Shown: positions 1 to 64,000 of the stretch, one piece after another | How positions within the stretch are numbered: position 1 is the stretch's first letter | How the letters are laid out: each line of letters starts with the position of its first letter | Source: a virus | Taxonomy: Duplodnaviria > Caudoviricetes | DNA length: 64,000 bases | Virus record (IMG/VR): IMGVR_UViG_3300021255_005861 | Coordinates: 64,001 to 128,000 of that record | Direction: 5' to 3' (one strand) | The notes under the pieces: generated by a model | The model's database searches: none | Seen by the model: the letters and a program-made list of their open reading frames with translations, nothing else | What the model was told of the DNA's origin: nothing | Made by a program: the position numbers and the translations under genes

Positions 1-1
1 C

Positions 2-820
2 AAGAAGAACGAAAAGGGCACTACACAGATTGAAACTTATGAGGGCTTTGACGAACTCTTGGGTTATGCCGATGCCGAATATCTGCTTGAAGATGTCGTG
101 GACGTTCTCTCCAAGTATTATACTTACGAAGATGAAACCTTTGACGAAGACCAGGCAAAGGATGACCCCGAATTTACTATCAAGATAGAAGGTGGTGATG
201 AACGGGCTGATTTCTACTCCGAAGATATTTTCTACGTTCATCTGCCTAACAAGGAAGCCGCCGAAGAATTGGCAAAGGTCCTGGGTGGCGAGTTGAGCGA
301 ATCCAAGAAACCCGAATCCTGCAAGGACGGCAAGAAAGAGAGTATGGAACGCTGCGACTCTTGCGGTGCGGTTATGACCGAGTATGACTATGACCGCTAT
401 GGTGGTCTTTGCAAGCGTTGTAGGGATAAGGGCGAGGCGAAGAAGCCTGCTGAAAGTTCCAAGAAGTCCGAAGGCATCTCCGATATGATCGACGCCAAGA
501 TCGACTACAACATGTTCATGCGCATGTGCAAGACCGCTGCATATCTCGAGGAGGACGAGGACTACTGGGATGCCCTGTGGGAATACTACTCCGAAGTAGG
601 TAGCATTGGCGACGCGCTCGTGTTTTTCGACAACTTGTTCCAGTATACCTCTTGGAAAACCGCAGAGGAATTGTGGACGGACTACTCCAATATCCTCGGC
701 GACAAGCCGGAAGGTAAGGACTACGAGGAGGCTCTGGACGCCTACTTGGATGAAAATGACAACGAGGTGGGGAGATCTGCCGTCTACAAGTATGGGGACC
801 ACTACCTCATGCTCCACTAG
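2..820 (+). CDS. Acidic multi-module protein, 5' truncated by the window edge (candidate head-internal polyprotein)
   Basis: Frame is open from position 2; D/E-rich modules separated by SESKKPES / ESSKKSEG linkers; small CxxC..CxxC module. Confidence 0.6.
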   Translation, partial: KKNEKGTTQIETYEGFDELLGYADAEYLLEDVVDVLSKYYTYEDETFDEDQAKDDPEFTIKIEGGDERADFYSEDIFYVHLPNKEAAEELAKVLGGELSESKKPESCKDGKKESMERCDSCGAVMTEYDYDRYGGLCKRCRDKGEAKKPAESSKKSEGISDMIDAKIDYNMFMRMCKTAAYLEEDEDYWDALWEYYSEVGSIGDALVFFDNLFQYTSWKTAEELWTDYSNILGDKPEGKDYEEALDAYLDENDNEVGRSAVYKYGDHYLMLH

Positions 821-856
821 GAAAAAAGGGCACATAATTAGTGTGCCCATTTTCCT
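800..856 (+). terminator. Hairpin (probable intrinsic terminator)
   Basis: GGGCACA-taattag-TGTGCCC followed by a T-rich tract just after the stop at 820. Confidence 0.55.
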
Positions 857-865
857 TATTTTTAT

Positions 866-901
866 TATATTTAAACTAAACAATATATTTAAACTAAACA
901 A
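866..901 (+). repeat. Tandem duplication of TATATTTAAACTAAACA (promoter -10-like unit)
   Basis: Two adjacent copies immediately upstream of the AGGAG RBS of the 917 gene. Confidence 0.7.
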
Positions 902-916
902 AAGGAGTTTATCACT

Positions 917-1330
917 ATGGATTACAGAAAAATCGCCGATGGCTGGGAAACGTACGACTACGAGGAAGCGGTGTTCAACGACGCCAAGGAAGCCATTCTC
1001 GAGTACATCGACTACCACAAGGACGAGGGCGACCTCCCGGACGACATCGAGGACATGCGTGACGAACTGAACGACGTCCTGTGGACGGAAGACTCCGTTA
1101 CCGGCAACGGCAGTGGGTCCTACACCTTCAGCCGCATCATGGCCGAACTCTACCTCATCGGCAACAGCGACCTCTACGAGCAGGCTTTGGAAGACCTCGG
1201 GGGCAAGTTCGACCCTGAACCCGAGAACCGCGACATCGCTATCCGCTGCAACCTGCTCGGCGGCGCCATCGACAAGGCGCTCGAGGACGAGGAAGTGAAA
1301 AAGGCTTTTGAGGACGCAAAAAAGGGCTAG
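917..1330 (+). CDS. Highly acidic phage protein (possible DNA mimic / anti-restriction)
   Basis: RBS AAGGAG; D/E-rich 137 aa; function inferred only from composition. Confidence 0.6.
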   Translation: MDYRKIADGWETYDYEEAVFNDAKEAILEYIDYHKDEGDLPDDIEDMRDELNDVLWTEDSVTGNGSGSYTFSRIMAELYLIGNSDLYEQALEDLGGKFDPEPENRDIAIRCNLLGGAIDKALEDEEVKKAFEDAKKG

Positions 1331-1331
1331 T

Positions 1332-1733
1332 ATGAAGATTACCATTCACGAGGCACGCAAGTCGATAGTCACGGAACTCACGTCCGCTATCCAGAAGAAC
1401 AAGCCCAAGGTTCTATTGAGCGACGACGCCGTGGTGTACTTTGATGACTACGACGATATGCTTGACGAGTTTGAAACCGCCTACCAGACATACGTCCACG
1501 TCAGCGGCAACCCGGACGAGGACATCCTGTTCTTGTACGAGCCCGACGAGAATATCGTGGTTATCGGCGACTTCGACGTAGACCACGAGGCTCGCGACCG
1601 CGCCAAGGAACTCATGGAGAAGTTCGTCCGCGGGGAACTGGTCAAGGCCGACAAGCCCCTCGGTGGACTGGATTACGTCGTTATCGAGGACGGCAATACC
1701 TATACTGCCACGGCATTCGTGGAAAGGGAATAG
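1332..1733 (+). CDS. Hypothetical protein with N-terminal tag MKITIHE
   Basis: ATG 1 nt after the previous stop; phage codon bias. Confidence 0.7.
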   Translation: MKITIHEARKSIVTELTSAIQKNKPKVLLSDDAVVYFDDYDDMLDEFETAYQTYVHVSGNPDEDILFLYEPDENIVVIGDFDVDHEARDRAKELMEKFVRGELVKADKPLGGLDYVVIEDGNTYTATAFVERE

Positions 1734-1734
1734 C

Positions 1735-3099
1735 ATGCGTATTACGAACCATAACATTGCCGAGAAGAAGCTCGGCAAGTCGGACATGAAGAAACTCGCA
1801 TCCGCCATCAACCGCGGATACATCTTCGAGGCCCTGGACATCGCCGAGGAAGTCGCCAAGACCAACCTCGATGAGGTCAAGAAGGCCGGGGAAGCCCTGG
1901 ACGAGTGCGAGCAGGCTCTCGCCGCCATTACCCTGTACAAGGGCAAGCTGGACGCCATCGGCGCTACAGCGGTGCGCAAGGCCATCGACTACACCTACAG
2001 CGAGGAAGGCGAGTCCGCCGAAAAGATAATGAAGACCGTCAAGGAGGCGCTCAAGGAACTGTACACGCAGTTCGGCGACCTCGCCAACGCCCGCGAGATG
2101 GTCAGCACGTTCCGCAGCAAGTACGCCTCCAACGGCACGATGTCGCTCAACAACGGCGGCAACGCCGTGGCCGTGACCCGCCAGGAACTGGAGGAGCTCG
2201 GTCTCGACCCGAATGTGTCCGCGTACGACTACATCTCCCGCACCAGCGTATCCGACAAGACCAAGAACGCCAAGCTGGCCGAGGAACTCGCCCCCATCAT
2301 CGAGAACGCCAAGAGCCTGACCACGTCCATCGTGGCGGCGGGCGAGAAGACGATAGCCGTGGAGGAGTTCAACAAGCTGCTCGCCTACCTCGAGGACCTC
2401 AAGAAGCGCTCCGAGGAAACCACGAAGGTTATCGCTACCCGTTTCTTCCAGGCCACACCCGCCGAGATCGACACTATCCCGAAGGAATCCCGTATGCAGG
2501 AGGGTATCCTGGATACGCTCAAGAATATGTTCAAGGGCGTCATGGACGCCGTTACCGAGGGCGTGGGCAAGGTGCTCGACTATTTGTTCGGGATGCAGGA
2601 CGAGGTGGACAACGCCGTGGACGCCTACGACGATCTCATGGCCACGCTCGCTTCCATGGGCTATAAGGTCAAGACTACCCCGCGTGAGAAGCACGAGAGC
2701 GTGTCTAGCCTCGTTGCCAAGATTAGCGAGTCCGTTGGCGTAGCCTGCGACAACCTGGCCAAGGACGCCTCCCTCGACGGCGAGTTCGTGGACGAGATAA
2801 TCTACACGAAGGAAGCCTTCAAGGACATCGCCGACTCCTTGAACAAGGCTACCGAGTCGCTCAAGGCGCTCAAGGGTATCGCCTCCTACCACGTCAACGA
2901 GGGCAACATGGAAATCGTGGGCATCCTCGCCGACGCCATTACCAAGATTGCCGCGGACAACAGCGGAGAGGAAGAGGACGATGGGAGCGAACTCCCGGAC
3001 GAACTCCCGCAAGAGGTTGACCGCACGTACCAGGGTGGAGAGCAGGAAGTGCCCGAAGAGGAAGAGCCCCCCTTCGGCGAGGAACCCGGCGAGTTCTAA
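1735..3099 (+). CDS. Helical, acidic-tailed virion/prohead core-like protein
   Basis: Starts MRITNHNIAE; coiled-coil composition, ES-type linkers, acidic C-terminus. Confidence 0.6.
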   Translation: MRITNHNIAEKKLGKSDMKKLASAINRGYIFEALDIAEEVAKTNLDEVKKAGEALDECEQALAAITLYKGKLDAIGATAVRKAIDYTYSEEGESAEKIMKTVKEALKELYTQFGDLANAREMVSTFRSKYASNGTMSLNNGGNAVAVTRQELEELGLDPNVSAYDYISRTSVSDKTKNAKLAEELAPIIENAKSLTTSIVAAGEKTIAVEEFNKLLAYLEDLKKRSEETTKVIATRFFQATPAEIDTIPKESRMQEGILDTLKNMFKGVMDAVTEGVGKVLDYLFGMQDEVDNAVDAYDDLMATLASMGYKVKTTPREKHESVSSLVAKISESVGVACDNLAKDASLDGEFVDEIIYTKEAFKDIADSLNKATESLKALKGIASYHVNEGNMEIVGILADAITKIAADNSGEEEDDGSELPDELPQEVDRTYQGGEQEVPEEEEPPFGEEPGEF

Positions 3100-3119
3100 A
3101 CGAGCCTAAAACCGAGATA

Positions 3120-3151
3120 GAAGTTCCGCGGAAGTTCCGCGGAACTTTTTT
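3120..3151 (+). terminator. Intrinsic terminator
   Basis: AAGTTCCGCGG..CCGCGGAACTT followed by a T run. Confidence 0.65.
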
Positions 3152-3221
3152 CATTTAGGGGGCTCGGAATCTTTAGTTTTTATGTATATTTAGGGTATAT
3201 TTTTCACGAGGTTAAACCTTT

Positions 3222-4247
3222 ATGATTATTGACCGCATACTCGACCGAAAGGGCTGGGAAGAGGACGGGAAGTACGACTACTACGACCCGAAGGAGTTCT
3301 ACAACGACATGATGGGCTATGCCGACATGGGCGGAGAGGAGATAGCCCGCGCCATGGACTTCGGCGAGGAAGAGGACGTCCGCAGGGAACTCTGCAAGTA
3401 CATCACCGACCATAACTACAACCCCGAGATATGCAAGTACATCAACTCGGTAAACTGGCTCACGGCCAACGAGCCCCCGAAAGTTAAGAAGGAGCCGTAT
3501 TGGGTCAAGTCCCACGGCGTGAACCCGATATTCAAGTACGTCCTTCGCCGCATGGAGTTCGGCGAGCCTTACGACTACAGCGAGTTCGCGAAGATAGTCA
3601 AGAAGGAAGCCAAGCCCGGATTCCACGGACACCACCCGCTCTACTACGCCGTCGTGACGTACAAGGACGAGACGGAAACGAAGGAAGTGCTCTGCGACAT
3701 GGTGCGCCGCAACCTAAGCAAGTTCGTGGATATGGACGTGGATAAGATATGCAACTTCGTGAACTCCGTGGACTGGATTCCGTCGAAGAAGACGGAAGAC
3801 TACGACGAGTCCGGCTACGTCCCGTGTCTCGTGGATTCCTACGACGGGGACTGGCTGTGGGAATTCTCGGGAGGGAACTCCATTGATGATTGCGGATTCG
3901 CGTTCAACGTGGACAAGTGGGTTGCGCTCGCGGGGATAGAGGACAAGGATGTTGCCCGTCGCCTCGTCGAGAATAACGACATGCTATCGGAGGAGTTCGC
4001 TCGTGTGGCCATCAGGTCCTTCTCCGTGTCCGCCGGCGGGTTCTATTCCGACGGGGTGCGTACTTCCGTGGAAGACCTCCCCAGCAGGGACGAATTCGCG
4101 GGCATGCTCAAGGACTGCGTGGACAACGTACTGAACATCAACCTTGAGGGGCTGGCCGAGGACGTCGAGCAGGCGCTGCTCTCCGACGAGGTCGTGGACA
4201 AGATGTACGACGAGTTCTACGACACCTACCACAATTACGAGGAGTAG
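3222..4247 (+). CDS. Hypothetical acidic protein with an internal duplicated module
   Basis: EICKYINSVNWL and KICNFVNSVDWI repeats. Confidence 0.7.
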   Translation: MIIDRILDRKGWEEDGKYDYYDPKEFYNDMMGYADMGGEEIARAMDFGEEEDVRRELCKYITDHNYNPEICKYINSVNWLTANEPPKVKKEPYWVKSHGVNPIFKYVLRRMEFGEPYDYSEFAKIVKKEAKPGFHGHHPLYYAVVTYKDETETKEVLCDMVRRNLSKFVDMDVDKICNFVNSVDWIPSKKTEDYDESGYVPCLVDSYDGDWLWEFSGGNSIDDCGFAFNVDKWVALAGIEDKDVARRLVENNDMLSEEFARVAIRSFSVSAGGFYSDGVRTSVEDLPSRDEFAGMLKDCVDNVLNINLEGLAEDVEQALLSDEVVDKMYDEFYDTYHNYEE

Positions 4248-4251
4248 TCCT

Positions 4252-4776
4252 ATGCTCAAAATCCGAGTTCACGAAAGACTTAACGAGGCATTCAACCCCA
4301 AGACCGTCAAGATTGGCAACCAGGTGTGGATGGCAGAAAATCTCGCCATTGACGATGGTGGCGAGGGTATTAAGGTTCGGAATGGAAATACATATTATGA
4401 TTGGGATGCTGCGATGCGTGTGGCTTCAAACATAAAAGGTTGGCATCTGCCGACATTATCCGAATTTGAAGATTTAGTTGAATTTGTAGGTCCCAAACCC
4501 GCAAATAAATTGAAATCCACAGAGGGATGGGTATTTGAAGAATGGCGGGGTTTAGATACAAAAGGCACTGATGATTTTGGATTTACAGCCCTGCCCGTGG
4601 GGTGTATGGACGTAGCGGGTCTTGGAGGCGTAGGCTACCGCACTCGGTTTTGGAGTTCCTCTTGTAGTGATAAAAAAACCGCCCGAACACTGTCATTATG
4701 GAATGATTTGTCCCGTGTAAATTTCCTACACGATGATAAAGAACTTCTTTTGTCCGTCCGCTTAATCAAGGACTAG
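4252..4776 (+). CDS. FISUMP (Fibrobacter succinogenes major paralogous) domain protein with N-terminal tag
   Basis: TVKIGNQVWMAENL, YYDWDAA, GWHLPT..EF..L, GTDDFGFTALP.G, FWSS, SVRLIKD motifs. Confidence 0.85.
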   Translation: MLKIRVHERLNEAFNPKTVKIGNQVWMAENLAIDDGGEGIKVRNGNTYYDWDAAMRVASNIKGWHLPTLSEFEDLVEFVGPKPANKLKSTEGWVFEEWRGLDTKGTDDFGFTALPVGCMDVAGLGGVGYRTRFWSSSCSDKKTARTLSLWNDLSRVNFLHDDKELLLSVRLIKD

Positions 4777-4780
4777 CCCT

Positions 4781-5458
4781 ATGCCTCGCAGCCTCGACGA
4801 CATGGAATACCTCAAGGGCAAGCACGCCCAGAACGTGATAACGAATATCGCGGACCTCCATACCTATGTCGCCTTGAAGCACAGCATATCCATCATCGGG
4901 TACAACACCGAGGTGTACCTGCCCCGCGAGGGCAAGCGCATCGACGAGCCCGAGGAACTGACACCGGGCGGACGCCCCGACCTATACGGCGCCCCCATAC
5001 TGGGCGACTACGAGCCCGAGACGAGAACGGGCTCCCTCTACAACGACAAGGACCATGAGTACCTGTACGAGGACACCCCGGACTTCATCGCCCGCATCGC
5101 GTTCCTCGACCCGCAGGCGCAGCCCGTTATCCGCGGCACGGATACGTTCATCAGCGAGGAGAACACCGCCTACACGCTCAAGTGGACCGACGGCGAGGAG
5201 GGTTCCGTAGTGGACAGCGCCCGCGACGACATCGTCACGTCCCGCCCGTACCCCCAGCCGATATCCTACAAGGACGGCAAGCCCACGCACCGCAACTACT
5301 GCCCTGGCGATATCGCCCTCTACAGCAAGCTGCTCATTCACTACGGCGGCGAGGACTTGAGCTACTTCGTGAAGAACGTGCGCGTGCTCCGCAACCCGAA
5401 TGCCAAGTACGAGGCGCATGAAGCCCTAATTTACCTGGATTTAGTCCTCCACTTGTAG
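4781..5458 (+). CDS. Hypothetical protein (possibly structural)
   Basis: Clean ORF with phage codon usage. Confidence 0.65.
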   Translation: MPRSLDDMEYLKGKHAQNVITNIADLHTYVALKHSISIIGYNTEVYLPREGKRIDEPEELTPGGRPDLYGAPILGDYEPETRTGSLYNDKDHEYLYEDTPDFIARIAFLDPQAQPVIRGTDTFISEENTAYTLKWTDGEEGSVVDSARDDIVTSRPYPQPISYKDGKPTHRNYCPGDIALYSKLLIHYGGEDLSYFVKNVRVLRNPNAKYEAHEALIYLDLVLHL

Positions 5459-5481
5459 CAAAAAAGAATTATATTTACGGT

Positions 5482-8247
5482 ATGCCTAAGTCCGCATTTC
5501 TACATAAGAAGAGTCTGCTCGACACGTTCAAGGACGACTACAGGGTCACGAACCCGATAAAGGCCGCCCGAGCCGAGCGCACGTGGGACAACCCCATCGT
5601 GCGCCACAAGCGCGAACGCGAGATAAACAAGTGGGCTCACTCCTTCGCGGGCAAGAAGCACTTCAGGAAACTGACGCGGTTCAACGCCACCAGAGAGGCG
5701 AACGAGTCCTGCCGGGTGCTATACCCGCTGGAAGACGTGGTCAAGGTGGTAACGGACGCCCTGCGAACCATACGGACGCGCATATACCAGGTGGACGGGT
5801 ACTACCAGTTCATACAGGACAAGTTACAATACGGCATGGTCGTGGCCAAGGATATCGCCCACAGGGACTTCCCGTACAGGTGGGAGGTGCAGGCCAACCT
5901 GGTCACGCGCTTGAAGAAGGGCAACGAGATAGTAATGGAATACCATCCGGATACCCCGGAACAACTTAGCGAGTACCTTCAGGAAGAAGGTGCTATAGAA
6001 TCCAACGAGGCTAAAATGAAGATCAGCGTACGCGAGAGCAAGAAAAACGAAAAGGACGAACCGACCTACGTATGGTTCGGCCTGGAACATGACGAGGACG
6101 GGGATTATACTGACTCCCTGGCCGTATTCGTGGACGACGTTTCCAACGGCATGGTTACGGTCTATGCCCACATGGGACAGCACTCTTCTGCGAGCCTGGA
6201 CTACGTGGCAGGACTGGAAGCAGACCCGAACCCGAAGGGCGACTTGTACAAGGAACTCATCGGACAGGGCTACGACAACCTCGTGGTTGTTAATACGGAT
6301 GTGGCCGAGGATATGCTCGGCATCCGCATGCACCCGGACGACGATGCCCGCGAACTTGAAGACCCGGAGAAGTACGACAAGTACGAAGCCCGCGAGGTCA
6401 AGACGGCCTGGACGTATCTCGGGGAACTTGAAAAATTGGAAGGTGCTGACTCCCGCAAGGAGGCTACCGGAAAGATGCTGGATGCGCTCGGCTATACGCA
6501 GGGTACTGAAGGTCGCTGGTATGACGATGAAGGCGACGAGGTGAATATCATCGACGTGCTTGACAACACTGAGTGGGACAAGGCCGTGACTATATGCGGC
6601 CCGCTCCAGGAGTCCAAGAACGCCCGCGAGGACTTCTACAAGGGTAAAGACCGCGGGTTTCTCGTGCTCGTGCAGAAATTGATTGCCGACAACTGGTATG
6701 CCGGTGCACGCAAGGAATATCCCGGCCTTACCCTCGACTGCTACGAGATGGACGGTGCCGGCGACGACATGAAGATTTGTTTCGAGGCCTACGGCGAGGA
6801 GATAGACGACCCGATGTCTGAAGGCCTCATGGAGGTAGCGGAGGAGTCCGCAAAGAAGGGATGCGCCGACGCGAACCGCAGTACCTACCCGCGTATCGCG
6901 GACTACGGTCTGGAAGCCAACTTTATCAGTTGGGACGAGCCCAACGTGTTCCGCGACCAGTGGAATTACGTGATAAACTTGAGTTCCAAGCCCAAGGGCA
7001 AGAAGGGCGAGTCCAAGAAACAGGCCAATGAAATGGTTGGTAATAAAAAATGGGTTATCCGCATCAAGCGTCTTGGTAAGAACTATTACGTATGTAGCAG
7101 TTCGTTTAGAGTCAATAAGGCATTCCGTTATCCTTCATTGGGTGGACCATTTGTCTGCTCGGATTGGGATATAACTGAAAGGGATATAGCCAAATACGAC
7201 AATTACAATGACGCAAAGAAAGCGTGGGATAGTATGGCACAGGTTCTACGTGGAGGATTGCCATTCTATAAGGAAGGTGAAGATTACGAGATAGTCCAAG
7301 TAAATTTTTCTATGATGGGCGAGTCCAAGGAACCTGCCGACGAAAAGTTGGGTTATGAAAAAGGACACAAGAACAGCAAGGGCGAGCCTGCCCCGTGGGT
7401 TATCCGTTCCCACGAGGACAACCGCGTACTCGCCTCCTTCGCGAACAAGGACGATGCCTACGCCCACCTCCAGCGCATGAAGCAGTACTCTGAGAGCCGC
7501 TCCGTGGACGACTACGACACCCTGCGTGACGGACTCAAGGAACTCGGCTTCGAACTTGACTCCGATACCCGCAATGGTAAGGTCTACGCCTACCGCTCCC
7601 GCTTCAAGGCTACGAAGGACGGAGTTGTTTACCGGTTCATCATAAACGAGGACGGAGAGGATACCGCTTCCATCGAGGTCTTTGTCGGCGACGACGAGAA
7701 GTCCACAAGATACAAGACCGTGAATGACGTGCTGACAGCATTTAAAGGTACGTCCGAGTCCTTCCACAAGGTCCAGGTCAAGGACACGCTGTTCGACATT
7801 CTCAAGAAGCACGGGGTAAACGACAAGGCCAAGGTGTCCTATGACGGCGACGCCATCGTGTGCGAGTATGACGGCACCACGATCCGTATCGACAACGACC
7901 TCGCCCTGACCGCCAAGATGCAGGACAAGACCATCGACCGCAAGTACGGTACGCTGGCAGACCTCTCCGCAGACCTGGACAAGTATTTTACCAAGTACGT
8001 CAAGGAGTCCCTTGAGAAGAACGGCGTCATCGTCGTTCCCGAATGGTTGTGGATAGCCTACGAGACGGGCGACTCCTCCAACCTCTCCGTCGAGGAGGAG
8101 CAGATACTGGATGGGTTCCGGGCGATGGCCGCGGGCAAGGTGTTTGACGCTGAAGCCGAGCCCTCGTTCAGTGCGTTCAACGACTTCGACGACTACGCCG
8201 GAAACTGCTACGAGGTGCAAGTCTATACAATCAAGGAAGGTGTATAA
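5482..8247 (+). CDS. 921 aa multi-module polyprotein-like protein
   Basis: Unrelated ~60-110 aa modules separated by ESKK/ESKN/ESKE/SES linkers; internal RBS and ATG at 6016 (MKISVRESKK). Confidence 0.75.
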   Translation: MPKSAFLHKKSLLDTFKDDYRVTNPIKAARAERTWDNPIVRHKREREINKWAHSFAGKKHFRKLTRFNATREANESCRVLYPLEDVVKVVTDALRTIRTRIYQVDGYYQFIQDKLQYGMVVAKDIAHRDFPYRWEVQANLVTRLKKGNEIVMEYHPDTPEQLSEYLQEEGAIESNEAKMKISVRESKKNEKDEPTYVWFGLEHDEDGDYTDSLAVFVDDVSNGMVTVYAHMGQHSSASLDYVAGLEADPNPKGDLYKELIGQGYDNLVVVNTDVAEDMLGIRMHPDDDARELEDPEKYDKYEAREVKTAWTYLGELEKLEGADSRKEATGKMLDALGYTQGTEGRWYDDEGDEVNIIDVLDNTEWDKAVTICGPLQESKNAREDFYKGKDRGFLVLVQKLIADNWYAGARKEYPGLTLDCYEMDGAGDDMKICFEAYGEEIDDPMSEGLMEVAEESAKKGCADANRSTYPRIADYGLEANFISWDEPNVFRDQWNYVINLSSKPKGKKGESKKQANEMVGNKKWVIRIKRLGKNYYVCSSSFRVNKAFRYPSLGGPFVCSDWDITERDIAKYDNYNDAKKAWDSMAQVLRGGLPFYKEGEDYEIVQVNFSMMGESKEPADEKLGYEKGHKNSKGEPAPWVIRSHEDNRVLASFANKDDAYAHLQRMKQYSESRSVDDYDTLRDGLKELGFELDSDTRNGKVYAYRSRFKATKDGVVYRFIINEDGEDTASIEVFVGDDEKSTRYKTVNDVLTAFKGTSESFHKVQVKDTLFDILKKHGVNDKAKVSYDGDAIVCEYDGTTIRIDNDLALTAKMQDKTIDRKYGTLADLSADLDKYFTKYVKESLEKNGVIVVPEWLWIAYETGDSSNLSVEEEQILDGFRAMAAGKVFDAEAEPSFSAFNDFDDYAGNCYEVQVYTIKEGV

Positions 8248-8477
8248 TGATTATCAAGGTAAAGGAAAGCAAGAAGTACGACGTGTTCGTGCGCCTCGGC
8301 GTGATGATGCAGTTCACGGAAGAGGAACTGCTGAAGATGGCGGAAGGCGACAACATGCCGATGCAGCAGGCGCTCGCCAAGGGCGACTACCGCGTGAGCG
8401 GCGAGACCTACATCCCGCAGGCCGCACTCGAGGACGCCGGCATCCCGTTCGACGATGATATCAGTATGGATCTGTAA
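8247..8477 (+). CDS. Small protein with tag MIIKVKESKK
   Basis: TAATG coupling to the upstream gene. Confidence 0.7.
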   Translation: MIIKVKESKKYDVFVRLGVMMQFTEEELLKMAEGDNMPMQQALAKGDYRVSGETYIPQAALEDAGIPFDDDISMDL

Positions 8478-8540
8478 GCAAGATATAAGTTGCTTTGCCC
8501 CAAAGAATAACTTATATTTTGTTCAAAGAGAAATGCTACC

Positions 8541-8681
8541 ATGCCTGTCAAGATATCGGTAAAACGAATAAACAAGTCGAGGTTTGTCCCCCAGGACAAG
8601 CCCGCTATGTCGTTTATGGATGCATTTGAGATTGTGAAGAAACAATACAAGGATGCGTTTGATTACTTGAGGGACAAATGA
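8541..8681 (+). CDS. 46 aa protein with an antitoxin-like C-terminus
   Basis: MPVKISVKRINK...FEIVKKQYKDAFDYLRDK; below the ORF-track cutoff. Confidence 0.5.
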   Translation: MPVKISVKRINKSRFVPQDKPAMSFMDAFEIVKKQYKDAFDYLRDK

Positions 8682-8740
8682 TTACTGCTACCCTAAAGGA
8701 CAAACTTTAACTGTAAACCAGTAACAATTATCTAATTTTT

Positions 8741-10036
8741 ATGAAAACGGTTAAATTGCAAATATCTAATATACCTGATATACAAGATGACTTACGTACG
8801 TTTAGTAGTATGGTACGTATTGCATTTAATCGTTTTTATGAGGGGCATACCGAAAAACAAATTACTGAATATTTAAAGATACGATTTGTTACTAATAGCT
8901 GGGTCATTCGTTCGGCGATACAATCTGCCCATAATTTATATGTTGCACAAATTCCAAAAAATTCTATTTTTGGAGGAAAGACTAATCTTGTTCGTTATTT
9001 AAAAGGTTTAATTACAAAAGAACAATTTAGACGTAATCGGCAGTTTCCGTTTAGTAGTACTGGTGAAACACATTATAGAGGTAACAGACTATTTGATTTT
9101 GATTTTGATAATAATCAAGTAATATATAAGTTACATAAGGGATCATGTAAAGTTATTCAATTCCGTCCAGTAAAGAAGAAACTAGCCAACGAGTTAGCCA
9201 AGGTTCAAGAGCTGGCAGACCAGAAGAAGATGTCTGTAACCGTCAAGTTCACGGACAAATACCTCTATCTTACCTATGATGAGTCCTTGATTTACAATGA
9301 TGCCTATAAAGGTTTAAAGGCTAATAGAGTTCTAGGTATAGATATGAACCCCAACTACATAGGGGTGTCTGTTATTGAGTTCAACAAGAACGATGAATTT
9401 AGGGTCTTGCATAAGGAAGTGTATGATCTGACAATGCTTACGAAGCCTAGTGGTAAGTCTAGTAGTGATGCTAAATCAAAGTATCTTACAAATAAGTTGA
9501 AGCACGAGACCATCGCTATTGCACATAAGATAAATAAGTTAGTGGATTATTGGAAGTGCAGTAAACTTGCTATTGAAGATCTGTCTATTAAGTCCTCGGA
9601 TAAAGGTAAGGGCAAGGTTTTTAACCGCCTATGCAACAACAAGTGGGAACGCCAACTCTTTGTGAACAAACTCAAAATGTTGGCTAATATCCACCGCTAT
9701 GAGTTGGTTGAGGTTAATCCGGCCTATTCTTCAATAGTTGGCAATTTCGCATATGGGAGTCCGAATACTCCCGATATGATAGCCGCGTCTATTGAGATCG
9801 CCCGTAGAGCATACAAGAAGTTTGAAAAGGGATGGTTCTATCCCAGGTTTAACGTTGAAACCCAAGACGAGCGATGGAAGCAAACGCTTGGTGGAGTGGA
9901 AACCTGGAAGGGCTTATTCCAAAAAATAAAAAAAGCGAAACTCAAATATCGTTTTCTGCTATCCGACTATGTTGGAAATGCAGTTTTTAGTAATTCCTAT
10001 AAAAATCATAAATGGAAATTTCTATCATTTAATTAA
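8741..10036 (+). CDS. tnpB: TnpB-related RuvC nuclease lacking the C-terminal zinc finger
   Basis: VLGIDMN (RuvC-I), AIEDL (II), VNPAYSS..PDMIAAS (III); AT-rich relative to flanks; element ends not resolved. Confidence 0.8.
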   Translation: MKTVKLQISNIPDIQDDLRTFSSMVRIAFNRFYEGHTEKQITEYLKIRFVTNSWVIRSAIQSAHNLYVAQIPKNSIFGGKTNLVRYLKGLITKEQFRRNRQFPFSSTGETHYRGNRLFDFDFDNNQVIYKLHKGSCKVIQFRPVKKKLANELAKVQELADQKKMSVTVKFTDKYLYLTYDESLIYNDAYKGLKANRVLGIDMNPNYIGVSVIEFNKNDEFRVLHKEVYDLTMLTKPSGKSSSDAKSKYLTNKLKHETIAIAHKINKLVDYWKCSKLAIEDLSIKSSDKGKGKVFNRLCNNKWERQLFVNKLKMLANIHRYELVEVNPAYSSIVGNFAYGSPNTPDMIAASIEIARRAYKKFEKGWFYPRFNVETQDERWKQTLGGVETWKGLFQKIKKAKLKYRFLLSDYVGNAVFSNSYKNHKWKFLSFN

Positions 10037-10048
10037 AGGAGTTATATT

Positions 10049-10645
10049 TTGCAGACCCTCTATGTACCGAAATACAACCTGCACTACCGAGTGAACCCGA
10101 GGAACCCCCGCGAGCTCCAGTGGTCGCGCAAGCCGTTCGGTCCGGCCACCCAGTGGCAGCACGCGATGTCCTTCAAGAACCCCATCCGAGCCCTCGACCT
10201 CGACGACGAGACGAAGCAGGGTGTAGTTGTACTTAACGACAGCACCACGTACGTAGGGTCCGGCGTCCGTACGTGGGGGCGCAAGTTCTACCCCGCGGGA
10301 ACACGTATCTATAGCCTCTACGCTATCGGAGAATCAACGGAGAAAAAACCTATGTCCAAACTCAAGATTAAAGTACGCGAAGCATTCGGCGGTCCCTGCA
10401 CCCCGAAGGAACTCAAGAACGAGATGGCCAAAGTAATCTCGGACTTCCACAAATACATCGGCGAGCACAAGGGCAACGACCGCTATACCGGCACCGTCGC
10501 CTTCTACATCGACGACCTGGGCTACGGCAGCACCGAGGACGACAAGAAGGTGGTGCTGGACGTCATCGAGCTCCTCCGCAACGAACTCCTTCAGCTCAAG
10601 TCCATGATAGAGGACTCGCCCGTACCGGAGAATGACAATGCTTAA
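10049..10645 (+). CDS. Hypothetical protein, apparently two fused units
   Basis: RBS GGAG with TTG start; internal GGAG and ATG at 10352 (MSKLKIKVREA). Confidence 0.6.
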   Translation: MQTLYVPKYNLHYRVNPRNPRELQWSRKPFGPATQWQHAMSFKNPIRALDLDDETKQGVVVLNDSTTYVGSGVRTWGRKFYPAGTRIYSLYAIGESTEKKPMSKLKIKVREAFGGPCTPKELKNEMAKVISDFHKYIGEHKGNDRYTGTVAFYIDDLGYGSTEDDKKVVLDVIELLRNELLQLKSMIEDSPVPENDNA

Positions 10646-10994
10646 AATAAAAGTTTCAGAGGGCAAGCGCGAACTCCGCAACAAGCTCTACAATGCGCTA
10701 AAGCCCATCAACGGCAAGTTCTACAACAAGTCCCGCTCCGTCCTCGCCCTGGACGACTTCAAGCGCATCATGGACGGGACGCTCCCGAAGGGAATGCACT
10801 ACACGCTGGGCTCCCTCCACGACGGCATGAAACTCGACCGCGACGGCTCCGGCCACTTCTGGTTCGAGTTCCCCTTCTCGGTGCAGGAGGACGGCACGCT
10901 GAAGGAGGTGCTCTCCGGGCTCATCACGCTTTCCCCGTCAGGTACCGAGGACGACCCGATGCACCGCTACGACACTACTATCCAGATTTTCTAG
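10632..10994 (+). CDS. Hypothetical protein with tag MLKIKVSE
   Basis: RBS GGAG; phage codon bias. Confidence 0.7.
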   Translation: MTMLKIKVSEGKRELRNKLYNALKPINGKFYNKSRSVLALDDFKRIMDGTLPKGMHYTLGSLHDGMKLDRDGSGHFWFEFPFSVQEDGTLKEVLSGLITLSPSGTEDDPMHRYDTTIQIF

Positions 10995-11005
10995 GAGGTT
11001 TCACA

Positions 11006-11842
11006 ATGACTAAGTTCATTCGCCCCGACCACGAGTACACAAAGCAGAAACCCGGCTACCCCAAGCCCTTCGATCCCGCATACCACGACGACATCACGCG
11101 CCAGGTGTGGCAATATATCAAGGACCACAAGGAACTAGGCCTGGACAGCGGGTGGAAGGGACACACCTTCGTAGTCCTGGACGGGAAAAATGAACTCGCC
11201 CGCATCGACTACGACCGCGACACCGACAGCATCAAGGTGGACGTGAAGGGCATCACGAAGTCCTTCCCGTTCGACGGCGCCACCATCGAGGACGTGCTCC
11301 TCCCGGTCATCGACAATGCCAAGGACGAGGCCGCCAAGACCATCTGGGCGGTCAAGTTCGACACGCCCGAAATCGCCCTTGACGAGGAATACTACTTCCG
11401 CGACGCCTGGGGACACGTGGTCAACACCGCCGTAGTGGGAGACACTGTGTACCTCGAGCCTGATGGAGACAAGGGCGAGAAGGCCATCAAGGAATGGTAC
11501 GGGGACAAGGTGTCCCGTGTGCAGATGACCGACGAGGTATATGCGATTCTCCACCCGTCCGAGTCCAAGAAGTGCGAGCGCCTCTCCGACTACGGCTACG
11601 ATGACATCGTGAAGGAGATCGCGGGCGAAGTAGAGCATACCTTCGCCGACGAGGAAATCTATGACAAGACGGACAAGTACGACGTGAAAGTAGCACTGGC
11701 GAAGGCGCTCCGTACGTGGGCCCCGGACCTGCTCCTGAACATCGCCGAGGACGCCATGGAGAAACTCGGGTACTTCGCCAAGGACTACGACGCCTTTATG
11801 TCCGTGGTGAATGATGCAGTAGGCGATGCACTGAACGACTAG
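11006..11842 (+). CDS. Multi-module hypothetical protein
   Basis: RBS GGAGG; PSESKKCE linker before an acidic C-terminal module. Confidence 0.7.
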   Translation: MTKFIRPDHEYTKQKPGYPKPFDPAYHDDITRQVWQYIKDHKELGLDSGWKGHTFVVLDGKNELARIDYDRDTDSIKVDVKGITKSFPFDGATIEDVLLPVIDNAKDEAAKTIWAVKFDTPEIALDEEYYFRDAWGHVVNTAVVGDTVYLEPDGDKGEKAIKEWYGDKVSRVQMTDEVYAILHPSESKKCERLSDYGYDDIVKEIAGEVEHTFADEEIYDKTDKYDVKVALAKALRTWAPDLLLNIAEDAMEKLGYFAKDYDAFMSVVNDAVGDALND

Positions 11843-11897
11843 AACTTTCCGCAAACATAGGTATGGCGGGCACTACGGTGCCCGCTATATTTGTACC

Positions 11898-12113
11898 ATG
11901 AACGCTTCCGACTTACCTAGACCCATATCCATGGACTACGCCCCCGCGAATTGCGGAGAGCGCACGTCTGCCGGCACCAAGCGCTCGTGCATATACTGCG
12001 GGCGCAAGACCTACCGTTACGTCATGTCCAAGCCAGTGTGCTCCTACTGCACGCCCAGGGCGGGCAAGCTCGCCCGCGAGTGGAACGACAAGCTCCCGCA
12101 CGGTGACGGCTAG
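11898..12113 (+). CDS. Small zinc-ribbon protein
   Basis: CIYC..CSYC; TATATT 6 nt upstream of the ATG. Confidence 0.55.
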   Translation: MNASDLPRPISMDYAPANCGERTSAGTKRSCIYCGRKTYRYVMSKPVCSYCTPRAGKLAREWNDKLPHGDG

Positions 12114-12130
12114 CCCCCTATATTGGTAGC

Positions 12131-14380
12131 ATGAGTAATGCCATAGCCAACATGAGCCAGTCCGACCTGTACAAGGCGGCGGCACTTGCCGAGGGGTACG
12201 AGTCCGTACCCGTAGACATAGAAACGTTTATTAACGACCCGCAGTACCTCGGACAACTGTTCGCAGGCAACGTCTATCCTTACTGGATGGAGCGCCTGAA
12301 GAAGATATACCCGAATCCGTTCTATTCCCCTGCGCAGGAAATACTAATAACCGGCTGTATAGGCGCCGGAAAGAGTGTTACCTTTTACACACAAGTTTGT
12401 TGTGAGAATACGAAAAAACTAGCAAAGAATATTACGCTTGGCGACAAGGTGTGCGGCACGGACGGGCGCTACTACCCCGTGCTCGGCATCTTCCCGCAGG
12501 GTGTCCTCCATACCTACACGCTGGACGTGCAGCTCCAATCCCCTGACGGAGACCCTGATGACGAGCCCTACGATAGCGTGGACACCAGCGACGACCATAT
12601 CTGGACGGTATACGAGGACGGGGACAAGAAGGACATGCTCACGTCCGAAATCGTGGAAGGCTTGAAGGCTGGCCGTACCTTCTGCCTGCCTACATTGTAT
12701 GGCGACCCAGGTAGGTACTTTTGTGGGTGGCATGACGCAGGATTCCAGGAATGCGTCTGTTTCCATGTGGGCAGCCCCGACCATTTGTTCGCCGTGAACA
12801 ACGGCACGTTCACGCACAATACCACGGTATCGCTCATAGGCATCCTATACGACCTGTACCGCATAACGCTCCTACGCAACCCGCACAAGAAGTGGCACCT
12901 AATCCCCACAACGCATATCGTGTTTACGCTCATCACGGCGACGATGGATCTCGCAGGAGTGGTTCTTGCCGACCAGATCATCGACGCCATATCGGCCTCC
13001 CCGTACTTCTGCTCAAAGTTGATGCCGGGTAAAGGAGACCACATCGATGAGGATATGTTCCCTCATCGCGTGGGGATATCCTTCGGTTCCCGCCAGCGTC
13101 ATAGCATGGGTAAGGCTGTTATCGGTGCTATCCTTGACGAGGCGAACTTCCAGGACGCGGTTGCCGACCAGGCGGTAAAGAACTACAACAGCATCAAGCG
13201 TCGTATGGAATCCCGCTTCATGTCCAAGGGCGGGGAACTGCCCTGCCGCCTGTGGATAGTCTCGTCCCGTACGGACAATGCTTCCTTCCTGGAGAGCCAT
13301 ATCGACGCCAACCGGAACAATCCCAAGGCGTTCATATATGAACCCGCCATATGGGAGATCAAGGCGCACCTCGGCATCTACAGCGGGAAGACATTTCCCG
13401 TGTTCATCGGCTCGGACGTGGAGCAACCAAGAATCCTACATTCGGAAAAGGAGATGGACGACTACATGGGGCGGACCATACAGGTGCCCGTAGAACTCCA
13501 GGAGTCCTTCGAGAACAACCTGCCGGGAGCATTGCAGGACTTGGCGGGCGTGGCCACCCGCAACGGCGTCAACCTCATATACAACGTGGAGGCACTAGAC
13601 AGGTCGATGTGCCTCGACAACTGCATGAAGTCCGACGAACTGCACCTCACGCTCGACGGCGACGACCAGATCGCCGACTTCTACAAGGGCAACCTACCGC
13701 AGGGCAAGTACTACGTCCACCTGGACGGCGGCCTCAAGAGCGACCGCTTCGGCTTTGCCATGACCCGAGTCACCGAGCACATATCGGTGGATGTGACCTC
13801 CGCCGTGGACGGTATGAAGACGAGCCGCATCAGCCCCTCCGTGGAAACCCCCCTCGTGTTCGGCATCAAGGCGCTCCCCGGATCCGAGGTGCCGTTCTGG
13901 AAGGTGAGGCAGTTCCTCGTGTACCTGCGCTCCCAGAAGGTAAGCATCGCCCTCGTCACGTGCGATGGCTACCAGTCCGCCGACATGATGCAGTTGCTGA
14001 TTAAATTGGGCTTCAACGCCAAGTACGCCTCCGTGGACCGCACGAAGGACCCGTATTTGAAACTGAGCAGCAACATACTGCTCGGGCTCATAAAGATGCC
14101 CAAGTCCCCTATCCTGCGCAACGAACTGATGAACCTGCAGAACCTGCCCAAGAAGATAGACCACCCCGCCACGATAATGGTGGACGGGAAGCAGGTCGCG
14201 GGCGGAAAGGACATCGCGGACGCCGTGGCCGCCAGTTCCTACGAGGCGATAGGGGCGTCCATGACGCTCGGCGCATCCTCGCTCATCAATATGCAGAAGA
14301 GCGCCCCCGTGCACATGAACATGCGGGAGCGCCAGGAGTTCGTGATGGAGAAATTCCTCAAGATACCGGTTCGGCGGTAG
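12131..14380 (+). CDS. terL: Terminase large subunit (intein-containing)
   Basis: Walker A GCIGAGK/T, Walker B AILDE, nuclease YYVHLD..., TCDGYQS, KIDHP...KDIADAVA. Confidence 0.88.
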   Translation: MSNAIANMSQSDLYKAAALAEGYESVPVDIETFINDPQYLGQLFAGNVYPYWMERLKKIYPNPFYSPAQEILITGCIGAGKSVTFYTQVCCENTKKLAKNITLGDKVCGTDGRYYPVLGIFPQGVLHTYTLDVQLQSPDGDPDDEPYDSVDTSDDHIWTVYEDGDKKDMLTSEIVEGLKAGRTFCLPTLYGDPGRYFCGWHDAGFQECVCFHVGSPDHLFAVNNGTFTHNTTVSLIGILYDLYRITLLRNPHKKWHLIPTTHIVFTLITATMDLAGVVLADQIIDAISASPYFCSKLMPGKGDHIDEDMFPHRVGISFGSRQRHSMGKAVIGAILDEANFQDAVADQAVKNYNSIKRRMESRFMSKGGELPCRLWIVSSRTDNASFLESHIDANRNNPKAFIYEPAIWEIKAHLGIYSGKTFPVFIGSDVEQPRILHSEKEMDDYMGRTIQVPVELQESFENNLPGALQDLAGVATRNGVNLIYNVEALDRSMCLDNCMKSDELHLTLDGDDQIADFYKGNLPQGKYYVHLDGGLKSDRFGFAMTRVTEHISVDVTSAVDGMKTSRISPSVETPLVFGIKALPGSEVPFWKVRQFLVYLRSQKVSIALVTCDGYQSADMMQLLIKLGFNAKYASVDRTKDPYLKLSSNILLGLIKMPKSPILRNELMNLQNLPKKIDHPATIMVDGKQVAGGKDIADAVAASSYEAIGASMTLGASSLINMQKSAPVHMNMRERQEFVMEKFLKIPVRR
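12374..12820 (+). other. Mini-intein (149 aa, no homing endonuclease) inside the terminase Walker A motif
   Basis: GAGK|SVTFYT...SDDHIWTV (block B His)...NGTFTHN|T. Confidence 0.88.
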
Positions 14381-14744
14381 GCTTCTTTCCGTAGTCCTCG
14401 CCGTAGATGACCTTGGCCCCGATTATCTCGCGCAGGGCGTAGCGGGTCTTGCCGTTGAGGTTGTCGTGCTGCATCCTGTAGAACTCGACGCAGTTCTCCA
14501 CGGGGAGGTCCTTGAACAGGTTGACGACTGTCGCGTCGGCGGGTTCCTTGTAGGAGGGCTTCTTGCGGTTTTCGGGGGCGGGGCCGTCGGGATAAATGGT
14601 TTTTGTTCCTACGAGGGCTCGCATGAGGAAGCGGGACTGGAAGGGGAATTCCTGGGCGTGCTCCTTATAGAACGTCAGCGCCTCGTTGATGGGGGCTTTC
14701 GAGAACCAGTTCAGTTTTTCCTTCAGCTCCAGTGGGATGTTCAT
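14358..14744 (-). CDS. Hypothetical protein with two internal repeats
   Basis: RBS AGGAG; LVGTKTIY / IIGAKVIY repeats. Confidence 0.65.
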   Translation of the reverse strand: MNIPLELKEKLNWFSKAPINEALTFYKEHAQEFPFQSRFLMRALVGTKTIYPDGPAPENRKKPSYKEPADATVVNLFKDLPVENCVEFYRMQHDNLNGKTRYALREIIGAKVIYGEDYGKKPTAEPVS

Positions 14745-14806
14745 AGTGGGTCTCCTATATTGTGGGTAGAAAAAATATAGTAAGTGGGCAAAATCTTACT
14801 TTTTAC

Positions 14807-14835
14807 TTGCCAAATTGTTAGGAAATATATATATT
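14807..14835 (+). promoter_or_regulatory. Sigma70-like promoter
   Basis: TTGCCA-17 nt-TATATT. Confidence 0.65.
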
Positions 14836-14916
14836 AAGTACCGTGCAATGAGTTTTAGTCTCATATACGCCCGTACTTGTATATTGGACAGATTTGAATT
14901 ATTTTTTTAGTTCAAG

Positions 14917-14954
14917 AAAATCCTTAGGAAGTACGGGTTCCTAGGGTTTTTTTT
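14917..14954 (+). terminator. Terminator hairpin (possibly conditional)
   Basis: AAAATCC-T-TAGGAA / TTCCTA-GGGTTTT plus T8; AAGTACGGG (14929-14937) is complementary to CCCGTACTT (14870-14878). Confidence 0.6.
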
Positions 14955-14964
14955 GTACCCATAT

Positions 14965-15625
14965 ATGAGTCTAGGCATTGTATGGGCGGGAGCGACTCCC
15001 GTTACGGCGACGGCCCTGGTTTCCACGTAGGAGTGGTTATCCACGGGGGGCTGATAGAAACGAATAGACCGACTACTAGAAAAACCACAATCCATGAACA
15101 GACATAGGCGCGAGCACTGGAGGGGAATCCGAGAGTTGCGCACGAACTGCCTACGGGCAGATGCCCCCATCGGGGGACAGGCGAGAACGCCGAACTGCGG
15201 AAAACAAGTCTGCCGTGAATCCCACGGGCAGTGAGACCGCGACGGAAACCGAGCCAGCGAGCCACGGCGTCCGCACCTAAAGTGAGCGGCTGATGGCGGC
15301 ACGAGAACATGCCATCAGGCTTTCTATAAGGGCAGTGCAGCGGTGCCAGCCATACCCGTCCGAGTGACGCCCAGCACGCGTCACACATCCCGCCTTTTAA
15401 CAGTAATGTTGGTAATTACGTTCGAGAAGCCTGCACACAGGAAGACCGGCGCAGTTGGGCTACGACCCAGTAGAACGTAGCGGAGCAATCCGCCTGTCGC
15501 ACTCCAGACGCATACGAAGCCGGCCATGAGCCGAATTAGCGGTGGAGAGGATAGTCTACTTTCCGTTTTGGGGGGTAAACTGTCCTCTCCACCGCACCGA
15601 GCCGGCGCCGAGCCGAGGCGCGTTG
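14965..15625 (+). ncRNA. Putative large structured non-coding RNA (family not identified)
   Basis: No credible ORF; dense hairpins at 15147-15160, 15164-15176, 15290-15318, 15364-15384 and a long stem at 15539-15595; strand inferred from the upstream promoter. Confidence 0.5.
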
Positions 15626-15923
15626 ACGAGTTCACGAGTTAATGAGTTGAGGCGTATGAGGATGTGTGGGTGCATACGGCGGGCATGAAGGACGAACGCA
15701 GTTCGGCGTGAATGTGGAATAGGGTGAAGCCTGTGTAGGACGAACGCAGTTCGCCTGGAACACGGCGAACGAGATGACGCCGTATGTGATGGATACGAGT
15801 AAGAGCGTATGACGAGTATAGCGCGTGCTGTGCCACGATGGTTTCTAGGTAGGAGGGCTAGGTAAGAAAAATGTAAGTTGCGATGTGGTAGAGATTTAGG
15901 TATATTTAGACAAGGAGAGACAA

Positions 15924-16361
15924 GTGAGAATCAAGGTTAGCGATAGACAGCGTAACGAGATGTCCCGTGTGGGGAATCTCGGGGAGTTCGAGGTGCAGGT
16001 TTGGAGCAAGGATTGCGGTCCTGCCGTATGGACGCCTGCTCACGTATATATCTATATCCCTCATGTACACGTCTATAGTGAGGTCTCGGGACTGGATGCC
16101 TGCATCAAACTGGCTGAACCTATGTACTTTCCTTACGGCCCACACGTAGATATCCTAAACGAATCGCAGCGTAAGATGTTCAACGAGTTCATGCACCGCC
16201 CGCACCGTACAGGAAAGTTCACATCCAACTACGAGTACGCCGTGTTTCTGTGGAACGACAACAACTCGTCCCACGAGATAGAGTTGAAACTGGACGCTAA
16301 CGGGGAGGTCATTATTCCCGACTATAGCGAAATTGCAAAATATGTACCCAATAGGAGTTAG
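15924..16361 (+). CDS. DUF4160-like protein with N-terminal tag
   Basis: GTG start after AGGAG; MRIKVSDRQRNE|MSRVG..., PHVHV motif, C-terminal PDY. Confidence 0.6.
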   Translation: MRIKVSDRQRNEMSRVGNLGEFEVQVWSKDCGPAVWTPAHVYIYIPHVHVYSEVSGLDACIKLAEPMYFPYGPHVDILNESQRKMFNEFMHRPHRTGKFTSNYEYAVFLWNDNNSSHEIELKLDANGEVIIPDYSEIAKYVPNRS

Positions 16362-16364
16362 TTT

Positions 16365-16895
16365 ATGAATATCCGAGTACGAAATGCCCTGTCGGCGCTT
16401 AATGAGCAGGCTATCAAGATTTCAAGCTATACCGACAAGGCTATAGACCTCAGCGAGCAGATTCTGTATCACTGCTCGTACTTTCTGCTATACAATGCAT
16501 CCCAGACCTTCCCGCATTGGAAGAAGGACGTGTATGCATTCGTTAAGCCGCTCAAGGCGATGGCGGTCAAGTCCGGGGACAAGCAGGAGGCTACTTACGA
16601 GGGGCTTATGGAGGGACCTTGCGGCAAGGACTTCTGCGAGTATCGAGACCCGGAAACTGCCCGCAGGCTGTTCAAGGACATCTATGACAGCGAGGACATT
16701 CCGCATTCGTTCGACTACGATATGGACAATCCGAAGAACCAGGATGTATACTTCGGGGCAATCTCGGCATTCTATAACGAGTTTCTTATCCCGTGGATAG
16801 CACAGACGGACAAATTCCCGGATCCGGAACCCCTAAATTCCGCTATAGATACGTATCTCGTTGCACGGCAGAAGGACTTTGTACAGCCGCTATAA
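16365..16895 (+). CDS. DUF29-like helical protein with N-terminal tag
   Basis: MNIRVRNALSALNE; ILYH...HWKKDVYAF pattern. Confidence 0.5.
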   Translation: MNIRVRNALSALNEQAIKISSYTDKAIDLSEQILYHCSYFLLYNASQTFPHWKKDVYAFVKPLKAMAVKSGDKQEATYEGLMEGPCGKDFCEYRDPETARRLFKDIYDSEDIPHSFDYDMDNPKNQDVYFGAISAFYNEFLIPWIAQTDKFPDPEPLNSAIDTYLVARQKDFVQPL

Positions 16896-16903
16896 TTACT
16901 CTC

Positions 16904-17647
16904 ATGAGCATAGATGAAGAACTCTGGAAATTCAGCGACATCTTCTTCGAGGAGGAGACGCACCGCTACACGGACTCCTATGGGACTAAGTACACCTCCG
17001 TAACAACGAAGGTCCACGACTTCTGCCCCGAGCAGGACTGGGACGAGATCGCCCGCAAGTACGCCGTGAAGAACGGCAGGGACGTGAACGAGGTCAAGGC
17101 CGAGTGGGACCTGAAGAAGAACATCGCCGCCGACATGGGCACGCAGGTCCACAGTTATATGGAGAACCTGTGGAAGCGCAAGCACTACCGCCCCGAGAAG
17201 CCTATAGGGGACTACGAGAAGAAGCACAAGGTGGGCCTGATGGCGTACGAGAAACTGCGCCGCCGTTTCGTTCCCGTGCGGAACGAGCTTATCGTGTACG
17301 ACCGCGAGTGGGCGGTTTGCGGCACTATAGACTTCCTGTGCTGGGACAAGGGGAAGGGATGCTTGGCCATCCTGGACTGGAAGACGAACGCCAAGATAGA
17401 CCGGGAGAACCCGTACCAGACGTGCATCGGGCCATTGCATGGGATGCCGGACTGCAACTACACGCACTACTCGGCGCAGTTATCCTTGTACAAGGCTATA
17501 GTGGAGCGGAACACGGAGCTCCGGATAGGGGAGTTGGCGCTGGTGCACATCGGGATGGACGACTGGGAGTACATCCCGTGTATCGACCGCTCGGTAGAAA
17601 TTAGAGTATATTTGGATGAACAAAGGAAAAAGAATGCGAATAATTAA
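16904..17647 (+). CDS. PD-(D/E)XK exonuclease
   Basis: YTSVTT, GTQVH, CGTID, ILDWKT, YSAQLSLY. Confidence 0.85.
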   Translation: MSIDEELWKFSDIFFEEETHRYTDSYGTKYTSVTTKVHDFCPEQDWDEIARKYAVKNGRDVNEVKAEWDLKKNIAADMGTQVHSYMENLWKRKHYRPEKPIGDYEKKHKVGLMAYEKLRRRFVPVRNELIVYDREWAVCGTIDFLCWDKGKGCLAILDWKTNAKIDRENPYQTCIGPLHGMPDCNYTHYSAQLSLYKAIVERNTELRIGELALVHIGMDDWEYIPCIDRSVEIRVYLDEQRKKNANN

Positions 17648-18695
17648 GATGAACCCCGACATGGACGTGCGGGAACAACTAGCGTCCGACATGAACAACT
17701 CCATCTTCCTTGCCGGCCCGTGCCCCCGCAAGGACTACTCCGACGATTGGCGCAACGAGGCCTTCCGCATTCTTGATGAACTCGGCTTCGACGGCAACGT
17801 GATAACCCCTACCAACGACCGCTTCCAGGAACTGCGGGACAACTACGGGAACGACGCCCTCGTACAGCAGACCCGCTGGGAGTACGAGGCCATGAAGAAG
17901 GCCTCCGCCATCGTGTTCTGGGTGGATAGGCATATCGACAGGGGATTCCCCGCCTTCACTACGAACATCGAGTTCGGGGACTGGTATGACAGGGAAGGTA
18001 CCTACTTCGGCTTCCCCGATGGTGCTGACAAGAACGAGTACCTGAAGGTGCGCCTGGACATGGTGGGCAAGCCATACTACACGGAACTGAAGGACGTGCT
18101 CAAGGCAGCGGTGGACGCCCTAAACCGCCCCGGACAGCGGTTTTTCACCTCGGACACGCACTTCTCGCAGGAGAGGACACGTGAACTCTCCCGCAGGCCG
18201 TTCCCCAATCTCTACGAGATGGACCTCGAAATGATTTCCAACTGGAACAAGGCGGTGACGATGAACGACACCGTGTTCCACGCGGGTGACTTCGGGGATA
18301 TCGAGACGATGCGGGACATCCTGTCCTGCCTGAACTACAAGACGCTAGTACTGGTGCTCGGTAACTACGACCGTAAGATAGTGTCCGAGATAGAGAACGA
18401 GCTCTCCATGCTCGGCAGGGACGTCGTAATCTCCTCCGTGGAGAGCTTCGAGGAGGACAGCAAGACATATTACGTGGTGCACGAGCCGGACGAGGGGACG
18501 TACGTGCCGGAATACCCCGAGGGCATCGTGCTGTATGGGCACATCCACGGCAGGTCGTTCGCCAAGCGTAACGGCTTCGACCTGGCTACGGACTACCACC
18601 GCTACACGCCCATCTCGATGGAGCAGGTCAAGTGGTTCGCCAATGCTATCCAATACTGGGACCATAACGTATTTTGTGATAAGGCCTCGGTATGA
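17634..18695 (+). CDS. Nucleoside 2-deoxyribosyltransferase-like domain fused to a calcineurin-like metallophosphoesterase
   Basis: SIFLAGP..R...WR, WE, TNIEFG; then TSDTHF, GDFG, LGNYD, HEP, GHIHG. Confidence 0.8.
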   Translation: MRIIKMNPDMDVREQLASDMNNSIFLAGPCPRKDYSDDWRNEAFRILDELGFDGNVITPTNDRFQELRDNYGNDALVQQTRWEYEAMKKASAIVFWVDRHIDRGFPAFTTNIEFGDWYDREGTYFGFPDGADKNEYLKVRLDMVGKPYYTELKDVLKAAVDALNRPGQRFFTSDTHFSQERTRELSRRPFPNLYEMDLEMISNWNKAVTMNDTVFHAGDFGDIETMRDILSCLNYKTLVLVLGNYDRKIVSEIENELSMLGRDVVISSVESFEEDSKTYYVVHEPDEGTYVPEYPEGIVLYGHIHGRSFAKRNGFDLATDYHRYTPISMEQVKWFANAIQYWDHNVFCDKASV

Positions 18696-18946
18696 TTATG
18701 GACAAGTACGGAAACGTTGAATTTGATATTCATTGCAAGATGAAGGCACGCTGGGTGCCCTACTTCATCGCTATGCTCAAGCGGATGCAGGCCAACGGCG
18801 AGGCGGGGCATAGTTCCATCCTCGCCTTCTACGCCGACGGGGACGGGGACTTCCGCCCCAAGTTCGTGGCATCCGTGGACGAGCCCTTCCCGCAGACCCG
18901 CAAGTACCCGGACTGCGAGGTTGAGGAATTGTTCGACGCCGGATAA
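18692..18946 (+). CDS. Hypothetical phage protein
   Basis: ATGA overlap; FYADGDGDFRPKF motif. Confidence 0.65.
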   Translation: MIMDKYGNVEFDIHCKMKARWVPYFIAMLKRMQANGEAGHSSILAFYADGDGDFRPKFVASVDEPFPQTRKYPDCEVEELFDAG

Positions 18947-18954
18947 GAAATATC

Positions 18955-19003
18955 TTATTTATTTCTTACATTGTGTATTTATTGCCCTTCAATTAGTTAT
19001 ATT
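18955..19003 (+). promoter_or_regulatory. Phage-specific promoter motif, copy 1
   Basis: TTATTTATTTCTTAC-N26-GTTATATT. Confidence 0.6.
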
Positions 19004-19040
19004 ATGGTTATACGAAACCACACAACAAGAGGATACCACA

Positions 19041-19535
19041 ATGGCAACAAAACTCGTACTCTTCACTCCCGATGAACTCAAGAAATTCTCCTTCAGCGAC
19101 GGGGCTCTCGCCGCCTACGCCTGGGCACTCGCCAACGCAGGCAAGGTGGACGAGGCCGCCGTCAAGGAGTTCATCGCCACCCGCAACTCCATGGCCGAGG
19201 GATTCCGCGACCTGTGGGAAGTGAAATCGTTCTGCGAGAAGCTCGTAGAAACCATCAAGATGGTGGTCAAGCACGCAATGAACGAGGGCGATGAGAAGGA
19301 TCTCCCCAAGTGTGCCTCGTGGAACGCGCAGACCTTCCAGACCAAGTTCAGCGACCCGGTGGGTGCGGCCAAGATCCTTGCCGAGAAGTTCGGGAAGGAC
19401 ATCGCCGAGTTCACCTGCTCCCTCACGCCCACGCAGGCGATGAAGGTGGCGAACATCAACGAGGACGCACTGACGGAAGCGGTCGGGGAGAACTTCGTCA
19501 AGACCCCGAAGGAACGCACCCTCGTCATCAAGTAG
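19041..19535 (+). CDS. Hypothetical protein
   Basis: RBS GAGG; strong codon bias. Confidence 0.75.
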   Translation: MATKLVLFTPDELKKFSFSDGALAAYAWALANAGKVDEAAVKEFIATRNSMAEGFRDLWEVKSFCEKLVETIKMVVKHAMNEGDEKDLPKCASWNAQTFQTKFSDPVGAAKILAEKFGKDIAEFTCSLTPTQAMKVANINEDALTEAVGENFVKTPKERTLVIK

Positions 19536-19544
19536 GCTACTGCC

Positions 19545-19778
19545 ATGACAATGAACGACATGCGAATACTGGAGCGTGCCTACGAGGACGCCCTGCGGGA
19601 GCTTTCTTGCTCGGCCACGGCCATCGCGGACCTCGTGTCTGACGGCCAGCCCGTCCCCGAGGAATTGCTCCGGCGCTATTGGGCGGCGAAACTCGGTGTC
19701 GAGTCCACGCGCCGGGACGTGGAATACTGCCTCTCGCTCGAAATTTCCGAGATTTTGGGCGACATTCCAAAGAAATAA
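19545..19778 (+). CDS. Hypothetical protein
   Basis: Follows the 19041 gene in an operon. Confidence 0.55.
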   Translation: MTMNDMRILERAYEDALRELSCSATAIADLVSDGQPVPEELLRRYWAAKLGVESTRRDVEYCLSLEISEILGDIPKK

Positions 19779-19884
19779 TGTATATTTAGGGACGGATCCA
19801 TTCTTCCTTTGGTTTCCGTTGTTGAGGTTCGGGAGGGGGGAGACAATTCCTCCCTCCCGTTTCCCTTAGAAGGAAAGATAACCG

Positions 19885-20649
19885 ATGGTCATATCTATAG
19901 CGATACAGGCGTATTTTGCGCAACTCCGCAAGCTGCTCACGAGGCAGGGCTTCGACGCGTCCACGAAGATAGTGTACGGGGCTGATGCCGAGGGTCCGCA
20001 GAGGCTGCTAGACCAGGACATGGCCGACAAGAAGATGCCGAAGAAGGGGGAAACGGACAGGGAGAACGTGAGGAGCGACCCGTTCACGTACCTGTTCTGG
20101 GACCGCACGTCCCCGCAGAACATCATCCGCCGCTCGATAAACCTGCAGGACGGGAACACGGGGGACACGCGGAACTTCAAGAAGACCGTGTCCATATCGT
20201 TCGCCTTGAACTGCGTGTTCGTGTCCAATAAGGCGAACTTGATAGAGGACTTCGCGGAAGCCTTCGCCGCCGAGTACCAGAACTCCCACACCGTGCCCGT
20301 GAACCTCAAGTACGGGTACGACGACCGCAGAGGGATAGCGCAGGGCGGGTACGACGCGGGCATCAACATTACCTGCATACAGGAACTGGGCAAGGAGGAA
20401 CTCGTGTCCTTCCGCATCGGGGACCTGTTCTCGTACTCGTGGAACGCCACGCTGTATTTGAACGTGGCGTCCGAGTTCGCCACCATCCCGAAGGCCCGCC
20501 TGCGGAAGGTGGTCGTAGACCTGTACAACCCGGAGGGAGTGCCGATAGCCTCCCTGGACGCAGACGGGAAGCCCGAGTGGAAGGAGGAGACCTTTGGGGA
20601 GATTACGAAGACAGTGCCCGAGCGGGCGTACGTTGAGAACAACATGTAG
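19885..20649 (+). CDS. Hypothetical, probably structural (tail/neck completion-like) protein
   Basis: Clean ORF; function guessed from size and context. Confidence 0.55.
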   Translation: MVISIAIQAYFAQLRKLLTRQGFDASTKIVYGADAEGPQRLLDQDMADKKMPKKGETDRENVRSDPFTYLFWDRTSPQNIIRRSINLQDGNTGDTRNFKKTVSISFALNCVFVSNKANLIEDFAEAFAAEYQNSHTVPVNLKYGYDDRRGIAQGGYDAGINITCIQELGKEELVSFRIGDLFSYSWNATLYLNVASEFATIPKARLRKVVVDLYNPEGVPIASLDADGKPEWKEETFGEITKTVPERAYVENNM

Positions 20650-20716
20650 CAAAATTTTAAGAAAATTATAAGAAGCAGGGCACATTGTTCTGCTTTTTAT
20701 GTATATTTATATCACA

Positions 20717-20827
20717 AAGTACCCAAGGGACTTGGGGAACGGATAAAACCGTTAAGCCTGTTGATACTGGTAAGGATACTTACCTTGAGCAGGAAATCCA
20801 CCGGTCTTTAGCCGGTGGGTAGTTCAT
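20717..20827 (+). mobile_element. Orphan IS200/IS605 right end / omegaRNA-like relic without tnpB
   Basis: GTACCCAAG..CTTGGG stem and GAAATCCACCGG-TCTTTAG-CCGGTGGGTAGTTCA end motif, matching the style of the 50245 element end. Confidence 0.65.
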
Positions 20828-20857
20828 ATTTAAGAGCAAAATAGGAGATTCTTTTTT

Positions 20858-21304
20858 ATGAAATACACAGTAGACAAGGACCTGCGCAACTTCGACTTTT
20901 GGTCGGGTGCAGTGGACAACGCCAAGGAACTCACTACCGAGGAACTCGACCAGCTCGACGGTATCCTGCCGGAATACTTCGGAGAGGAGGTAACGGACAC
21001 GGACATCAACGACATGTTCTGGTTCGAGTTCGAGACCATCGTGCACGCCCTGGGCTACGCCTACATCAACGGAAAGATTGTCCGCGACGTAGACGACATT
21101 CCCGAGGATCTCGCCAAGGATAAGCTTAAGGAGAACCTCGACGGCTTCTTCAAGTACGACGACGAGTCCCTAGAAAAGCTGTACCAGGCCTGCCTCGAGG
21201 ACGGCGACGTGTTCAAGGTCGATGCCGACAACGACGACATCGAGGTGGATTTCACGCTCGTACAGGTACTCGCCAAGGAAGCGGGACTGCCGGAAGAGGA
21301 ATAG
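20858..21304 (+). CDS. Highly acidic phage protein
   Basis: RBS AGGAG; FDFWSGA...TDTDINDMFWFE. Confidence 0.75.
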   Translation: MKYTVDKDLRNFDFWSGAVDNAKELTTEELDQLDGILPEYFGEEVTDTDINDMFWFEFETIVHALGYAYINGKIVRDVDDIPEDLAKDKLKENLDGFFKYDDESLEKLYQACLEDGDVFKVDADNDDIEVDFTLVQVLAKEAGLPEEE

Positions 21305-21310
21305 TTACCC

Positions 21311-22192
21311 ATGTCCTGGAAGGTGGCATATAAGAACCTGTATGGCGAACTGGAGAGCGAGGTGTTCGACACCCGTGACCAGGCCGACGCACGCTATGAC
21401 GAGCTGTCCCGCAGGTGTGACCTCTACTGGTCCACGCTGCGCGGTGGCGAGGACATACCCGATACCTGCGACATCGACTGGGTGGACGAGCCCGAGGAGG
21501 TGGACGAGGACGGGTCGTCCGCGTGTGCGCTGGGGGCTGTACCCACCGGGATGATAATTCCGAAGAGGAAGACTATGAAAATGAAGGAAAACGAGGAATT
21601 CTGGATTGACGTGGCGGCGCCCGAGTATAGGGGTGCGCCCGCTCCCAAATTCAACCCGAAGGCCATCAACGAGCCCCGCATCCCGGACGGAATGCGATAT
21701 AAGGAATACACGTGGTCCGAGGACGAGTTCACCGATGGTGATGTTATCTTGGACTGGGTGACACAGGAGACCTACACGCCGGAAGACCGCGAGGCCTTCA
21801 AGTCCGAGGTGAAGCGTGCACTCAAGGCGAACGGGTTCAAGGGCAAGGTTCAAGTCAATTTGAACGTCCGCGGCGAGGACGACATCGAGACGTTCTTCAT
21901 CGACATGGGCAAGAACGAGGCGTTCAACGCCAACCGCAAGGACTGGGCTAACGCCGCCAGTTATGACAGGTTCGCCCGTGGCGCCAGCGCGATGTACACG
22001 ATACTCGCCTTCGACCGCCGTATCGACGATGTGCTCGCGGACTACAACGACGCCTTGAAGTACATCCCGCACGGGGTCAACGGCGCGGTAGTGCCGTTTT
22101 TGAGCAAGTACGAGGCCGAGGACCTCTCCGAGGAACTAGCCTCCAAGGGCATCGAGCACTGCGTGTTCAAGCAGACACTGGAGATCGCGTAA
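21311..22192 (+). CDS. Multi-module hypothetical protein
   Basis: Clean ORF; possible internal start MKMKENEE. Confidence 0.6.
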   Translation: MSWKVAYKNLYGELESEVFDTRDQADARYDELSRRCDLYWSTLRGGEDIPDTCDIDWVDEPEEVDEDGSSACALGAVPTGMIIPKRKTMKMKENEEFWIDVAAPEYRGAPAPKFNPKAINEPRIPDGMRYKEYTWSEDEFTDGDVILDWVTQETYTPEDREAFKSEVKRALKANGFKGKVQVNLNVRGEDDIETFFIDMGKNEAFNANRKDWANAASYDRFARGASAMYTILAFDRRIDDVLADYNDALKYIPHGVNGAVVPFLSKYEAEDLSEELASKGIEHCVFKQTLEIA

Positions 22193-22569
22193 TGATTATC
22201 AAGGTACACGAACACAAGGTGAAGGAAGCCGCTGCACTCGTATCCTACGTCATCGTTGCGGCGTTCGGCAAGTACAAGGACAGCAACGGCAGGGAGGGGA
22301 CTCTCTACGACGCCAGCACGATCGTCACGACCCGCGAGTTCGGCACCCCGAAGGAACTCGTGGACTACATCTTCCGCAAGCTGAAGATGAACCCCAGGAA
22401 CTGCACCGTGTCCGAAAAGGATTCCTCCAGTGAGTATTGCCTGGAGATAGTCTACCGCACGAAGGTTACGGCGCAGTCCTATATTGTTTACATCCAAGGG
22501 TACGAGAAACGCGAGATACCCAAGGCTGACGTGTCCGCCGCGTTCTCCTCCGTAATAAAGGAAGGCTGA
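22192..22569 (+). CDS. Hypothetical protein with tag MIIKVHE
   Basis: TAATG coupling. Confidence 0.7.
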   Translation: MIIKVHEHKVKEAAALVSYVIVAAFGKYKDSNGREGTLYDASTIVTTREFGTPKELVDYIFRKLKMNPRNCTVSEKDSSSEYCLEIVYRTKVTAQSYIVYIQGYEKREIPKADVSAAFSSVIKEG

Positions 22570-23036
22570 TGATTATCCGCGTACACGAGAACACTTCATA
22601 TTCCCCGAGGAGCAAGAAGTTCGTCGGGCTAACGTGGTCTATGGATAACCTCTCCGTGGACGACGGCAAGGGCGGCATATTCGAGAAGGACGGCGAGCAC
22701 TACTACACGTGGGACGCCGCCGTTCGCGTGGCCAAGTCCATCCCCGGATGGCACCTGCCCACTCCCTCCGAGTTCGAGAAACTGGCGGAGTACCTCTCCT
22801 ACGAGACGGACTCCACCATGGACGAATTCAACATCGTGCTCGCTGGCGAGGGATTCCTACTCGGCAAGCCCGCTATATACGGGGAAGGCGAGGTTGCCTC
22901 GTTCTGGACATCCGAGTATCTCGTGACGGCAGACCTGCTGGACGACCCGCAGGAACTAGTGGTCGGAAAACTTAGTGATACGTACGGGGACAGCCGATAT
23001 ACGGGCTGCTCCGTACGACTTGTAAAGGAAGGCTAA
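22569..23036 (+). CDS. FISUMP domain protein with tag MIIRVHE
   Basis: TWSMDNL, YYTWDAA, GWHLPT..EF..L, FWTS, SVRLVKE; paralog of the 4252 gene. Confidence 0.8.
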   Translation: MIIRVHENTSYSPRSKKFVGLTWSMDNLSVDDGKGGIFEKDGEHYYTWDAAVRVAKSIPGWHLPTPSEFEKLAEYLSYETDSTMDEFNIVLAGEGFLLGKPAIYGEGEVASFWTSEYLVTADLLDDPQELVVGKLSDTYGDSRYTGCSVRLVKEG

Positions 23037-23041
23037 AGAAA

Positions 23042-24064
23042 ATGGTTATCGCTGAAGACTACATCCCGTTCGACGGGTTCGAGTTCATAGACGACATCTC
23101 GAAGGTGAGCGAGTCCGCCCAGTCCGAGGTGGCGAACTCCAAGGGCACGATACTTGCCATCGTCAAGGGCAAGCACTTCTGCCCCGGCGGCGTGTCCCGC
23201 AACCACCGCCTCTACACCGAGGAATTGTGGAAGTCCGTCGGCGAGAACGACGAACTGAAGCACCGCATGGACGACAACCAGATGCTCGGTCGCATCGGCC
23301 ACGAGGCCGAGATGACCGACGAGGACATCGCCGACGGCAAGTTCTCCCACTACACGAGGAACATCAACTGGGAAACCGGCGAGGCCGAGGACGTCATCCT
23401 CAACACCCCGATGGGCAACACGCTCTACACGCTCCTCCGCTCGGGCGTCAAGCTCTATGTGAGCAGCCGTGCGGACGGCGACTACAACGGCAAGGACGAG
23501 GACGGCAACGACATCCTCGACCCCGAAACGTACAAGCTGGAACGCTTCGACTTCGTGCAGGATCCGGGCTTCCTCGAGGCCAAGCCCAAGATGATAACCG
23601 AGTCCGTCAAGAAGACCGAGGCGGCGCACGAGAAGCAGGCCGAGGCACTCTTGGACGTTGCCCGCAGGCTCGGCGCCCCCGTGGAACTCGACGACAGCGA
23701 GTACATCGTGGAGAGCATGGGTGCTGGCAAGGTGTCGCTCGGGGGCATGTCCGGCACGGAGGACTGCTCGCTCAACGACTTTACCGAGGTCACGGCTGAC
23801 ATCGCCGAGTCCATCGTCAAGTACGTGGACGGCCTGCGTAGGGAACTGGACGAGAGCAAGGACACGATAAAGATGCTCCGCTTCGCCAACAGCAACGGCC
23901 TGGACGAGGACTACGTGGAACGCAAGATAGGCGAAGGGGCCACCTACGAGAGCCTCGCCCACGAGAAGCCCAAGCCGAGGCAGTTCAAGATGGTCGAGGC
24001 CAAGATGGACGAACCCGCGGACAGCGGCGACGACGTGTCCTTTCTCAATACCATATTCGGATAG
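23042..24064 (+). CDS. Prohead core protein protease (T4 gp21-like)
   Basis: SRNHRLY, LGRIGH, LNTPMG, VSSRADG, FDFVQDPGF. Confidence 0.85.
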   Translation: MVIAEDYIPFDGFEFIDDISKVSESAQSEVANSKGTILAIVKGKHFCPGGVSRNHRLYTEELWKSVGENDELKHRMDDNQMLGRIGHEAEMTDEDIADGKFSHYTRNINWETGEAEDVILNTPMGNTLYTLLRSGVKLYVSSRADGDYNGKDEDGNDILDPETYKLERFDFVQDPGFLEAKPKMITESVKKTEAAHEKQAEALLDVARRLGAPVELDDSEYIVESMGAGKVSLGGMSGTEDCSLNDFTEVTADIAESIVKYVDGLRRELDESKDTIKMLRFANSNGLDEDYVERKIGEGATYESLAHEKPKPRQFKMVEAKMDEPADSGDDVSFLNTIFG

Positions 24065-24161
24065 CCAGGGGGTCGCGTCCAATGCGCCGCACCCCGTGGA
24101 CAATATTAGAGAGACCTACGGCCTACGCCTGTAGGTTTCTTGCTGTTTTGGGGGGGGTGTC

Positions 24162-25097
24162 ATGAACTACGGCTTTGTGGACATTTACAGGGACATACCG
24201 GTAGATGTGGTATTCGAGGTGAACTCCGCAAGGAAGGGCAAGGGTAAGATACCCCTGGACCGCCTCGTGGACATGCTCAAGGTGGAGTTCAACGTAAAGG
24301 GGTCGGCCACGGTGGCGGAGATATCCGCCATGACCGGTATGCATATCGGGGATACGTGGGCCGTGTCGGACAGCGGGACGCTCCCGAGCGGACTCGCACT
24401 GACCGCAGGCGACCTGGTGCGCTGGGACGGGAGCGAGTGGAAGCTCATACTCCACATCGACTTGAGCGCCTACGCCACGAAGCAGGAACTGGACACGGAA
24501 GCGTCCGCCCGCGTGGCTGGGGACGAGGAATTGGCCGGGTACATCTCGGAGCACCTGCAGGACAAGGACAACCCCCACGAGGTCACTGCAGGACAGGTAG
24601 GGGCGTACACCAAGTCTGAAACTGACGAGGCCATAGCGGAGGCGCTTTCGGGTGAGATCGGCGGATGGCTGGGCAACCTTACCGTGGCGGAGGTGAACGC
24701 CCTCACGACGCATAGGAAGGGCGACAGCGCCACGATGCTGGACTCGGGAATAGTTATGCCTGGCAACGTGTCCGTGAGCGTCGGCGACGACATCATGTGG
24801 GTGGACTCGCTCGGCGTGTGGCAGCCGAAGATATCCGACCGCTTGCACCACGACACAACACTCGTGGGCACGGGCAGTACGAACGACCCCATCGGCGTGA
24901 ACCCGCAGGAGGTGGTCACGTCGGGCAGCATCGCCAACTTCGTGGAACAGGAAAACGACTCCTCGGACACGTTGAACATAGTGACGTCGGTGACGGCGTC
25001 GAACGGTAAACTAAAGGTAAAGAACAAGTCCGATGTCGGACTGTACTTCATCGGAAGCGCACACAGGATGGGCTTCGGAACATACTGGGAAGGTTAA
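24162..25097 (+). CDS. Tail-fibre-associated structural protein
   Basis: GDTW..GDLVRWDG, DKDNPHEVT..QVG, GGWLGNLTVAEVN modules. Confidence 0.7.
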   Translation: MNYGFVDIYRDIPVDVVFEVNSARKGKGKIPLDRLVDMLKVEFNVKGSATVAEISAMTGMHIGDTWAVSDSGTLPSGLALTAGDLVRWDGSEWKLILHIDLSAYATKQELDTEASARVAGDEELAGYISEHLQDKDNPHEVTAGQVGAYTKSETDEAIAEALSGEIGGWLGNLTVAEVNALTTHRKGDSATMLDSGIVMPGNVSVSVGDDIMWVDSLGVWQPKISDRLHHDTTLVGTGSTNDPIGVNPQEVVTSGSIANFVEQENDSSDTLNIVTSVTASNGKLKVKNKSDVGLYFIGSAHRMGFGTYWEG

Positions 25098-25099
25098 TC

Positions 25100-27787
25100 A
25101 TGGCAGATACATACAGGCCCTACGTAGCGGAACTCGCGGACAAGCGCGGATACATCCACCCGATACATGCGAAGCAACTCGCGGAGGAACGCACCGTCAC
25201 GATGACGGGTGACGTGACGGGTACGGCGAACTGGGACTTCGGGGAGCCCGCGAGCGCATCGCAGGCGTCCGAGTCCATGGCCCTCAGCATCGGCGAGCAG
25301 AAGGTCACGACGCCCAAGCTGGCCGACGGGTCGGTAACCACTCCCAAGGTGGCCGACGACGCCGTGACGCTTGCGAAGATAGACGACAACGCGATGAACG
25401 GCACGGTGCAGGACAACGACTCCAAGCTGGCGACGCACGCCGCGGTCAAGACGTACGTGGACGCGCAGATAAGCGGGCAGGGCACGTACCTCGGCAAGAA
25501 GACCGTGGCCGAGGTCAACGCGATGGTGACGGCGAACCTGCACAACGGTGACCGCGTGCAGATGGCCGACGCGGGCACCATCAACCTCGGTCCGGGTGGC
25601 GTCGGGTTCGACGTGGTGGCGGGCGAGGACCTTATCCTGTACAAGTCCGGGAGCACGGTGCAGTGGGACACGATGGACGGGGACTTCAAGACGAAGCAGA
25701 CGCCCGTGTCCGACCCCGCGGCGGACGGCACGACCATAACCGCCATCGACACGGTATCGCAGAACGCAAACGGCGAGATAACGGCAACCAAGAAGACGAT
25801 ACGTACCGGCAACGGGTCGAATATCGGCGTGGTCAAGCTGTCAGACTCCACCAGTTCCACGTCCGGCGTGAGCGGTGGCGTGGCGGCCACTCCCGCCGCT
25901 GTAAAGGCGGCCTACGACCTGGCGTCGAACAAGAAGGACAAGCAGACCGCCATCGACACGGACACGTCGTCGGGGTCGGGCAAGGGCGGGACTACGCGCA
26001 CGCTGACGCGCCTGCAGCAAGATGCGAACGGCGTCATCACGCCTACGTTCGCTGACATACCCACGGCCTCGGAGCAGACGAAGGGCCTGATGGGAACTGC
26101 CGAGTACACGAAACTGTCCGGGATAGCCGAGGGTGCTGAAGTCAACCAGAACGCCTTCGGCAACGTGAAGGTCGGGAGTGCCACTATAGCGGCTGACTCG
26201 AAGACGGACACGCTGGAGATAGCGGGCGGTACGGGTATAGACGCAGTCGGGGATACGACCAACGACAAGGTGACGCTGTCTCTGAACTCGGCAACGCAGG
26301 CGTCGCTCGGAAAGGCCGATAGTGCCGTGCAGGACGTGACCGTTGACGGGGTCAGCGTGGTCAACTCGTCCACGAAGGTAGCGGCAGTGCCGAACGCCAG
26401 CACTAGCGCGAAGGGCGCGGTGCAGTTGGCGGGTAGCATCGGGGCGACCGTAGCCTCCGAGAACAACAAGGCCGCGACGGAGAAGGCGGTAAGGGATGCC
26501 ATCAACGCTCTCGATGCCGAAGTGACAAGTAATGACGGCACGAACGTTCAGGTCAAGGTGACGGAGGCCGACGGCAAGATAAGCGCGGTCAATGTCACGA
26601 CGGACAACACCGAGAACAAAAACAACAAGGTGTCCTCGTGGCAGACGACGCCGGACAACACGCACTACCCGAGCGAGAAACTCGTCAAGGACGAGCTGGA
26701 TGCGAAGGCGGATGCGGATAGTGTTGTGGCGATTGCTGACGCATCTGTATTACGTCGCGGACAGGTCGGTCAAGGGTGGTACAAACTCGCAGAAACTACA
26801 ACTCCCCGTGCTAACTACAATATAAACTCGGTTTTTGACGTAGTTGCATCAACGTCTAATTGCGGTGAACTTCGAGGTTCTTTCGTGATGAGCGTTCGGT
26901 ACGAAGGCACCGGCGTAGTCAATGTATTTACGAAATCATTGTTCAGCGATGACTGGTCTTCTGATTATCCTATTAAGATTGTTACTACTAAAGTATCTAG
27001 CACTGTGCTTAAAGTGGAACTGTTTTTCGGTGTTAATCCGAGTAATACGACTACCGCCGTATACTCAGGAATAAGCCTCTCCGAACAAAATGCGGGAAAC
27101 TACGGCGGCGTCAATAAAAAGAATGCTTGGACTTACACGAGTTACACGGATGTTGCGGGCTCTGCCTCTCCAGAGCCCGACCCTACATCGGACAAGGAAG
27201 TCGTAGACGTTGACATTGTGGCTCGCCAGCACGCCATCGCCTCCCCGACGAACAACAACCTCGTGGCGATGGACGAGAGCGGACTAGTCAAGGACAGCGG
27301 GCTCACGAAGTCGTCCGTGGAGAGCGCCATCACGTCCGCAGGAACCGCCATACAGGGCGTGAAGGTCAACAACACCACGCTCACGCCGGACGCGAACAAG
27401 GTGGTGACGGTGCCGCTGGCCACGACGAGCGCGGACGGCGCGATGAGCGCTGCGGACAAGACGAAACTGAACAATGCCGCTACGTACACGCAGAGCAGCG
27501 GTACAGCGCCCGTCAAGGTGGACGCGTATGGCGCTTTGACTGCAGTCCCGATGGACAGCACTCCCACCGCGTCGTCTACCAACCTAATGACGAGTGGAGA
27601 CATCAAGACCGCGCTGGACGAGGCCATTGCCACTAGCCTGACCGATGTGGAATACGTGGCCGCACAGAGTGGCGGTGGCGGCAACCTCAACAAGACGAAG
27701 AACGGCACCACGACATCCGTGCTGTCCTTCATGACAACCGCCGAGGCCACCTCCCTGTGGCAGTCCGCGTGGGCTGCCGCCAACTAA
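25100..27787 (+). CDS. Long tail fibre protein
   Basis: VTTPKLAD repeats, GVVKLSDSTSS..AATPAAVKAAYD fibre repeat, A-T-S-rich. Confidence 0.85.
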   Translation: MADTYRPYVAELADKRGYIHPIHAKQLAEERTVTMTGDVTGTANWDFGEPASASQASESMALSIGEQKVTTPKLADGSVTTPKVADDAVTLAKIDDNAMNGTVQDNDSKLATHAAVKTYVDAQISGQGTYLGKKTVAEVNAMVTANLHNGDRVQMADAGTINLGPGGVGFDVVAGEDLILYKSGSTVQWDTMDGDFKTKQTPVSDPAADGTTITAIDTVSQNANGEITATKKTIRTGNGSNIGVVKLSDSTSSTSGVSGGVAATPAAVKAAYDLASNKKDKQTAIDTDTSSGSGKGGTTRTLTRLQQDANGVITPTFADIPTASEQTKGLMGTAEYTKLSGIAEGAEVNQNAFGNVKVGSATIAADSKTDTLEIAGGTGIDAVGDTTNDKVTLSLNSATQASLGKADSAVQDVTVDGVSVVNSSTKVAAVPNASTSAKGAVQLAGSIGATVASENNKAATEKAVRDAINALDAEVTSNDGTNVQVKVTEADGKISAVNVTTDNTENKNNKVSSWQTTPDNTHYPSEKLVKDELDAKADADSVVAIADASVLRRGQVGQGWYKLAETTTPRANYNINSVFDVVASTSNCGELRGSFVMSVRYEGTGVVNVFTKSLFSDDWSSDYPIKIVTTKVSSTVLKVELFFGVNPSNTTTAVYSGISLSEQNAGNYGGVNKKNAWTYTSYTDVAGSASPEPDPTSDKEVVDVDIVARQHAIASPTNNNLVAMDESGLVKDSGLTKSSVESAITSAGTAIQGVKVNNTTLTPDANKVVTVPLATTSADGAMSAADKTKLNNAATYTQSSGTAPVKVDAYGALTAVPMDSTPTASSTNLMTSGDIKTALDEAIATSLTDVEYVAAQSGGGGNLNKTKNGTTTSVLSFMTTAEATSLWQSAWAAAN

Positions 27788-27805
27788 CTATAAGGAATAA
27801 CTACT

Positions 27806-29848
27806 ATGGCTGAATCATACGACGAAAAGGGGATACTTGGAAAGGAACTTAAGTCCATCCTTACCGGAGTGGCCTCCGAGATAAAGAAGAAACTGGACAT
27901 CGACGACGTAGAGACCGTGGACGGAACAGCCACCTTCGACGCCGAGAACCACCGCCTAATCTTCAACAACATCATCTTCGACTCCATCTACCCGGTCGTA
28001 GGCAAGTACGGCCTCGCCGTGTTCCCCGAAACCACCAACGACCCCGACGCCACCGAGTCCGCGGGCGACCCCGAGTGGCTCCTGGACTGGCGCCCCTACC
28101 TCGTGGACATGTCCGCTGTCGCCGGCGAGACCGCCAAGACCCCCGTCGCCTCCCTCCAGCGCGACAACTGGCTCCGCTCCGTGGACGGCTCCTTCGCCCC
28201 CGTCTGCGGCGTCAAGTCCACCCAGGCGAACGCCCTGAACAACCTCGCCGCTTCCCTCTACTGGGACTCCGCCAAGACGAACCTCGTCACCGCCATCTGC
28301 CCCGGCGCGTACGACGCCTCGGGCAACTTCCAGGCCGAGTACTTCTGGAACTACGTCAAGGACAACCTCTCCACGGTCAACGCCAAGGCGGGCATAACCT
28401 ATTCCTGCCCGATAGAGGTCAAGCTGTACAGCGGGTTGGCTACGTACGAGTACGGGGCGTACACCGACTACCACATCCCCGCCCCGTGGGAAACGACCGA
28501 GACCAAATACTCCGTGTTCGTCGGGCGCGCCTCCGACGTGTACGTCGTGGACGGCTACTCCGAGACCACGGGCGAGCACATGCGCGGGCTCGCCGCCAAG
28601 GCCGTCCCCGTGGGCAGCGAGGGCTTCGACCCCGAGTTCTACCGCCTGCGCCGCACCGGCATCTCCCCCGGACCCTCCACCACGGTAGGGAACAAGGTGC
28701 GCAACTTCTTCTACAACTACAAGGGCGTGGACTCCAACATGGCGGGACACAACGGGACCGCCTCCACCGGCATATTCTACAACAACGGCACGTATCCCCG
28801 CACCGTAGACGCCAGCCAGTACAGCACGGCCTCGTGGTCGCGCGCGTGCAACTCCGGGGGAAGCTCCGGGAACGCCGTGCCGGTGGGCGAGATGGGCTAC
28901 CACGCCCTGAACGCCTTCCTGTGCTCCCTGGAGGCGGCGTACGGCACCCGCAACCTGTGGGATGCCAACCGCTTCAGCGAGGGCGTGAGCGCCAACTTCT
29001 CCGCCTCCGCGGCCAACGGTGGCGTCAGCGTCGACGGCACGTGGAAGAAGTGGGATACCTTCGAGTCCACGCTCGGCGTGTCCGGCAACTACTCCACGAC
29101 CATAAACAACCAGTACGCCAAGTTCCAGTGCATGGAACCCCAGATTGCCGCCTCCCTCGCCACCGAGATGGGGATTTCCGCCGGCACGTCGTTCCACTGG
29201 AACGGCGGAGACTGGCACTTCGAGGTGCCCTCGAACCTGGGCACCGTGAAGACACTGGGAGGAGGGGCGATGAACTGCCGCATGTACAAGCTCACCGACG
29301 CCAAGACGGTGAACGGCCATACGGTCAGGTGCAACCTGGTGTGCGCACTGGCCGAGGGCGTGAACCCCGTCGGCGACATCTGGTGGTACGTGGGCGGCGG
29401 TGCCGAACTAGTGTACCTCACCGACGGCACCGGGAACACCAACTACAAGGCATTCTTCTACCTGGAACCGGACCAGGCGAAGTGGGTGAATACCAGCACC
29501 ACCGAGAAGATTACCTCGGGGACATTCGCCTTCGAGTCGTCGTATAGGAAACTGCTCGACGCAAGCACCGCGGGTGGACTGGGAAACACGTACTGCCTGG
29601 CAAGGACCGGGTACACGCCCGTCAGGAGGGTGCCCGGAGGCGCGAACAACACCGGCGAATGCACCTATCAGTACAGGCAGATTGACGACGACGCCAAGGG
29701 TTCCGCGGGGATACGTTCCCGGCGCAGGATGATGTTCCGTGGCCGTGCGGCTTACTCGTTCTGCTCGCCCCGCTACCTCAACTCCGGTGGCCGCCCGTCC
29801 CTCGCCAGCGTCAACCTCGGTTGCGCTGCCCAGGTTCTCCTTGCATAG
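27806..29848 (+). CDS. DGR target protein (probable receptor-binding protein with C-terminal CLec-like variable region)
   Basis: 3' end contains the VR; located directly downstream of the tail fibre gene. Confidence 0.85.
   Translation: MAESYDEKGILGKELKSILTGVASEIKKKLDIDDVETVDGTATFDAENHRLIFNNIIFDSIYPVVGKYGLAVFPETTNDPDATESAGDPEWLLDWRPYLVDMSAVAGETAKTPVASLQRDNWLRSVDGSFAPVCGVKSTQANALNNLAASLYWDSAKTNLVTAICPGAYDASGNFQAEYFWNYVKDNLSTVNAKAGITYSCPIEVKLYSGLATYEYGAYTDYHIPAPWETTETKYSVFVGRASDVYVVDGYSETTGEHMRGLAAKAVPVGSEGFDPEFYRLRRTGISPGPSTTVGNKVRNFFYNYKGVDSNMAGHNGTASTGIFYNNGTYPRTVDASQYSTASWSRACNSGGSSGNAVPVGEMGYHALNAFLCSLEAAYGTRNLWDANRFSEGVSANFSASAANGGVSVDGTWKKWDTFESTLGVSGNYSTTINNQYAKFQCMEPQIAASLATEMGISAGTSFHWNGGDWHFEVPSNLGTVKTLGGGAMNCRMYKLTDAKTVNGHTVRCNLVCALAEGVNPVGDIWWYVGGGAELVYLTDGTGNTNYKAFFYLEPDQAKWVNTSTTEKITSGTFAFESSYRKLLDASTAGGLGNTYCLARTGYTPVRRVPGGANNTGECTYQYRQIDDDAKGSAGIRSRRRMMFRGRAAYSFCSPRYLNSGGRPSLASVNLGCAAQVLLA
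29718..29834 (+). repeat. DGR variable repeat (VR)
   Basis: 117 bp match to the TR; all 10 differences are at TR adenines. Confidence 0.95.
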
Positions 29849-29857
29849 GGGGACACC

Positions 29858-29907
29858 CGGCGCGCAGCGCCGCACGCAGTGCGGCCAACGGCACGGCGCA
29901 GCCGTGC
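29858..29907 (+). promoter_or_regulatory. DGR target-recognition hairpins (three GCA-loop stems)
   Basis: CGGCGC-GCA-GCGCCG, GCCGCAC-GCA-GTGCGGC, GCACGGC-GCA-GCCGTGC. Confidence 0.75.
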
Positions 29908-30053
29908 GTAACGTACAAACTATCAAGGAGGTGCTCCGTATAAACTAACACGGGTCGGACTGCCGACCCCGGTACGGCGGACAGGCGAGCGAACGCAGCA
30001 TCAGGACCGCGTCTACGAACCCGAACTACGCCGTAACGAACGGGACCGACGGA

Positions 30054-30170
30054 CCCGGCGCAGGATGATGTTCCGTGGCAATGCGGCTAACACGAACTGC
30101 TCGCCCCGCTACCTCAACTCCGATAACCGCCCGTCCCTCGCCAGCGTCAACCTCGGTTGCGCTGCACAGG
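30054..30170 (+). repeat. DGR template repeat (TR)
   Basis: AAT/AAC-rich copy of the VR. Confidence 0.95.
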
Positions 30171-30321
30171 CTAGGCTAGACTCGAGCAATGCAGAAACTA
30201 CGCACGGTCCCGTGCCCAAGAGAGGCGAACATAAAGTACAAGGTCCCGGAAGGCGAGAGCCCGAAGAGGGGACCGACCGGCACCGCCGGTCACGCTGCCC
30301 AAACCTGGGCGGCGAGTCATC

Positions 30322-30347
30322 AAGCCCGGAAACTACCGGGCGTTTTT
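30322..30347. terminator. Hairpin between the TR transcript and the convergent RT gene
   Basis: GCCCGG-aaacta-CCGGGC followed by gttttt; overlaps the RT stop. Confidence 0.55.
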
Positions 30348-31688
30348 CATCCCGTCCGGCAGCGCCAGGTTTCCCCGTGCACAGTACAGCTCGCGGTTAG
30401 TAGTGCCTTTGAACATGTAGCCCATAGAGTTCTCGAGTTCGCAGCCTTCTATCGGCAGCACGTCCTCGCCCGCCGCTATCAAGGCCTTGACGCGGGCGAG
30501 GAACTCCACGACGGCGGGTGCTTCCGTCTTGGCCGTGTAGCGCAGTTCCCTTCCCGTGGGCTGTCCGTCCACATACTCGGGCACGCCGACGAGCAGGCGC
30601 ACCCAGTTCGGCGTTTCCTTCCCGTCCTTGCCCTTCGCGTAGCGTAGCGAGAAGTCGTACAGGTTGAACGGGGCTCGGGCGAGTTCCTTGATGGCGATGG
30701 GTTCCGCGTCGAAGGCACGGTCTATCTTTATCTTTTCCGTGAGTTTCGCGAAGTTCATCCTTTCCTCTATAGATTTCATCGTGTCGTAGGAGTCCGTGTG
30801 CCGCAATATACCAAAGTACGACGCCCACGACTTGTCGGACCTGCAGGCGCGGGCGCGTTTGAGGATGTTGCGCCGTACCCGCGTGTACTTGCCTTCCCGG
30901 TATACTACGAGCCCGCAGAAGGACACGGGGCACCTGTCCATGTCCACAATGGCGGGGTTGCGCTTGGCGAGCACGCCGTACTCGTACCACCAGAAGTTCT
31001 TGATGCGCCACTTGGCGGCATTCGCCTCCTCCCTTGTGCGGAAGAACAGGATAATGTCGTCGGCGTAGCGGAACTTGGGGCCGGGGACTGACCCGAGCCA
31101 GCGGTCGAAGGCGAGCATGATGATGTGGTGGGCGAGCGGGGACGTGGGCGTGCCTATCGGGAACGAGTTCACGTGGAACGTGACGGCGACGCCGAAGTCC
31201 ACGAGTTCCGGGTCGTCCGTGAGGGACTTGAGGGCGCGACGAAATAGCCTCCTCGTCATGTGGCCGTAGCAGTGGCGCTGGTCGATGTGCAGGGCGTAAT
31301 GCAGGTCGGTGCGGGAGTAGACGACGGACTTGAGGCGGTGGGCGAGGGAGGTGTCCGGGTTGCGGGCGTGGATGCCGTAGCCCTTCTTGCAGTTGAAGGC
31401 GACGTGAGGGTCCATCTTGCCGTATAGTGGCTGGACTAGAAGGATGAACAAATGCTGCAGGACTCTCGTGAAGAGCGACGGCTGCTCTATGTGGCGTTGT
31501 TTGCCGTTCGAGTTGGTGGTGTCGAACTCGCGGTAGGACAGGGGGTAGTCGCGGAGGGTTACGGCTCGGGCTACGGCCAGGGCGTAGTCGTTGGGAGAGT
31601 CGAGCATGGCACGCACCTCCGCCCTGCGGGAGTGGCCGCGGGCGGCGTTCTGCATGGCCAGTAAAATTTGTTCGAAAGAAACCTGCAT
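30333..31688 (-). CDS. DGR reverse transcriptase with a ~140 aa C-terminal extension
   Basis: GKQRHI..P..RVLQH, HIDQRHCY, FPIGTPTSP, FRYADD, FCG, SYFGIL. Confidence 0.93.
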   Translation of the reverse strand: MQVSFEQILLAMQNAARGHSRRAEVRAMLDSPNDYALAVARAVTLRDYPLSYREFDTTNSNGKQRHIEQPSLFTRVLQHLFILLVQPLYGKMDPHVAFNCKKGYGIHARNPDTSLAHRLKSVVYSRTDLHYALHIDQRHCYGHMTRRLFRRALKSLTDDPELVDFGVAVTFHVNSFPIGTPTSPLAHHIIMLAFDRWLGSVPGPKFRYADDIILFFRTREEANAAKWRIKNFWWYEYGVLAKRNPAIVDMDRCPVSFCGLVVYREGKYTRVRRNILKRARACRSDKSWASYFGILRHTDSYDTMKSIEERMNFAKLTEKIKIDRAFDAEPIAIKELARAPFNLYDFSLRYAKGKDGKETPNWVRLLVGVPEYVDGQPTGRELRYTAKTEAPAVVEFLARVKALIAAGEDVLPIEGCELENSMGYMFKGTTNRELYCARGNLALPDGMKNAR

Positions 31689-31742
31689 CTAGGAAATCCG
31701 TTGCGTTTGAACTATATTGTATAGTAAAAAGGAAAGGTACGC

Positions 31743-31913
31743 ATGGTAGAGATACGCGAGGTACAGTACAGGAAGGACGGCATACTGCACGTCCTCACGT
31801 TGCCGGGAGCAGTGCGCATAGAGGACATGGACGCGGATACGGTGGACGTGGAGCGTTGCATGGTCGAGGTGCTGGACTACCTTCGCCGCGAGTGCGTAAT
31901 TACGAGGAAGTAG
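31743..31913 (+). CDS. Small hypothetical protein (56 aa)
   Basis: RBS AAGG; fills the gap before the 31917 gene. Confidence 0.5.
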   Translation: MVEIREVQYRKDGILHVLTLPGAVRIEDMDADTVDVERCMVEVLDYLRRECVITRK

Positions 31914-31916
31914 AAG

Positions 31917-33803
31917 ATGGCTACAGAGTACATATACGAACTGGGCGACAGCTTGAGCACCGGGGCATCGAGCAACGGTCCGCATGTCAAGGTAATAGCT
32001 CCCGAAAAGTACAAGGAGTCCGGGAGCGAGACGTACAAGACGATAAGCGTAGAGATAAACTCCAAGTACACCAAGCCGTCTGGTGGCATCCCGAAATCCG
32101 ACCTTGCGAGTGCCGTGCAGGCAAGCCTCGTCAACAACGTCACGCTTGGTAACGGCGAGGCGCTGGCGATAACGTTCCCGTATTCGTTGAGAACCGGGCG
32201 AAGCACGGCTCTCGTATTGGTGTCGGGCAATAACTCCAAGTACAGCCTTGTAGAGATAGGGTGGTTCAAGTCCGCTAACACAGCCATAGCGACAAACCGC
32301 ATCTACACCCACGTACTCGCGAGCAGGGATTCCGAACGTGACAGCGTGCCCGCAATTTACGTGGACTACGGGACGTCCGAGTCCGGTTGCGCCATTTATC
32401 TCGGCTTGAATAATAGCGAATGGACCACGCAGATGTCGGTGTTGCTGAACTGCGAGAACGCAGGTAGCGTTGCCATTGGTGCGGTAAGCCCTGCGACGGC
32501 ATCCTCCGCAACTGACATAAGCGGTAATATGGTGTGGAACGTGGACAGCCGTCGGGTGCTGGGTACGTTGTCATCGTCGTCGTGGAGCGGTGACGACACC
32601 AACATTCCTACGCGCGGGGCCGTGGAAGAGAAGATTTCGGATGCGATGAGCGGTGAACTCGGCGGGTGGCTTGGGGTGTTCACGGTTGCCGCGGCCAACT
32701 ACAAATGCGCGGCAAAGAACTTCAAGAAGGGCGACTGGATGACGGTCAGCGAGGCTGGTACGCTCACGTATTGGCCTCAGAACGGGAGCACGTCCACAAC
32801 GCTCGCCGTGGCCGCGAACAGCGACGTGTACTGGACCAGCGACGGATACCTACAAGTCAAGCCCTCTACGGCTGTTCAAGTATACCCCGTTACCAGCCTT
32901 TCGGACTGGAATACGCTCACTAGCACCGGGCTGTATCAAGTTGCATCGCAGGCTAGCAACGTGCAGAACTCTCCTGCAGACGGAGTGACGGGCATCAGTT
33001 GCCTCGTAAGCGCATCCGGCGGAAAGGTGCTGCAGATGGCGCAGACCAACTCGACGATATTCTACAGGGCTTACGTCACGGGAAACTGGAGCGCATGGCG
33101 AGACGTGAAAAGTGCGGAGAGCGCAACGAATGCCGTCAACTATATGACGAATGGGCAGCCGTATGGTATTGATACGAGATTCCGCGAATTGCAGACTGCG
33201 ATAGGGAACACGATAAATACATGGATGCTCGTCAACAACTCTAATAATTGGGTCAAGTACAACGCGTATACTGGTACTAGCTACGACTCGGGGACACTCC
33301 AGTCGTCGGTGCTTATAAACGAGATTGTCTATGCCGCTGGAAATACAACTGAACTAGACCTACGTATAGGCATAGGAAGTATTACGGACGACGAGAAATT
33401 TGCGATGTTTCCTCCTTTTGGATATTGCGGTATTAACGGAAGTGGTGTAGAACTTCGTAGGGCTTGGAAGCGTTTTGTGCGCTACCGTATAACGATATAC
33501 AACACGAGCGATTCCACCGCCGCATTGTATGCGATATGCGGTGGCCGCGCGACTGATACTAGGGCAGGCTATTGGAGAAGAGGCGCGGTAGTTGTTGACT
33601 ATACGGAATATTTAACCCCAAATACAGACCCTAGAGGATGGTCTGTAGGCTGGTTGAACAAGGTCCAGTTCGCCACGCTATTGGCGCACAAGTGGGGAAC
33701 ATGGGAAGTCTGGTGGTATCGCGATGGGCCTGAAAATGACCCGAATTTTTCAAGCTACGACTACATGTTCATCACTACAATCAAGGCACCTAGTATAATT
33801 TAA
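31917..33803 (+). CDS. Tail fibre / receptor-binding-type protein with a pyocin-knob-like module
   Basis: SGELGGWLG module shared with 24162; DWNTLTSTGLY...FYRAY..NWSAW. Confidence 0.7.
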   Translation: MATEYIYELGDSLSTGASSNGPHVKVIAPEKYKESGSETYKTISVEINSKYTKPSGGIPKSDLASAVQASLVNNVTLGNGEALAITFPYSLRTGRSTALVLVSGNNSKYSLVEIGWFKSANTAIATNRIYTHVLASRDSERDSVPAIYVDYGTSESGCAIYLGLNNSEWTTQMSVLLNCENAGSVAIGAVSPATASSATDISGNMVWNVDSRRVLGTLSSSSWSGDDTNIPTRGAVEEKISDAMSGELGGWLGVFTVAAANYKCAAKNFKKGDWMTVSEAGTLTYWPQNGSTSTTLAVAANSDVYWTSDGYLQVKPSTAVQVYPVTSLSDWNTLTSTGLYQVASQASNVQNSPADGVTGISCLVSASGGKVLQMAQTNSTIFYRAYVTGNWSAWRDVKSAESATNAVNYMTNGQPYGIDTRFRELQTAIGNTINTWMLVNNSNNWVKYNAYTGTSYDSGTLQSSVLINEIVYAAGNTTELDLRIGIGSITDDEKFAMFPPFGYCGINGSGVELRRAWKRFVRYRITIYNTSDSTAALYAICGGRATDTRAGYWRRGAVVVDYTEYLTPNTDPRGWSVGWLNKVQFATLLAHKWGTWEVWWYRDGPENDPNFSSYDYMFITTIKAPSII

Positions 33804-33810
33804 CGACTCG

Positions 33811-33851
33811 GGCAAGAAATCCCACTCATCTTTAGCGTGTGGGTAGTTCAT
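33811..33851 (+). mobile_element. IS200/IS605 right-end remnant
   Basis: CAAGAAATCCCAC..CTTTAG..GTGGGTAGTTCA. Confidence 0.55.
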
Positions 33852-33863
33852 CGGAGATAACTT

Positions 33864-34061
33864 ATGGGCAGCAATATAGCAAAATGGATACGCATGATGC
33901 GCAAGACCAATCCAAAAGCCTCTATCGTCCCTTCCTTCAACGAGGCAGACTCCGGCAAGGTGCTCGCCGCAGGGAAGGACGGGGAGCCCACGTGGGCGGA
34001 CTGCGAAGGCGGGGTACCGCTGGAGGACGGCGAGTCCATCATCGTGTCCAAGGAAGAGTAG
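33864..34061 (+). CDS. Small hypothetical protein
   Basis: RBS GGAG; D.GKVL..G.P.W motif seen in fibre proteins. Confidence 0.55.
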   Translation: MGSNIAKWIRMMRKTNPKASIVPSFNEADSGKVLAAGKDGEPTWADCEGGVPLEDGESIIVSKEE

Positions 34062-35900
34062 ATGTCTACGAGAGAACGGGTACTGCAACGGGTGCGGGAA
34101 CTACGAGCCCAGCATTTCCACCCGTCGCGCCTTACTGACGGCGACCGATTCCTGTTGGAGCGCCTAACTACACTGCATGGCTACCGCACCTTCTACACGG
34201 GAACCCCGCAGGGCGAACTCTTCATACACTGGTTCTACCGCGACCGCTCCGAGGACCGCCTGTCCCGCTGCGAGATATTTCACTTGAACATGCTCCGCTA
34301 CTTCAACGTGATGGACAAGGTGGAAGCCATACATATCCGTTGTGCAACGACACAGGGAAAGACCCGCGCGATGGAGCAGGCGATATCTATTATCTCCGAG
34401 GGTCACGCGTCCGTGGACTTCCAGTTAGTGACGCCCAAGCGCTCGTGGGAACACGACACCTTCAAGGAGTGCGTCGAGTACGCCGTGTCCTCGGGCAAGT
34501 TCGTATACTACATCCACTTCAAAGGCGCCTCCCGCATTTCTGATCCAACCCTGGGCATACCCGGCAGGATACTGAACCACTGCTCCGAACTGGACCTGCT
34601 CTATTGGAACTACCTCATGTACCTTGCGATGTTCAACGCCCCCGACGGCGTGAAGGCCATAGGCCCGCTCCTGCACAAGGGAATGAACAAGACGTACAAG
34701 AACAGGGACAAGTCGTGGTCGCAACTGTGCACGGGGGCTCAGGTGTTCCACTACTCAGGCAGTTTCCAGGCCTTCTCCGGCAACTACATCCGCGAGTGCC
34801 TCTCCGCATGCGGTATGGCAGACCGTCCTGTAAGGGACGCCAGGCTGTGGGTCAACGACCCGTATACGGTAGAGATGTTTCTCAGCCTCGTAGCCTTGCG
34901 GAAGGACGTGTATTCGCTAGACGTCCCCTATACGGCCACCAACGGGATATACGCCTGTTACACGAAACACAAGATTCCGAAGTATGAGGCGGCGTTTAAA
35001 AAATTATTTGCAAGTATTTGTATTGCTAATTGGTCTTATAAGAATATTGGTGGAACTGAAACGTTTAACTATGCTTTGGCAACGGCCTTAAAACAATTAG
35101 GGTATTTCGTTTGTTATTATTCGCCTAATATGGGTGTTGACGGGCTTACAGAAAAGGAATTGGTTGCCGCGGGTATTACCCCTTATAGGGGCGAACCGCT
35201 TCTTTGTTGCTTTGCTAATCAAAATGTCGGTGTGCATTTTTTGGGGAAATGCCCTGTTATACAGACGTGTCATTCTGCAATAATAGGCCCCGAACGGCCT
35301 ATTCGTAATATGAATGCTTACGTATCTATTACGGAAGAAGTTTCGGACTACTTGGATAAACTTGGATATAAGTCTGTACAGATTAGAAACGGTGTTGATT
35401 TGGAGCGGTTTAATTCCCGGAAACCTTTGCGTGCTATACCCCGAGTTCTTTCTATTTGTCAAGGCGATGACGCTTTATTGCAGGAAGCCTGTTCTCGTTT
35501 GGGGTGGTCTTTCGTGAATGTTCCAAAATCTTCGGATGCTCGTATATGGCACATAGAGGATTTGATAAACGACGCTGATATCGTTGTAGGCATAGGACGC
35601 TCGCTCTACGATGCCATGGCGTGCGGACGTGTTTGTATTTCGTGGGATAACCGTCCGCTGAACCCGTATACGGGTTGCGGATACGTGACGGCTGAACGCT
35701 GGCATGACTACGCCCGCACGAACTTCACGGGGAGAGGATATCCGAGGATAGACACGGTAGATGGGCTTATACGAGAGTTATGTAAGTACCGCCCCGCGGA
35801 CGGGGTTACGATGCGGGTATTCGCCGAGCGGGAGCTGGACATGCGCAGGAACGTGCTGAAGTACTTGGCGTTGGCCGGGATAGAAATAAGCAAAAAGTAA
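34062..35900 (+). CDS. Two-domain glycosyltransferase-like protein (GT-B/GT4-like C-terminal half)
   Basis: GGTETF, IRNGVDLERF, ADIVVGIGRSLYDAMACGR. Confidence 0.75.
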   Translation: MSTRERVLQRVRELRAQHFHPSRLTDGDRFLLERLTTLHGYRTFYTGTPQGELFIHWFYRDRSEDRLSRCEIFHLNMLRYFNVMDKVEAIHIRCATTQGKTRAMEQAISIISEGHASVDFQLVTPKRSWEHDTFKECVEYAVSSGKFVYYIHFKGASRISDPTLGIPGRILNHCSELDLLYWNYLMYLAMFNAPDGVKAIGPLLHKGMNKTYKNRDKSWSQLCTGAQVFHYSGSFQAFSGNYIRECLSACGMADRPVRDARLWVNDPYTVEMFLSLVALRKDVYSLDVPYTATNGIYACYTKHKIPKYEAAFKKLFASICIANWSYKNIGGTETFNYALATALKQLGYFVCYYSPNMGVDGLTEKELVAAGITPYRGEPLLCCFANQNVGVHFLGKCPVIQTCHSAIIGPERPIRNMNAYVSITEEVSDYLDKLGYKSVQIRNGVDLERFNSRKPLRAIPRVLSICQGDDALLQEACSRLGWSFVNVPKSSDARIWHIEDLINDADIVVGIGRSLYDAMACGRVCISWDNRPLNPYTGCGYVTAERWHDYARTNFTGRGYPRIDTVDGLIRELCKYRPADGVTMRVFAERELDMRRNVLKYLALAGIEISKK

Positions 35901-35957
35901 GTTTACTCTTGTTCTTACAAAATGTATATTTAAGGTAAGAAAAATAGGAGTTAGATT

Positions 35958-36407
35958 ATGCCTTTGAAGATTAAGGTACATAGAACTAATGAGGATTTCG
36001 TCTGCGAGATGGCGAACAAATGGCAGGAGGAAACCGGCCTGCCCATGAACATCTGGATAGACGAGTCCCAGTGGTACCTGCAGGGAGGGCACTCCAAGCG
36101 CCTCAAGTTCCAGCTAGATACATCCGATCGCCTAAAGAAGGACGAACTTGGCGAGATGGACATGGACGGTAACATATGGCCTAAGAAACTCAAGACTCCG
36201 AACCTGCGGGAGAAGGATCTTTCGCAACTGCGGAACTTTGTACACAATAACCGCTACGCCCTCGAGTACGTGGCGGACATGGACGTACGACTTTACCAGA
36301 TTTGGAATGACCTCATCAAGGGTGGCAAGCGTGCAACGGACGAGCAGATAGCGGAACTGAACCGTAAGGTGGACGCCGTGCTAGCGAAGAACAGGAGGAA
36401 GAAATGA
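35958..36407 (+). CDS. DUF4160-like protein with tag MPLKIKVHRTNE
   Basis: CE|MANKW..TGLP.NIWID..H..RLKF. Confidence 0.65.
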   Translation: MPLKIKVHRTNEDFVCEMANKWQEETGLPMNIWIDESQWYLQGGHSKRLKFQLDTSDRLKKDELGEMDMDGNIWPKKLKTPNLREKDLSQLRNFVHNNRYALEYVADMDVRLYQIWNDLIKGGKRATDEQIAELNRKVDAVLAKNRRKK

Positions 36408-36856
36408 CTATTAAGATAAGAGTTAATGAAAGAATATCCGAGGACGCTCTCATGGAGATGGCTACCCTGCGCCCCAAGAAGTCCGGCCTGCCCGTTGTGC
36501 TCTACATCGACGACTCGGGCAGCTACATCCGTGGCAAGCACGCACCCCGTATCAAGTTCGAGCTCAGCCGAACATCCTCACCTAATACTCGTTCCCACGC
36601 AAGCATGGCGACGATGGATTTCGACGGCGAGGTTATTACGGGCAAGCATCCGCCGAAGGCTTCCGACCAGATCACGAACTCGGAAATCGGGGAAATCCGG
36701 AATTTTGTTAAGAACAACCGCGAGGCGCTACAGCTAGTGGCTGACGAGCGCATCGACTATGACGACTTCGTGCCCATAATGATCCGCGGGGGCAAGCCCG
36801 CCACGGAACAGGAACTGCAGGAACTCTCTGGGAAACTCAAGGAACTCACGGAATAG
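36404..36856 (+). CDS. Paralog of the preceding gene, tag MTIKIRVNE
   Basis: ME|MATL..SGLP..LYID..H.PRIKF..RNFV.NN. Confidence 0.65.
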   Translation: MTIKIRVNERISEDALMEMATLRPKKSGLPVVLYIDDSGSYIRGKHAPRIKFELSRTSSPNTRSHASMATMDFDGEVITGKHPPKASDQITNSEIGEIRNFVKNNREALQLVADERIDYDDFVPIMIRGGKPATEQELQELSGKLKELTE

Positions 36857-36938
36857 ATAAGGAGGTATAATAAAAATTTAAATTTTTATATGAAAATAGT
36901 TGCATCTTAATGAAATTTTATATATATTAAACATAGTT

Positions 36939-37517
36939 ATGAAGCAAGAGTTAAAAATAAGTGAATACGCTAAAAAGGTACGATGCTGTACCCGCACAGT
37001 ATGGAATAAGATATATGCCCATACGATAGATGCCCGTAAGACCGAAAACGGGTGGCGTATTTTTGTTGACGATGGTATCGCAGAGCCTAAATATGCCGTA
37101 TATGCTAGGGTTTCTTCCGCAGAGAACAAGGACAACCTGGAACGGCAGAAACAGCGTTTATTGGACTTTTGCGCAGCTAAGGGATGGCCCGTAGAGAAAT
37201 CCGTCGAAGAGGTTGGATCGGGCTTGAATGACGAACGAAAGAAACTTGCCAAGCTGCTTGCTGACGAGACAATAACGCATATTGTTGTCGAGCACAAGGA
37301 TAGGTTCTCCCGTTTCGGGTTTCGTTATGTAGAACAGCTCCTAAAACAACAAGGCCGCTGTATCGTGGTAATTAACGAGCAGGACAATGAACGGGATGAC
37401 TTGATGGAAGATTTTGTATCTATTATTACGTCGTTTACGGCACGTCTCTATGGCAGGAGACGCTCCCGTAGAAGGACTGAAAAACTTATAGAGGAACTGA
37501 AGAAGGATGATGCCTAG
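36939..37517 (+). CDS. tnpA: IS607 serine recombinase TnpA
   Basis: N-terminal HTH, YARVSS, EVGSGLN, EHKDR..RFG, LYGRR. Confidence 0.93.
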   Translation: MKQELKISEYAKKVRCCTRTVWNKIYAHTIDARKTENGWRIFVDDGIAEPKYAVYARVSSAENKDNLERQKQRLLDFCAAKGWPVEKSVEEVGSGLNDERKKLAKLLADETITHIVVEHKDRFSRFGFRYVEQLLKQQGRCIVVINEQDNERDDLMEDFVSIITSFTARLYGRRRSRRRTEKLIEELKKDDA

Positions 37518-38814
37518 AACAGACAAGAATGTGTACGCCTGCAGCTACTCGTTGCCTTTCTATGGCAACGGTAAGTTGCTATGCGAGATGCACAAGGCGA
37601 AATCCCTCTACAATGCCACCTTATGGTACTATCGACAAGCACTTGATGAACACCACCTAGCGAAGGCGGAAGGGCGAAATCCGCTCGTAGAATATCCGAA
37701 TAATTTTGAACTAGAACATAAATTTAGGGAAGAATACCAGGTGAACTTTTTCAGCCTGCCCCAGAAGGTAAGCCAACAGGTTCTACGCGACGTGCAGTCC
37801 GATTGGGCATCTTACGTCGCCCACGTAGTCCGAAACAGGGCATATCCCGAAGATTCTCCCGAACGCAAGGAAAAGATAAACCCACCTAGATACAAGAAGA
37901 AGGACGGGTACGGACGTCTCCGGTATACGATTCAGGCGATATCCTTCAAGAAGTATCCTGGAAAGGCGTGCCCTAGCGGCTTAGATATTGGGTTAGACAT
38001 ACCTCCATTCATAGACCCAAAAAGAATCCAGCAACTCATAATAGAACCCGATGGTGCGGACTATATCCGAGTGACATTTATCTATAGGGTAGACCTTGCT
38101 GAAGAACGAGAGGACAATGGACGGGTAATGGGTATTGACTTGGGCGTAAACAATCTTGCCACATGCGGTACGAATGTAGGCCGGGGCTTGATTATTGACG
38201 GCAAGCCCTTGAAGTCAATGAACCAGTACTTTAACAAGAAACTTGCAAAGATGAAGTCCGATAACGATGCGTTACTGGACAAGGAACTGAAAAGGAAGGT
38301 AGAGACACAAAGACATCACTGTACAAGGAATATCGAACGGCTGTACAGGAAGCGCAGAAACAAAGTTAAGGATTATCTGCACAAGGCATCCTGCTGCATA
38401 TTCGACTATGTAGCATCCAATGACATCACCACGATAGTGGTCGGAAAGAATGTAGGTTGGAAGCAAGAGTGCGATATGGGTGCCCGCAATAACCAGACCT
38501 TTGTACAGATCCCGCATGCCAAGTTCATAGATATCCTTGCCTATAAGGCCCGTGCACATGGGATAATGCTCGTTACTACGGAGGAGTCATACACATCCAA
38601 GTGTTCCTTCATAGACAACGAGGAAATGTGCCATCACGAGCAGTATATGGGAAAGCGTATAAAGCGCGGGTTGTTCCGTACCAAGGAAGGCAGACTGATA
38701 AATGCCGACTTGAACGGGGCGCTCAATATCATAAGAAAAGTAGTCCCCAACGCATTTGCCGAGGGGATAGAGGCGGTTGTAGTTCCGCCAACACGTACCC
38801 TAGTGGCTGCGTGA
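37507..38814 (+). CDS. tnpB: TnpB nuclease
   Basis: MGIDLG, EESYTSK, INADLNGA. Confidence 0.9.
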   Translation: MMPRTDKNVYACSYSLPFYGNGKLLCEMHKAKSLYNATLWYYRQALDEHHLAKAEGRNPLVEYPNNFELEHKFREEYQVNFFSLPQKVSQQVLRDVQSDWASYVAHVVRNRAYPEDSPERKEKINPPRYKKKDGYGRLRYTIQAISFKKYPGKACPSGLDIGLDIPPFIDPKRIQQLIIEPDGADYIRVTFIYRVDLAEEREDNGRVMGIDLGVNNLATCGTNVGRGLIIDGKPLKSMNQYFNKKLAKMKSDNDALLDKELKRKVETQRHHCTRNIERLYRKRRNKVKDYLHKASCCIFDYVASNDITTIVVGKNVGWKQECDMGARNNQTFVQIPHAKFIDILAYKARAHGIMLVTTEESYTSKCSFIDNEEMCHHEQYMGKRIKRGLFRTKEGRLINADLNGALNIIRKVVPNAFAEGIEAVVVPPTRTLVAA

Positions 38815-38852
38815 CTAACCTGTTTCATTGTTTTGCATTGAAATTGGAAACT

Positions 38853-39248
38853 ATGCACATCCTCATACAGGTGAATGCGGATGAGCACCATATCGGTAAC
38901 CCCTACTTCAAGGTCTATAACGATGCTTCCTACGGAACGGCTACGGCGATGAACCGAGTATCGTTCAACGCCCCCGAATATATAAGGCATACCACCTACG
39001 GCAAGAACAGGTGGTTCCTGAACTCCAAGGAGAAGCGGAATCCAATCGCCTTGCTGAACGCCCCGTCCGACCACATCGACCGGCGAGACACGTCATGGGA
39101 ATATACGAACTGGGAATGGGCCATTATTCAGTACAACAATGAAATCTGCGCCGTGGGCGAGAAGGACACTGTAGAGGGCAGGCTGAAGGGTAAGGCGCTC
39201 TCTATAGACCTATCGATGCCGGACTATCTAGGATTGCCCCGGAAATAA
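38853..39248 (+). CDS. DUF4160-like hypothetical protein
   Basis: DEHHIGNPYFKVY, C-terminal MPDY; RBS displaced by the IS607. Confidence 0.55.
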   Translation: MHILIQVNADEHHIGNPYFKVYNDASYGTATAMNRVSFNAPEYIRHTTYGKNRWFLNSKEKRNPIALLNAPSDHIDRRDTSWEYTNWEWAIIQYNNEICAVGEKDTVEGRLKGKALSIDLSMPDYLGLPRK

Positions 39249-39288
39249 GAATGTTGCACGGGGCACCTAAAAAACCTATATTTAGGAC

Positions 39289-39819
39289 ATGAACTTCGAC
39301 CTAGGCACATCGGCGCTCCGCCGCGCCCTCGCACCCCGCACCTACACCCTGCGCTGCAAGGTGTCCGAGGCAGGCTCTCCCCTCAAGGTGCACTGCGTAC
39401 TCAACGCAAAGAAGGAAATCGCCCTTGACTTCTGGGCCAAGCCCCTCCTCTCCCAGTCCTACTCCTACGAGGTGGACGACGAGGTCATCGTGGAAGTCCG
39501 CTCGCTCTGCGAGGCGTACGTCCTCGGGCTCGCGTCCGAACTTTCCGGCACGGACACCGACCAAGAGTTCTACGTCCGGCTGGGCAAGAACATCCTCAAG
39601 GGGCGCAAGGACGGGACGACATTCGAGTTCACGGGCGGCGACGGGAACTTCAAGTTGGAGCACACGGCGCTCGGAACCAGCGTCACCACGAAGGGCGTGC
39701 TCACGCTCACGGGAGACTTCGTGAATATAGGCGACGCGATGGGCTTCGGGCTGAACTGCAACACGGTATGCCCCCTCCAGGGCATGCACGTGCCCACGCA
39801 GATGAAGACGCAGCTCTAG
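39289..39819 (+). CDS. Probable baseplate spike / gpV-like protein
   Basis: N-terminal OB-like region, beta-rich repeats, C-terminal Cys/His; TTGCAC-17-TATATT promoter 6 nt before the ATG. Confidence 0.5.
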   Translation: MNFDLGTSALRRALAPRTYTLRCKVSEAGSPLKVHCVLNAKKEIALDFWAKPLLSQSYSYEVDDEVIVEVRSLCEAYVLGLASELSGTDTDQEFYVRLGKNILKGRKDGTTFEFTGGDGNFKLEHTALGTSVTTKGVLTLTGDFVNIGDAMGFGLNCNTVCPLQGMHVPTQMKTQL

Positions 39820-40097
39820 CGGAACTTCTGCAGGCGGGCTATGAATCGGCGTGTTCTCTCTGCCGCACGTGACGGGGGTGCGGAATCCCCCCTAGCCTTG
39901 ATTTCCTTACGCATCATTCTCGTTATTTTCTTCAGGTAGGCGTCCTCGTCCACGAGGCGGATCATGCCATTGTTGTCTACGCAGAACTCGTCTATCAAGG
40001 CATCCGGCACTATGACGTCGAACACGTCCGGTGCTGTGAGGTATGTTTCGTACGTGCCGTTCGCTACTGCGTCCTTCACGATTTCGTCTAACGTCAT
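39816..40097 (-). CDS. Hypothetical protein
   Basis: RBS GGAG; follows the 40108 gene. Confidence 0.6.
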   Translation of the reverse strand: MTLDEIVKDAVANGTYETYLTAPDVFDVIVPDALIDEFCVDNNGMIRLVDEDAYLKKITRMMRKEIKARGDSAPPSRAAERTRRFIARLQKFR

Positions 40098-40107
40098 GTG
40101 CTTTCTC

Positions 40108-41817
40108 CTATAGTTGTCCGTAGTCTTCTTTGAATATCCGCAGCACCTCGGGGAACGCTGTCGCCGAACCTATGTCCATGGCTATTTTCAAACTGTCGTA
40201 GTCGTACTTGCCCTTGGTCTCTATGACGAGTTCGTCGAATACGTTCGCGCTACGTAACCCTAACTTTTTCAATATATAGGTTTGCGACATAACCATCAGC
40301 AGGCTCTCGTACTTAAATATTTCCGCATTGCGAAGCGGCGTCCCTATCATCTTCTCGTACTGGGCGCGTGTCTCGTTGTACATGTCTATCAGGAAACCCT
40401 TGTCCTCAGCATGGTAGTCCTCGGTAGAATGGATGACCTGCGACGCGAACAGGCGGTCGGACTTCGTAAAGTATATGCGGTTCAGCAACCGCTTGAACAG
40501 CTTGCGTTCCTCGGGTACGAGGGGTATCCCGAACACGGCCTTGAACAAGTCCCCGTAGATGTCGCGCTGCCCATTGCTCTCGTACTCGCCGTTGCGCAGG
40601 CACATCGTGAGGTGGTGGATGGAGGCACTCCGGTCTATGCGCTCGTAGCCACCTACCCCGAATATCTTGTCCAATACTCGTTTGCGCTCGGACGTTTCCC
40701 AACATCCGTGGTTTTTCTTGTCGTGACTTGATAGCAGGGCTACCTTCGAGTACGCCCTGCAGGATATTCCGTCCACGATGGAGTTGCAGGACGTGTTGAC
40801 CTTGAAGTTGCACCTTACCTTCAGCATATCTTTTACCCAGTTTTCGTCCGGTGCGGAACCCTCAATAATGGTCTTTTTACGCGAATTTTGGCAATTTTCG
40901 GTAATAACTACATCATCCATTGTAGTAATAATGGTGGTGGCGGGTGCCGAGTGGGGCCGGGCGCCCGTAGGGCGCTTTTTTATGGATAGGTTTGAACGTA
41001 GTAAATCATGGTGCATGTGCTCGTATGGTTTGTAGCTGTCATTGTCAGTACCGTACGAGGAAAGCGCGTTGCATGTAGCGATATGGTGCCGGAGGTTGTG
41101 GACGCACGTGGACGAGGTAAGGATGAGGTTGTTAATGTATGCCCTGGCTTCGAGGTTGGAGAGTTGGGAGGGTGGAACGATTGCTGTGACTTTGCGCTTG
41201 GACTTGATCTGTTCCTCGACGTCGCGCTTCCACTTTTCCACGGCTTTGCTGCGCTTGGAGAGGTGCTGAACCTTGCGCGTGGCACGTTCACGTACCTTGT
41301 CCGACCATGAGGTCTTGAGGTACTTGCATCCTTTGGGTAACTTTCCTTCTTCGCGCAGGGTGGCGAGCCATGCCTGGAGCTTATATCGGTTCACGTAGTA
41401 CAGCTTGCACCTGCCCCCGTAGTACGAGTAGTCCCCGTTGTCCGCGAGGACGAGGAACCCGGCCTGCAGGAACCAGTAGAGGGTACGCCGGGTCATTTCG
41501 TGTACGCTCTTCTTGGATATGTTCAAAAGTTCGTCCAGCCCTTCCTGGTCGGTGGCTAGCGGGGTTGGATGGATGACGCCGTCCACGGGGGCGTGCGAGT
41601 GCTCCAGCACCCAGTAGGCGTAGAGGACGCGGTTGTTGAGGGAGTCCCGTCGCATACGGAAGTCGGGCATGTGGAACTCGCGGTGTCGGTAGCGTTCCTT
41701 GAAGCCCAGTTCGGCCATGGTGCGCCCGTCGTTCCACGGGACGGTGTAGTCGTCGTATCGGGATGGTGGCCGCTGCGCCTCGTGTCGTTGCCGTAATTTT
41801 AGTTCTTTGATTACCAT
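40108..41817 (-). CDS. Large basic protein with a divergent family-A-polymerase-like C-terminus
   Basis: ERIDRSAS (motif A-like), RKLFKRLLNRIYF (B-like), ESLLM..NVFDELVI (C-like). Confidence 0.5.
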   Translation of the reverse strand: MVIKELKLRQRHEAQRPPSRYDDYTVPWNDGRTMAELGFKERYRHREFHMPDFRMRRDSLNNRVLYAYWVLEHSHAPVDGVIHPTPLATDQEGLDELLNISKKSVHEMTRRTLYWFLQAGFLVLADNGDYSYYGGRCKLYYVNRYKLQAWLATLREEGKLPKGCKYLKTSWSDKVRERATRKVQHLSKRSKAVEKWKRDVEEQIKSKRKVTAIVPPSQLSNLEARAYINNLILTSSTCVHNLRHHIATCNALSSYGTDNDSYKPYEHMHHDLLRSNLSIKKRPTGARPHSAPATTIITTMDDVVITENCQNSRKKTIIEGSAPDENWVKDMLKVRCNFKVNTSCNSIVDGISCRAYSKVALLSSHDKKNHGCWETSERKRVLDKIFGVGGYERIDRSASIHHLTMCLRNGEYESNGQRDIYGDLFKAVFGIPLVPEERKLFKRLLNRIYFTKSDRLFASQVIHSTEDYHAEDKGFLIDMYNETRAQYEKMIGTPLRNAEIFKYESLLMVMSQTYILKKLGLRSANVFDELVIETKGKYDYDSLKIAMDIGSATAFPEVLRIFKEDYGQL

Positions 41818-41957
41818 TATGAACGCAAATTCCCCCGGCAGGGAACTAAAAAGCCGCCGGGGGAATTGCTTTTAGCAATATCGTTTTAGTTTCCTACCGA
41901 ATCCGTGGACCGTCCTCGCGTGTTTGCTAAAAGCAAGACAGTCCTATGTACTCTCTA

Positions 41958-41986
41958 AAGATACATTGTTTTTCGGCAGAAGTCAA
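41958..41986 (-). promoter_or_regulatory. Sigma70-like promoter for the 41817 gene
   Basis: TTGACT-17-TATCTT on the minus strand. Confidence 0.65.
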
Positions 41987-42122
41987 TAGGCCATTGAACT
42001 AAAGCACGTATTTTCCGTACATAAAAATATAGGTTTTTGGCAAAATCCCTCCCGTTTGCGCCCTGAATAATATATATTTGGAATAACAAGGGGGAAAAAT
42101 TTCCCCGTTCCGAGGAATTGAC

Positions 42123-42611
42123 ATGTACAGATATATCGTATCCGCCGACACCGGCGCATCCTACCAGCTCACGTCCGAGCACGCCGACGCCACCTTCACC
42201 GTGGGCGCCGCCGACAAGACCCTCACCCTCATCGACACTGGCAAGACCGGCGAGCAGGTGTGGATCAAGGGCGACCGCCTCTCCATCAAGCGGGCCTGCA
42301 TCTCCAACAACACGGCCAGCGTGAACGGCAACGGCACGCTCGCGGCCAAGCTGACCTGCAAGCTGGTGCGGAAGGATTCGGGTGAGGACACCGACTTCGA
42401 CCCGTTCGTGCTTCCGCTGTCCAAGTGGGGCGTGTGGGAGGACAAGACGATAGTGCTCGTGCGCAAGGACGGCCCGTCGGACGCGGAGTACACGATAGTC
42501 CTGGACAAGGACGGGCAGTTCAACCTGTGGGACTTCAACGTGCTGGACGGCCTCAAGGACATGTACGTCAACCCCGTGCTCGAGCTGGACATCTCCGAGG
42601 GCGGGGTCTAG
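42123..42611 (+). CDS. Hypothetical beta-rich protein
   Basis: RBS GAGG; strong codon bias. Confidence 0.7.
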   Translation: MYRYIVSADTGASYQLTSEHADATFTVGAADKTLTLIDTGKTGEQVWIKGDRLSIKRACISNNTASVNGNGTLAAKLTCKLVRKDSGEDTDFDPFVLPLSKWGVWEDKTIVLVRKDGPSDAEYTIVLDKDGQFNLWDFNVLDGLKDMYVNPVLELDISEGGV

Positions 42612-42645
42612 AATCTGCCACTTAACAAATAAAGGAAAGAAACTC

Positions 42646-43071
42646 ATGAAGAAGTTCGAATGCTCAATGGCAAAGAAATTGGAGTCCCTCGCTAAGAACG
42701 AGGATTCCGTTGGACTTAAACCCCTGGATCGCTACAAGGTACCGACGTCCATGGCTGACGAGATGCGCCTTGACGCCAAGTCCGGTATTGGCGACCTCGA
42801 GGACTTCGCCCGCAAGTACCGCAAGGTGGAATTGAAGGACGTGTCCCATGGATACGTTGACGGCGGCGACGTCGTGTTCAGGAAGTACCGCCTTACGGTG
42901 CCCAACGACCCGGTGGCTATCAAGCAGGGGGCGGATAAGGTCAAGACGTTCTTCCTCAACGTCGGATGGAACAACAAAGACGGGGTTCCGTATGTATCCC
43001 TCAGCGGCTCTCGTTTCGGCAGCGTGCCGGAACTCGTGGACGCTATGTCGGACTACATGGACCACCTGTAA
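42646..43071 (+). CDS. Hypothetical protein
   Basis: RBS AAGGA. Confidence 0.7.
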   Translation: MKKFECSMAKKLESLAKNEDSVGLKPLDRYKVPTSMADEMRLDAKSGIGDLEDFARKYRKVELKDVSHGYVDGGDVVFRKYRLTVPNDPVAIKQGADKVKTFFLNVGWNNKDGVPYVSLSGSRFGSVPELVDAMSDYMDHL

Positions 43072-43241
43072 TGGCGGAGAGAATGACGGAGATAGCGTGA
43101 AGTAACTGGCTCTGTTTCCGTTTTTTTCGTTATTTTAGGCATTCTAATGTCGGAGAGATTTGGTGTGGAGTTAGCTGCCACTCTGCGCTGGGGTTAAGGT
43201 AGAGTGGTGGCGGGCGGAGTCCTCCGGGGCTCCGTCTTTTA

Positions 43242-43289
43242 TTATTTGTTTCTTACGTTTGCACTATCTTGTGGAAAGTTTGTTATATT
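43242..43289 (+). promoter_or_regulatory. Phage-specific promoter motif, copy 2
   Basis: TTATTTGTTTCTTAC-N25-GTTATATT. Confidence 0.6.
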
Positions 43290-43296
43290 TATCGGT

Positions 43297-43542
43297 ATGT
43301 CCAGGAAATCCCGCATAGCCTCCCGCCTCGCCGTGTTCCACGTACGGCTAATTCGCACGAGGGGCGGGTACATGTTCTTCTCGGATCCGGTACCTGTTGG
43401 CGAACACGACTGCACCTACTCGCAGGTAACGGGGATACGCAGGCTCGCTGACCTCCCCGAGGACGAGTGGGTGAGACGGGGTGCTCGGTTTGCAAGGCTA
43501 GCCTGCCCCGAACTCTGCGGGCATATCTTGGATGGAGTTTGA
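43297..43542 (+). CDS. Small hypothetical protein
   Basis: ATG 7 nt after TATATT. Confidence 0.55.
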   Translation: MSRKSRIASRLAVFHVRLIRTRGGYMFFSDPVPVGEHDCTYSQVTGIRRLADLPEDEWVRRGARFARLACPELCGHILDGV

Positions 43543-43550
43543 GAAAATTA

Positions 43551-43598
43551 TTATTTATTTCTTACGTTTTGTGTTTCTTATTTTAAATAAGTTATCTT
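43551..43598 (+). promoter_or_regulatory. Phage-specific promoter motif, copy 3
   Basis: TTATTTATTTCTTAC-N25-GTTATCTT. Confidence 0.6.
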
Positions 43599-43607
43599 TA
43601 GGCTAGG

Positions 43608-43961
43608 ATGAACCAAACTGATTACGTTGCAGAGATAGAGAGGCTCAAGCGCCGCATCGAGGACATACAGGCGTCCAACTACGCCGTATGCACCGACCTC
43701 GGCATGGACTGTCGTCGGTACCTACGGGAACTCTGGCGCTCCCGTGCCCGCAACGCACACACGCAGGTGCGGTTCTGGACGGTGCGCAACGCCTGCGCCT
43801 TTACTCCAGCCAACATTGAGGGGCGCATCCCCGGCATCCTCAAGGACGCACCCGCGGTCAAGGGGGTGCTGCGTACCCAGGGCGAGTGGATCCGTATCTG
43901 GGAGAGGGTGGAGAAGATATGCTCGGAATACGCTTTGAATTATACAAATACGCTAAGGTAG
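43608..43961 (+). CDS. Hypothetical protein
   Basis: ORF directly after the promoter motif. Confidence 0.6.
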   Translation: MNQTDYVAEIERLKRRIEDIQASNYAVCTDLGMDCRRYLRELWRSRARNAHTQVRFWTVRNACAFTPANIEGRIPGILKDAPAVKGVLRTQGEWIRIWERVEKICSEYALNYTNTLR

Positions 43962-43967
43962 AAAACA

Positions 43968-44318
43968 ATGGAAAAGATAACGGACCTAACTAAATCGGAC
44001 GTGCGCCACTACGTGCGCGACCACTTTTACAGTTCCGACACTTTTTTCGGGCAGCGGACTCCCGACGAGATACTCCACCTGCCGGCACGCTACGGCGACA
44101 CCTGCATCGTATGCGGAATCCCCGACGAGCAATTAAAGGTGGACGGGAAGCCCCAGTTCCACAAGGACGGCACCCCCGTAATGGTGCCGGGGATAGCCAC
44201 CATCGACGGCGTGTCCGTCCGCAACGGGGACTGGTTATTGCGCTGCAATGGATGGACTATAATTGATTCAATAATGGAGAAGGAAGATGACCTTGGACGG
44301 AAAGAAACTAATCGCTGA
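43968..44318 (+). CDS. Hypothetical protein
   Basis: Operon context. Confidence 0.6.
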   Translation: MEKITDLTKSDVRHYVRDHFYSSDTFFGQRTPDEILHLPARYGDTCIVCGIPDEQLKVDGKPQFHKDGTPVMVPGIATIDGVSVRNGDWLLRCNGWTIIDSIMEKEDDLGRKETNR

Positions 44319-44910
44319 CTCCCTGCAGGTCGTGACCGCATTGCGGGGCATGGCTCCCACCGTGTCCCTCGAGCGGGGCAACGTGGCGGGTATGCCCGTA
44401 CTCGTGGCCCACGTGAACTGGGGCGAGCCCTCGTTCTGCGGGAATACGCCCGTGGACTGCGCACGTGTTACTATCACCCCGAGGAGCGCAACCGTGGACG
44501 GCGATTATGGCACCTACGTGTTCGCCAAGAACATCCGCGACCCCTTCACGTTCTTCGTAGGTCGCAACCCCGACTTCTTCTACTGGAGCGAGAAGATCGA
44601 GTCTGCCCCGCGATGGTACTATGACAAGGAGGTGGACGGGGACCTGCTCCGGCAGAACCTACAGGAGGCCCTGGATACCCGCTTCAGCCCCGGCGAGTTT
44701 GATGCGGAGTCCTTGCCCGATGCCGACCGCTATACTCCCGAGTCCTGGTATGACGTCATCTCTGCCGAGGCGGAGCGGAACGAGTGGGGTCTGGACTCCG
44801 AGGAGATAGGCGGCATCGTGTCATCGTCCACCAAGCCGGACAAGTGCTTCGTGTCCGTGTGCTACATCCTGCAATACGTAGAGAACCTCGCAAAGTACGG
44901 AGAGAACTAA
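44287..44910 (+). CDS. Hypothetical phage protein
   Basis: V.GDYG.YVF and YW.EKI motifs; RBS AAGGA. Confidence 0.7.
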   Translation: MTLDGKKLIADSLQVVTALRGMAPTVSLERGNVAGMPVLVAHVNWGEPSFCGNTPVDCARVTITPRSATVDGDYGTYVFAKNIRDPFTFFVGRNPDFFYWSEKIESAPRWYYDKEVDGDLLRQNLQEALDTRFSPGEFDAESLPDADRYTPESWYDVISAEAERNEWGLDSEEIGGIVSSSTKPDKCFVSVCYILQYVENLAKYGEN

Positions 44911-45074
44911 CATGGAGAGTCCGCACATATTTATCGTGTCCCTAGATGGGAAACCTCACCGCTTCTTCGACTTCAAGGACGCTGTGGCGTATGCAACCCG
45001 TGAGATAATGTACAATGACCGCATAGTGGTGTCGCAGAACGGCAAGGAACGCCTCGTTATTCAATGGAAATAAC

Positions 45075-45122
45075 TTATTTGTTTCTTACACCGTGTAACT
45101 TTATCGGAAAATTAGTTATATT
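45075..45122 (+). promoter_or_regulatory. Phage-specific promoter motif, copy 4
   Basis: TTATTTGTTTCTTAC-N25-GTTATATT. Confidence 0.6.
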
Positions 45123-45255
45123 GTAGGTACACGATAACCACAGAGTGAAGGAACTAATCGATAATGAAGGATAGACTCATCACATACTTCATCGGCCTGT
45201 TCTGCGGGATAGGATTCTCCGCGACCATCATCACGTTCATTAAGTGGATAATGGA

Positions 45256-45765
45256 ATGACAAAAACACCGATACCCGGAAATATCCGAGATATGTTCAAC
45301 CGTTTTGGCAGGTGGAAGCCTACCTCGCTGGAGTCCCTCCGCGAGGCTTGCCACCGCATGCTCACGGCATGCAACGACACGCTGTCCATGCCGAAGGACA
45401 GCAGGTTCGTGTCCAAGCTGCCCGGACGCATATATGTTTCCAATAATGGCATTACCCTCGACTACTACCTCGCCCTCTCCGCCGAGGGGGACACGCTCAA
45501 GTGCCTGCGACTAGGCAAGAAGAACCGGATCGGGGAGCGGGAACTTACCCGAGTGTCCCTGCGCCCCACGGGGCTAGTCGAGAAGGGATTTACGGCGGAT
45601 GGCCTGCACGGCACCATTGTCAAGTTTTCCGCCATAACGTCCCGAGAGGCTGCCGACGGCATCCTGTCCGTGGCGAGGGAGTATGCGGGTGCGTTGCTCA
45701 AGGACGTGGATGCGTTCGGGTACAAGTCGGTTAGACCGAGGAAGAGAGCATGTGGAAGAAAGTAG
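45256..45765 (+). CDS. Hypothetical protein
   Basis: Clean ORF. Confidence 0.55.
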   Translation: MTKTPIPGNIRDMFNRFGRWKPTSLESLREACHRMLTACNDTLSMPKDSRFVSKLPGRIYVSNNGITLDYYLALSAEGDTLKCLRLGKKNRIGERELTRVSLRPTGLVEKGFTADGLHGTIVKFSAITSREAADGILSVAREYAGALLKDVDAFGYKSVRPRKRACGRK

Positions 45766-45848
45766 ATGAGGAGAAGCCGCCCGTGGACGGGGATAAGTGG
45801 TGTCCGTGTCCCGACGGCTACGACGATTAACCACAAAGGAACAGGACT

Positions 45849-46061
45849 ATGGCAATATGCGAATTTTGCGGGAAAGAAGTTCCCGAAGAAGATACCTACC
45901 TTTACGAAATGACCTGCCCGAACGGTGCGGTGTATTCCCACGACATTTGTCCCGACTGTGCGTCTGCGATTGTCGGGACTGTAAACAAGGTCCGCAGCGA
46001 ACGCAGCCGTAAAGTGAGCCAGGAACACTTGTATGACGATGTTCCAGGCGAAGTTCTTTAA
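45849..46061 (+). CDS. Small zinc-ribbon protein
   Basis: CEFC..CPDC; RBS AGGA. Confidence 0.6.
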   Translation: MAICEFCGKEVPEEDTYLYEMTCPNGAVYSHDICPDCASAIVGTVNKVRSERSRKVSQEHLYDDVPGEVL

Positions 46062-46076
46062 GCACAGGAAAACCCT

Positions 46077-46355
46077 ATGAATACAGCAATCTGCATTACA
46101 GCAATTATCGTCGCAGGCATTGTGGCTATTGTCGCATTGTCGCAGTATCACCTTCGTAAGACCACCTGCAAGCACAAGTGGAAAATCATTGATTCGGACG
46201 TTAAGGAATTTTATAGGGAACGACCATCATTGAATTACAGCAGTCGCTACAACTTGAAAATCTATACGCTCCAATGTGACCACTGCGGGGAAGTCCGTAT
46301 GGTTACGGACGAGGAACTTACGGAGCGTTTCCGCAATAAACTGTCTAACGGTTAG
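46077..46355 (+). CDS. Membrane-anchored small protein with CKHKW..CDHC
   Basis: Hydrophobic N-terminus. Confidence 0.6.
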   Translation: MNTAICITAIIVAGIVAIVALSQYHLRKTTCKHKWKIIDSDVKEFYRERPSLNYSSRYNLKIYTLQCDHCGEVRMVTDEELTERFRNKLSNG

Positions 46356-46358
46356 GAT

Positions 46359-46679
46359 ATGGATATGGCTACACAGATACCCGATATTGCTTTGGAAATT
46401 ACTTTGTCGTGGTTGGCACGGTTCAACCGCCACGAATTTTTTACGAAGGAACTTTACAAGAAACTGCCCGCTTACAAGAAAAGCGGTATTAGACGGGACA
46501 AGACCGAAATCCAGGTGGCGTTTATCTGCAAGGCGTTGCAGGACAGGGGCATTTATATGACACCCTGCGGTATCGCCTGGTGCCACGTATGGGACGACTC
46601 CGAAACCGTGACGGAATACCTGGAACGCTATCAGCCTATCTTTGACGGCTACGTGGCGTGGTGTGCGAAGCAGAGGTAG
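46359..46679 (+). CDS. Hypothetical protein
   Basis: Operon context. Confidence 0.55.
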   Translation: MDMATQIPDIALEITLSWLARFNRHEFFTKELYKKLPAYKKSGIRRDKTEIQVAFICKALQDRGIYMTPCGIAWCHVWDDSETVTEYLERYQPIFDGYVAWCAKQR

Positions 46680-47220
46680 CGTATGTCCGAAGACGACCTT
46701 TACAGACCGCTCAACAGCCAGGGAATGAATGTCTTTGACATTATGGAGTTCCACGGAATGACAGGTCCCGTGAAAATTGTCAAGGACGTGTTGGCTGCGA
46801 AGAATGCCGAAATCGCACGGTTGCAGGAACGCAACGGGCATATTGACGACGGCAGGGTGAAACTGTTGGAAGCCCACGCCAGGACCTTGCAGGACACTGT
46901 GAACAGCCTGCAAGCCGACCTGGAACAAGTCCGCATTTTTATCAAGGCTTTGGACGTTACGAAGTTGGTTGCGGAGCGTGACAGCCTATCCAGGCAGAAT
47001 GAAGAACTAATCGCAGAAGTTGAAGACTACAAAGAGAAGTATTGCAAGTGGCGTAATCTTACACGGGACATTTGCACAGTGTTCGGGGACTCAACCTACA
47101 CCTACGTGGCTATGGAGGGTTGGTTGAAGAAAATGTGCGATGCCGACGTTTTGGACCGATACCTGGCTTTGGCTGACGACGTATGCAAACGCTTGCTGAA
47201 AGTCAAGCCCCACGAATGGG

Positions 47221-48848
47221 ATAGCAACTAATAATCGTATTTTACCAACAATTAGGGGTTTAGGCATTTTCTACATAAAATTTTCTTGAAAATTCCCTTG
47301 ATTTCCAATGAAAATAAATGTAGATTGTTATAAACTTTAAGTGTATGCAAGTTCGTGGTGGTTCTTGTATATAGGAATGGACTTTGAATGCCCGTTGGAT
47401 GCTAACCACCACTTTAAGCGTCTAACGGGCATTTGCTATTGTATGGAACAGCAGTGCGGACGGAAAATATGCTTGAAACCGAGCAAGGCACAGGTACGGA
47501 CGATGTACCGTATGTGTGCCGTCTCCCGCCGTGCCTACAACTGGAAACTGGCCGAGCAGAACAAGGCTTACGAGGAAGCCAAGGCCAACACGCCGGAAGG
47601 CGAGAAGGTCAAATGCACCCTCGGAACGCCGAGGGACTGGCACAAGGAATGGTGCATCTACAAGAAGCTCCCTGATAACAAGTGGATGACGGAAGTTTCC
47701 AAGTTCTGTGGCCAGGAAGCACTAATCGACCTCGGTTCCGCATGGAAGCGTTTCTTCAAAGGATTAGCCAAGCATCCACGCTTCCACCGCTATAACCAGG
47801 ACAACTCGTTCCGCTGCTCAGGTGGTGTATTCATCGGTCATGATTTCGTCCAGCTCCCTACCCTCGGCAGAATCAAGCTCCGCGAGAAGGACTACATCAA
47901 GATACCGAAGGATGCCGAGAAGATACCGCTTGCCATGGCGACCGTATCGGTGGATGCCGCTGGTAAATGGTATGTCTCCTTTGCCTATGTAGCCGACATC
48001 GTTCCAGTCCACGAATCCATATCTTCGTTCGATGAGCAGGACATCGTAGGCGTCGATTTCGGTGTGAAGGACCTCGCAATCACGAGCGACGGCATCGTGT
48101 ATGCCAACCCGAAAGCCTATCGCCATGCAAAGGCTAGGCTCCGTCGTGCTCAACGGGCACTCTCCCGCAAGAAGAAACACTCCAAGAATAGGGAACGGTG
48201 CAAGAAACTACTTGGTAGAATCCACCGCAGAATAACCAACATCCGTGTCAATGCGGCTCATCAGTTTACCGCTGACATTACAAAACACACGAAGCCGAAG
48301 GCTATAGTCATCGAGGACTTGAAGCCAAAGAACATGTCCAAGAACCATAAATTGGCTTCGGCTATCCTCGATGCCAACTTTGGTAGGATGAGGCAGTTCC
48401 TTGAATACAAGTGTGCATGGTTAGGCATACTGCTGTTCTTCGCTCCGCAGTTCTATGCTTCGTCAAGATATTGCTCCCACTGCGGGCAATACTACAACAA
48501 GGATTTGACCCTGGACGACAGGGAGTGGGTATGCCCGGTATGCGGACATAAACACGACAGAGATTACAATGCAGCCAGGAACTTGCAGTTCTATGGCCTG
48601 TGGCTACTAAATCTAGTAGTCCCAACTAATGACAATGCGGTGAGATACACCGTAAGCGACAATTCCGTTGCGAATGCTTGCCCCCACGGCAACGCCCAGT
48701 GCGTTACCTATCGGGAAGGTATGGTTTACACCAGCCCCAGAGACATGAGGTTGCAGTTCTTTGAAACACAGGAACAGTGCATGGCGATGAAGCAAGAAAT
48801 CACCAATACATATTTAATTGGTAGAAATGTGTAGAAATGATTTATCGG
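47221..48848 (+). mobile_element. Non-autonomous IS607-like tnpB-only element, copy A
   Basis: Ends shared with the 53681 copy (ATGGG|A..GCAACT left; GTAGAAATGTGTAGAAATGATTTATCGG right); no tnpA. Confidence 0.8.
47443..48834 (+). CDS. tnpB: TnpB nuclease
   Basis: VGVDFG, VIEDL, CSHC..CPVC, DRDYNAA. Confidence 0.92.
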   Translation: MEQQCGRKICLKPSKAQVRTMYRMCAVSRRAYNWKLAEQNKAYEEAKANTPEGEKVKCTLGTPRDWHKEWCIYKKLPDNKWMTEVSKFCGQEALIDLGSAWKRFFKGLAKHPRFHRYNQDNSFRCSGGVFIGHDFVQLPTLGRIKLREKDYIKIPKDAEKIPLAMATVSVDAAGKWYVSFAYVADIVPVHESISSFDEQDIVGVDFGVKDLAITSDGIVYANPKAYRHAKARLRRAQRALSRKKKHSKNRERCKKLLGRIHRRITNIRVNAAHQFTADITKHTKPKAIVIEDLKPKNMSKNHKLASAILDANFGRMRQFLEYKCAWLGILLFFAPQFYASSRYCSHCGQYYNKDLTLDDREWVCPVCGHKHDRDYNAARNLQFYGLWLLNLVVPTNDNAVRYTVSDNSVANACPHGNAQCVTYREGMVYTSPRDMRLQFFETQEQCMAMKQEITNTYLIGRNV

Positions 48849-49169
48849 AAGGAATTGTTTTCTTATGGGGCAGGTTTTCTCGGCTCGTGTACGCAGTATG
48901 TTGGTAAGGCGGGTAAGCATGAGATTGCCGGTATACTTGGTGTTTCCTCGGAATTATACATTTCCGAGGATGGTACTTTAAAGAGCAAGAGTACTATTCC
49001 GTTTGAATCCTTCCATGACAAGGACTTTGCTATCTTAGCCAAGTCCATCCGTGAACTGGAGGGCTTATGATTCGTACCGTGCTCGACCTCGCCATTGATA
49101 TCGCCTTCGTGGGGGCGCTCCTCTGCGGTACCGCCCTTATCTATGTATTTTCAAACTAGGAGAACCTTT

Positions 49170-49337
49170 ATGCAGTTCAAACTACGTAAGGCCTCGGACT
49201 ATTTTATGGATAATCAAGAGGATGTGGATGTCTCTACGTTAGAGGATTTGCAGGAACTCTGCTTGCGCTACGACAAGGAACTTATCGTGGATTTTCGGGA
49301 TAACACTATTGTGGTGTACGATTCTTATATTGAGTAG
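49170..49337 (+). CDS. Small phage protein
   Basis: RBS AGGAG; ...TLEDL....ELIV....IVVYD.YIE. Confidence 0.6.
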   Translation: MQFKLRKASDYFMDNQEDVDVSTLEDLQELCLRYDKELIVDFRDNTIVVYDSYIE

Positions 49338-49347
49338 GTAGGCGATT

Positions 49348-49764
49348 ATGAAAAATATGGAAAAGAAAATCAAGGAAAGTCCCTTGCTGAAAGATTTGAT
49401 GTTCAGCGGAGATGATTTAGATGCAATTCGCAATGTTGTTCTGGAGGCAATTTGCAAGTACCATAATTTAGTAGATACCGACCGCTTGATAAATAATCAA
49501 GCGGAAATGCGATATGTATATCATGCCTGGGAACGTACGGATGAACTAGAAACTAAATTATACTATTGTACTATGCAGGACGCATCTGAAGATTATATTG
49601 GTACAACTCATGGTGTAGAGGCAACATTACGGCGACCGCAGACAATAATCTACACGCATGCATATACCGTAATCACTCCGGTAGACGTCATTGAAAGATA
49701 TATACAAAAGGACTATCGTATAGATACATCTATGCACTTTAAACTTTATAAAAGGTTTGAATAA
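49348..49764 (+). CDS. Hypothetical protein
   Basis: AT-rich ORF. Confidence 0.5.
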   Translation: MKNMEKKIKESPLLKDLMFSGDDLDAIRNVVLEAICKYHNLVDTDRLINNQAEMRYVYHAWERTDELETKLYYCTMQDASEDYIGTTHGVEATLRRPQTIIYTHAYTVITPVDVIERYIQKDYRIDTSMHFKLYKRFE

Positions 49765-49779
49765 TTTTCATTTTCTCTC

Positions 49780-49808
49780 TTGACGGAAACCTTTTTATAT
49801 TATATATT
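49780..49808 (+). promoter_or_regulatory. Sigma70-like promoter of the tRNA operon
   Basis: TTGACG-17-TATATT. Confidence 0.75.
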
Positions 49809-49833
49809 TGAATCTGAAAAGGAAAAACTCTCT

Positions 49834-49917
49834 ATGCTGAAGACAAACGCAAATAAAAATTTCTTCCGTGCCACGGCCAGTTTCGTGGGCGGTTCTGCGA
49901 ATATCCAGCGGTGGTAG
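49834..49917 (+). CDS. Putative leader peptide MLKTNANKNFFRATASFVGGSANIQRW
   Basis: AAGGA upstream; its 3' end overlaps the antiterminator arm. Confidence 0.6.
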   Translation: MLKTNANKNFFRATASFVGGSANIQRW

Positions 49918-49974
49918 AGTTTTTCCAAGTGCTTAACGAGAATAGCCCCCCGCTGGAACAAGCGGGGCCTTTTT
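49904..49974 (+). promoter_or_regulatory. Terminator/antiterminator switch
   Basis: Terminator CCCCGCT-ggaaca-AGCGGGG plus T5; TCCAGCGG (49904-49911) pairs with CCGCTGGA (49950-49957). Confidence 0.65.
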
Positions 49975-49981
49975 CGTATAT

Positions 49982-50054
49982 GCCAAGGCATCCTATCGTG
50001 GGAAAGGACGGGACTGAAAATCTCAGAAACCCGGTTCAACTCCGGGACTTGGCA
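49982..50054 (+). tRNA. tRNA-Phe(GAA)
   Basis: GCCAAG/CTTGGC acceptor stem, loop CTGAAAA, CCCGG-TTCAACT-CCGGG. Confidence 0.8.
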
Positions 50055-50063
50055 CGAACATAT

Positions 50064-50137
50064 CGGCGTGTGGCGCAACTGGATAGCGCAGCGGACCTTT
50101 AATCCGCGGGGTCTAGGTTCAAGTCCTGGTACGCCGA
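50064..50137 (+). tRNA. tRNA-Lys(UUU) with C33
   Basis: Full cloverleaf; GCGGA-CCTTTAA-TCCGC. Confidence 0.88.
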
Positions 50138-50142
50138 CTCTT

Positions 50143-50215
50143 GGGACGGTAGCTCAGTTGGTAGAGCGCCTGCCTTGCAAGCAGGGGGTTGTCGGTTCGA
50201 TCCCGACCCGCTCCA
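50143..50215 (+). tRNA. tRNA-Ala(UGC)
   Basis: Cloverleaf with G3:U70; CCTGC-CTTGCAA-GCAGG. Confidence 0.92.
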
Positions 50216-50244
50216 TACAATATTTTAGGAATGTTAGCATCGTG

Positions 50245-51625
50245 GTCAACTACTCACCGCCTAAAGGCGGTGAGCTTGTAATGCCCCAGATGTTTCCATA
50301 GGGGACTTACAGTACGATCGGGTGGTTGACTCACACCCTGCCCTCCAGGTTTGCAATGCTCCATCAAGGGGCATCTTGAACGAGAAGGGATGTTTGCTCT
50401 TCCGAGCGATGTTGATTGCCGCATTCCAATCCGAATCAAGGATGGTACCGTTCTTGCAATAGAACCTTCGGTTCTTGCGAGTACCTTCCTTTTTGCCAGT
50501 GGTGCAGTCAATCTGGCTTGTCATGAATGGGGAAACTGTTTCTACCCGCTTGCCCGCGAGTAGTGCCTTGTATGACAGGATTTGTTTTAACTTATAGAAC
50601 GGCACCTGGGAAATCCTACGGTTGTGGCCCTTCCTCTTCTTGCCGTCCTTGGTCTTTGAAGTTTTCTGCTTTATTTTTGACAGGTCTTCGAGCACGATGA
50701 TGCTTGCGTCGGTACTGTGTATGATGGCGTTCGCTACTCGGCAGCACATGTCATCGGACTGCCGTTGCTCCTTCTTGCATAGCTTGTGCCTATGCCTGTG
50801 TGCACTCTTCGTGCCCTTCTTCTGTAGACTACTCTTCAAGTAACGAATCTTTCTGCGTCTAGCGTTATATTCCTTGTCGTTGAGCATCAACCCGTCAGAA
50901 GTTATCACAAAACGGCGCTCGCCCAGGTCAACGCCTATGCAAGTTTCGTCCTTCAAAGGTACTTCCGGAACCTCAAACGACAGTGCGAGGAAGAACCTAT
51001 CATCATGCTTAAATATCAGCGGATCATGCACGGGATACTTTCCGAACATCTCTTCCAGCTTCGGGTACTTGACTATATCGGCATCTACCCGCTTTCCTGG
51101 ATTGGCCGAGCATAATGAAATCGAAGATAAACTTAACCTGGAATACAGACGCTTGTCAAGACGCATCGAAAGGTTCTTCTTCGTAGGCACCTTGTGCTCG
51201 ACATGACCGTTGCTGTTGATTGAACGGAACGCCGATATGCAATCCTTGTATATCTTGATTATTCCCTGCGACGGTATCGTCGGAAACTTCTTGCGTAATT
51301 CGTAGTACACTGCGTTGTGTACAGACTGCAAGTCCAGGTGTACCTTACGGGTGGTTATGATGTTAGCACATTCGTTGTACGCAAGTCGAGATACTTCAAG
51401 AAGACTCGTCCAGTATTCCTGGCCGGCAATATCCTTGAATTTTAGCTCGGCATTGTATGTTATTGTACTCATCTATACTTCACCCGTGTTCACCTATAAG
51501 TTTAGATAATTTCAGTTACAAAAACAAGCAATTTCCGCATTATAACAAAATAAAGCGTTCCCAAAATGTTCTCGCAAGCATTCCTATGCCGCCCTAAAGG
51601 GACGGCATCTTCCTGCCAACTTTTT
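50245..51625 (-). mobile_element. IS200/IS605-family (IS1341-type) tnpB-only element
   Basis: Subterminal hairpins with TTTA loops at both ends; right end ...GTAGTTGAC; TTCAC immediately 5' of the left end. Confidence 0.85.
50261..51472 (-). CDS. tnpB: TnpB nuclease
   Basis: IGVDLG, VLEDL, SP..TSQ, DSDWNAA. Confidence 0.92.
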   Translation of the reverse strand: MSTITYNAELKFKDIAGQEYWTSLLEVSRLAYNECANIITTRKVHLDLQSVHNAVYYELRKKFPTIPSQGIIKIYKDCISAFRSINSNGHVEHKVPTKKNLSMRLDKRLYSRLSLSSISLCSANPGKRVDADIVKYPKLEEMFGKYPVHDPLIFKHDDRFFLALSFEVPEVPLKDETCIGVDLGERRFVITSDGLMLNDKEYNARRRKIRYLKSSLQKKGTKSAHRHRHKLCKKEQRQSDDMCCRVANAIIHSTDASIIVLEDLSKIKQKTSKTKDGKKRKGHNRRISQVPFYKLKQILSYKALLAGKRVETVSPFMTSQIDCTTGKKEGTRKNRRFYCKNGTILDSDWNAAINIARKSKHPFSFKMPLDGALQTWRAGCESTTRSYCKSPMETSGALQAHRL

Positions 51626-51691
51626 GTGAACTGCACATATCTCCATGGTATGTGTGAGGCGGGTCCGACTCCCGCACTTTCCCCGAAACAT

Positions 51692-51764
51692 TGGATAGTA
51701 GCTCAATGGTAGAGCGTCCCGCTGTTAACGGGAGGGTTGTAGGTTCGAGTCCCTTCTTCTCCGC
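51692..51764 (+). tRNA. tRNA-Asn(GUU), imperfect stems
   Basis: GCTC-AATGGTA-GAGC, TCCCG-CTGTTAA-CGGGA; mismatched T and acceptor stems. Confidence 0.7.
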
Positions 51765-51769
51765 TAGAT

Positions 51770-51843
51770 GCGGCTATAGCACAGCCTGGTCAGTGTGCCG
51801 GTTTGCCATATCGGAGACTCGGGTTCAAGTCCGGTCGTCCGCT
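51770..51843 (+). tRNA. tRNA-Gly(GCC), imperfect stems
   Basis: GCGG/CCGC acceptor, CCGGT-TTGCCAT-ATCGG, GGTTCAAGTCC. Confidence 0.7.
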
Positions 51844-52062
51844 CTATTTGAGTTGCTTTATGGAGAGGTCCTCACCCCAGATATCCGTGACGCTCGCCCC
51901 GTAGACGCGGACGAACTTCCTGCCGTCGTAGGCCTTCATCCATTGCCACGAGCGGGCGTCGGGAATCGTAAGTGTGTAGCAGTTGTCCCCGCGGCAGACC
52001 TCGAAGGACAGGGCAGATGCGGTGACGGCAAGCAGTAGGACGGACAGTGCGATGGCTTTCAT
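51844..52062 (-). CDS. Small secreted protein
   Basis: RBS AGGAG; signal peptide MKAIALSVLLLAVTASA. Confidence 0.7.
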   Translation of the reverse strand: MKAIALSVLLLAVTASALSFEVCRGDNCYTLTIPDARSWQWMKAYDGRKFVRVYGASVTDIWGEDLSIKQLK

Positions 52063-52299
52063 AGGGAAACTCCTTGTACTCTAAATATATATTTTTCTTA
52101 CATTTTAAAAATCTATTGACTGCGTTTTGTGCATAATCTATATTGGAAGAACTACAGAGGTTATTATGCTGAAGATACACGTGAACGAGCAGAAGATTGA
52201 AGATGTGGCTGGACGACAAGTCAGCATCGGATCCCCGCAGTACCAACAGGGAGGCCTGCAATCTTGAGTGGCGCAGGCTCCACGGATAAGGATTTAGAA

Positions 52300-53502
52300 A
52301 TGATTGAAATTCAAGGAAAATACAATACCGCCAAGGTATATACCGACAATATCGAGGAGGCAGCCTATAAGCAAATCCTCAACTTGATGAACCAGAAGTT
52401 CGCCGAGGGTTCACATTTCGCCATTATGCCCGACTGCCATGCCGGGGTCGGCTGCGTCATCGGGCTTACCATGAAAATCGTAGACCGTGTCGTACCGAAC
52501 CTGGTCGGTGTGGATATCGGGTGTTCTATGCTCGTGCTCAAGGTAGACAAGTCCTTCCACTTCGACCTTCCGAAAGTGGACAAGGTGTGGCACCAGTGCA
52601 TCCCGTCGGGAATGAACCATAATGTAAAGAAGCACCGGTTTGCCGACCGCGTAAACCTCGAGGACATGATAGCCCCGGTGAACGTGGACAAGCTGAAATT
52701 GTCCATTGGGACTCTCGGTGGGGGTAACCACTTCGGCGAAATCAACGAGGACGACGAGGGCAACCACTATATCGTAATCCACTCCGGGTCGCGCCACCTC
52801 GGTATCGAGGTGTGCCGGTACTACCAGGACTTGGCAATCAAGTACCACCGCAATGACCGCACGGCAATGCAGGATGCCATCAAGCGCCTGAAGCAGGCTG
52901 GTCGCGAGTATGAGATCGAGGACACCCTGCAACGTATGAGCGCGGAGCGTACACCTGTACCGAACGAACTCGCTTACCTGGAAGGTGCACTTATGCAGGA
53001 CTACCTTCACGACATGCGGATAGCGCAGGATTTTGCTATGTGGAACCGCGAGGCGATGATGGACGTCCTTGTGTCCGAACTGGGAATCAAGAAGCGTCAT
53101 ATCCAGGACAAGTTCTGTACGATGCACAACTACATAGATTTGGATAACATGGTTCTCCGCAAGGGCGCCATATCCCTGCAAAAGGACGAGGTCGCCCTAA
53201 TCCCTATGAATATGCGGGACGGCTCTCTAATCGTCAAGGGAAAGGGTAACCCGGAGTGGAACTGCTCGGGTCCGCACGGGGCTGGGCGACTCATGTCCCG
53301 CTCGAAGGCGAAGGAATCGTTGAAAATGGAGGACTTCAAGGCTGCCATGTCCGGCATCTACACTACTTGCGTGAGCTCCTCCACTATAGACGAGTCCCCG
53401 ATGGCCTACAAGCCGATGGACGAGATAGTGGCGAACATCCAGGACACCGCCGAGGTTATCAAGGTCATCAAGCCTATCTACAACTTCAAGGCCTCCGAAT
53501 GA
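52300..53502 (+). CDS. rtcB: RNA-splicing/repair ligase RtcB
   Basis: MPDCHAG, VGVDIGC, GTLGGGNHF, IHSGSR, HNY, RKGA, HGAGR, DESP.AYK. Confidence 0.96.
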   Translation: MIEIQGKYNTAKVYTDNIEEAAYKQILNLMNQKFAEGSHFAIMPDCHAGVGCVIGLTMKIVDRVVPNLVGVDIGCSMLVLKVDKSFHFDLPKVDKVWHQCIPSGMNHNVKKHRFADRVNLEDMIAPVNVDKLKLSIGTLGGGNHFGEINEDDEGNHYIVIHSGSRHLGIEVCRYYQDLAIKYHRNDRTAMQDAIKRLKQAGREYEIEDTLQRMSAERTPVPNELAYLEGALMQDYLHDMRIAQDFAMWNREAMMDVLVSELGIKKRHIQDKFCTMHNYIDLDNMVLRKGAISLQKDEVALIPMNMRDGSLIVKGKGNPEWNCSGPHGAGRLMSRSKAKESLKMEDFKAAMSGIYTTCVSSSTIDESPMAYKPMDEIVANIQDTAEVIKVIKPIYNFKASE

Positions 53503-53680
53503 GATACGCACAACAGTACAGGTTCAAGGACTGGACGAACGAGCAGGTACAGCTCGTGCTCCAGGACAAGATACCGGAAGGAAAGACATACAACCAGTGC
53601 TACTACTTCAGCAACCGCTACCTGCATCGCCCGTTCACGCCCGCCCGCAAGAAGCAGCACGCACGTATAATCGAGATGGG

Positions 53681-55298
53681 ACGGCAACTGATAACCGTAT
53701 TTCTACCAACAATTACCATTTTTAGGCATTTTCTATATAAAATTTTCTTCAAAAATTTCTTGTTTTTGTATAAAAATAAATGTAGATTATTATAAACTTG
53801 ATAATGTATGCGAGTATGTGAGAGTCCCCGCATAACACTAGAACGGACTTTTGAATGCCCGATGGATGCCGACTCTCACAATAGGTGATCATCGGGCATT
53901 TGCTATATGGACTATGGAACAGCACTGCGGAAGGAAGATATGCTTGAAGCCGAGCAAGGCACAAATACCGATTCTATATCGGATGTGTGCCGTTTCCCGT
54001 CGTGCTTATAATTGGAAACTCGCAGAACAGAACAAGGTTTACGAGTTGGCTAAAGCCAATACGCCCGAAGGCGAGAAGGTTAAGTGCAAGTTCGGTTCTC
54101 CTATTGATTGGCACAGGGAATGGTGCATACACAAGAAACTCCCCGAAAACAAGTGGATGACCGAAGTCTCCAAGTTCTGCGGTCAGGAAGCCTTGATAGA
54201 CTTGGGTGCTGCGTGGAAGCGGTTCTTCAAGGGTCAAGCCAAGCATCCACGTTTCCACAAGTATAACCGGGATAACTCGTTTAGGTGCAGCGGTGGCGTG
54301 TTCATCGGTCGTGATTTCGTGCAACTTCCGACACTTGGAAAAGTTCGCCTGCAAGAGAAGGATTACATCAAGATACCGAAGGACAGCGAGAAGATACCGC
54401 TTGCGATGGCTACCGTATCGGTGGACGCAAGCGGGAAGTGGTTCGTGTCGTTCGCCTACGTGACGGATATTATACCTATACACGAAGTAGTGTCTAGCAT
54501 AGCCACTGACGATATTGTAGGCATAGACTTCGGTATTAAAGACTTGGCTATCACTAGCGAGGGTATCGTGTATGCGAATCCCAAGGGATATGCCCGTGCA
54601 AAGGCTAGACTTCGGAGATACCAAAGGGCTTTGAGTAGGAAGAAGAAATGCTCAAAGAACAAGAACAAGTGCCGTAAGCGTATAGCCCGTCTGTATAGGC
54701 GTATAACTAACGTCCGCATAGATACGGCACATCAGTTTACTAGCGATGTCGTTTACAAGTCCAAACCGAAAATGGTAGTCATTGAGGACTTGAAGCCACA
54801 GAATATGGCGAAGAACCACAAGTTAGCATCTGCCATCCTGGATGCCAATTTCGGGCGTATGCGGACATACCTTGAATACAAGTGCAGATGGAATAACATA
54901 AACTTGGCTGTTGCACCGAGATTTTACGCTAGTAGTCAGTATTGCTCGCACTGCGGACAATACAAGAACGAAGATTTGAAACTGAATGACAGAGAGTGGG
55001 TATGCCCCGTATGCGGGCATAAACACGACCGAGATTACAATGCAGCCAGGAACTTGCAGTTCTATGGCTTGTGGCTCACTGGACTCGTGAGAACACAAAA
55101 TAGTTGCGGTGAGAACACCGTCAAAGCCTGCCCCCACGGAAACACAGGATGTGTTTCTTATCGGGAAGGTATGACCTATGTCAGCCCTAGAGATATGAGG
55201 TTGCAGTTCTTGGAATCCCAAGAGCAGTGCATATCGCTGAAGCAGGAAATCACTAATACATATTTAATTGGTAGAAATGTGTAGAAATGATTTATCGG
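53681..55298 (+). mobile_element. Non-autonomous IS607-like tnpB-only element, copy B
   Basis: Ends and protein homologous to copy A. Confidence 0.8.
53914..55284 (+). CDS. tnpB: TnpB nuclease
   Basis: VGIDFG, VIEDL, zinc finger, DRDYNAA. Confidence 0.92.
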   Translation: MEQHCGRKICLKPSKAQIPILYRMCAVSRRAYNWKLAEQNKVYELAKANTPEGEKVKCKFGSPIDWHREWCIHKKLPENKWMTEVSKFCGQEALIDLGAAWKRFFKGQAKHPRFHKYNRDNSFRCSGGVFIGRDFVQLPTLGKVRLQEKDYIKIPKDSEKIPLAMATVSVDASGKWFVSFAYVTDIIPIHEVVSSIATDDIVGIDFGIKDLAITSEGIVYANPKGYARAKARLRRYQRALSRKKKCSKNKNKCRKRIARLYRRITNVRIDTAHQFTSDVVYKSKPKMVVIEDLKPQNMAKNHKLASAILDANFGRMRTYLEYKCRWNNINLAVAPRFYASSQYCSHCGQYKNEDLKLNDREWVCPVCGHKHDRDYNAARNLQFYGLWLTGLVRTQNSCGENTVKACPHGNTGCVSYREGMTYVSPRDMRLQFLESQEQCISLKQEITNTYLIGRNV

Positions 55299-55415
55299 GG
55301 AACAGATAGAGGATATGCTCAACCAGCTCCTCTCCTACGCGGAGATAGCCGAGCGGTTCAACCTATCCAAGCAGAGAATCTATAGCATTATGCAACGATA
55401 CAAGGAATTAAAGAG

Positions 55416-55895
55416 ATGATAAAAATCAAGGTACACGAGAAGCACATTACCCTGGAGGACGTGGACGATGCGTTCAAGTCCCAGGCGTACAACCTCATGG
55501 AGAACTGGTGCCTCGTACGGGTATCCGAGCTGGACGATGCCTTCTCCTACGAGCACAACCACTGGATCGACGAACTCTATGCTGCCCTGTTTAACTGCTT
55601 GAAGGTAATATTGAACATACCTCACTCCCAGAGGGCCTTGCTCAAGCGGATAGACAAGGGGCTGAATCTGCCCATCATCACCGACCCGGACAAGTCACGG
55701 AACCTTATTGAGACCAAGTTCCTCGTGAAGGAGCATATTCCCGAGGACGTGTTCAACCAGGTGCTCGCGGAGTGGTACACGGACGGCAAGGCCGAGCTCC
55801 GCAAGGTGCTGACCTCCGAGCAGAGCCTCGTGTCCTACATCCGGGCCAAGCAGGCTACGGCGCCCGCAAAGAAAACAAGAAAGAGACGCAAGTGA
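55416..55895 (+). CDS. DUF29-like helical protein with tag MIKIKVHE
   Basis: LMENWCL..NHWIDEL pattern. Confidence 0.55.
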   Translation: MIKIKVHEKHITLEDVDDAFKSQAYNLMENWCLVRVSELDDAFSYEHNHWIDELYAALFNCLKVILNIPHSQRALLKRIDKGLNLPIITDPDKSRNLIETKFLVKEHIPEDVFNQVLAEWYTDGKAELRKVLTSEQSLVSYIRAKQATAPAKKTRKRRK

Positions 55896-55902
55896 GGATT
55901 TT

Positions 55903-56532
55903 ATGCGACACTTCAAGGATCTGCCCCAGTCTACGGGGCATTCTATGACTTATGCCGGTATCGGCAACCGCGACCTCGACGGGGTGCGGGAAAGCAACAC
56001 CCACGAGCCCGTACAGAACGTGATGGCGTGGATAGCCGGAGAACTAGAGAAACTCGGCTACACGTTGAACAGCGGTGGTGCGAAGGGCGCGGACCTTTCC
56101 TTCGAGAGTGGCGTAAAGTCCCGCGGTCACAAGAACGTGTTCTATGCCGCCGATGCAACCGAGGAAACCCGCGCCATAGCGCAGGAACTGCACCCGAGGC
56201 ACGGGAACCTTTCCGGCATCGCCCTCGACCTGTTCGCCCGCAACACGAACCAGGTGTTCGGCCTGAACCTGGATACGACCGTGGACTTCGTGGTGTGCTA
56301 TACCCGCGACGGGTGCGAAACTGCGAGGGAACGTACACGTGATACGGGTGGCACGGGGCAGGCGATAGAGATGGCCGACCGCAAGGGGGCCCCCGTGTTC
56401 AACATGAAGAAGAAGGACTGGCTCGACAGGCTTAACGCCTTCCTCAAGTCGCACGGGGTAACGGACAAGGACATTGAGTTCCCGAAGGGGAAGCTCCCGT
56501 CGGTTCCCGCACGCTTCCTCTGGCACAGGTAA
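55903..56532 (+). CDS. SLOG-superfamily (DprA/Smf-like) nucleotide-binding protein
   Basis: YAGIGNR, SGGAKGAD..FE, ARN..QV.G, GGTGQA. Confidence 0.8.
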   Translation: MRHFKDLPQSTGHSMTYAGIGNRDLDGVRESNTHEPVQNVMAWIAGELEKLGYTLNSGGAKGADLSFESGVKSRGHKNVFYAADATEETRAIAQELHPRHGNLSGIALDLFARNTNQVFGLNLDTTVDFVVCYTRDGCETARERTRDTGGTGQAIEMADRKGAPVFNMKKKDWLDRLNAFLKSHGVTDKDIEFPKGKLPSVPARFLWHR

Positions 56533-56535
56533 CCC

Positions 56536-57468
56536 ATGACCGATTGGAAACGGCTATTCGAGGACCTCGGCGTTCCCTGCTTCGATAGCGGGAAGAACGT
56601 GTCCCCCGGTAACATCAACATCCAGTGCCCCTTCTGCTCCGATTCATCGGATCATCTGGGATTCTCCATAGAGAAGGGTAACTGCCACTGTTGGCGTTGC
56701 AAGGCGGGCGCTCCCGCCAAGGCTGTGTCCCTCGCGGCCCACATACCCCTGGAGAAGGCGAAGGACTTGATACGCAAGTATACCACGGGCGACATGTCCG
56801 TGCTGGGCATAACGCAACGAAAGCGGGCACGGGCCAGCGAGATAACCATGCCTGGGACGGCGCTGGGAGCACCCCACCGAAAGTACCTGGAGGGACGCAA
56901 CTTCGACCCGGACGAACTCGTGTTCTACCACGGGATAAAGGGGACGGACTTCTCGGGGATGTGGAACGGGATAGACTTCCGCTACCGCATAATGATACCC
57001 GTGTACGACGGCGACGGCAGGCTCTGCACCTTCCAGGGTCGCGACTATACCGGAAAGTCCGACCTCCGCTATAAGTGCTGCCCCGTGGAGAAGGCGATAG
57101 TCCACCACAAGCACCTGCTATATGGTGCGGAGATGGCGCAAGGCCTCAAGCGTATCGTGGTGGTGGAGGGCGTGTTCGACCAGTGGCGGATGGGGCAGGG
57201 GTGCGTGGCCACCTTCGGTACCTCGCTCACGAGGGAGCAGGTAAACCTGCTTACCAACTGGAAGGAGGTGATATTCCTGTTCGATCCCGAGCCCGAGGCC
57301 CAGCAACACGCAAGGGACTACGCGCAAGACATAGCGGCCTGCGGGTGCTCCGTGGAGATATGCGCCGCCGAGTTCGGCAACGACAAGGACGGCAATCCGA
57401 TAGACCCTGGCGACCTCTCCCCCGAGAGGGCACGGGACATAATGAGAGATTTTGGTTTCAAAAGATAG
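56536..57468 (+). CDS. DNA primase (zinc-binding domain + TOPRIM)
   Basis: CPFC..H...CWRC, YL..R, RIMIP, FQGR, VEGVFD. Confidence 0.88.
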   Translation: MTDWKRLFEDLGVPCFDSGKNVSPGNINIQCPFCSDSSDHLGFSIEKGNCHCWRCKAGAPAKAVSLAAHIPLEKAKDLIRKYTTGDMSVLGITQRKRARASEITMPGTALGAPHRKYLEGRNFDPDELVFYHGIKGTDFSGMWNGIDFRYRIMIPVYDGDGRLCTFQGRDYTGKSDLRYKCCPVEKAIVHHKHLLYGAEMAQGLKRIVVVEGVFDQWRMGQGCVATFGTSLTREQVNLLTNWKEVIFLFDPEPEAQQHARDYAQDIAACGCSVEICAAEFGNDKDGNPIDPGDLSPERARDIMRDFGFKR

Positions 57469-57476
57469 GAGTTACT

Positions 57477-58514
57477 ATGGGCTTTGATTTCAGCATGGGC
57501 GCCTCAGACCACGTGTCGGTCGGCAGGGACGCCCTCAAGAGATTTATCGGCGTGGCACGCAAGGTGGTGCCCCAGCGCAACATCATGGAGATACTCAAGA
57601 CGGTGCACGTGCAGTGCTTCGGCACTATCGGGTATCTCTCCGTTACGGACAGCTACAACTTCCTTACGCTCCCCGTAAAGGGTAGCGGCGGCTTCGACGT
57701 GTGCGTGGACTTCAAGGGGTTCTGCGACCTCGTGGCCGGATCCACATCGGACGAGGTGACCCTGGAGTACTCGGACGGGGAACTGCGTATGACCGTGTTT
57801 GGCACCACGCAGGGCAGCATATCCACCATACCCGGCGAGGACTTCCCCCCGAACCTCTGCAGGAAGGACTTGGGTAGCGGATATGCGATATCCAGGGAAC
57901 TCGGGAGCACGCTCTCCCGCCTTACCTCGCTCTGCGTGGACGACGGGAGATTCCCGGCCCTTTCCCATATCCTCGTGACGGCCAAGGACTCCGTGGGGTT
58001 CCGTTGTGGCGGTGCCTTCCTGATGGGCACGGCGTGGGAGGTATCCCGCGAGGACAACTTCGTTCTCCCGAACGTGGCGGCATCCATGCTCAAGGACGGG
58101 GGTACGCTCTATAGGAACGGGGGAGACTTCAGCATATCCGCCAACGGGATGACCATCGGCGGAAAGACGGTATCCTCCCCGTACCCGTTTCCGAACCTGC
58201 CGAACTACGTGAACGGCGTGGACGTGGACGTGCAGGGGCTGTCGTCTCTGCTCAAGGCGCTCCCCGTGGACTGCGACCGGGCGCTCCTACACCTTTCCCC
58301 GATGACGCTGGACGCCGAGGGCGAGATTACTCCCGAGGAGGCGGTTATGGACAACGGACCCGTATGGCTATCCCGCGACCTGCTCGGCAAGGTGCTGGAA
58401 CTCGTATCCGCCTACCCCTCGGTCAACGTATGCACCGCGGGCGCGACCAGGGCTACGATGTGGACGGCGGGGAACCTGTCGTTCGTCCTTATGCCAATGC
58501 ACCCGAAGAAGTAA
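57477..58514 (+). CDS. DNA polymerase III beta-clamp-like protein (divergent)
   Basis: VVPQRNIMEILKTV, EDFP, RFPALSHI, C-terminal VLMPM. Confidence 0.7.
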   Translation: MGFDFSMGASDHVSVGRDALKRFIGVARKVVPQRNIMEILKTVHVQCFGTIGYLSVTDSYNFLTLPVKGSGGFDVCVDFKGFCDLVAGSTSDEVTLEYSDGELRMTVFGTTQGSISTIPGEDFPPNLCRKDLGSGYAISRELGSTLSRLTSLCVDDGRFPALSHILVTAKDSVGFRCGGAFLMGTAWEVSREDNFVLPNVAASMLKDGGTLYRNGGDFSISANGMTIGGKTVSSPYPFPNLPNYVNGVDVDVQGLSSLLKALPVDCDRALLHLSPMTLDAEGEITPEEAVMDNGPVWLSRDLLGKVLELVSAYPSVNVCTAGATRATMWTAGNLSFVLMPMHPKK

Positions 58515-58538
58515 GCCCACGTGCTATAAGTTAAGATA

Positions 58539-58571
58539 GGGCTACGGGAAATTCCTCCCGTAGCCATTTTT
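58539..58571 (+). terminator. Intrinsic terminator
   Basis: GGCTACGGGA/TCCCGTAGCC followed by a T run. Confidence 0.7.
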
Positions 58572-58587
58572 CCCGTAAGGAAACAAC

Positions 58588-58857
58588 ATGTTCAGTTACA
58601 AGTACAACGGGGATAGGGATCTCCTCAAGAACGCAAGGATAAACAAGAAGAGGGCGGTAGCGGTGCATTCGTGCTGCGACTGCGGTTCTACCGAGGACAC
58701 CCGCCCCATCGGGCCGAACACATACATGTGCAAGGCATGCCTGCTGAAGCCCGTGGACGGGATGGACAAAAATTCCTCCCCGTACGGCTACACTTTCGTC
58801 AATAATAATGTATTTTTAGAGCATGGACAAGCTGAAGAACATAAGGGTGACGCATAG
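58588..58857 (+). CDS. Small zinc-ribbon protein
   Basis: CCDC..CKAC. Confidence 0.55.
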   Translation: MFSYKYNGDRDLLKNARINKKRAVAVHSCCDCGSTEDTRPIGPNTYMCKACLLKPVDGMDKNSSPYGYTFVNNNVFLEHGQAEEHKGDA

Positions 58858-59641
58858 GCTGTGGGCTAACATCTCGCGGTGGGGACGGCTGTCCCCGAAG
58901 TACCTCGTCATCCACTTCACGTCGGGTATAGGCGACAGCGCCGACCTGGCACCGGCAATGTTCAAAATATACAAGACCTACGTGGATAGGGGAAGCAACG
59001 CCCACTACATGGTGGGCAGGTCCGAGATATGGGAGATGGTGGATCCCAAGACCTACTACACGAAGTACTCATGCGGGTCGCCCGTAGGGAAGAAGAACGC
59101 CTGCAGGATACCCGACTGGGGCGTCACGGCATATCAAGGCCCGCTGTCCATGAGCCACGCTGGCCTGGCCGGGCACACGAACACGATAAACGTGGAGGTG
59201 TGCTCGCTAAAGCTGGGGCCGAAGCGTTGCTCCCCGATGGACGACGGGTGGTACTTCCACCCGGACACGTACGGCAACGCGGTGCGGCTGTCCGCGTGGA
59301 TATGCGAGGAATTCGGCATCAAGGTGTCGAACATCATCATGCACAACCAGATCACGGGCAAGCTCTGCCCCGCGATGTGGTGCAACCGGGACGGGGCGGA
59401 GGCGCAGTTCGAGCAGTTCAAGATGGATGTGGGTGCACTCTTGAACGACGCCCCCGTACCCGAACCCCCGAAGGCGCCCGCGGGCGGCACGGTAAAGGTG
59501 TCCGCGGGCTCGCTGTTCTACGCCAAGCCCGATGCCGGCGGTATCGTGCTGGCGCAGGCCAAGGCCGACATGTCGCTGGAGTACACCATAAAGAACGGCC
59601 TGTTCGTATATACGGACATGGGATGGGTCATTTCCAACTAG
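58823..59641 (+). CDS. N-acetylmuramoyl-L-alanine amidase (endolysin)
   Basis: YLVIHFT, AHYMV, INVEVC, IIMH....K.CP. Confidence 0.88.
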   Translation: MDKLKNIRVTHRLWANISRWGRLSPKYLVIHFTSGIGDSADLAPAMFKIYKTYVDRGSNAHYMVGRSEIWEMVDPKTYYTKYSCGSPVGKKNACRIPDWGVTAYQGPLSMSHAGLAGHTNTINVEVCSLKLGPKRCSPMDDGWYFHPDTYGNAVRLSAWICEEFGIKVSNIIMHNQITGKLCPAMWCNRDGAEAQFEQFKMDVGALLNDAPVPEPPKAPAGGTVKVSAGSLFYAKPDAGGIVLAQAKADMSLEYTIKNGLFVYTDMGWVISN

Positions 59642-59650
59642 GAGACTTTC

Positions 59651-60088
59651 ATGATTACGCTGAAGAAAATGGCAAGCCAGTTCTACGACCTCTTCAAGAA
59701 CGTGAAGCCCACGCCGAAGGTGCGCCACCTGCGTATCCTTACGTGGGGCGACGACGTAGTGTTCCAAGGTTCGTGCATGGGCACGCAAGGGCTGTACACG
59801 ATGGACATACGCCTGCGCAAGGACGAGGAGGGGAAGGTATCGTACCTCTCCCCCGTGTCCGACATCTTCTGCGGGTGTCCCGCCTTCAAGTACTACGTGC
59901 AGGACCCCTTGGCCAAGGCCGGGTCCGCCGAGCCCACGGGACACGTGAATATGCGTATCAACAACCCGAAGCAGATTCCCGCTCCCTGCAAGCATCTCTA
60001 CGCATACATTCAGTACATAATGACGAGGGGACTCATTACGCAGGCCAACATGCGAAGCGCCAAGTCTGCCTTGAAGGACGTTAAGTAG
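59651..60088 (+). CDS. SWIM zinc-finger protein
   Basis: CGCPAF...PCKHL. Confidence 0.75.
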   Translation: MITLKKMASQFYDLFKNVKPTPKVRHLRILTWGDDVVFQGSCMGTQGLYTMDIRLRKDEEGKVSYLSPVSDIFCGCPAFKYYVQDPLAKAGSAEPTGHVNMRINNPKQIPAPCKHLYAYIQYIMTRGLITQANMRSAKSALKDVK

Positions 60089-60092
60089 CCCG

Positions 60093-62834
60093 ATGTCGTT
60101 CCTGTCCTCCATAGTATCCAAGTTCGGCAAGCCCGACGAGGGCGGTATCGGCGACGACAATTCGTCCCAGGCCGCCAAGGACAACAACCCGTACATCGCG
60201 GGCCCGGCGCTCGGCGCTCGCAACGCCTATGATGCGATATACTCGGCTGTCCGGTGGATGGCCGAGGGCAAGCGCAAGTCGCTGGAAACGATAGACGCGT
60301 GGCTGCGCGAGTGGGAGAAGGAGATAGACCGGATCGCGGCGCAGTACGAGGAACTGCTCAAGAAGATAGGTGACGTCATGGGCAGCGCCGAGGCGACGTT
60401 CACGATGGACCTCGCCAAGGAGGCGTGGGAAATAATCCAGGGCTCGCCCGAGCTCCGCAGGTACATGGGCGAAGCCAACTATTGGTACCTGCACGACACG
60501 TTGGGACTGCTGGCTACGCAGACCGGGTCGATGACCGCGGAACTTATGGAGGGCGTCAAGGCGGCGCTGAAGGCCACCATACTGGCTGTCCTGTCCGCTA
60601 CCGACGGCCTGCTCCAGGTGGAGAGCTACTACGGGCGGATAGCGCAGTACTGGGGCGGCCTCTACCAGAAGATGCTCCCCCTCCCGCTTACGGACAGCAT
60701 CTGCCCGCAGGTCACCTGCGCTTACTACTACAAGCCCACGCACGTTACCGATAGGGACGGGTACGTCCTCGAGAACCCCGTACCCGGAAACGGCTTCTCG
60801 CCCATACCGCTACCGCTACCCGACGTGGAAACGGCGGGCAGGTACGGTCTGCCCAGCGCCTTCCCCGATTACCAGGACCCGGCGTCGTGGTACGTGGACG
60901 GGGTCGGACGCACCCCGTGGTACATGCAGACCTCGATGGATATGTTCTGGCGCTCCCTTAACTACTGGGGCAGTTCCTACAGGGACTCCGTACCCCCGCT
61001 CGTAGGCATCGTATACGGGCAACGTGACTATACCGCCCGAGAGGATGGGGAGCACCCGTTGATAGTGGGGAAGACCTTCGCCCAGCTCGACACGTCCCTT
61101 ACCGCCATATCCGGCGGGAACACCGCATCGTCCAAGATTTCCGATATCCTCGGAGCGGTATTCACCGAGGACGTGGTCCCGTACCTGAACGAGTGGCAGG
61201 AGGCCTACGAGGCCATGCGGGATATTGTATTTAACTGGGCGGCAACCAACGGAATTAACTCCGTTACCGACCTGTACTACGCCACGGTTGGCAATACTCG
61301 TGCACTGTTCGCGCTCAAGGCGTACCTGGATTCAAGCGCCGACTACAAGACGGCACGTGAAAGACTTATAGGGGCATGGAACGGGATGGTTAATGCCTCG
61401 GGTACCGGATCCTATGCCGACTTCTACAGGGAGTGTCTGCGGGTGCTCCAGGAGGTGGCGCATGCTACGGGAGACCTCAAGGGCGAGAACGTGTATGCCA
61501 TGCCCGTTCCGATGGCGCTGTCCACGGACCCCGTCGTGAGTGTTGTAGATGGCGTTACCCTAGCAGCCCCGCAGTCCCCTGACATGTACGGGCTCCGCGG
61601 CATGGTAACAATTACGGGATGGGCGGCATCTCCTACAACTGACTATAGCGACGTGTTTGGCGTGGGTCGTTTTATCCTGCCGTCCGTGCAGGGTTTCGTC
61701 ATGTTCCCCCAGGACTACACTCCCGCGATGTACTCGGACGCATTGTGGTACCCCGTGGCGTACATGAGGCAACTGTCCGTTCTTACCAACAATGTTGATA
61801 TCGGGGTGGGAGAGGCTACCGTCAAGGGCGACTCCGAGATACTGCGCTACTCCTACGGGACGGCGTGGAACGCATCGGACACGGTGGGTACGCCCCCGTC
61901 GGCATTGTCTGACCCGGACGCCTGCGGGGTGGCGGATCCCGCCATTGTCGGCGACCGCTACATGTTCTGCAACCTGTTGTTCCCAGACGGCGTGATAGTT
62001 TCCGACGGGAGCATGTCCGACGCCCCGGACACCTTCGTTACCATATACCGGAAGTACGCCACTGCGTACATGGCATCCGAGGAACTAGCTGACGAGGTTG
62101 GGTACTCCATACGGGAGGGCCGCCAGGTCCTGTTCCCGTGCTTCGGCGTGTACGGCGAGTGGCTCGGAATGTACTCTTGGGAGTTCCGCGAGATGCCCTC
62201 GTCCACGTTCGGCGCCACCTATGCCCGCTGCAGAAGCGGGAGCGACCTCTACTACGAGAAGACGAGGCCATCTCACGTCGTGTTCCGCCACTCCCGCTAT
62301 TACTCCGACACGCGGGCCATGTCCATGACCATATACCACGAGGCCATAGCTCACTCCGAGCGCTCCGCCGGTGAGGAGAGGTACGACTTCTACGTGTTCC
62401 CTATGGAGAGCGTGTCTATAGGTACGCACAGGGACGGGGACTACGACCTCGGCAGCCTGTGGCCCGTCAACGTGACCAAGGACGGGGTCGGATACCGCTA
62501 CATAACTATGCGCAACGCCATTCCGAAGTGTCCCAAGTACGTGGACCCCGAGCTGTGGTCGTTCATGGACCTCGTGCACGAACTCTACTTCCTCGCCGAG
62601 AGCCTGTCGGGGCTGTGCGCGGACAACGGGGAGCGGATGGACAATATCGAGAAGACGCTCTCGGACTTCGGGCTCGAGCCCCCGCAGTTCCTCGGGCAGC
62701 TTCCCGCCGACAACGGGAAGCACATCGACTACAAGTTTACTATATTCCAACAGTACGCGGACAGGCTGAAGAAGGCGCTGGACAACGTCTACTCCCTGCG
62801 CGACAAGATTTTCAAGGCTACCGAGAACTGGTAG
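60093..62834 (+). CDS. Large hypothetical (probably virion) protein
   Basis: 913 aa clean ORF with helical termini. Confidence 0.7.
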   Translation: MSFLSSIVSKFGKPDEGGIGDDNSSQAAKDNNPYIAGPALGARNAYDAIYSAVRWMAEGKRKSLETIDAWLREWEKEIDRIAAQYEELLKKIGDVMGSAEATFTMDLAKEAWEIIQGSPELRRYMGEANYWYLHDTLGLLATQTGSMTAELMEGVKAALKATILAVLSATDGLLQVESYYGRIAQYWGGLYQKMLPLPLTDSICPQVTCAYYYKPTHVTDRDGYVLENPVPGNGFSPIPLPLPDVETAGRYGLPSAFPDYQDPASWYVDGVGRTPWYMQTSMDMFWRSLNYWGSSYRDSVPPLVGIVYGQRDYTAREDGEHPLIVGKTFAQLDTSLTAISGGNTASSKISDILGAVFTEDVVPYLNEWQEAYEAMRDIVFNWAATNGINSVTDLYYATVGNTRALFALKAYLDSSADYKTARERLIGAWNGMVNASGTGSYADFYRECLRVLQEVAHATGDLKGENVYAMPVPMALSTDPVVSVVDGVTLAAPQSPDMYGLRGMVTITGWAASPTTDYSDVFGVGRFILPSVQGFVMFPQDYTPAMYSDALWYPVAYMRQLSVLTNNVDIGVGEATVKGDSEILRYSYGTAWNASDTVGTPPSALSDPDACGVADPAIVGDRYMFCNLLFPDGVIVSDGSMSDAPDTFVTIYRKYATAYMASEELADEVGYSIREGRQVLFPCFGVYGEWLGMYSWEFREMPSSTFGATYARCRSGSDLYYEKTRPSHVVFRHSRYYSDTRAMSMTIYHEAIAHSERSAGEERYDFYVFPMESVSIGTHRDGDYDLGSLWPVNVTKDGVGYRYITMRNAIPKCPKYVDPELWSFMDLVHELYFLAESLSGLCADNGERMDNIEKTLSDFGLEPPQFLGQLPADNGKHIDYKFTIFQQYADRLKKALDNVYSLRDKIFKATENW

Positions 62835-62847
62835 CGACGGAGGATTC

Positions 62848-63996
62848 ATGCTTACCAATCCTAACTGGAACGTACATACGAACTATGCGGTAAACGACGT
62901 ATTTAAGCCGGTCGCCGCGAACCAGCTCGTATCGACCATCCCTTACGACTACGTCATCACGCAGGCCATGCTGGACTGGGGTGTCGCCAATGCCAGCGAC
63001 TCCAACGGAATCGACATCGCGAAGGTGCTCAAGAAGGGGGACACGGGCAGTACTGCCGGCATAACTTCCAAGAAGCGTATCTCCGTAATGCTGGACTGCG
63101 ATACCGACTCGACTATGACGCTGAACTTCCGTAACCTTGTTGGATCCCCGTGGTTCGCTGAGGGGCAGGGCACCAACACCCTGGACATCTATCCGAAGGC
63201 ACCGTTCATATTTACCGGGCGCTCGGGACCGACATATATCTATAACGGATACAAGAACTTTGTAATCATCCTGGACACCGTCCAGCAGGCAACCCTGTAT
63301 GTGGGTGTGTTCACGTGCACCTCGAATATCCCGTGGAGTACTGGTTCGTTTATCTACGAGGCCGTCCAGGGCAACAACGTACCTTCCGGCGCAAGTGTCG
63401 TCCATACCGCATGGATGACGAACAAGGTGCCCGTGAGCGTATCCGACATATCCGACTTGCCCTCGTTGACCGCGGACATGTTCATCCTGCACAGTGGGAA
63501 TATGATACAGGACCAAGTGGATAATACTACGTTCACAGTCATCCAGGAGAAACTGGGTAGTAATATTGTACCATACCTCGTTACGTCCTATTCGGAAGGC
63601 CTTAACAAATTCTGTCCCTTGATAAATATAGAGGCGGGCTGTATTCCAGTGTTCCGTGACGAGAGTGGTAAACGCAACCTTCGCTTGGAATACGATAGTA
63701 CTCAACAGGTGTACAAGTGGAATATCGTGAACGACTTTAAATTCCCTGGCCTCATCCAGTTCCCCGGAGCGGGGGTAACGCAGCTTGACGTCTATAATAT
63801 GCTTGTGGAAAATATTACGGCCAACGGACTGCCCAAGCTCGCATATACTCCGTCGGGGTCGCAGACGTTCCTTGTCCCTGGTACGTCATATTTAAAACTA
63901 AGCAATACCTCGTATAATTTCTATTGGACGTATTCCTCCGGGAGCACTACCAATACCTTGTGGATGAACGGACAGGGTACATGGAATATTGATTGA
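62848..63996 (+). CDS. Hypothetical beta-rich protein
   Basis: RBS GGAGG; clean ORF. Confidence 0.65.
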   Translation: MLTNPNWNVHTNYAVNDVFKPVAANQLVSTIPYDYVITQAMLDWGVANASDSNGIDIAKVLKKGDTGSTAGITSKKRISVMLDCDTDSTMTLNFRNLVGSPWFAEGQGTNTLDIYPKAPFIFTGRSGPTYIYNGYKNFVIILDTVQQATLYVGVFTCTSNIPWSTGSFIYEAVQGNNVPSGASVVHTAWMTNKVPVSVSDISDLPSLTADMFILHSGNMIQDQVDNTTFTVIQEKLGSNIVPYLVTSYSEGLNKFCPLINIEAGCIPVFRDESGKRNLRLEYDSTQQVYKWNIVNDFKFPGLIQFPGAGVTQLDVYNMLVENITANGLPKLAYTPSGSQTFLVPGTSYLKLSNTSYNFYWTYSSGSTTNTLWMNGQGTWNID

Positions 63997-64000
63997 TGAA

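Follow-up and report, generated by a model that had tools for sequence, protein, structure and literature searches.

Why would a phage place one short peptide at the start of many proteins that have almost nothing else in common? We addressed this question in the 185,666 bp genome of an uncultured phage (IMGVR_UViG_3300021255_005861), in which the window, i.e., the 64,000-nucleotide stretch from 64,001 to 128,000, provides the positions used below (genes are named by their start). The leader, here called type 1, reads M-x(0-3)-[KR/I]-I-[KR]-V-[HKR]-E at gene starts, often with S-K-K-N-E next, and heads about 25 genes genome-wide (9% of genes), about 14 of them solid cases within the window. 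A preliminary description had listed 16 such leaders on unrelated proteins and all 16 N-termini read as stated; ten of these are solid, with an ATG or GTG start, a Shine-Dalgarno sequence 5-10 nt upstream, and an ORF of at least 76 aa (1332, 4252, 8247, 10638, 15924, 22192, 22569, 35958, 36404, and 55416), and the degenerate tag at 1735 is backed by its orthologues (MSKMTIKNH in G005, MSLKIKTH in G006, and MNIKVKE in G001, all relatives of the phage), whereas 8541 and 16365 are weak, 52166 is an orphan, and 6016 and 10352 lie inside longer ORFs [Table 1]. Nine further type-1 tagged genes, absent from that list, are located elsewhere in the genome. When the first 16 residues were removed from 26 tagged proteins, merely two paralogue pairs were left. 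Because hydrophobic and basic residues alternate in the tag, we infer a beta-strand character for it; it terminates in [IV]-x-E, with Glu at P1 in 52 of 55 tags and Ser/Lys coming next.

The strict pattern was found at 17 of the 261 called gene starts and at only two internal positions (54,869 aa scanned), which excludes chance. A six-frame scan placed it at 27 of 16,670 start codons, about 22 of which belong to real genes. The tag codons differ synonymously (Ile ATT/ATC/ATA, Val GTA/GTT/GTC/GTG, Lys AAG/AAA, Glu GAA/GAG), which is indicative that selection acts on the tag peptide. It is extremely improbable that the tag reflects a translation-initiation or mRNA effect, a DNA-level recombination cassette, or chance. 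A-rich codons behind ATG (AAG, AAA, ATT) can favour initiation and tags do occur at recombination junctions, but the varying synonymous sites leave no conserved nucleotide motif, the tag is retained internally in three genomes and in fused genes, and the Glu is nearly constant with Ser/Lys behind it; the AT-rich initiation bias considered previously is thus very unlikely. Moreover, matches to MKIKVHE[ST] and MxIKVxE[ST]KK among the 2.9 million contigs of IMG/VR were confined to the same phage clade, apart from a lone match in a 27%-GC phage that we judged to be chance.

Table 1. Tagged genes, internal tags, and associated genes in the window
Position	Strand	Feature	Evidence or remark
1..820 (genome 63975-64820; starts 25 nt before the window)	+	Gene with type-2 leader MKQFKCSMSKKNE	SESKKPE at about 299-316
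1332..1733	+	Tagged protein, 133 aa, MKITIHE	N-terminus read; no Pfam family
1735..3099	+	454-aa protein, degenerate tag MRITNHNIAE	Tagged orthologues
4252..4776	+	Tagged FISUMP protein, MLKIRVHERLNE then domain	Pfam Fib_succ_major E 2.6e-17
5482..8247	+	921-aa ORF, untagged and tagged gene fused	Internal tag MKISVRESKKNE at 6016-6051
8247..8477	+	Tagged protein, 76 aa, MIIKVKESKKYD	N-terminus read
8541..8681	+	Doubtful tag-like 46-aa ORF, MPVKISVKR	Low coding score; motif without Glu
10049..10645	+	198-aa protein, internal tag MSKLKIKVRE (10352-10381)	Layout conserved in G005 and G006
10638..10994	+	Tagged protein, 118 aa, MLKIKVSE	N-terminus read
11006..11842	+	Untagged 278-aa protein	Internal SESKKCE (11561-11578) before last module
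15924..16361	+	Tagged protein, 145 aa, (GTG)RIKVSDRQRNE then MSR	N-terminus read
16365..16895	+	Weak tag candidate, 176 aa, MNIRVRNALSALNE	Glu absent in register
21311..22192	+	Untagged 293-aa gene	Fused in frame to downstream tagged gene in close relative
22192..22569	+	Tagged protein, 125 aa, MIIKVHEHKVKE	Position just upstream of protease conserved
22569..23036	+	Tagged FISUMP-like protein, 155 aa, MIIRVHE	Pfam 32.9 bits vs cutoff 33.9
23042..24064	+	Putative prohead protease, T4 gp21 family, with C-terminal domain	phrog_207 (PHROG 207) E 6.7e-22
35958..36407	+	Tagged protein, 149 aa, MPLKIKVHRTNEDFVCE then MAN	Paralogue of 36404
36404..36856	+	Tagged protein, 150 aa, MTIKIRVNERISEDALME then MAT	Paralogue of 35958
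42646..43071	+	Type-2 leader protein MKKFECSMAKKLESLAKNE, 141 aa	
52166..52267	+	Orphan tag ORF, 33 aa, MLKIHVNE...	Ends 33 nt before rtcB, other frame
52300-53502		RtcB	Pfam match E 3.3e-60
55416..55895	+	Tagged protein, 159 aa, MIKIKVHE	N-terminus read

The domains identified on tagged proteins are FISUMP, on two paralogues (4252 and 22569), and one phosphoribosyltransferase; the DUF4160 and DUF29 domains proposed earlier gave no Pfam match at E up to 5, and the 55416 protein gave an AbiJ_NTD4 hint at E 0.021, below significance. The leader of the 4252 protein is an add-on, because position 1 of the Fib_succ_major profile aligns to residue 19, and FISUMP homologues in relatives occur both with and without the tag. 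Position 8 of phrog_5162 aligns to residue 26 of the tagged protein at genome 63294, which places the tag outside the domain; the RtcB of G001 carries no tag. The Glu-Met junctions (RNE↓MSR, CE↓MAN, ME↓MAT; the arrow marks the junction) exist as described, and the 15924 homologue on a nearly identical contig reads MALKIKVSERQLNE then MAR. The tagged gene set turns over fast and differs between close relatives. Contig G003 (∼96-97% identical) is without exactly one tagged gene (window 22568-23024 missing), a AAAGGAAGGCT repeat flanks the gap, and 22569 is a single-gene cassette. The 36404 protein has one near-identical homologue only in a large protein database.

A 34-kb stretch that begins shortly upstream of the capsid gene and extends to the protease gene contains 17 of the 25 tagged genes (binomial p 8e-8). 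Relatives retain tagged genes flanking the protease gene, and the G001 orthologue of 22192 (MQITVKEHKVRE) holds an identical position relative to it; several other tagged genes are remote from the head module, including two minus-strand genes that sit with small early-type genes. Most tagged proteins are strongly acidic (median pI 4.67 vs 5.80, p 3e-4). The tags could be cleavage sites only, on prohead core or scaffold proteins that are fragmented and expelled at maturation, with the strand as an extended recognition site. T4 gp22, gp67, and gp68 are core proteins that are fragmented by the protease and expelled during maturation. The acidity agrees with this, T4 gp67 having a long acidic Asp/Glu tail, as do the location of tagged genes on either side of the protease gene, the place of genes 67 and 68 in T4, the [LI]-x-E also present in the first 6-10 residues of T4 core proteins, and the several redundant cut sites within phiKZ propeptides (PMC9026906). 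We nevertheless consider this unlikely, as folded domains of an enzyme-like or binding type occur on some tagged proteins (FISUMP on two, phosphoribosyltransferase on one), the fast turnover between close relatives is unusual in assembly scaffolds, and a site does not need the strand, since the internal sites described below are without I-K-V-H, which suggests a second function for it.

The second half of the tag, E-S-K-K-x-E, recurs within large head-module proteins. The pattern E-S-[KR]-[KRN]-x-E was observed seven times against 0.45 expected in the target genome and 14 times against 0.15 expected in G001, where one protein has six copies; these internal sites are also without the hydrophobic P3 typical of gp21 (K at P3 in 14 of 47 sites). 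The tag is not strictly N-terminal, and it also serves as an internal junction (5482-8247, 10049-10645). The first 99 residues of the 5482-8247 ORF correspond to stand-alone genes in G005 and G006, and the rest matches the tagged proteins G005 107324 (MPFTIKVHES) and L060 4931 (MSKMKISVHEHKKQE). Across three genomes, the 10049-10645 family has N-terminal domains 62-69% identical and retains the tag, followed by unrelated C-terminal parts. The module behind SESKKCE in 11006-11842 matches a free-standing tagged protein (G001 1463, MNIKVHESKKNE then RLSD), and in L055 and L056, with proteases 92% identical, a single 330-aa ORF joins the 21311 and 22192 counterparts via ...SKNESKMVIKVREGRMKE... 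In total, there are at least eight cases in which a protein N-tagged in one genome is an internal module elsewhere, with an ESKKxE-type site before the module, and one of these spans phages with proteases 92% identical. What stands of the preliminary interpretation includes a real, protein-selected, and modular tag on unrelated proteins; strict N-terminality and the DUF4160/DUF29 assignments fell away.

A second leader type, F-x-C-S-M-x-K-K-x-E-S, heads the gene at 42646 and the gene starting 25 nt before the window, both omitted from the earlier list. The N-terminus of the latter protein, leader included, aligns to residue 120 of a 489-aa G005 protein, which reads KSESKKNE at that point. The 42646 leader recurs on G005 160528, and the body of that protein shares 67% identity with one of the type-1-tagged proteins of the target genome; as both leaders head one cargo, 67% identical between genomes, the two types are interchangeable.

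The same motif is present in the phage's own head protease. The gp21-like protease that had been proposed at 23042 was recovered with PHROG 207, and tblastn matched it to phage proteins that carry a prohead core scaffolding and protease annotation; Pfam and PDB sequence searches gave no match, and hhalign against T4 gp21 gave E 1.8e-4 and a probability of 48.6% with the catalytic motifs aligned. Sequence comparison thus provides moderate support for kinship to T4 gp21. Directly behind the catalytic domain, the domain boundary reads M-I-T-E-S-V-K-K-T-E (the Glu187-Glu193 part at 23600-23620) and in relatives [MV]-I-S-E-S-K-K-x-E; hhalign aligns it with ...PKEITE↓SQTAEA of T4 gp21, which is reportedly processed C-terminally (PMC9026906). 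A [YF]-V-x-E motif is conserved at residue 65 of the major capsid protein across four genomes; T4 gp23 has L-T-E, its reported cut site, at that residue, the capsid equivalence being by residue count. A scaffold-like protein conserves K-[IL]-R-E. Two AlphaFold2 models were both of low confidence. That the tag is instead a handle for other machinery, such as a radical-SAM modifying enzyme, a chaperone, or a Prp-like host protease, appears quite improbable. Host-enzyme cutting of leaders common to non-homologous phage proteins is documented (PMC5744158), and a radical-SAM-like gene lies at the end of the window, but that gene was not found in the tag-bearing G001 (a fragment), G005, or G006; Prp cuts F↓A, whereas the tags have Glu at P1 (52/55), like T4, phiKZ, and SPN3US head sites, and the motif lies at the protease's own domain boundary.

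The closest known system is that of the T4 capsid targeting sequences, short, core-binding N-terminal propeptides that gp21 removes and that are borne by internal proteins with nothing else in common (PMC7411985; PMC9026906; PMC12373910); T-even Ip genes were discovered via this common signal, with no fewer than 10 distinct ones reported (PMC12373910; PMC9026906; PMC7411985). As in T4 (IPI, IPII, IPIII, and Alt), a short leader heads unrelated, fast-evolving proteins and ends in hydrophobic-x-Glu, a gp21-family protease appears to be encoded, and small tagged genes adjoin it. The phage compared here differs in several respects: its leader (M-x-I-K-V-H-E↓S-K-K-N-E) is unrelated to that of IPII and IPIII (MKTYQEFIAE↓A), about 25 genes are tagged vs four in T4, two leader types are interchangeable, the element doubles as an internal polyprotein linker, and the cargo is mostly acidic, whereas the internal proteins of the T4 review are basic. 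In phiKZ, 201phi2-1, and SPN3US (gp175/gp245), numerous proteins inside the head undergo cleavage behind Glu at a short motif (S/A-x-E or A-x-E), several redundant sites are common, the protease self-cleaves off a C-terminal propeptide, and the propeptides are proposed as targeting signals (PMC7411985; PMC9026906); unlike here, these propeptides are long (111-130 residues) and share no short tag, neither a common N-terminal leader nor an E-S-K-K-x-E linker is described, and the present clade is not closely related. Prp likewise removes, as a single protease, a single leader from non-homologous phage structural proteins, the leader being 13-14 residues on L27 and on 80alpha capsid, scaffold, and (phi13) tail proteins (PMC5744158); it is, however, a host enzyme cutting F↓A on a few proteins, for assembly rather than cargo loading. 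In the present phage, by contrast, the P1 residue is Glu and the head protease is phage-encoded. In phage P1, the N-terminal 30 residues of DarB suffice to route a foreign protein into the capsid for co-delivery with DNA (PMC9024508); unlike here, that signal belongs to a single protein in stepwise Dar assembly and has no Glu-specific protease motif.

Taken together, the tags and linkers are probably T4-type capsid-targeting, prohead-protease propeptides together with cleavable polyprotein linkers, and the substrate reading is strengthened because the E-S-K-K-x-E linkers, the polyproteins, and the second leader extend the tag system. The M/L-K-I-K-V-H part would most likely attach its protein to the core or scaffold of the assembling prohead, and the tag-final Glu, with the frequent E-S-K-K-x-E next to it, would most likely be cut by the phage gp21-type protease; large head-module proteins with modules joined by E-S-K-K-x-E would be polyproteins cut up inside the head. 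The released mature proteins may remain in the head or exit as peptides, and the remaining ones may be packaged and enter the host with the DNA, conceivably in host-takeover or anti-defence roles. Acidic proteins would be an odd fit beside packed DNA, and since most tagged proteins are highly acidic, unlike the basic T4 internal proteins, some may be prohead-core components rather than injected effectors. The T4 principle and the presence of protease-cleaved proteins inside phiKZ/SPN3US heads are already published. In essence, what this phage adds is the internal recurrence of E-S-K-K-x-E, also within the head protease, the equivalence of N-tagged proteins and internal modules, the leader swap, and the absence of one tagged gene from G003.

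The type-1 tag, an N-terminal peptide of the form M-x(0-3)-[KR/I]-I-[KR]-V-[HKR]-E that is often followed by S-K-K-N-E, is a genuine and well-delimited feature of this genome, a single virus record of 185,666 bp with 55% G+C. De novo gene calling over the whole genome gave 261 genes, and the strict pattern, [KRIT]-I-[KRHT]-[IV]-[KRHSNT]-[ED] within the first residues, was found at 17 gene starts, while the 54,869 residues contain just 2 internal matches. A six-frame scan of 16,670 ATG, GTG and TTG codons returned 27 matches, about 22 of them at genuine genes and three in short frames judged spurious. Once looser cases are counted (4252, 35958, and degenerate tags with orthologue support), the leader is present on about 25 genes, or roughly 9% of the total. 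All 16 N-termini listed in the preliminary description were confirmed on re-reading the sequence, although a few are less convincing as tagged genes: the one at 8541 opens a 46-aa frame with a poor coding score and no Glu, the one at 16365 lacks the Glu in register, the one at 52166 belongs to an orphan frame of 33 aa, and those at 6016 and 10352 both lie within longer open frames. The proteins behind the tag are indeed otherwise unrelated, as had been proposed; after removal of the first 16 residues, only two paralogue pairs were left (the two FISUMP proteins, and 35958 with 36404). It also holds that replication and tail genes lack the tag, with none on the tail sheath, baseplate-region, UvsX, SSB and primase genes.

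Coordinates of tagged genes and other features (window, numbering of the 64,000-nt stretch; genome, numbering of the whole record; minus sign, reverse strand)
Feature	Coordinates	Remarks
Type-1 tagged genes outside the window (n = 9)	genome 1, 32302, 52891, 53821, 59265, 59762, 63294, 134201(-), 184678(-)	gene starts
Orphan tag frame	window 52166-52267	33 aa, ahead of rtcB (window 52300-53502)
Second orphan tag frame	L004:14746-14823 (genome 14746)	25 aa, then stop
Capsid protein	genome 57258-58898	phrog_138
Large mosaic protein	genome 60309-63281 (L052:4309-7281)	80-residue C-terminal module
Terminase-like gene	window 12131-14380	between capsid and protease genes; weak PHROG match
Tagged FISUMP gene	window 22568-23024	absent from a close relative
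Prohead protease	window 23042-24064	PHROG 207 (phrog_207), head maturation protease, E 6.7e-22
TnpB-type genes (n = 4)	window 36939-38814, 47503-48834, 50261-51472(-), 53944-55284	OrfB_IS605 and/or Cas12f1-like TNB domains
Probable fifth TnpB-like gene	window 8741-10036	431-aa frame that looks alike; no Pfam match
Radical-SAM-like gene	genome 127996-128643 (window 63996 onward)	small, 215 aa; CxxxCxxC; Pfam E 1.9e-6, just under cutoff

Synonymous codon choice is free at the conserved tag residues, and selection therefore works at the level of the peptide, not of RNA or DNA. Together with the retention of the tag at internal positions in three genomes and its Glu-centred consensus, this freedom makes an RNA-level effect, or chance, a very unlikely cause of the tag. 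Degenerate DNA patterns for MxIKVxE[ST]KK and MKIKVHE[ST] retrieved from IMG/VR only contigs of this clade plus one chance match (contig 3300020048_000068, a 27%-GC phage without a protease homologue, rejected as a tag carrier); being confined to one clade, the tag does not reflect a bias common to the N-termini of phage genes at large.

Two orphan tag frames were also seen. The first begins with MLKIHVNE, a perfect tag, downstream of a promoter-like site (TTGACT-N17-TATATT). Its stop lies 33 nt ahead of rtcB, and it overlaps, in a different frame, an open stretch leading into that gene. It may be the remnant of a tagged gene, a leader peptide, or part of a tag-RtcB fusion that depends on frameshifting. 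The RtcB of the related contig G001 is untagged. The second reads MKITVHD... and lies about 45 nt upstream of a 54-aa gene. Separately, the number of TnpB-type genes is high for one phage window, and one of the four forms an IS607-like pair with a serine resolvase.

Relatives were located via the protease, namely the contigs G005 (215,686 bp) and G006 (213,231 bp), both with a CheckV completeness of 97-99%, and G001, an 80.6-kb fragment. Their identity to this phage is about 62% in the protease and about 72% in the capsid protein. Type-1 tagged genes number about 12-17 each in G005 and G006, where the tags read MSKMKIKVHES, MSNNLKIKVHES or MGRMTIKVHETKQNE, and 7 in the G001 fragment. No cultured phage close in DNA was found by megablast of the head region against cultured phages, and the protease and major capsid protein have distant relatives only, at 31-43% identity, in large myoviruses (Rhizobium Kleczkowskaviridae, Ralstonia RP13, Thermus phiLo, and others). 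In the cultured relative Rhizobium phage RHph_Y65 (about 34% identity in the major capsid protein and about 43% in the catalytic domain of the protease), no common N-terminal tag was present among 14 genes checked around the protease.

Alignment of 55 tags on the Glu gave M/L at P7, K at P6, I at P5, K/R at P4, V at P3, H at P2, E at P1 (52 of 55) and S at P1', followed by K-K-x-E. The P1 residue is Glu or Asp throughout, and [IV]-x-E occurs in 52 of the 55 tags; the hydrophobic P3 is missing at internal sites. The second half of the tag is a motif in its own right. This genome has 7 copies of E-S-[KR]-[KRN]-x-E where shuffling predicts 0.45, and G001 has 14 where it predicts 0.15, a 15- to 90-fold enrichment of ESKKxE, and the sites fall at module boundaries that match gene boundaries in relatives. 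The 47 internal copies in four genomes read E-S-K-K-[SN]-E-[AS] with a nearly unconserved N-terminal flank; six lie in one 1030-aa protein of G001 and six in one 1265-aa protein of G005. As this joint is enriched and recurs internally without a conserved N-terminal flank, we distinguish a strand-like piece at the N-terminus from a joint that is also usable internally. A second, type-2 leader, M-K-x-F-x-C-S-M-x-K-K-x-E-S-L-A-K-N, was found on two genes here (window 42646 and a gene starting 25 nt before the window) and on five genes in G005 and G006.

In at least eight cases, an N-tagged protein of one genome is an internal module of a longer protein elsewhere, with an ESKKxE-type site exactly at that point. 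Thus (slash, junction) MSKMKIRVHES/SGSAGAKFYDSF corresponds to the internal ...APNESKKSE/SAAGRSFYDEF, and MNIKVHESKKNE/RLSD to the internal ...HPSESKKCE/RLSD (window 11561-11578). In contigs with a 92%-identical protease, the untagged gene at 21311-22192 and the tagged gene at 22192-22569 form one 330-aa frame joined by ...SKNESKMVIKVREGRMKE..., and the ORF at 5482-8247 is here a fusion of an untagged and a tagged gene that are separate neighbours in G005 and G006. In three genomes, members of the 10049-10645 family begin with a conserved domain, continue with the tag and end in C-terminal parts unrelated to one another. The protein at genome 63294 carries a type-1 leader here and a type-2 leader in its 67%-identical G005 orthologue, the switch falling exactly at the junction. 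In one contig, whose protease protein is identical and whose DNA near the protease gene is about 96-97% identical, precisely the tagged FISUMP gene is missing; at this present/absent cassette (window 22530-23065 versus positions 9950-10030 of the sequence L001), a direct repeat, AAAGGAAGGCT, stands on both flanks and comprises the last codons (K-E-G) and stop region of the preceding gene and of the cassette alike. These comparative cases are evidence that tags and joints mark the boundaries of predicted mature proteins. The large mosaic protein of the table ends in an 80-residue module after L-E-S-K-K-S-E. In G001, G005 and G006 this module closes different large mosaic proteins, with 82-94% identity, and it could be an anchor that brings untagged polyproteins into the head.

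The tagged genes are also clustered, with 17 of the 25 in a 34-kb stretch that begins a little upstream of the capsid gene and runs to the protease gene (p 8e-8). The spacing between these two genes is about 28 kb here (genome 57258 to window 23042) versus 3 kb in G001; much of the extra DNA consists of tagged genes, and the interval holds most of them. A promoter-like motif, TATATTTA, has 25 copies genome-wide, nearly all intergenic and 4-160 nt upstream of a gene (e.g., window 15901, 35925, 5470, 3185), and its position only 4-7 nt from the ATG in several cases suggests leaderless transcripts. It precedes tagged and untagged genes alike, and we rejected it as a marker of a 'late' class.

The gp21-like protease named in the preliminary description was borne out with moderate support as a gp21-family (assemblin-like Ser/His) prohead protease. 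Besides its PHROG match, the profile of six clade members aligned with T4 gp21 in hhalign (E 1.8e-4, probability 48.6%, 145 columns) with RNxRLY, GxxxH and VSSR in register, and Ser141/Ser142 are conserved; the support is only moderate because neither Pfam nor a PDB search by phmmer and the six-sequence profile gave a match. The capsid protein likewise had no PDB match by phmmer. Just past the catalytic domain of the protease, all relatives have [MV]-I-S-E-S-K-K-x-E and this phage has M-I-T-E-S-V-K-K-T-E, which in the hhalign alignment faces ...P-K-E-I-T-E/S-Q-T-A-E-A of T4 gp21; RHph_Y65 has V-L-V-E/S at this position despite its untagged neighbourhood. At residue 65 of the capsid protein, [YF]-V-x-E is kept in four genomes, and T4 gp23 has L-T-E, the T4 cut site, at residue 65, immediately ahead of AEIGGD. 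The [IV]-x-E ending of the tags is conserved both at this capsid residue and at the protease boundary. The small coiled-coil, scaffold-like protein (genome 56782-57240), encoded directly ahead of the capsid gene, retains K-[IL]-R-E. These motifs are compatible with a Glu-specific enzyme of the T4 kind and are no proof of the exact bond. AlphaFold2 models were too poor for fold searches (mean pLDDT 56.5 for the protease and 52.2 for the FISUMP protein), and in these low-confidence models pLDDT was below 50 at the protease boundary region and at tag residues 1-9. C-terminal processing has been reported for T4 gp21 (PMC9026906), and the protease of SPN3US cleaves off a C-terminal propeptide of its own (PMC9026906, PMC7411985).

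In T4, a leader of 10-19 residues attaches to the core and is then removed by gp21; targeting residues are separable from processing residues, such that Asp at position 10, the last residue, blocks cutting and not targeting, and the internal proteins, which inhibit host restriction enzymes, have the leader as their sole common part (PMC9026906, PMC7411985, PMC3012670, PMC12373910). The present system is alike in its short N-terminal leader common to otherwise unrelated proteins and in its gp21-family prohead protease. The tag bears no likeness to the T4 capsid-targeting sequence MKTYQEFIAE (IPII, IPIII; NC_000866) beyond the final hydrophobic-x-Glu, and is therefore an analogue and not a member by descent of the leader. 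As in the protease-processed head polyproteins of phiKZ and SPN3US, several Glu-ending motifs lie at module boundaries inside head proteins, here as predicted sites. From this analysis, the tag is probably a T4-style capsid-targeting propeptide with a prohead-protease site, extended to polyprotein joints, a mechanism that we infer and find coherent. Action of a different partner enzyme on the tag is unlikely. The sole radical-SAM-like gene, a candidate for such a partner, has no homologue in the tag-bearing G001, G005 and G006 and was rejected; a Prp/L27-type leader (80alpha/L27, cut between Phe and Ala) was also rejected, as every tag has Glu or Asp at P1 and no Phe-Ala pair stands at the junction.

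Pfam and PHROGs recovered almost nothing from the tagged proteins other than FISUMP twice, one phosphoribosyltransferase domain and phrog_5162 (function unknown); PHROGs gave no function for any of them, and the ESM Atlas returned unnamed viral clusters only. In Pfam, searched to E 5, the DUF4160 and DUF29 assignments made earlier found no match. The leader falls outside the family profile wherever there is one, and a homologue search with the 36404 protein gave one near-identical match. The tagged proteins are markedly acidic, which for some of them favours the main rival explanation, that they are core proteins degraded instead of delivered. If the capsid-targeting propeptide reading is extended to delivery, we tentatively envisage a plug-and-play head-cargo system occupying about a tenth of the genes in this clade, in which two interchangeable N-terminal address peptides and a universal E-S-K-K-x-E joint would load any captured gene (FISUMP, phosphoribosyltransferase, dozens of unknowns) into the capsid, alone or as polyproteins, and the protease would free the modules for injection with the DNA. 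If this is true, the injected proteome would be readable from sequence alone.

That genes split and fuse precisely at the joints, even where two phages have 92%-identical proteases, would clearly illustrate how such a cargo set evolves. If the capsid-targeting reading holds, the genome of an uncultured phage would suffice to name its head-internal proteins, which may also be injected; here these comprise about 25 genes and the modules of the polyproteins. Nearly all of them lack a known family, and they would be a focused source of candidates for taking over the host early or countering its defences. In that case the tag and joint might also be tried as a protein-packaging handle. In essence, the T-even capsid-targeting principle would then also operate in a distant group of large myoviruses, with a different peptide, on a far larger scale and combined with polyprotein processing.

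Follow-up and report, generated by a model that had tools for sequence, protein, structure and literature searches.

A candidate large structured RNA gene with a cow-rumen-2-like module in an uncultured phage

The stretch of DNA analysed here (the window; 64,000 nt, positions 64,001–128,000 of IMG/VR record IMGVR_UViG_3300021255_005861) belongs to an uncultured phage, probably of the rumen, with a genome of about 185 kb. Its longest segment lacking a plus-strand ORF of at least 70 aa spans positions 14781–15923 (1143 nt; the runner-up has 484 nt), in agreement with the gene-free gap of about 1 kb pointed out in an initial annotation of the sequence. The gap is bordered by orf128, which overlaps the 3' end of the terminase large subunit (TerL) gene (12131–14380, plus strand), and by orf145 (Table 1). 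Homologs of orf128 are encoded by every relative, with or without the element described here, and their substitutions are biased to the third codon position (32/25/65). No match to orf128, orf145, or orf176, a gene found next to the element in relatives, was obtained in Pfam, PHROGs, NCBIfam, or the ESM Atlas. The element lies between the terminase module and replication/recombination genes, and the genes downstream of it are all on the plus strand. At the locus, 250 bp of AT-rich DNA (36% GC) abut GC-rich DNA, with a local change in GC skew.

Table 1. Features at the locus (window coordinates).
Feature	Position	Strand	Basis or remark
orf128, 128 aa	14358–14744	-	ORF list; divergent from the candidate RNA gene
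Promoter P1, TTGCCA-17-TATATT	14807–14835	+	Recurrent motif; conserved in relatives
5' domain, predicted as one long irregular hairpin	14841–14985	+	MFE, alifold
20-codon ORF, MSFSLIYARTCILDRFELFF and stop	14848–14910	+	Read from sequence
Candidate anti-terminator helix, 14869–14878/14929–14938	14869–14938	+	Exact complement, covariation, MFE
Terminator-like hairpin, 9 bp (14922–14946), then U8 (14947–14954)	14922–14954	+	Sequence pattern
Core, first half	14986–15346	+	Chain of short hairpins, A-rich linkers, C(UACG)G tetraloop
Cow-rumen-2-like module	15347–15500	+	RF02947 fragments, reciprocal model, covariation
Long hairpin, ~25 bp (17 + 8)	15539–15595	+	Folding; 21-nt arms 90% complementary
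3' tail of structured part	15596–15640	+	Nearly invariant; length variation in relatives starts just beyond
Purine-rich variable spacer	15641–15877	.	Two 13-bp palindromes; z = -1.4
Promoter-like P2, TTGCGA-17-TATATT (15878–15906), and ribosome-binding site	15878–15923	+	Conserved in all relatives
orf145	15924–16361	+	P2 and ribosome-binding site directly before it

Positions 14841–15640 are non-coding. Substitutions between 14985 and 15640 are spread evenly over codon positions (35/41/37), with a synonymous to nonsynonymous ratio of about 1:3 and no periodicity in any of the six frames, compared with 32/25/65 and 112/102/159 in the flanking genes, and indels of 1 and 2 nt occur within otherwise near-invariant stretches.

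The same DNA is strongly folded. Positions 14836–15640 gave z-scores of -6.3 on the plus and -5.0 on the minus strand, compared with -0.8 and 0.0 for two coding controls of 805 nt from the same window. Covariation was assessed by predicting helices from the window alone and scoring them on the other copies against 500–1000 shuffles. Seven double compensatory changes were observed where 1.3–1.5 were expected (about fivefold), and 55–59% of variant pairs were still paired (34–36% expected); zero or one of the shuffles matched these values. The TerL gene, subjected to the same test, yielded 0–1 double changes and 30% paired (33% expected). The searches yielded only seven distinct copies of the element, which belong to a single phage lineage and are 88–98% identical, so that the power of the covariation analysis is low. 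Moreover, 20 of the 44 variant pairs in predicted local helices were broken, and much of the predicted fold is thus wrong or unconstrained. A perfect 13-nt complement (15187–15199/15697–15709) that closes a domain of the MFE structure was rejected as a conserved helix, because relative L002 has lost its 3' arm and L003, L025, and L029 have a change there that is not compensated. Taken with the matched null and the coding controls, these data uphold the proposal of the initial annotation that a large structured non-coding RNA is encoded behind its own promoter, and we regard a structured RNA gene as very probable.

We infer the strand, start, end, and expression of this RNA from sequence features. 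The MFE of 14836–15640 was -315 kcal/mol on the plus and -310 kcal/mol on the minus strand (alifold: -275 and -277), values that do not separate the strands; G-U and A-C variants were equally frequent (24 and 22) and did not decide the strand. Counted in favour of the plus strand were the MFE of the whole gap (-408 kcal/mol, compared with -376 kcal/mol on the minus strand), the 14:2 bias of the promoter motif towards this strand, the share of A among unpaired bases (39%), UNCG and GNRA loops readable as such on this strand only, and G-U intermediates among variants of the hairpin at 15363–15383.

By its sequence, P1 is a copy of the recurrent sigma-70-like promoter of the phage: TTGnnn-N16–18-TATATT occurs 14 times on the plus and twice on the minus strand of the 185-kb genome, including before the tRNA cluster. 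The -35 box reads TTGACA in L022 and L024 and is the insertion site of a TnpB element in L002. Transcription from P1 would start near 14842. The closing helix of the predicted 5' domain (14841–14850/14976–14985) is followed by a second helix of 12 bp (14854–14867/14962–14974), which shows a compensatory AU to CG change at 14863/14966 in L002 and is perfect in that relative through two changes. The initial annotation had placed behind the promoter a 20-codon ORF and a terminator, the loop region of which is complementary to a 9-mer within the ORF. All of these are present as described, AAGTACGGG (14929–14937) being the exact complement of CCCGTACTT (14870–14878); a parallel drawn there to the tRNA operon of the phage holds as one of layout only (promoter, short ORF, terminator, then RNA genes). 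The anti-terminator helix formed by these two segments shows double compensatory changes in L022 and L024 (14872/14935, CG to AU; 14875/14932, AU to CG) and is part of the MFE structure of the nascent transcript in six of six variants. It is mutually exclusive with the terminator hairpin, the fold of which is 1–6 kcal/mol less stable in all six. The terminator hairpin is kept in all variants and the U-run in four of the six, reading CUUCCUUAU in L002 and L029. The helix GGGU/ACCC (14944–14947/14957–14960), which covaries as GGGC/GCCC, places the U-run in the loop of a small hairpin.

The 20-codon ORF is not conserved and most likely not translated, judging from the loss of its start codon (AUG to AAG) in L002 and L029, a frameshift by a 1-nt insertion in L022 and L024, and the absence of a Shine-Dalgarno sequence before it. 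Attenuation by a leader peptide, as the ORF had suggested, was therefore rejected, whereas an RNA-intrinsic switch is still plausible in view of the covariation of the anti-terminator helix and the small energy difference between the two folds. The attenuation control proposed in the initial annotation thus survives in part: the covariation and the fold energies support it, while the unconserved ORF and the U-run broken in two of six variants do not, and that the terminator switch functions is a tentative proposal. Comparable systems are lambda PR'-tR' with its short 6S transcript, RNA-intrinsic antitermination as in HK022 put, and classical attenuators. Like terminator/anti-terminator leaders, the element has a strong promoter, a leader of about 110 nt that ends in a hairpin and U-run, and an alternative pairing incompatible with the terminator, and an equal leader layout precedes the tRNA cluster of the phage. 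Unlike known leaders, it lacks a conserved leader peptide and has lost the U-run in some variants. Neither a known antiterminator protein nor a fold like that of put was recognized for the element.

Downstream of the 5' domain, folding recovered the closely packed hairpins and the long stem at 15539–15595 that the initial annotation had described. The first half of the core is the most conserved part of the element, with 97–99% identity over 15001–15200 and one invariant run of 80 nt. It contains compensatory changes from CG to UA in L024 (15014/15050 and 15026/15033) and from GC to AU in L029 (15251/15265), and has no match in Rfam even at an E-value of 10. In the distal half of the long hairpin, the sequence varies among variants and the pairing is kept, with a compensatory UA to AU change at 15555/15579; twin hairpins of the form CGGC-N5-GCCG (15521–15533 and 15603–15615) flank it. 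This hairpin might serve as an RNase III site or as a protector of the 3' end. Matches of microRNA models to it in cmscan were dismissed as the generic noise of long hairpins.

The structured part stops near 15640, which corrects the extent noted initially: positions 15641–15923 have a folding z-score of -1.4 and no covariation, and no compensatory changes were found past 15640, where the kept fraction of pairs was 0.25 compared with 0.38 under the null. Relatives carry deletions of 8–54 nt in the spacer that follows (15641–15877). Its palindrome, CGAACGCAGTTCG, is present at 15693–15705 and 15741–15753, 48 bp apart, and nowhere else in the genome. Rather than a part of the folded RNA, the spacer is probably a control region at the DNA level that serves the following gene. 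No intrinsic terminator was found on the plus strand between 14955 and 15923, and with no terminator after the core, the RNA could run on into orf145.

Searches against Rfam gave nothing above threshold in the element. The cmscan and ARAGORN results, with no match to riboswitches, group I or II introns, tmRNA, or RNase P, agree with the failure of the initial annotation to recognize tmRNA, RNase P, or intron signatures by eye. GOLLD, ROOL, OLE, HEARO, and raiA had no match at E-values up to 10 in the window region and in two relatives. GOLLD (RF01998) and ROOL (RF03087), both large and ornate, occur in bacteria and prophages and assemble into cages made of RNA only (Kretsch et al. 2025, PMC12286853; Weinberg et al. 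2017, PMC5737381). The element resembles them in size class (580–800 nt), many short hairpins, multistem junctions, location in phages, and unknown function, and ROOL was likewise first found in rumen data. It differs in having no sequence or structure match to either, in its very narrow distribution, and in its position away from tRNA genes, the tRNA cluster being 35 kb away.

Below the Rfam threshold, the centre of the element resembles the cow-rumen-2 motif, which is reportedly one of 224 candidates of Weinberg et al. 2017, with unknown function. The motif is catalogued as RF02947, has a length of 106 nt, and is listed in the Rfam 15 paper (PMC11701678). Two fragments of the RF02947 model match at 15358–15403 (15.5 bits; model positions 1–41 plus the end) and 15426–15458 (14.8 bits; model positions 55–86), and L029 reaches 18.3 bits, all short of the gathering threshold of 66 bits. 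The two fragments are the sole matches in the 185-kb genome (371 kb of strand); separated by 23 nt, they follow the order of the model on one strand. The 5' hairpin of RF02947 (7 bp, YUAGCAA loop, and a linker holding GCCGCC) has its counterpart in the hairpin at 15363–15383, with 7 bp, a 7-nt loop, and three covarying pairs. This loop reads CUAGCAA in L003, L022, L024, and L029, CCAGCAC in the window, and CCCGCAA in L002, and is followed by an invariant CCCGCC linker at the distance expected for cow-rumen-2. Where the outer helix of RF02947 encloses GUAGC and a hairpin with ACAGGAUGACC, the helix UACGUUC/GAACGUA (15418–15424/15474–15480; U-U in one variant) encloses AGCC (within GAAGCC) and a hairpin whose letters vary, with ACAGGAAGACC in the window, L022, and L029 and ACCGCAAGACC or ACAGCAAGACC in the other four variants. 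The module also holds three hairpins that cow-rumen-2 lacks.

Covariance models were built from each side. Model R1, from 16 canonical members, scored only 13 bits (E about 2) and had its sole two matches in 104 kb at the element. The reciprocal model R2, from 15345–15500, aligned with canonical RNAs over the full length and collinearly at 12–17 bits, with E-values of 0.001–0.04 that are rough, the target loci having been preselected by a pattern with partial resemblance to the query; with filters off, its best eight matches in 70 kb were all at the cow-rumen-2 motif. In the R2 alignment, three helices are in register through compensatory differences, together with five collinear single-stranded motifs. 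A profile of the element's family found no match among 40 cow-rumen-2 loci with nhmmer. Apparently shared by the two RNAs, in collinear order, are the 7-bp hairpin with a 7-nt YUAGCAA loop and the CCGCC linker 4–6 nt on, GGUA, and a helix enclosing AGCC and a small hairpin that has an ACA bulge and GGA-GACC in its loop region; their helices align although their sequences differ. Both occur in large uncultured phages and in the same metagenome samples. On the other hand, the phage lineages differ, and ACAGGA-GACC and UAGCAA, near-invariant in cow-rumen-2, vary within the element's family. Canonical cow-rumen-2 RNAs are about 300 nt long and end in a terminator hairpin, whereas the element has about 800 nt and includes a putative 5' switch domain of 145 nt as well as a highly conserved block of 360 nt to which nothing in cow-rumen-2 corresponds.

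From these sequence comparisons, the element likely belongs to the same motif class as cow-rumen-2. Its centre argues for a divergent and much enlarged variant rather than a wholly new class, and the novelty considered possible in the initial annotation is thus supported in part. We consider it unlikely that the RNA represents a new large family unrelated to cow-rumen-2, with the loop, CCGCC, and ACAGGA-GACC shared by chance or convergence. Forward scores far below threshold, the negative nhmmer search, the motif letters that vary (including the CCAGCAC loop of the window and the replacement of ACAGGAAGACC in four variants), and the lack of any match to the most conserved half (14986–15346) would fit such a family; the two isolated collinear RF02947 matches, the full-length reciprocal alignment with helices and single-stranded motifs in register, and the co-occurrence of both RNAs in large phages of the same samples speak against it. 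An unrelated family would leave the reading as a structured RNA gene and cassette intact.

The element has a narrow and patchy distribution. A distant-mode blastn search of GenBank phages gave no match, a 23-mer from the core was absent from 185,579 species genomes, which also held no TerL relatives, and four 19–29-mers from the core always retrieved the same two contigs from IMG/VR. A gapped pattern recovered one new copy from JGI metagenomes, along with nine chance matches. The RNA is missing from the sister phages L079 and L080 (orf128 71–81% identical), where homology ends at P1 (14805–14818) and other cargo, a SAM lyase gene in L080, occupies its slot. It is likewise absent from L004–L006, and no RNA-sized gap is present at distant orf145 homologs (about 50% identity; L019 and L021). 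Among relatives that carry the RNA, the adjoining gene varies (orf145, an extra 146-aa gene, or orf176) and the RNA stays unchanged. The best explanation is that the RNA is an optional, dispensable cassette of a small group of large uncultured phages; that sister phages hold other cargo in the same place speaks against either an origin or a leader essential to the phage.

If the structure were instead a long 5' leader of an early operon starting with orf145, its fold controlling gene expression or stability, the missing terminator on the plus strand up to 15923, the common orientation of the downstream genes, and a switchable terminator near the promoter, which is typical of leaders, would be accounted for. 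We hold this to be quite improbable, given that orf145 has the conserved P2 and a ribosome-binding site of its own, the neighbouring gene changes while the RNA stays, homologs of orf145 or orf176 lack the RNA in L079, L080, L019, and L021, and the 280 nt between fold and gene are unstructured and tolerate indels. Still less probable, to a very low degree, is a DNA element, such as a replication origin (perhaps transcript-primed like ColE1 RNA II) or a packaging site. The location between terminase and replication genes, the AT-rich segment with its local skew change, and the two unique palindromes are compatible with this reading. However, an origin or pac site could not be absent from L079, L080, and L004–L006, the cumulative GC skew of the whole genome reaches no extremum at this site, and no iteron array was found, so that the origin or terminus named in the initial annotation as a competing reading is disfavoured; moreover, the compensatory changes join arms 50–100 nt apart and UNCG/GNRA loops are present, which indicates that selection acted on RNA rather than on duplex DNA. 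A decayed or unusual protein gene is barely conceivable: some variants hold open frames of 160–190 codons, but the long minus-strand frames (128–131 aa) follow from the purine-rich plus strand, substitutions lack codon periodicity in any frame, 1–2-nt indels break frames between near-identical copies, and the 162–165-aa ORF annotated by gene callers in L022 and L024 has 17 nonsynonymous versus six synonymous codon changes and is broken in the window.

On balance we favour, with some reservation, a stand-alone structured RNA gene of about 800 nt on the plus strand (from about 14842 to about 15640) that forms a dispensable cassette heading the early region. Host RNA polymerase would start at P1, and the first ~145 nt would fold into the long hairpin, in which pairing of 14869–14878 with 14929–14938 would pre-empt the terminator hairpin and thus make read-through the default; if a factor occupied the 5' arm, only an RNA of about 110 nt would be produced. 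The core of about 650 nt would then form some 20 hairpins around the diverged and enlarged cow-rumen-2 module, and the 25-bp hairpin would mark or protect the 3' end, possibly via RNase III. The RNA might act in trans, binding a factor of phage or host as a scaffold or decoy at an early stage of infection. A trans-acting accessory or anti-defence role, to which the genomic position points, is a speculative suggestion; since a sister phage has a SAM lyase in the same slot, such a role may be one in host takeover or counter-defence. We have little confidence in a more far-reaching reading, in which the cow-rumen-2 fold would be a portable functional core common to large phage RNAs that have no other relationship, those of about 300 nt in T4-like rumen phages and the present one of about 800 nt in a different phage. 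Here, combined with a 360-nt ultra-conserved block, an early host-type promoter, and an RNA-intrinsic bistable terminator, it would form an RNA-based device for host takeover or counter-defence that can be exchanged in the genome for a SAM lyase gene; on this reading, the RNA could also be self-assembling or catalytic.

Among bacterial and phage RNAs, few reach 0.5–1 kb and have an intricate, conserved fold. Known examples (ribosomal RNA, RNase P, group II introns, GOLLD, ROOL, and OLE) either act as catalysts or form unexpected RNA-only assemblies, and the element adds a candidate of about 800 nt. If the link to cow-rumen-2 is true, a catalogued motif of 106 nt would form the core common to much larger RNAs from two or more unrelated lineages of phages. 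The placement of the cassette behind a strong early-type promoter, in a slot that holds an anti-restriction enzyme in a sister phage, provides a concrete idea of its role, and the putatively bistable 5' domain would offer a simple system for RNA-controlled termination in phages of little-studied rumen bacteria.

The 1143-nt gap at 14781-15923, between the small genes orf128 and orf145, is the longest in the window if gaps are ranked, crudely, by the absence of + strand ORFs of 70 aa or more (runner-up 484 nt). Within it lies a real gene, about 800 nt long and served by its own promoter, for a structured non-coding RNA; the gene is optional in the phage lineage and is built round a diverged, enlarged cow-rumen-2-like module, and its transcription, RNA ends, switch and function we infer. 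The window is taken from a 185.7-kb IMG/VR virus entry classed as a provirus, of which it covers positions 64001-128000. The + strand run that begins with orf145 continues with a PD-(D/E)XK exonuclease and then a phosphoesterase. For orf128 no family match was found; by eye it resembles a tandem duplication of a ~55-aa unit, with each half terminating in a G-x-K-x-IY-x-(D/E)-x-G-like stretch.

Features of the RNA locus and of related sites (window positions unless a contig is named)
Feature	Position	Strand	Remark
TerL (terminase large subunit) gene	12131-14380		weak PHROG match
orf128	14358-14744	-	lone - strand gene left of gap; overlaps 3' end of TerL gene
5' domain	14841-14985		single long irregular hairpin
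Anti-terminator helix	14872/14935, 14875/14932		covariation-supported
Second helix of 5' domain	14863/14966		covariation-supported
Apical part of 5' domain	14888/14921		covariation-supported
Two helices	15014-15050		covariation-supported
One helix	15251/15265		covariation-supported
7-bp hairpin	15363-15383		covariation-supported, three covarying pairs
Long hairpin	15555/15579		covariation-supported
RF02947 fragment, model 1-41	15358-15398		
RF02947 fragment, model 55-86	15426-15458		
3' spacer	15641-15877		purine-rich; tolerates 8-54-nt deletions
Palindrome CGAACGCAGTTCG	15693-15705 and 15741-15753		13 bp; copies 48 bp apart, nowhere else in genome
orf145	15924-16361	+	first gene of long + strand run right of gap
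TTGnnn-N16-18-TATATT sites in window	8490, 14807, 15878, 36900, 39254, 49780, 52116		
tRNA cluster, upstream part	49780-50064		same promoter motif; 28-codon ORF 49835-49918; strong terminator 49948-49967 + T-run
L080 slot	L080:3041-3781		equivalent to window 14819-15923; SAM lyase gene (PF23780), own promoter-like site, leader hairpin
L079 slot	L079:2209-3432 (TnpB element)		92-aa ORF + TnpB element

No match to the element was found among GenBank phages or in the species-genome collection. Copies were recovered via neighbouring proteins and DNA patterns from IMG/VR (L002, L003), Logan assemblies (L022, identical to L023; L024; L025, partial), a JGI metagenome (L029) and ENA (L081, identical to L082). 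The seven distinct full or nearly full copies are 88-98% identical over 14836-15640 and lie in the same gene order, and within the collections searched the element is confined to a single small lineage of large uncultured phages. The copies share 97-99% of positions with the window in 15001-15200 and 88-96% in the remaining core, with identity dropping to 48-85% in the small flanking genes of several relatives; the end of the TerL gene is about as conserved as the core, which is therefore not a unique conservation peak. TerL itself differs in length, with 749 aa in the window, 984 aa in L002 (L002:6001-8955) because of an intein (Pfam Intein_splicing, residues 82-455), 1009 aa with the same Pfam mark in L081, and an 828-aa form in L006, a related phage that lacks the element.

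In none of the six frames of 14985-15640 do substitutions favour a codon position (e.g. 35/41/37); nonsynonymous changes outnumber synonymous ones about three to one, and the copies differ by 1- and 2-nt indels amid nearly invariant sequence. In the flanking genes third positions carry the surplus expected of coding sequence (32/25/65 and 112/102/159). An ORF of 162-165 aa that public gene callers place inside the RNA gene (L022:3086-3583; L024:437-925) was rejected as spurious: it is interrupted in the window, and L022 and L024 differ in it by 17 nonsynonymous vs 6 synonymous codons. These public calls will seed false protein clusters.

The fold of 14836-15640 has a z of -6.3 (+ strand) and -5.0 (- strand); two coding controls of equal length from the same window gave -0.8 and 0.0, and the last 280 nt of the gap (15641-15923) gave -1.4. 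The long inverted repeat described in the initial annotation is found at 15539-15595. For covariation, which that annotation had named as a check, helices with a span below 80 nt were predicted from the window sequence alone, the other copies were scored at those pairs, and the null redrew partners among columns of the same base (500-1000 redraws). Seven double pairing-preserving changes were counted in 14836-15640 vs 1.3-1.5 expected, and canonical pairing was retained in 55-59% of variant pairs vs 34-36% expected, values reached by none or one of the redraws. The same procedure gave 0-1 doubles and 30% vs 33% retained pairing in a TerL control (1065 nt), and no double changes in 15641-15900. 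The structure of the element is under selection. Hairpin loops hold much of the variation between copies; 20 of the 44 variant pairs are broken, so that the complete secondary structure is only a predicted one, and so small and closely similar a set of copies does not suit a formal R-scape-type test.

For the core, folding energy leaves the choice of strand undecided, and G-U and A-C variant counts are equal. The + strand is favoured as the RNA strand on five observations: the promoter lies on +, as do 14 occurrences of its motif TTGnnn-N16-18-TATATT in the 185-kb record vs 2 on -; A makes up 39% of predicted unpaired bases; UACG, GCAA and GUAA loops read on + only; the 7-bp hairpin has G-U intermediates, which on the - strand would read as A-C mismatches; and the MFE of the whole gap is 32 kcal/mol lower on +.

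The promoter itself, TTGCCA-17-TATATT at 14807-14835, was correctly recognized in the initial annotation. Its motif, also found ahead of the tRNA cluster and of several genes, probably serves this phage as its standard promoter of host type, and the proposed parallel with the tRNA operon holds, as the cluster (Lys, Ala; later Asn, Gly) is likewise preceded by a promoter, a short ORF and a terminator. Equally real is the hairpin followed by T8 (14922-14954), and 14870-14878 and 14929-14937 are indeed exact complements. The 20-codon ORF is present in the window and is not conserved among relatives, its start being changed from AUG to AAG in L002 and L029 and its frame shifted after codon 7 by a 1-nt insertion in L022 and L024. 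Within the 5' domain the terminator-like hairpin (14922-14946) and the pairing 14869-14878/14929-14938 compete with each other. Folding of the nascent transcript as far as 14946 gives the anti-terminator fold as MFE for each of the six variants, by a margin of only 1-6 kcal/mol over the enforced terminator hairpin, and the MFE of the full 5' domain contains the terminator hairpin in three of six; the element is therefore thermodynamically bistable. The U-run is interrupted in L002 and L029, where the flanking GGGU/ACCC has become GGGC/GCCC, which makes the U-run the loop of a small conserved hairpin as well. These modelled folds make a terminator switch with read-through by default plausible, so that the attenuation control first proposed would survive as a switch between closely spaced folds and not as leader-peptide attenuation, the ORF being unconserved.

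As to known families, the suggested Rfam search (Rfam 15) yields nothing at gathering scores for the element; with the limit relaxed to E 10, the long stem alone draws hits, all of them microRNA-hairpin noise. The block of highest conservation (14980-15350) matches no Rfam model, and ARAGORN found only four distant tRNAs. The first lead to cow-rumen-2 (RF02947, a motif of 106 nt) was a weak match in L029. That model matches the window and L029 as two collinear fragments each, and the 185-kb genome, searched in full with an E limit of 10, holds the two window matches and no other. Among 40 IMG/VR comparison loci, picked by a pattern from the most conserved stretch of cow-rumen-2 and derived partly from the same samples as the relatives, 36 are genuine cow-rumen-2, and an alignment of 16 of these places the known motif within an RNA of about 300 nt. 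From a model of the 16 canonical sequences (R1) the element received just 13 bits (E about 2), and the only two hits of R1 in 104 kb were both at the element. The reverse model, R2, from 15345-15500 of the element's family, aligned over its full length to canonical RNAs, reached 12-17 bits for six of them with filters off (E 0.001-0.04, rough values), and had its top eight hits in 70 kb all at the motif, with unrelated hits from 5.9 bits; both tests rest on shared features, and the comparison loci were selected by a pattern partly resembling the query. The alignment of the element's family to canonical RNAs matches the 7-bp hairpin with a 7-nt loop (CUAGCAA, identical in four variants of the element), a CCGCC linker, GGUA, an enclosing helix, AGCC and an inner hairpin with ACAGGA-GACC. 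Every helix differs in sequence between the two groups, and three hairpins that occur only in the element's family are deleted in the alignment. Near-invariant letters of cow-rumen-2 vary in that family, and nhmmer detected no similarity between the family and the cow-rumen-2 loci. From these sequence comparisons we consider it fairly probable that the element falls in the same motif class as cow-rumen-2; by Rfam's criterion it is not filed as a member.

The 3' spacer is read as a DNA-level control region, followed by a conserved promoter-like site and a ribosome-binding site for the next gene. The CGAACGCAGTTCG pair, one copy of which is deleted in L002, may serve as paired operators of the 15878-15906 promoter. 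A helix between the 13-nt complements 15187-15199 and 15697-15709 was discarded as not conserved.

In two sister phages without the element, L079 and L080, TerL, orf128 (71-81% identical) and the divergent promoter region are kept, and all similarity ends at 14805-14818, the -35 of the RNA promoter. In three further related phages (L004-L006) TerL is followed directly by TnpB, exonuclease or phosphoesterase genes, and the whole contigs contain no copy of the element. The gene 3' of the RNA also varies: in the window it is orf145, whereas L003, L022 and L025 have an extra 146-aa gene there and in L081 orf176 follows directly. The absence in sister phages and the varying next gene speak against a role as replication origin, packaging site or obligatory leader; an origin is rejected also on the genome-wide GC skew, which has no extremum at the locus. 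TnpB (OrfB_IS605 / Cas12f-like) insertions recur round the locus (L002:9559-10824; L006:8602-9897 and 11305-13041; and the one in L079), and in L002 the TnpB element is inserted at the -35 of the RNA promoter, which its right end replaces. The promoter and ribosome-binding-site stretch before orf145 (15887-15924) recurs with 81% identity between other early genes (L022:6098-6135), and such stretches may be recombination points for cassette exchange. The slot is a hotspot for exchangeable early cargo in these phages. Judged by its sequence context, the RNA with its promoter would behave like an accessory early gene, and the anti-restriction enzyme that takes its place in a sister phage is a hint, short of evidence, to the function of the RNA.

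Follow-up and report, generated by a model that had tools for sequence, protein, structure and literature searches.

Positions 27806–31688 of the 64,000-nt stretch analysed here (the window; positions 64,001 to 128,000 of IMG/VR record IMGVR_UViG_3300021255_005861) hold a DGR, as the adenine-only differences between its TR and VR make clear. With a probability of about 0.8, we read it as an apparently active GxxxSP DGR of two parts, a structured TR RNA and a single-polypeptide RT, which diversifies the tip of a tail or receptor-binding protein without Avd. What is known of DGR mechanism stems mostly from the Bordetella bRT-Avd-RNA particle, and the GxxxSP RT family is a natural comparison, with no Avd, SP in place of SQ, an extra domain and an RNA that lacks the Avd-binding stem-loop. 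The SP replaces SQ at the residue touching the incoming nucleotide, a contact made in bRT by Q187 (Handa et al., 10.1101/2023.10.23.563531). If RT and RNA alone suffice, such a DGR would offer a simpler system for targeted mutagenesis tools and would permit a direct test of the purpose of Avd.

Individual features of this arrangement have precedents. The survey of Wu et al. 2018 (PMC5758913) found 29% of DGRs to lack an accessory gene, TR and RT to lie on different strands in some cases, and an unexplained C-terminal extension, up to 150 aa long, in ~20% of DGR RTs; Architecture A and other variants described there thus share with the window the missing accessory gene, the strand split and the extension. 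The original prediction of an unusual architecture was overstated, since Avd-less DGRs, opposite-strand RTs and C-terminal extensions are each already in the 2017–2018 literature. Unlike the present data, that survey describes no inverted RT at the level of a clade and does not link the extension to the lack of Avd.

The TR/VR pair and its target gene

A direct repeat of 122 nt (29713–29834 and 30049–30170, both on the plus strand) contains a 117-nt core (29718–29834 and 30054–30170) in which all ten mismatches fall at TR adenines, in agreement with the original prediction. Adenine makes up 19% of the TR, giving a chance of ~6e-8 for such a pattern, and nine of the ten mismatches affect the first or second position of a codon in the target frame. 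In the five bases flanking the core, where TR homology reaches back to 29713, there are two further differences, a G>T and an A>T. Read in the VR frame, the TR (30049–30170) contains AAY codons. The 185.7-kb record contains a single TR, a single VR and a single RT. The window derives from a large gut or rumen phage, with a record of ~185 kb.

The VR (29718–29834) forms the final 40 codons of a plus-strand gene at 27806–29848, encoding a receptor-binding or tail protein of 680 aa. As had been proposed, this gene follows the tail fibre: an 895-aa ORF with a Phage_fiber_2 repeat (25100–27787) precedes it. The target protein shares 32% identity over 625 aa (E 3e-71) with the crAssE-Sib DGR target, which has been modelled as a C-type-lectin fold (PMC11054128).

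Just 3′ of the VR, the plus strand reads as three GC-rich inverted repeats with GCA triloops (29859–29871, 29869–29885 and 29891–29907), of which the first two overlap each other. Equivalent hairpins with GCA or GAA loops occur 3′ of the VR in relatives of the inverted clade described below. The stretch 29859–29907 is GC-rich, and its folding z-score was not significant. By analogy with BPP-1 (PMC5758913), these repeats are candidates for a role in target recognition.

An SP-type RT family with an inverted clade

The RT ORF (451 aa, 30333–31688) lies on the minus strand and ends 163 nt from the TR, inside a terminator hairpin (30324–30347), so that RT and TR converge on this hairpin and belong to separate transcripts, one from each strand, as the original prediction held. 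Residues 1–312 (30753–31688) comprise the N-terminal extension, fingers, palm and thumb of an RT core matching Pfam RVT_1; the predicted PIGTPTSP of motif 4 (residues 177–184, 31137–31160) and YADD (residues 208–211, 31056–31067) are both present within it. The best PDB sequence match of the core is bRT (8ub7; E 0.0015, against E 0.5 for group II intron RTs), and Foldseek superposes the predicted model on bRT with a TM-score of 0.80 and an rmsd of 2.9 over 325 columns. Group II intron RTs share GxxxSP in motif 4 and provide the next-best structural matches (GsI-IIC RT); unlike them, the window lacks an intron RNA as well as maturase, DNA-binding and endonuclease domains, and its function is TR-templated mutagenesis. 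Upstream of the RT, the divergent intergenic region 31689–31916 contains an AT-rich stretch just before the RT start and may carry the RT promoter; a sigma-70 consensus site was not found in it.

The RT belongs to a family of at least 190 protein clusters of ~440–480 aa that align end to end, with query coverage of 96–100% in 120 clusters among the matches listed, and PIGTPTSP is invariant across the family. One member is the RT of crAssE-Sib (OR575929), for which GxxxSP in a DGR RT has been published (PMC11054128); it is 39% identical over residues 1–435 of the window RT and sits beside an annotated VR, IMH and TR. Judged by these alignments, the window locus is of the published GxxxSP DGR type of epsilon crAss-like phages. 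The two loci have in common the RT family with its GxxxSP and C-terminal domain, a homologous target, the absence of an avd between target and TR, and the same flanking RNA elements. They differ in that target, TR and RT of crAssE-Sib occupy one strand, whereas in the window and seven relatives only the RT is flipped and the TR RNA has a terminator to itself. The terms Avd, C-terminal domain and RNA scaffold do not occur in PMC11054128.

Across the family, RT and TR are co-oriented in 121 loci and inverted in eight (the window, L002/L095, L082/L083, L088, L090, L091, L094 and L171), and all eight inverted loci show adenine-specific VR changes. In a maximum-likelihood tree, these loci form one clade (support 98/96) that is sister to L177 and nested among co-oriented lineages, a topology by which the inversion is shown as a single event retained across a deep clade, with paths of ~1 substitution per site. 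RT ORFs and RNA scaffolds are intact in all of its members. L177 itself combines a single RT with two complete TR-spacer modules, one per strand, each paired with a diversified VR of its own, and its RT therefore acts in trans. The gene arrangement of the inverted clade and of L177 shows an RT that reaches its RNA in trans.

These comparisons bear on whether the cassette could be a relic, its RT flipped by rearrangement and the element no longer diversifying. Compared with its nearest relative, the window TR has lost five adenines, and over its 3′ third it matches the VR exactly, which could mean reduced activity. A loss of function is nevertheless very improbable, as the inversion is common to a deep clade whose members all keep intact RT ORFs, RNA scaffolds and their own adenine-specific VR differences. 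Moreover, L171, whose RT is 92% identical, carries a VR that differs from that of the window at adenine sites. From these comparisons between genomes, the DGR of the window is apparently active.

A conserved RNA scaffold around the TR

The TR is embedded in a plus-strand RNA scaffold that is conserved and covarying. RNAalifold analysis of 23 loci places a hairpin, Pa, in the 5′ flank (29994–30011; columns 78–82/91–95 of alignment A6), with compensatory changes at five of five pairs, and a second hairpin, Pb, followed by GAA, downstream of the TR (30213–30229; columns 325–329/334–339), with compensatory changes at four of five pairs. Between them, a long-range duplex present in the MFE fold closes the TR, its 5′ strand ACGGGACCG (30040–30048) pairing with CGGTCCCGT (30205–30213). 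This helix occupies the same position in relatives with many different sequences, reaching at least 8 bp in 46 of 53 non-redundant loci, with a median of 12 bp for own partners against ~7 for mismatched ones; p ≤ 0.05 was reached in only 19 of the 53, against a control still contaminated by related sequences. The same search recovered the known duplex of BPP-1.

Between TR and duplex lies a spacer (30171–30204) that reads as a candidate primer strand, in which TGCAG (30190–30194) can form a short pairing with CTGCA (30162–30166) near the TR 3′ end; the spacer measures 34 nt in the window, ~20–25 nt in most relatives and 58 nt in BPP-1. Downstream of Pb and GAA, near-invariant A6 columns define a single-stranded segment (30230–30243) with the family consensus ATAnAAGACAAG, followed by three stem-loops (30241–30313). 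The last of these (30294–30313) contains the conserved CTGCCCAAACCTGG, a sequence found immediately 5′ of the RT start codon in co-oriented relatives. The RNA would end at an intrinsic terminator (30324–30347), with a 6-bp GC stem (GCCCGG/CCGGGC, 30324–30341) and a T-run to 30347, that overlaps the RT stop codon and scores as a plus-strand terminator; L090, L091 and L094 have equivalent hairpins with T-runs. A promoter scan identified no promoter for the TR RNA.

The order of an upstream/downstream duplex, short hairpin, GAA, single-stranded stretch and stem-loops is also that of the BPP-1 RNA (Handa et al., 10.1101/2023.10.23.563531). By this analogy, the duplex, Pb and GAA match the layout of the BPP-1 ‘cPRT Stop’, suggesting a ‘stop’ role for the long-range duplex, and segment 30230–30243 may be the positional counterpart of the ‘Thumb Ring’. 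The BPP-1 DGR (mtd-avd-TR-brt; 8ub7) further resembles the window in its adenine-specific TR-to-VR transfer and in an RT on which the window core superposes. Unlike the window, BPP-1 has an avd gene, the Avd-binding stem-loop Sp3-33 in its spacer, I-G-x-x-x-S-Q rather than SP in motif 4, and a TR and RT that are co-oriented in one transcript; the window RT lies on the opposite strand and bears the extra C-terminal domain. The Avd-binding stem-loop of BPP-1 does not fit into the window TR RNA.

In the mechanism we propose, the plus strand would yield a structured RNA of ~350 nt (roughly 29990–30347) with the TR looped out between the strands of the long-range duplex, continuing past it through a short hairpin, GAA, the conserved single-stranded stretch and stem-loops to its own terminator. 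A separate minus-strand mRNA would encode a single-polypeptide RT that binds this RNA in trans and reverse-transcribes the TR, erring at adenines; the resulting cDNA would replace the VR in the C-terminal tip of the tail or receptor-binding protein. No Avd would be involved, the RT carrying its family-specific C-terminal domain instead. Cis-priming from the spacer, transcription of the TR RNA by read-through or from its own promoter, and any role of the C-terminal domain are parts of this scheme that we infer.

The C-terminal domain and the absence of Avd

Only 200 nt separate the target stop from the TR, and the sole avd-sized ORF, 30065–30400 (111 aa), arises from reading the TR onward in the VR frame and has no family match, bearing out the earlier observation that no avd-sized ORF lies between target and TR. 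Searches with PF22296 and NF033474, in six frames for the 185-kb record, gave no match there, nor in the complete genome of crAssE-Sib or those of two relatives that are 100% complete; both profiles find bAvd in BPP-1 (E 2e-37). Across 24 loci, no gene families are shared besides target and RT. As far as detectable, an Avd-family gene appears to be absent, with the proviso that Avd is small and divergent and that a profile miss is not proof.

A domain of ~110 aa follows the complete bRT-like core in every full-length member of the RT family. In the window, it spans residues 326–435 (30384–30713, minus strand), as delimited by AF2 models and alignments A2 and A3, and is preceded by a basic, low-confidence linker (314–325) and an invariant Met311. 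This methionine is the ATG at 30758–30756 that had been noted for its own GAGG; the purine run in front of it, GAGGAAAGG, also encodes Glu-Glu-Arg. The extension lies beyond the thumb and is distinct from it: the 328 aa of bRT, which include the thumb, superpose on residues 1 to ~315, and the phage RT family phrog_1423 covers residues 3–317. AF2 models predict three long beta strands, a helix and short strands, in an uncertain placement relative to the core (pTM 0.61). The domain has no Pfam match at E ≤ 10 and no PDB sequence match, and it yielded 109 matches in 1.84 billion representatives, all of them RT C-termini or fragments. The search for stand-alone homologues proposed with the original prediction thus returned only short copies that are remnants of RTs disrupted at various points, not separate genes.

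One reading, at somewhat less than even odds, makes this domain a fused Avd replacement that would brace both the template:primer duplex and the N-terminal extension, with a single polypeptide doing the work of bRT and the Avd pentamer. Its occurrence in all full-length family members and nowhere else, the lack of Avd in the family, complete genomes included, an RNA without room for the Avd-binding stem-loop and the absence of any other conserved neighbouring gene all favour this reading. Avd is a helical bundle, whereas the predicted fold is beta-rich; the domain is also acidic (pI 4.9–6.7, against 9.6 for bAvd) and matches neither PF22296 nor NF033474, which sets it apart from the Avd family. 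In addition, its placement against the core is uncertain, and many DGRs manage without Avd, as the 29% cited above illustrate (PMC5758913). The fused accessory protein of the original prediction is thus not borne out by a stand-alone homologue, by the fold or by charge, yet it stays a reasonable hypothesis because the domain is invariant in, and exclusive to, Avd-less RTs whose RNA has no room for the Avd stem-loop. The fuller picture, a minimal two-component DGR in which an RT core with a private Avd-replacing domain acts in trans on a stop-keeping RNA of ~350 nt and the SQ glutamine is dispensable for adenine mutagenesis, is conceivable at somewhat worse than even odds.

A less likely reading makes the domain a small SSB/OB-fold module that holds cDNA or single-stranded RNA and is not an Avd substitute as such. 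Three leads, weak and mutually consistent, point this way, all scoring under the tools’ stated noise levels: VIA-align ranks mostly SSB, PriB and other OB-fold entries on top, including the PRD1 SSB (Z 3.3–5.4), Foldseek against BFVD returns two podovirus ‘SsDNA binding protein’ models (E 0.03–0.08), and the ESM Atlas places the domain in a cluster with 13% Phi29_Phage_SSB (score 0.89). Against it, Foldseek of the domain finds nothing in the PDB, its net charge is −6 to 0, and no sequence-level relation to any family was found. A helper acting in trans, be it Avd or another, encoded on the host chromosome or in the 15% of the phage record that is missing, is very improbable. The record is indeed 85% complete and classed as a provirus, and Avd is required in BPP-1 (Handa et al., 10.1101/2023.10.23.563531); however, complete genomes with the same RT family have no bAvd-family match under searches that succeed in BPP-1, and the RNA offers no position for an Avd-binding stem-loop. 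Our preferred reading keeps to a structured RNA and a single-polypeptide RT.

The survey of Wu and colleagues reportedly relied on SQ-type RTs. Since myDGR misses SP-type RTs (PMC11054128), this abundant SP-type family of gut and rumen phages is probably under-counted in DGR surveys.

A diversity-generating retroelement with a GxxxSP-type reverse transcriptase

Repeat search and pairwise alignment recovered a single direct repeat in the window (29713–29834 versus 30049–30170), with a 117-nt core in which 10 of 10 mismatches fall at an adenine of the downstream copy, the template repeat (TR), as the original prediction had described. The TR is 19% A, giving a probability of ~6e-8 for an all-adenine mismatch pattern by chance; 9 of the 10 mismatches hit the first or second codon position in the upstream ORF, and translation of the TR in the frame of the variable repeat (VR) yields AAY-rich codons. 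The final 40 codons of a 680-aa target ORF (27806–29848) constitute the VR; upstream of this ORF lies one of 895 aa that has a phage tail-fibre repeat. One TR, one VR and one reverse transcriptase (RT) were found in the entire 185.7-kb record, the RT being encoded by an ORF at 30333–31688 on the minus strand. Comparison of the window TR, at 30121–30158, with that of a relative, L171 (6519–6640), whose RT is 92% identical, showed seven differing positions, five of which are A in L171 and non-A in the window, and the 3′ third of the window TR has the same sequence as the window's own VR. Such a pattern resembles VR-to-TR conversion or the homing of cDNA into the TR, and the loss of adenines leaves fewer mutable sites.

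The window RT matches Pfam RVT_1 weakly, and its closest solved structure by sequence is bRT, the RT of the Bordetella phage BPP-1 (E 0.0015; group II intron RT, E 0.5). A search of 5.8 billion proteins placed it in a family of at least 190 clusters of 440–480 aa, which match the query over its full length. Across 28 aligned sequences, PIGTPTSP and ADD do not vary, and conservation is also good in the C-terminal 140 residues. When 20 kb of the window was compared with the phage collection by Megablast, no match was obtained. The best match in that collection is crAssE-Sib, whose RT is 39% identical over residues 1–435 and adjoins annotated VR, IMH, TR and IMH*, and whose target protein is homologous to that of the window (32% over 625 aa). 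The crAssE-Sib paper describes the GxxxSP motif as unexpected for a DGR, reports that myDGR fails to detect such elements because of it, and makes no mention of Avd, a C-terminal domain or the RNA (PMC11054128). The window element is a genuine DGR of the GxxxSP RT family, which is published but little studied.

Inversion of the RT gene

In the window, the RT gene lies on the strand opposite the target and TR and converges with them on a GC-rich hairpin with a T-run (30324–30347). This hairpin, which overlaps the stop codon of the RT gene, scored as a terminator for the plus strand; the predicted layout was accurate. The original prediction had also called the architecture unusual; each feature had been seen correctly, but its rarity was overrated, since Wu et al. 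had already recorded TR and RT on different strands, DGRs without an accessory gene (29%) and extensions on ~20% of DGR RTs (PMC5758913). A sigma-70 promoter scan found no sites; the host may use promoters of another type. Two genes past the RT, a 612-aa ORF (34062–35900, plus strand) showed sub-threshold matches to glycosyltransferase family 4 (26.8 bits, cut-off 28.5).

A-biased repeats were sought in 80 viral-contig loci and 80 metagenome loci. Target, TR and RT are co-oriented in 121 loci, all with RTs at most 47% identical to that of the window, and the inverted layout was found in eight loci (six distinct, 57–61% identity) as well as in L171, with 11–18 A-specific VR differences per inverted locus. 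The RT phylogeny, run as a maximum-likelihood tree in line with the check originally proposed, recovered the inverted loci as a single clade (support 98/96) that is nested among co-oriented lineages, which indicates that the inversion is old and has been retained. The sister of this clade, L177, combines one RT (4001–5419, plus strand) with two complete TR modules, of which one shares the strand of the RT and the other lies on the opposite strand 3 kb away (repeats at 759–885, 1139–1265 and 5536–5657 on the minus strand and 3750–3871 on the plus strand). The two TR-spacer modules differ; a long-range duplex, a hairpin and a AAGACAAG motif are present in each, and each has its own diversified VR, the two VR partners lying in different large tail-fibre-like genes. 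Together with the inverted clade, this arrangement indicates that the RT works in trans. Judging from the sequences, the window's DGR falls in a subclade where only the RT gene has been inverted and the TR RNA has become an independent transcription unit ending at a predicted terminator of its own. Clade-level inversion with a one-RT, two-TR intermediate is apparently new, as far as could be found.

TR RNA and the absence of Avd

Alignment of the TR flanks of 7 inverted and 16 co-oriented loci revealed elements common to both groups: a hairpin on the 5′ side, another on the 3′ side with GAA after it, a single-stranded ATAnAAGACAAG that hardly varies, and a last hairpin holding CCCAAACTTG, which abuts the RT start codon in co-oriented loci. 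Compensatory changes detected by RNAalifold back both the 5′ and the 3′ hairpin. Additionally, the nine bases directly 5′ of the TR pair with 30205–30213, a helix recovered in the minimum-free-energy fold. As measured by contiguous-run counts with cross-pairing controls, a helix of at least 8 bp occurs at the same place in 46 of 53 non-redundant loci, its sequences being many and unrelated, and its median length is 12 bp with the locus's own partner versus ~7 bp with mismatched partners. RNAduplex with shuffles was dropped as a measure, its duplexes being over-extended and its z-scores uninformative, and RNAalifold missed the helix in the mixed alignment since its 5′ strand does not stay in register from one clade to the next. 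Rfam returned chance-level matches only, with no family fitting the TR RNA. In one inverted locus, L088, the stretch from the VR hairpins to the TR (~5250–5690, minus strand) contains a ~330-nt insertion absent in the other inverted loci; it carries tRNA-like acceptor and T-arm sequences, but ARAGORN calls no tRNA there.

In BPP-1, the 'cPRT Stop' consists of an avd:Sp duplex, a short stem-loop and an unpaired GAA, after which come a single-stranded 'Thumb Ring' and a stem that binds bRT (bioRxiv 10.1101/2023.10.23.563531). Our duplex search recovered the BPP-1 duplex at Sp63–70 as a control, and the window TR RNA has an equivalent duplex, short hairpin, GAA and single-stranded stretch. The two differ in the distance from TR to duplex, which is 58 nt in BPP-1, including a 31-nt Avd-binding stem-loop, but 34 nt in the window and ~20–25 nt in most relatives, and would there leave room for a primer strand only. 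By analogy with BPP-1, the short spacer fits an Avd-free particle, a line of evidence independent of the gene searches. Such stop-element RNA in an Avd-less version has, to the extent that we could establish, no precedent.

The gene searches covered the possibility that an avd lies elsewhere in the genome. PF05635 and TIGR02436 gave no matches and were discarded as probes, as both miss bAvd, the Avd protein of BPP-1. PF22296 and NF033474, to which bAvd belongs, detect it in BPP-1 (E 2e-37) and found no match at E ≤ 10 in the window's own record, the complete crAssE-Sib genome or two relatives rated 100% complete. Similarly, all-against-all ORF comparison of 24 diverse loci identified target, RT and their antisense shadows as the only shared families. 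The gap from the target stop to the TR is only 200 nt, and a 111-aa ORF across the TR, which matched no family, is the TR read onward in frame, in agreement with the predicted lack of an avd-sized ORF between them.

A C-terminal domain private to the RT family

An AlphaFold model of the 451-aa RT (pLDDT 84.6) has bRT as its best structural match (TM 0.80 on target, rmsd 2.9 Å, 325 columns of the 328-residue chain). Since this superposition takes in the entire bRT, residues 1 to ~315 already include the N-terminal extension, fingers, palm and thumb, and the generic phage RT PHROG match also ends at residue 317, ruling out that the extension is an ordinary thumb. Folded alone, the domain (pLDDT 72.6) is predicted to have three long antiparallel strands, a helix and short strands; a low-confidence basic linker precedes it.

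In the proposed structure check, sequence profile searches of Pfam and PDB produced no match and Foldseek found nothing in PDB; VIA-align returned chiefly OB-fold single-strand-binding proteins (Z 3.3–5.4, under the tool's stated noise level), and BFVD and the ESM Atlas gave further weak phage-SSB leads. The best BFVD matches are other long phage RTs, A0A8S5MQF5 (602 aa, E 1e-4) and A0A8S5RML5 (493 aa, E 0.012), so a comparable appended domain may, on these models, occur in RT families unlinked by sequence profiles. Among 1.84 billion representatives, a profile search yielded 109 proteins, all of them C-termini of ~450-aa RTs or fragments. The domain is acidic (pI 4.9–6.7), whereas the RT core (9.3–10.2) and bAvd (9.6) are basic. 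With every profile match inside the RT family and an acidic pI, the domain appears private to this family and is not Avd-like; such exclusivity seems not to have been described before, as far as we could find. That it is a fused accessory protein, as originally suggested, remains an idea.

Stand-alone homologues beside DGR RTs had been put forward as a check. The 76 short matches listed resembled such genes at first; the five examined in context (among them P0140, P0147, P0149 and P0157) are fragments of RTs that were disrupted by frameshifts, single TGA codons or deletion at residues ~118, 240, 243, 298 and 305. These five are neither stand-alone genes nor a split-gene architecture. The C-terminal region opens with Met311 (30756–30758), a residue invariant among 28 divergent RTs, and GAGGAAAGG stands before its codon in the window. 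Internal initiation there could yield the domain as a separate protein, though coding constraint would produce the same pattern. Many genomes carry broken RTs, including L084–L087, L172 and L173 (epsilon crAss-like and other contigs of 54–154 kb); the damage is a frameshift, one in-frame TGA or a deletion at the N-terminus, and the C-domain ORF from the invariant Met is intact. The 123-aa product of one broken RT is listed in 78 blocks of the collection index.
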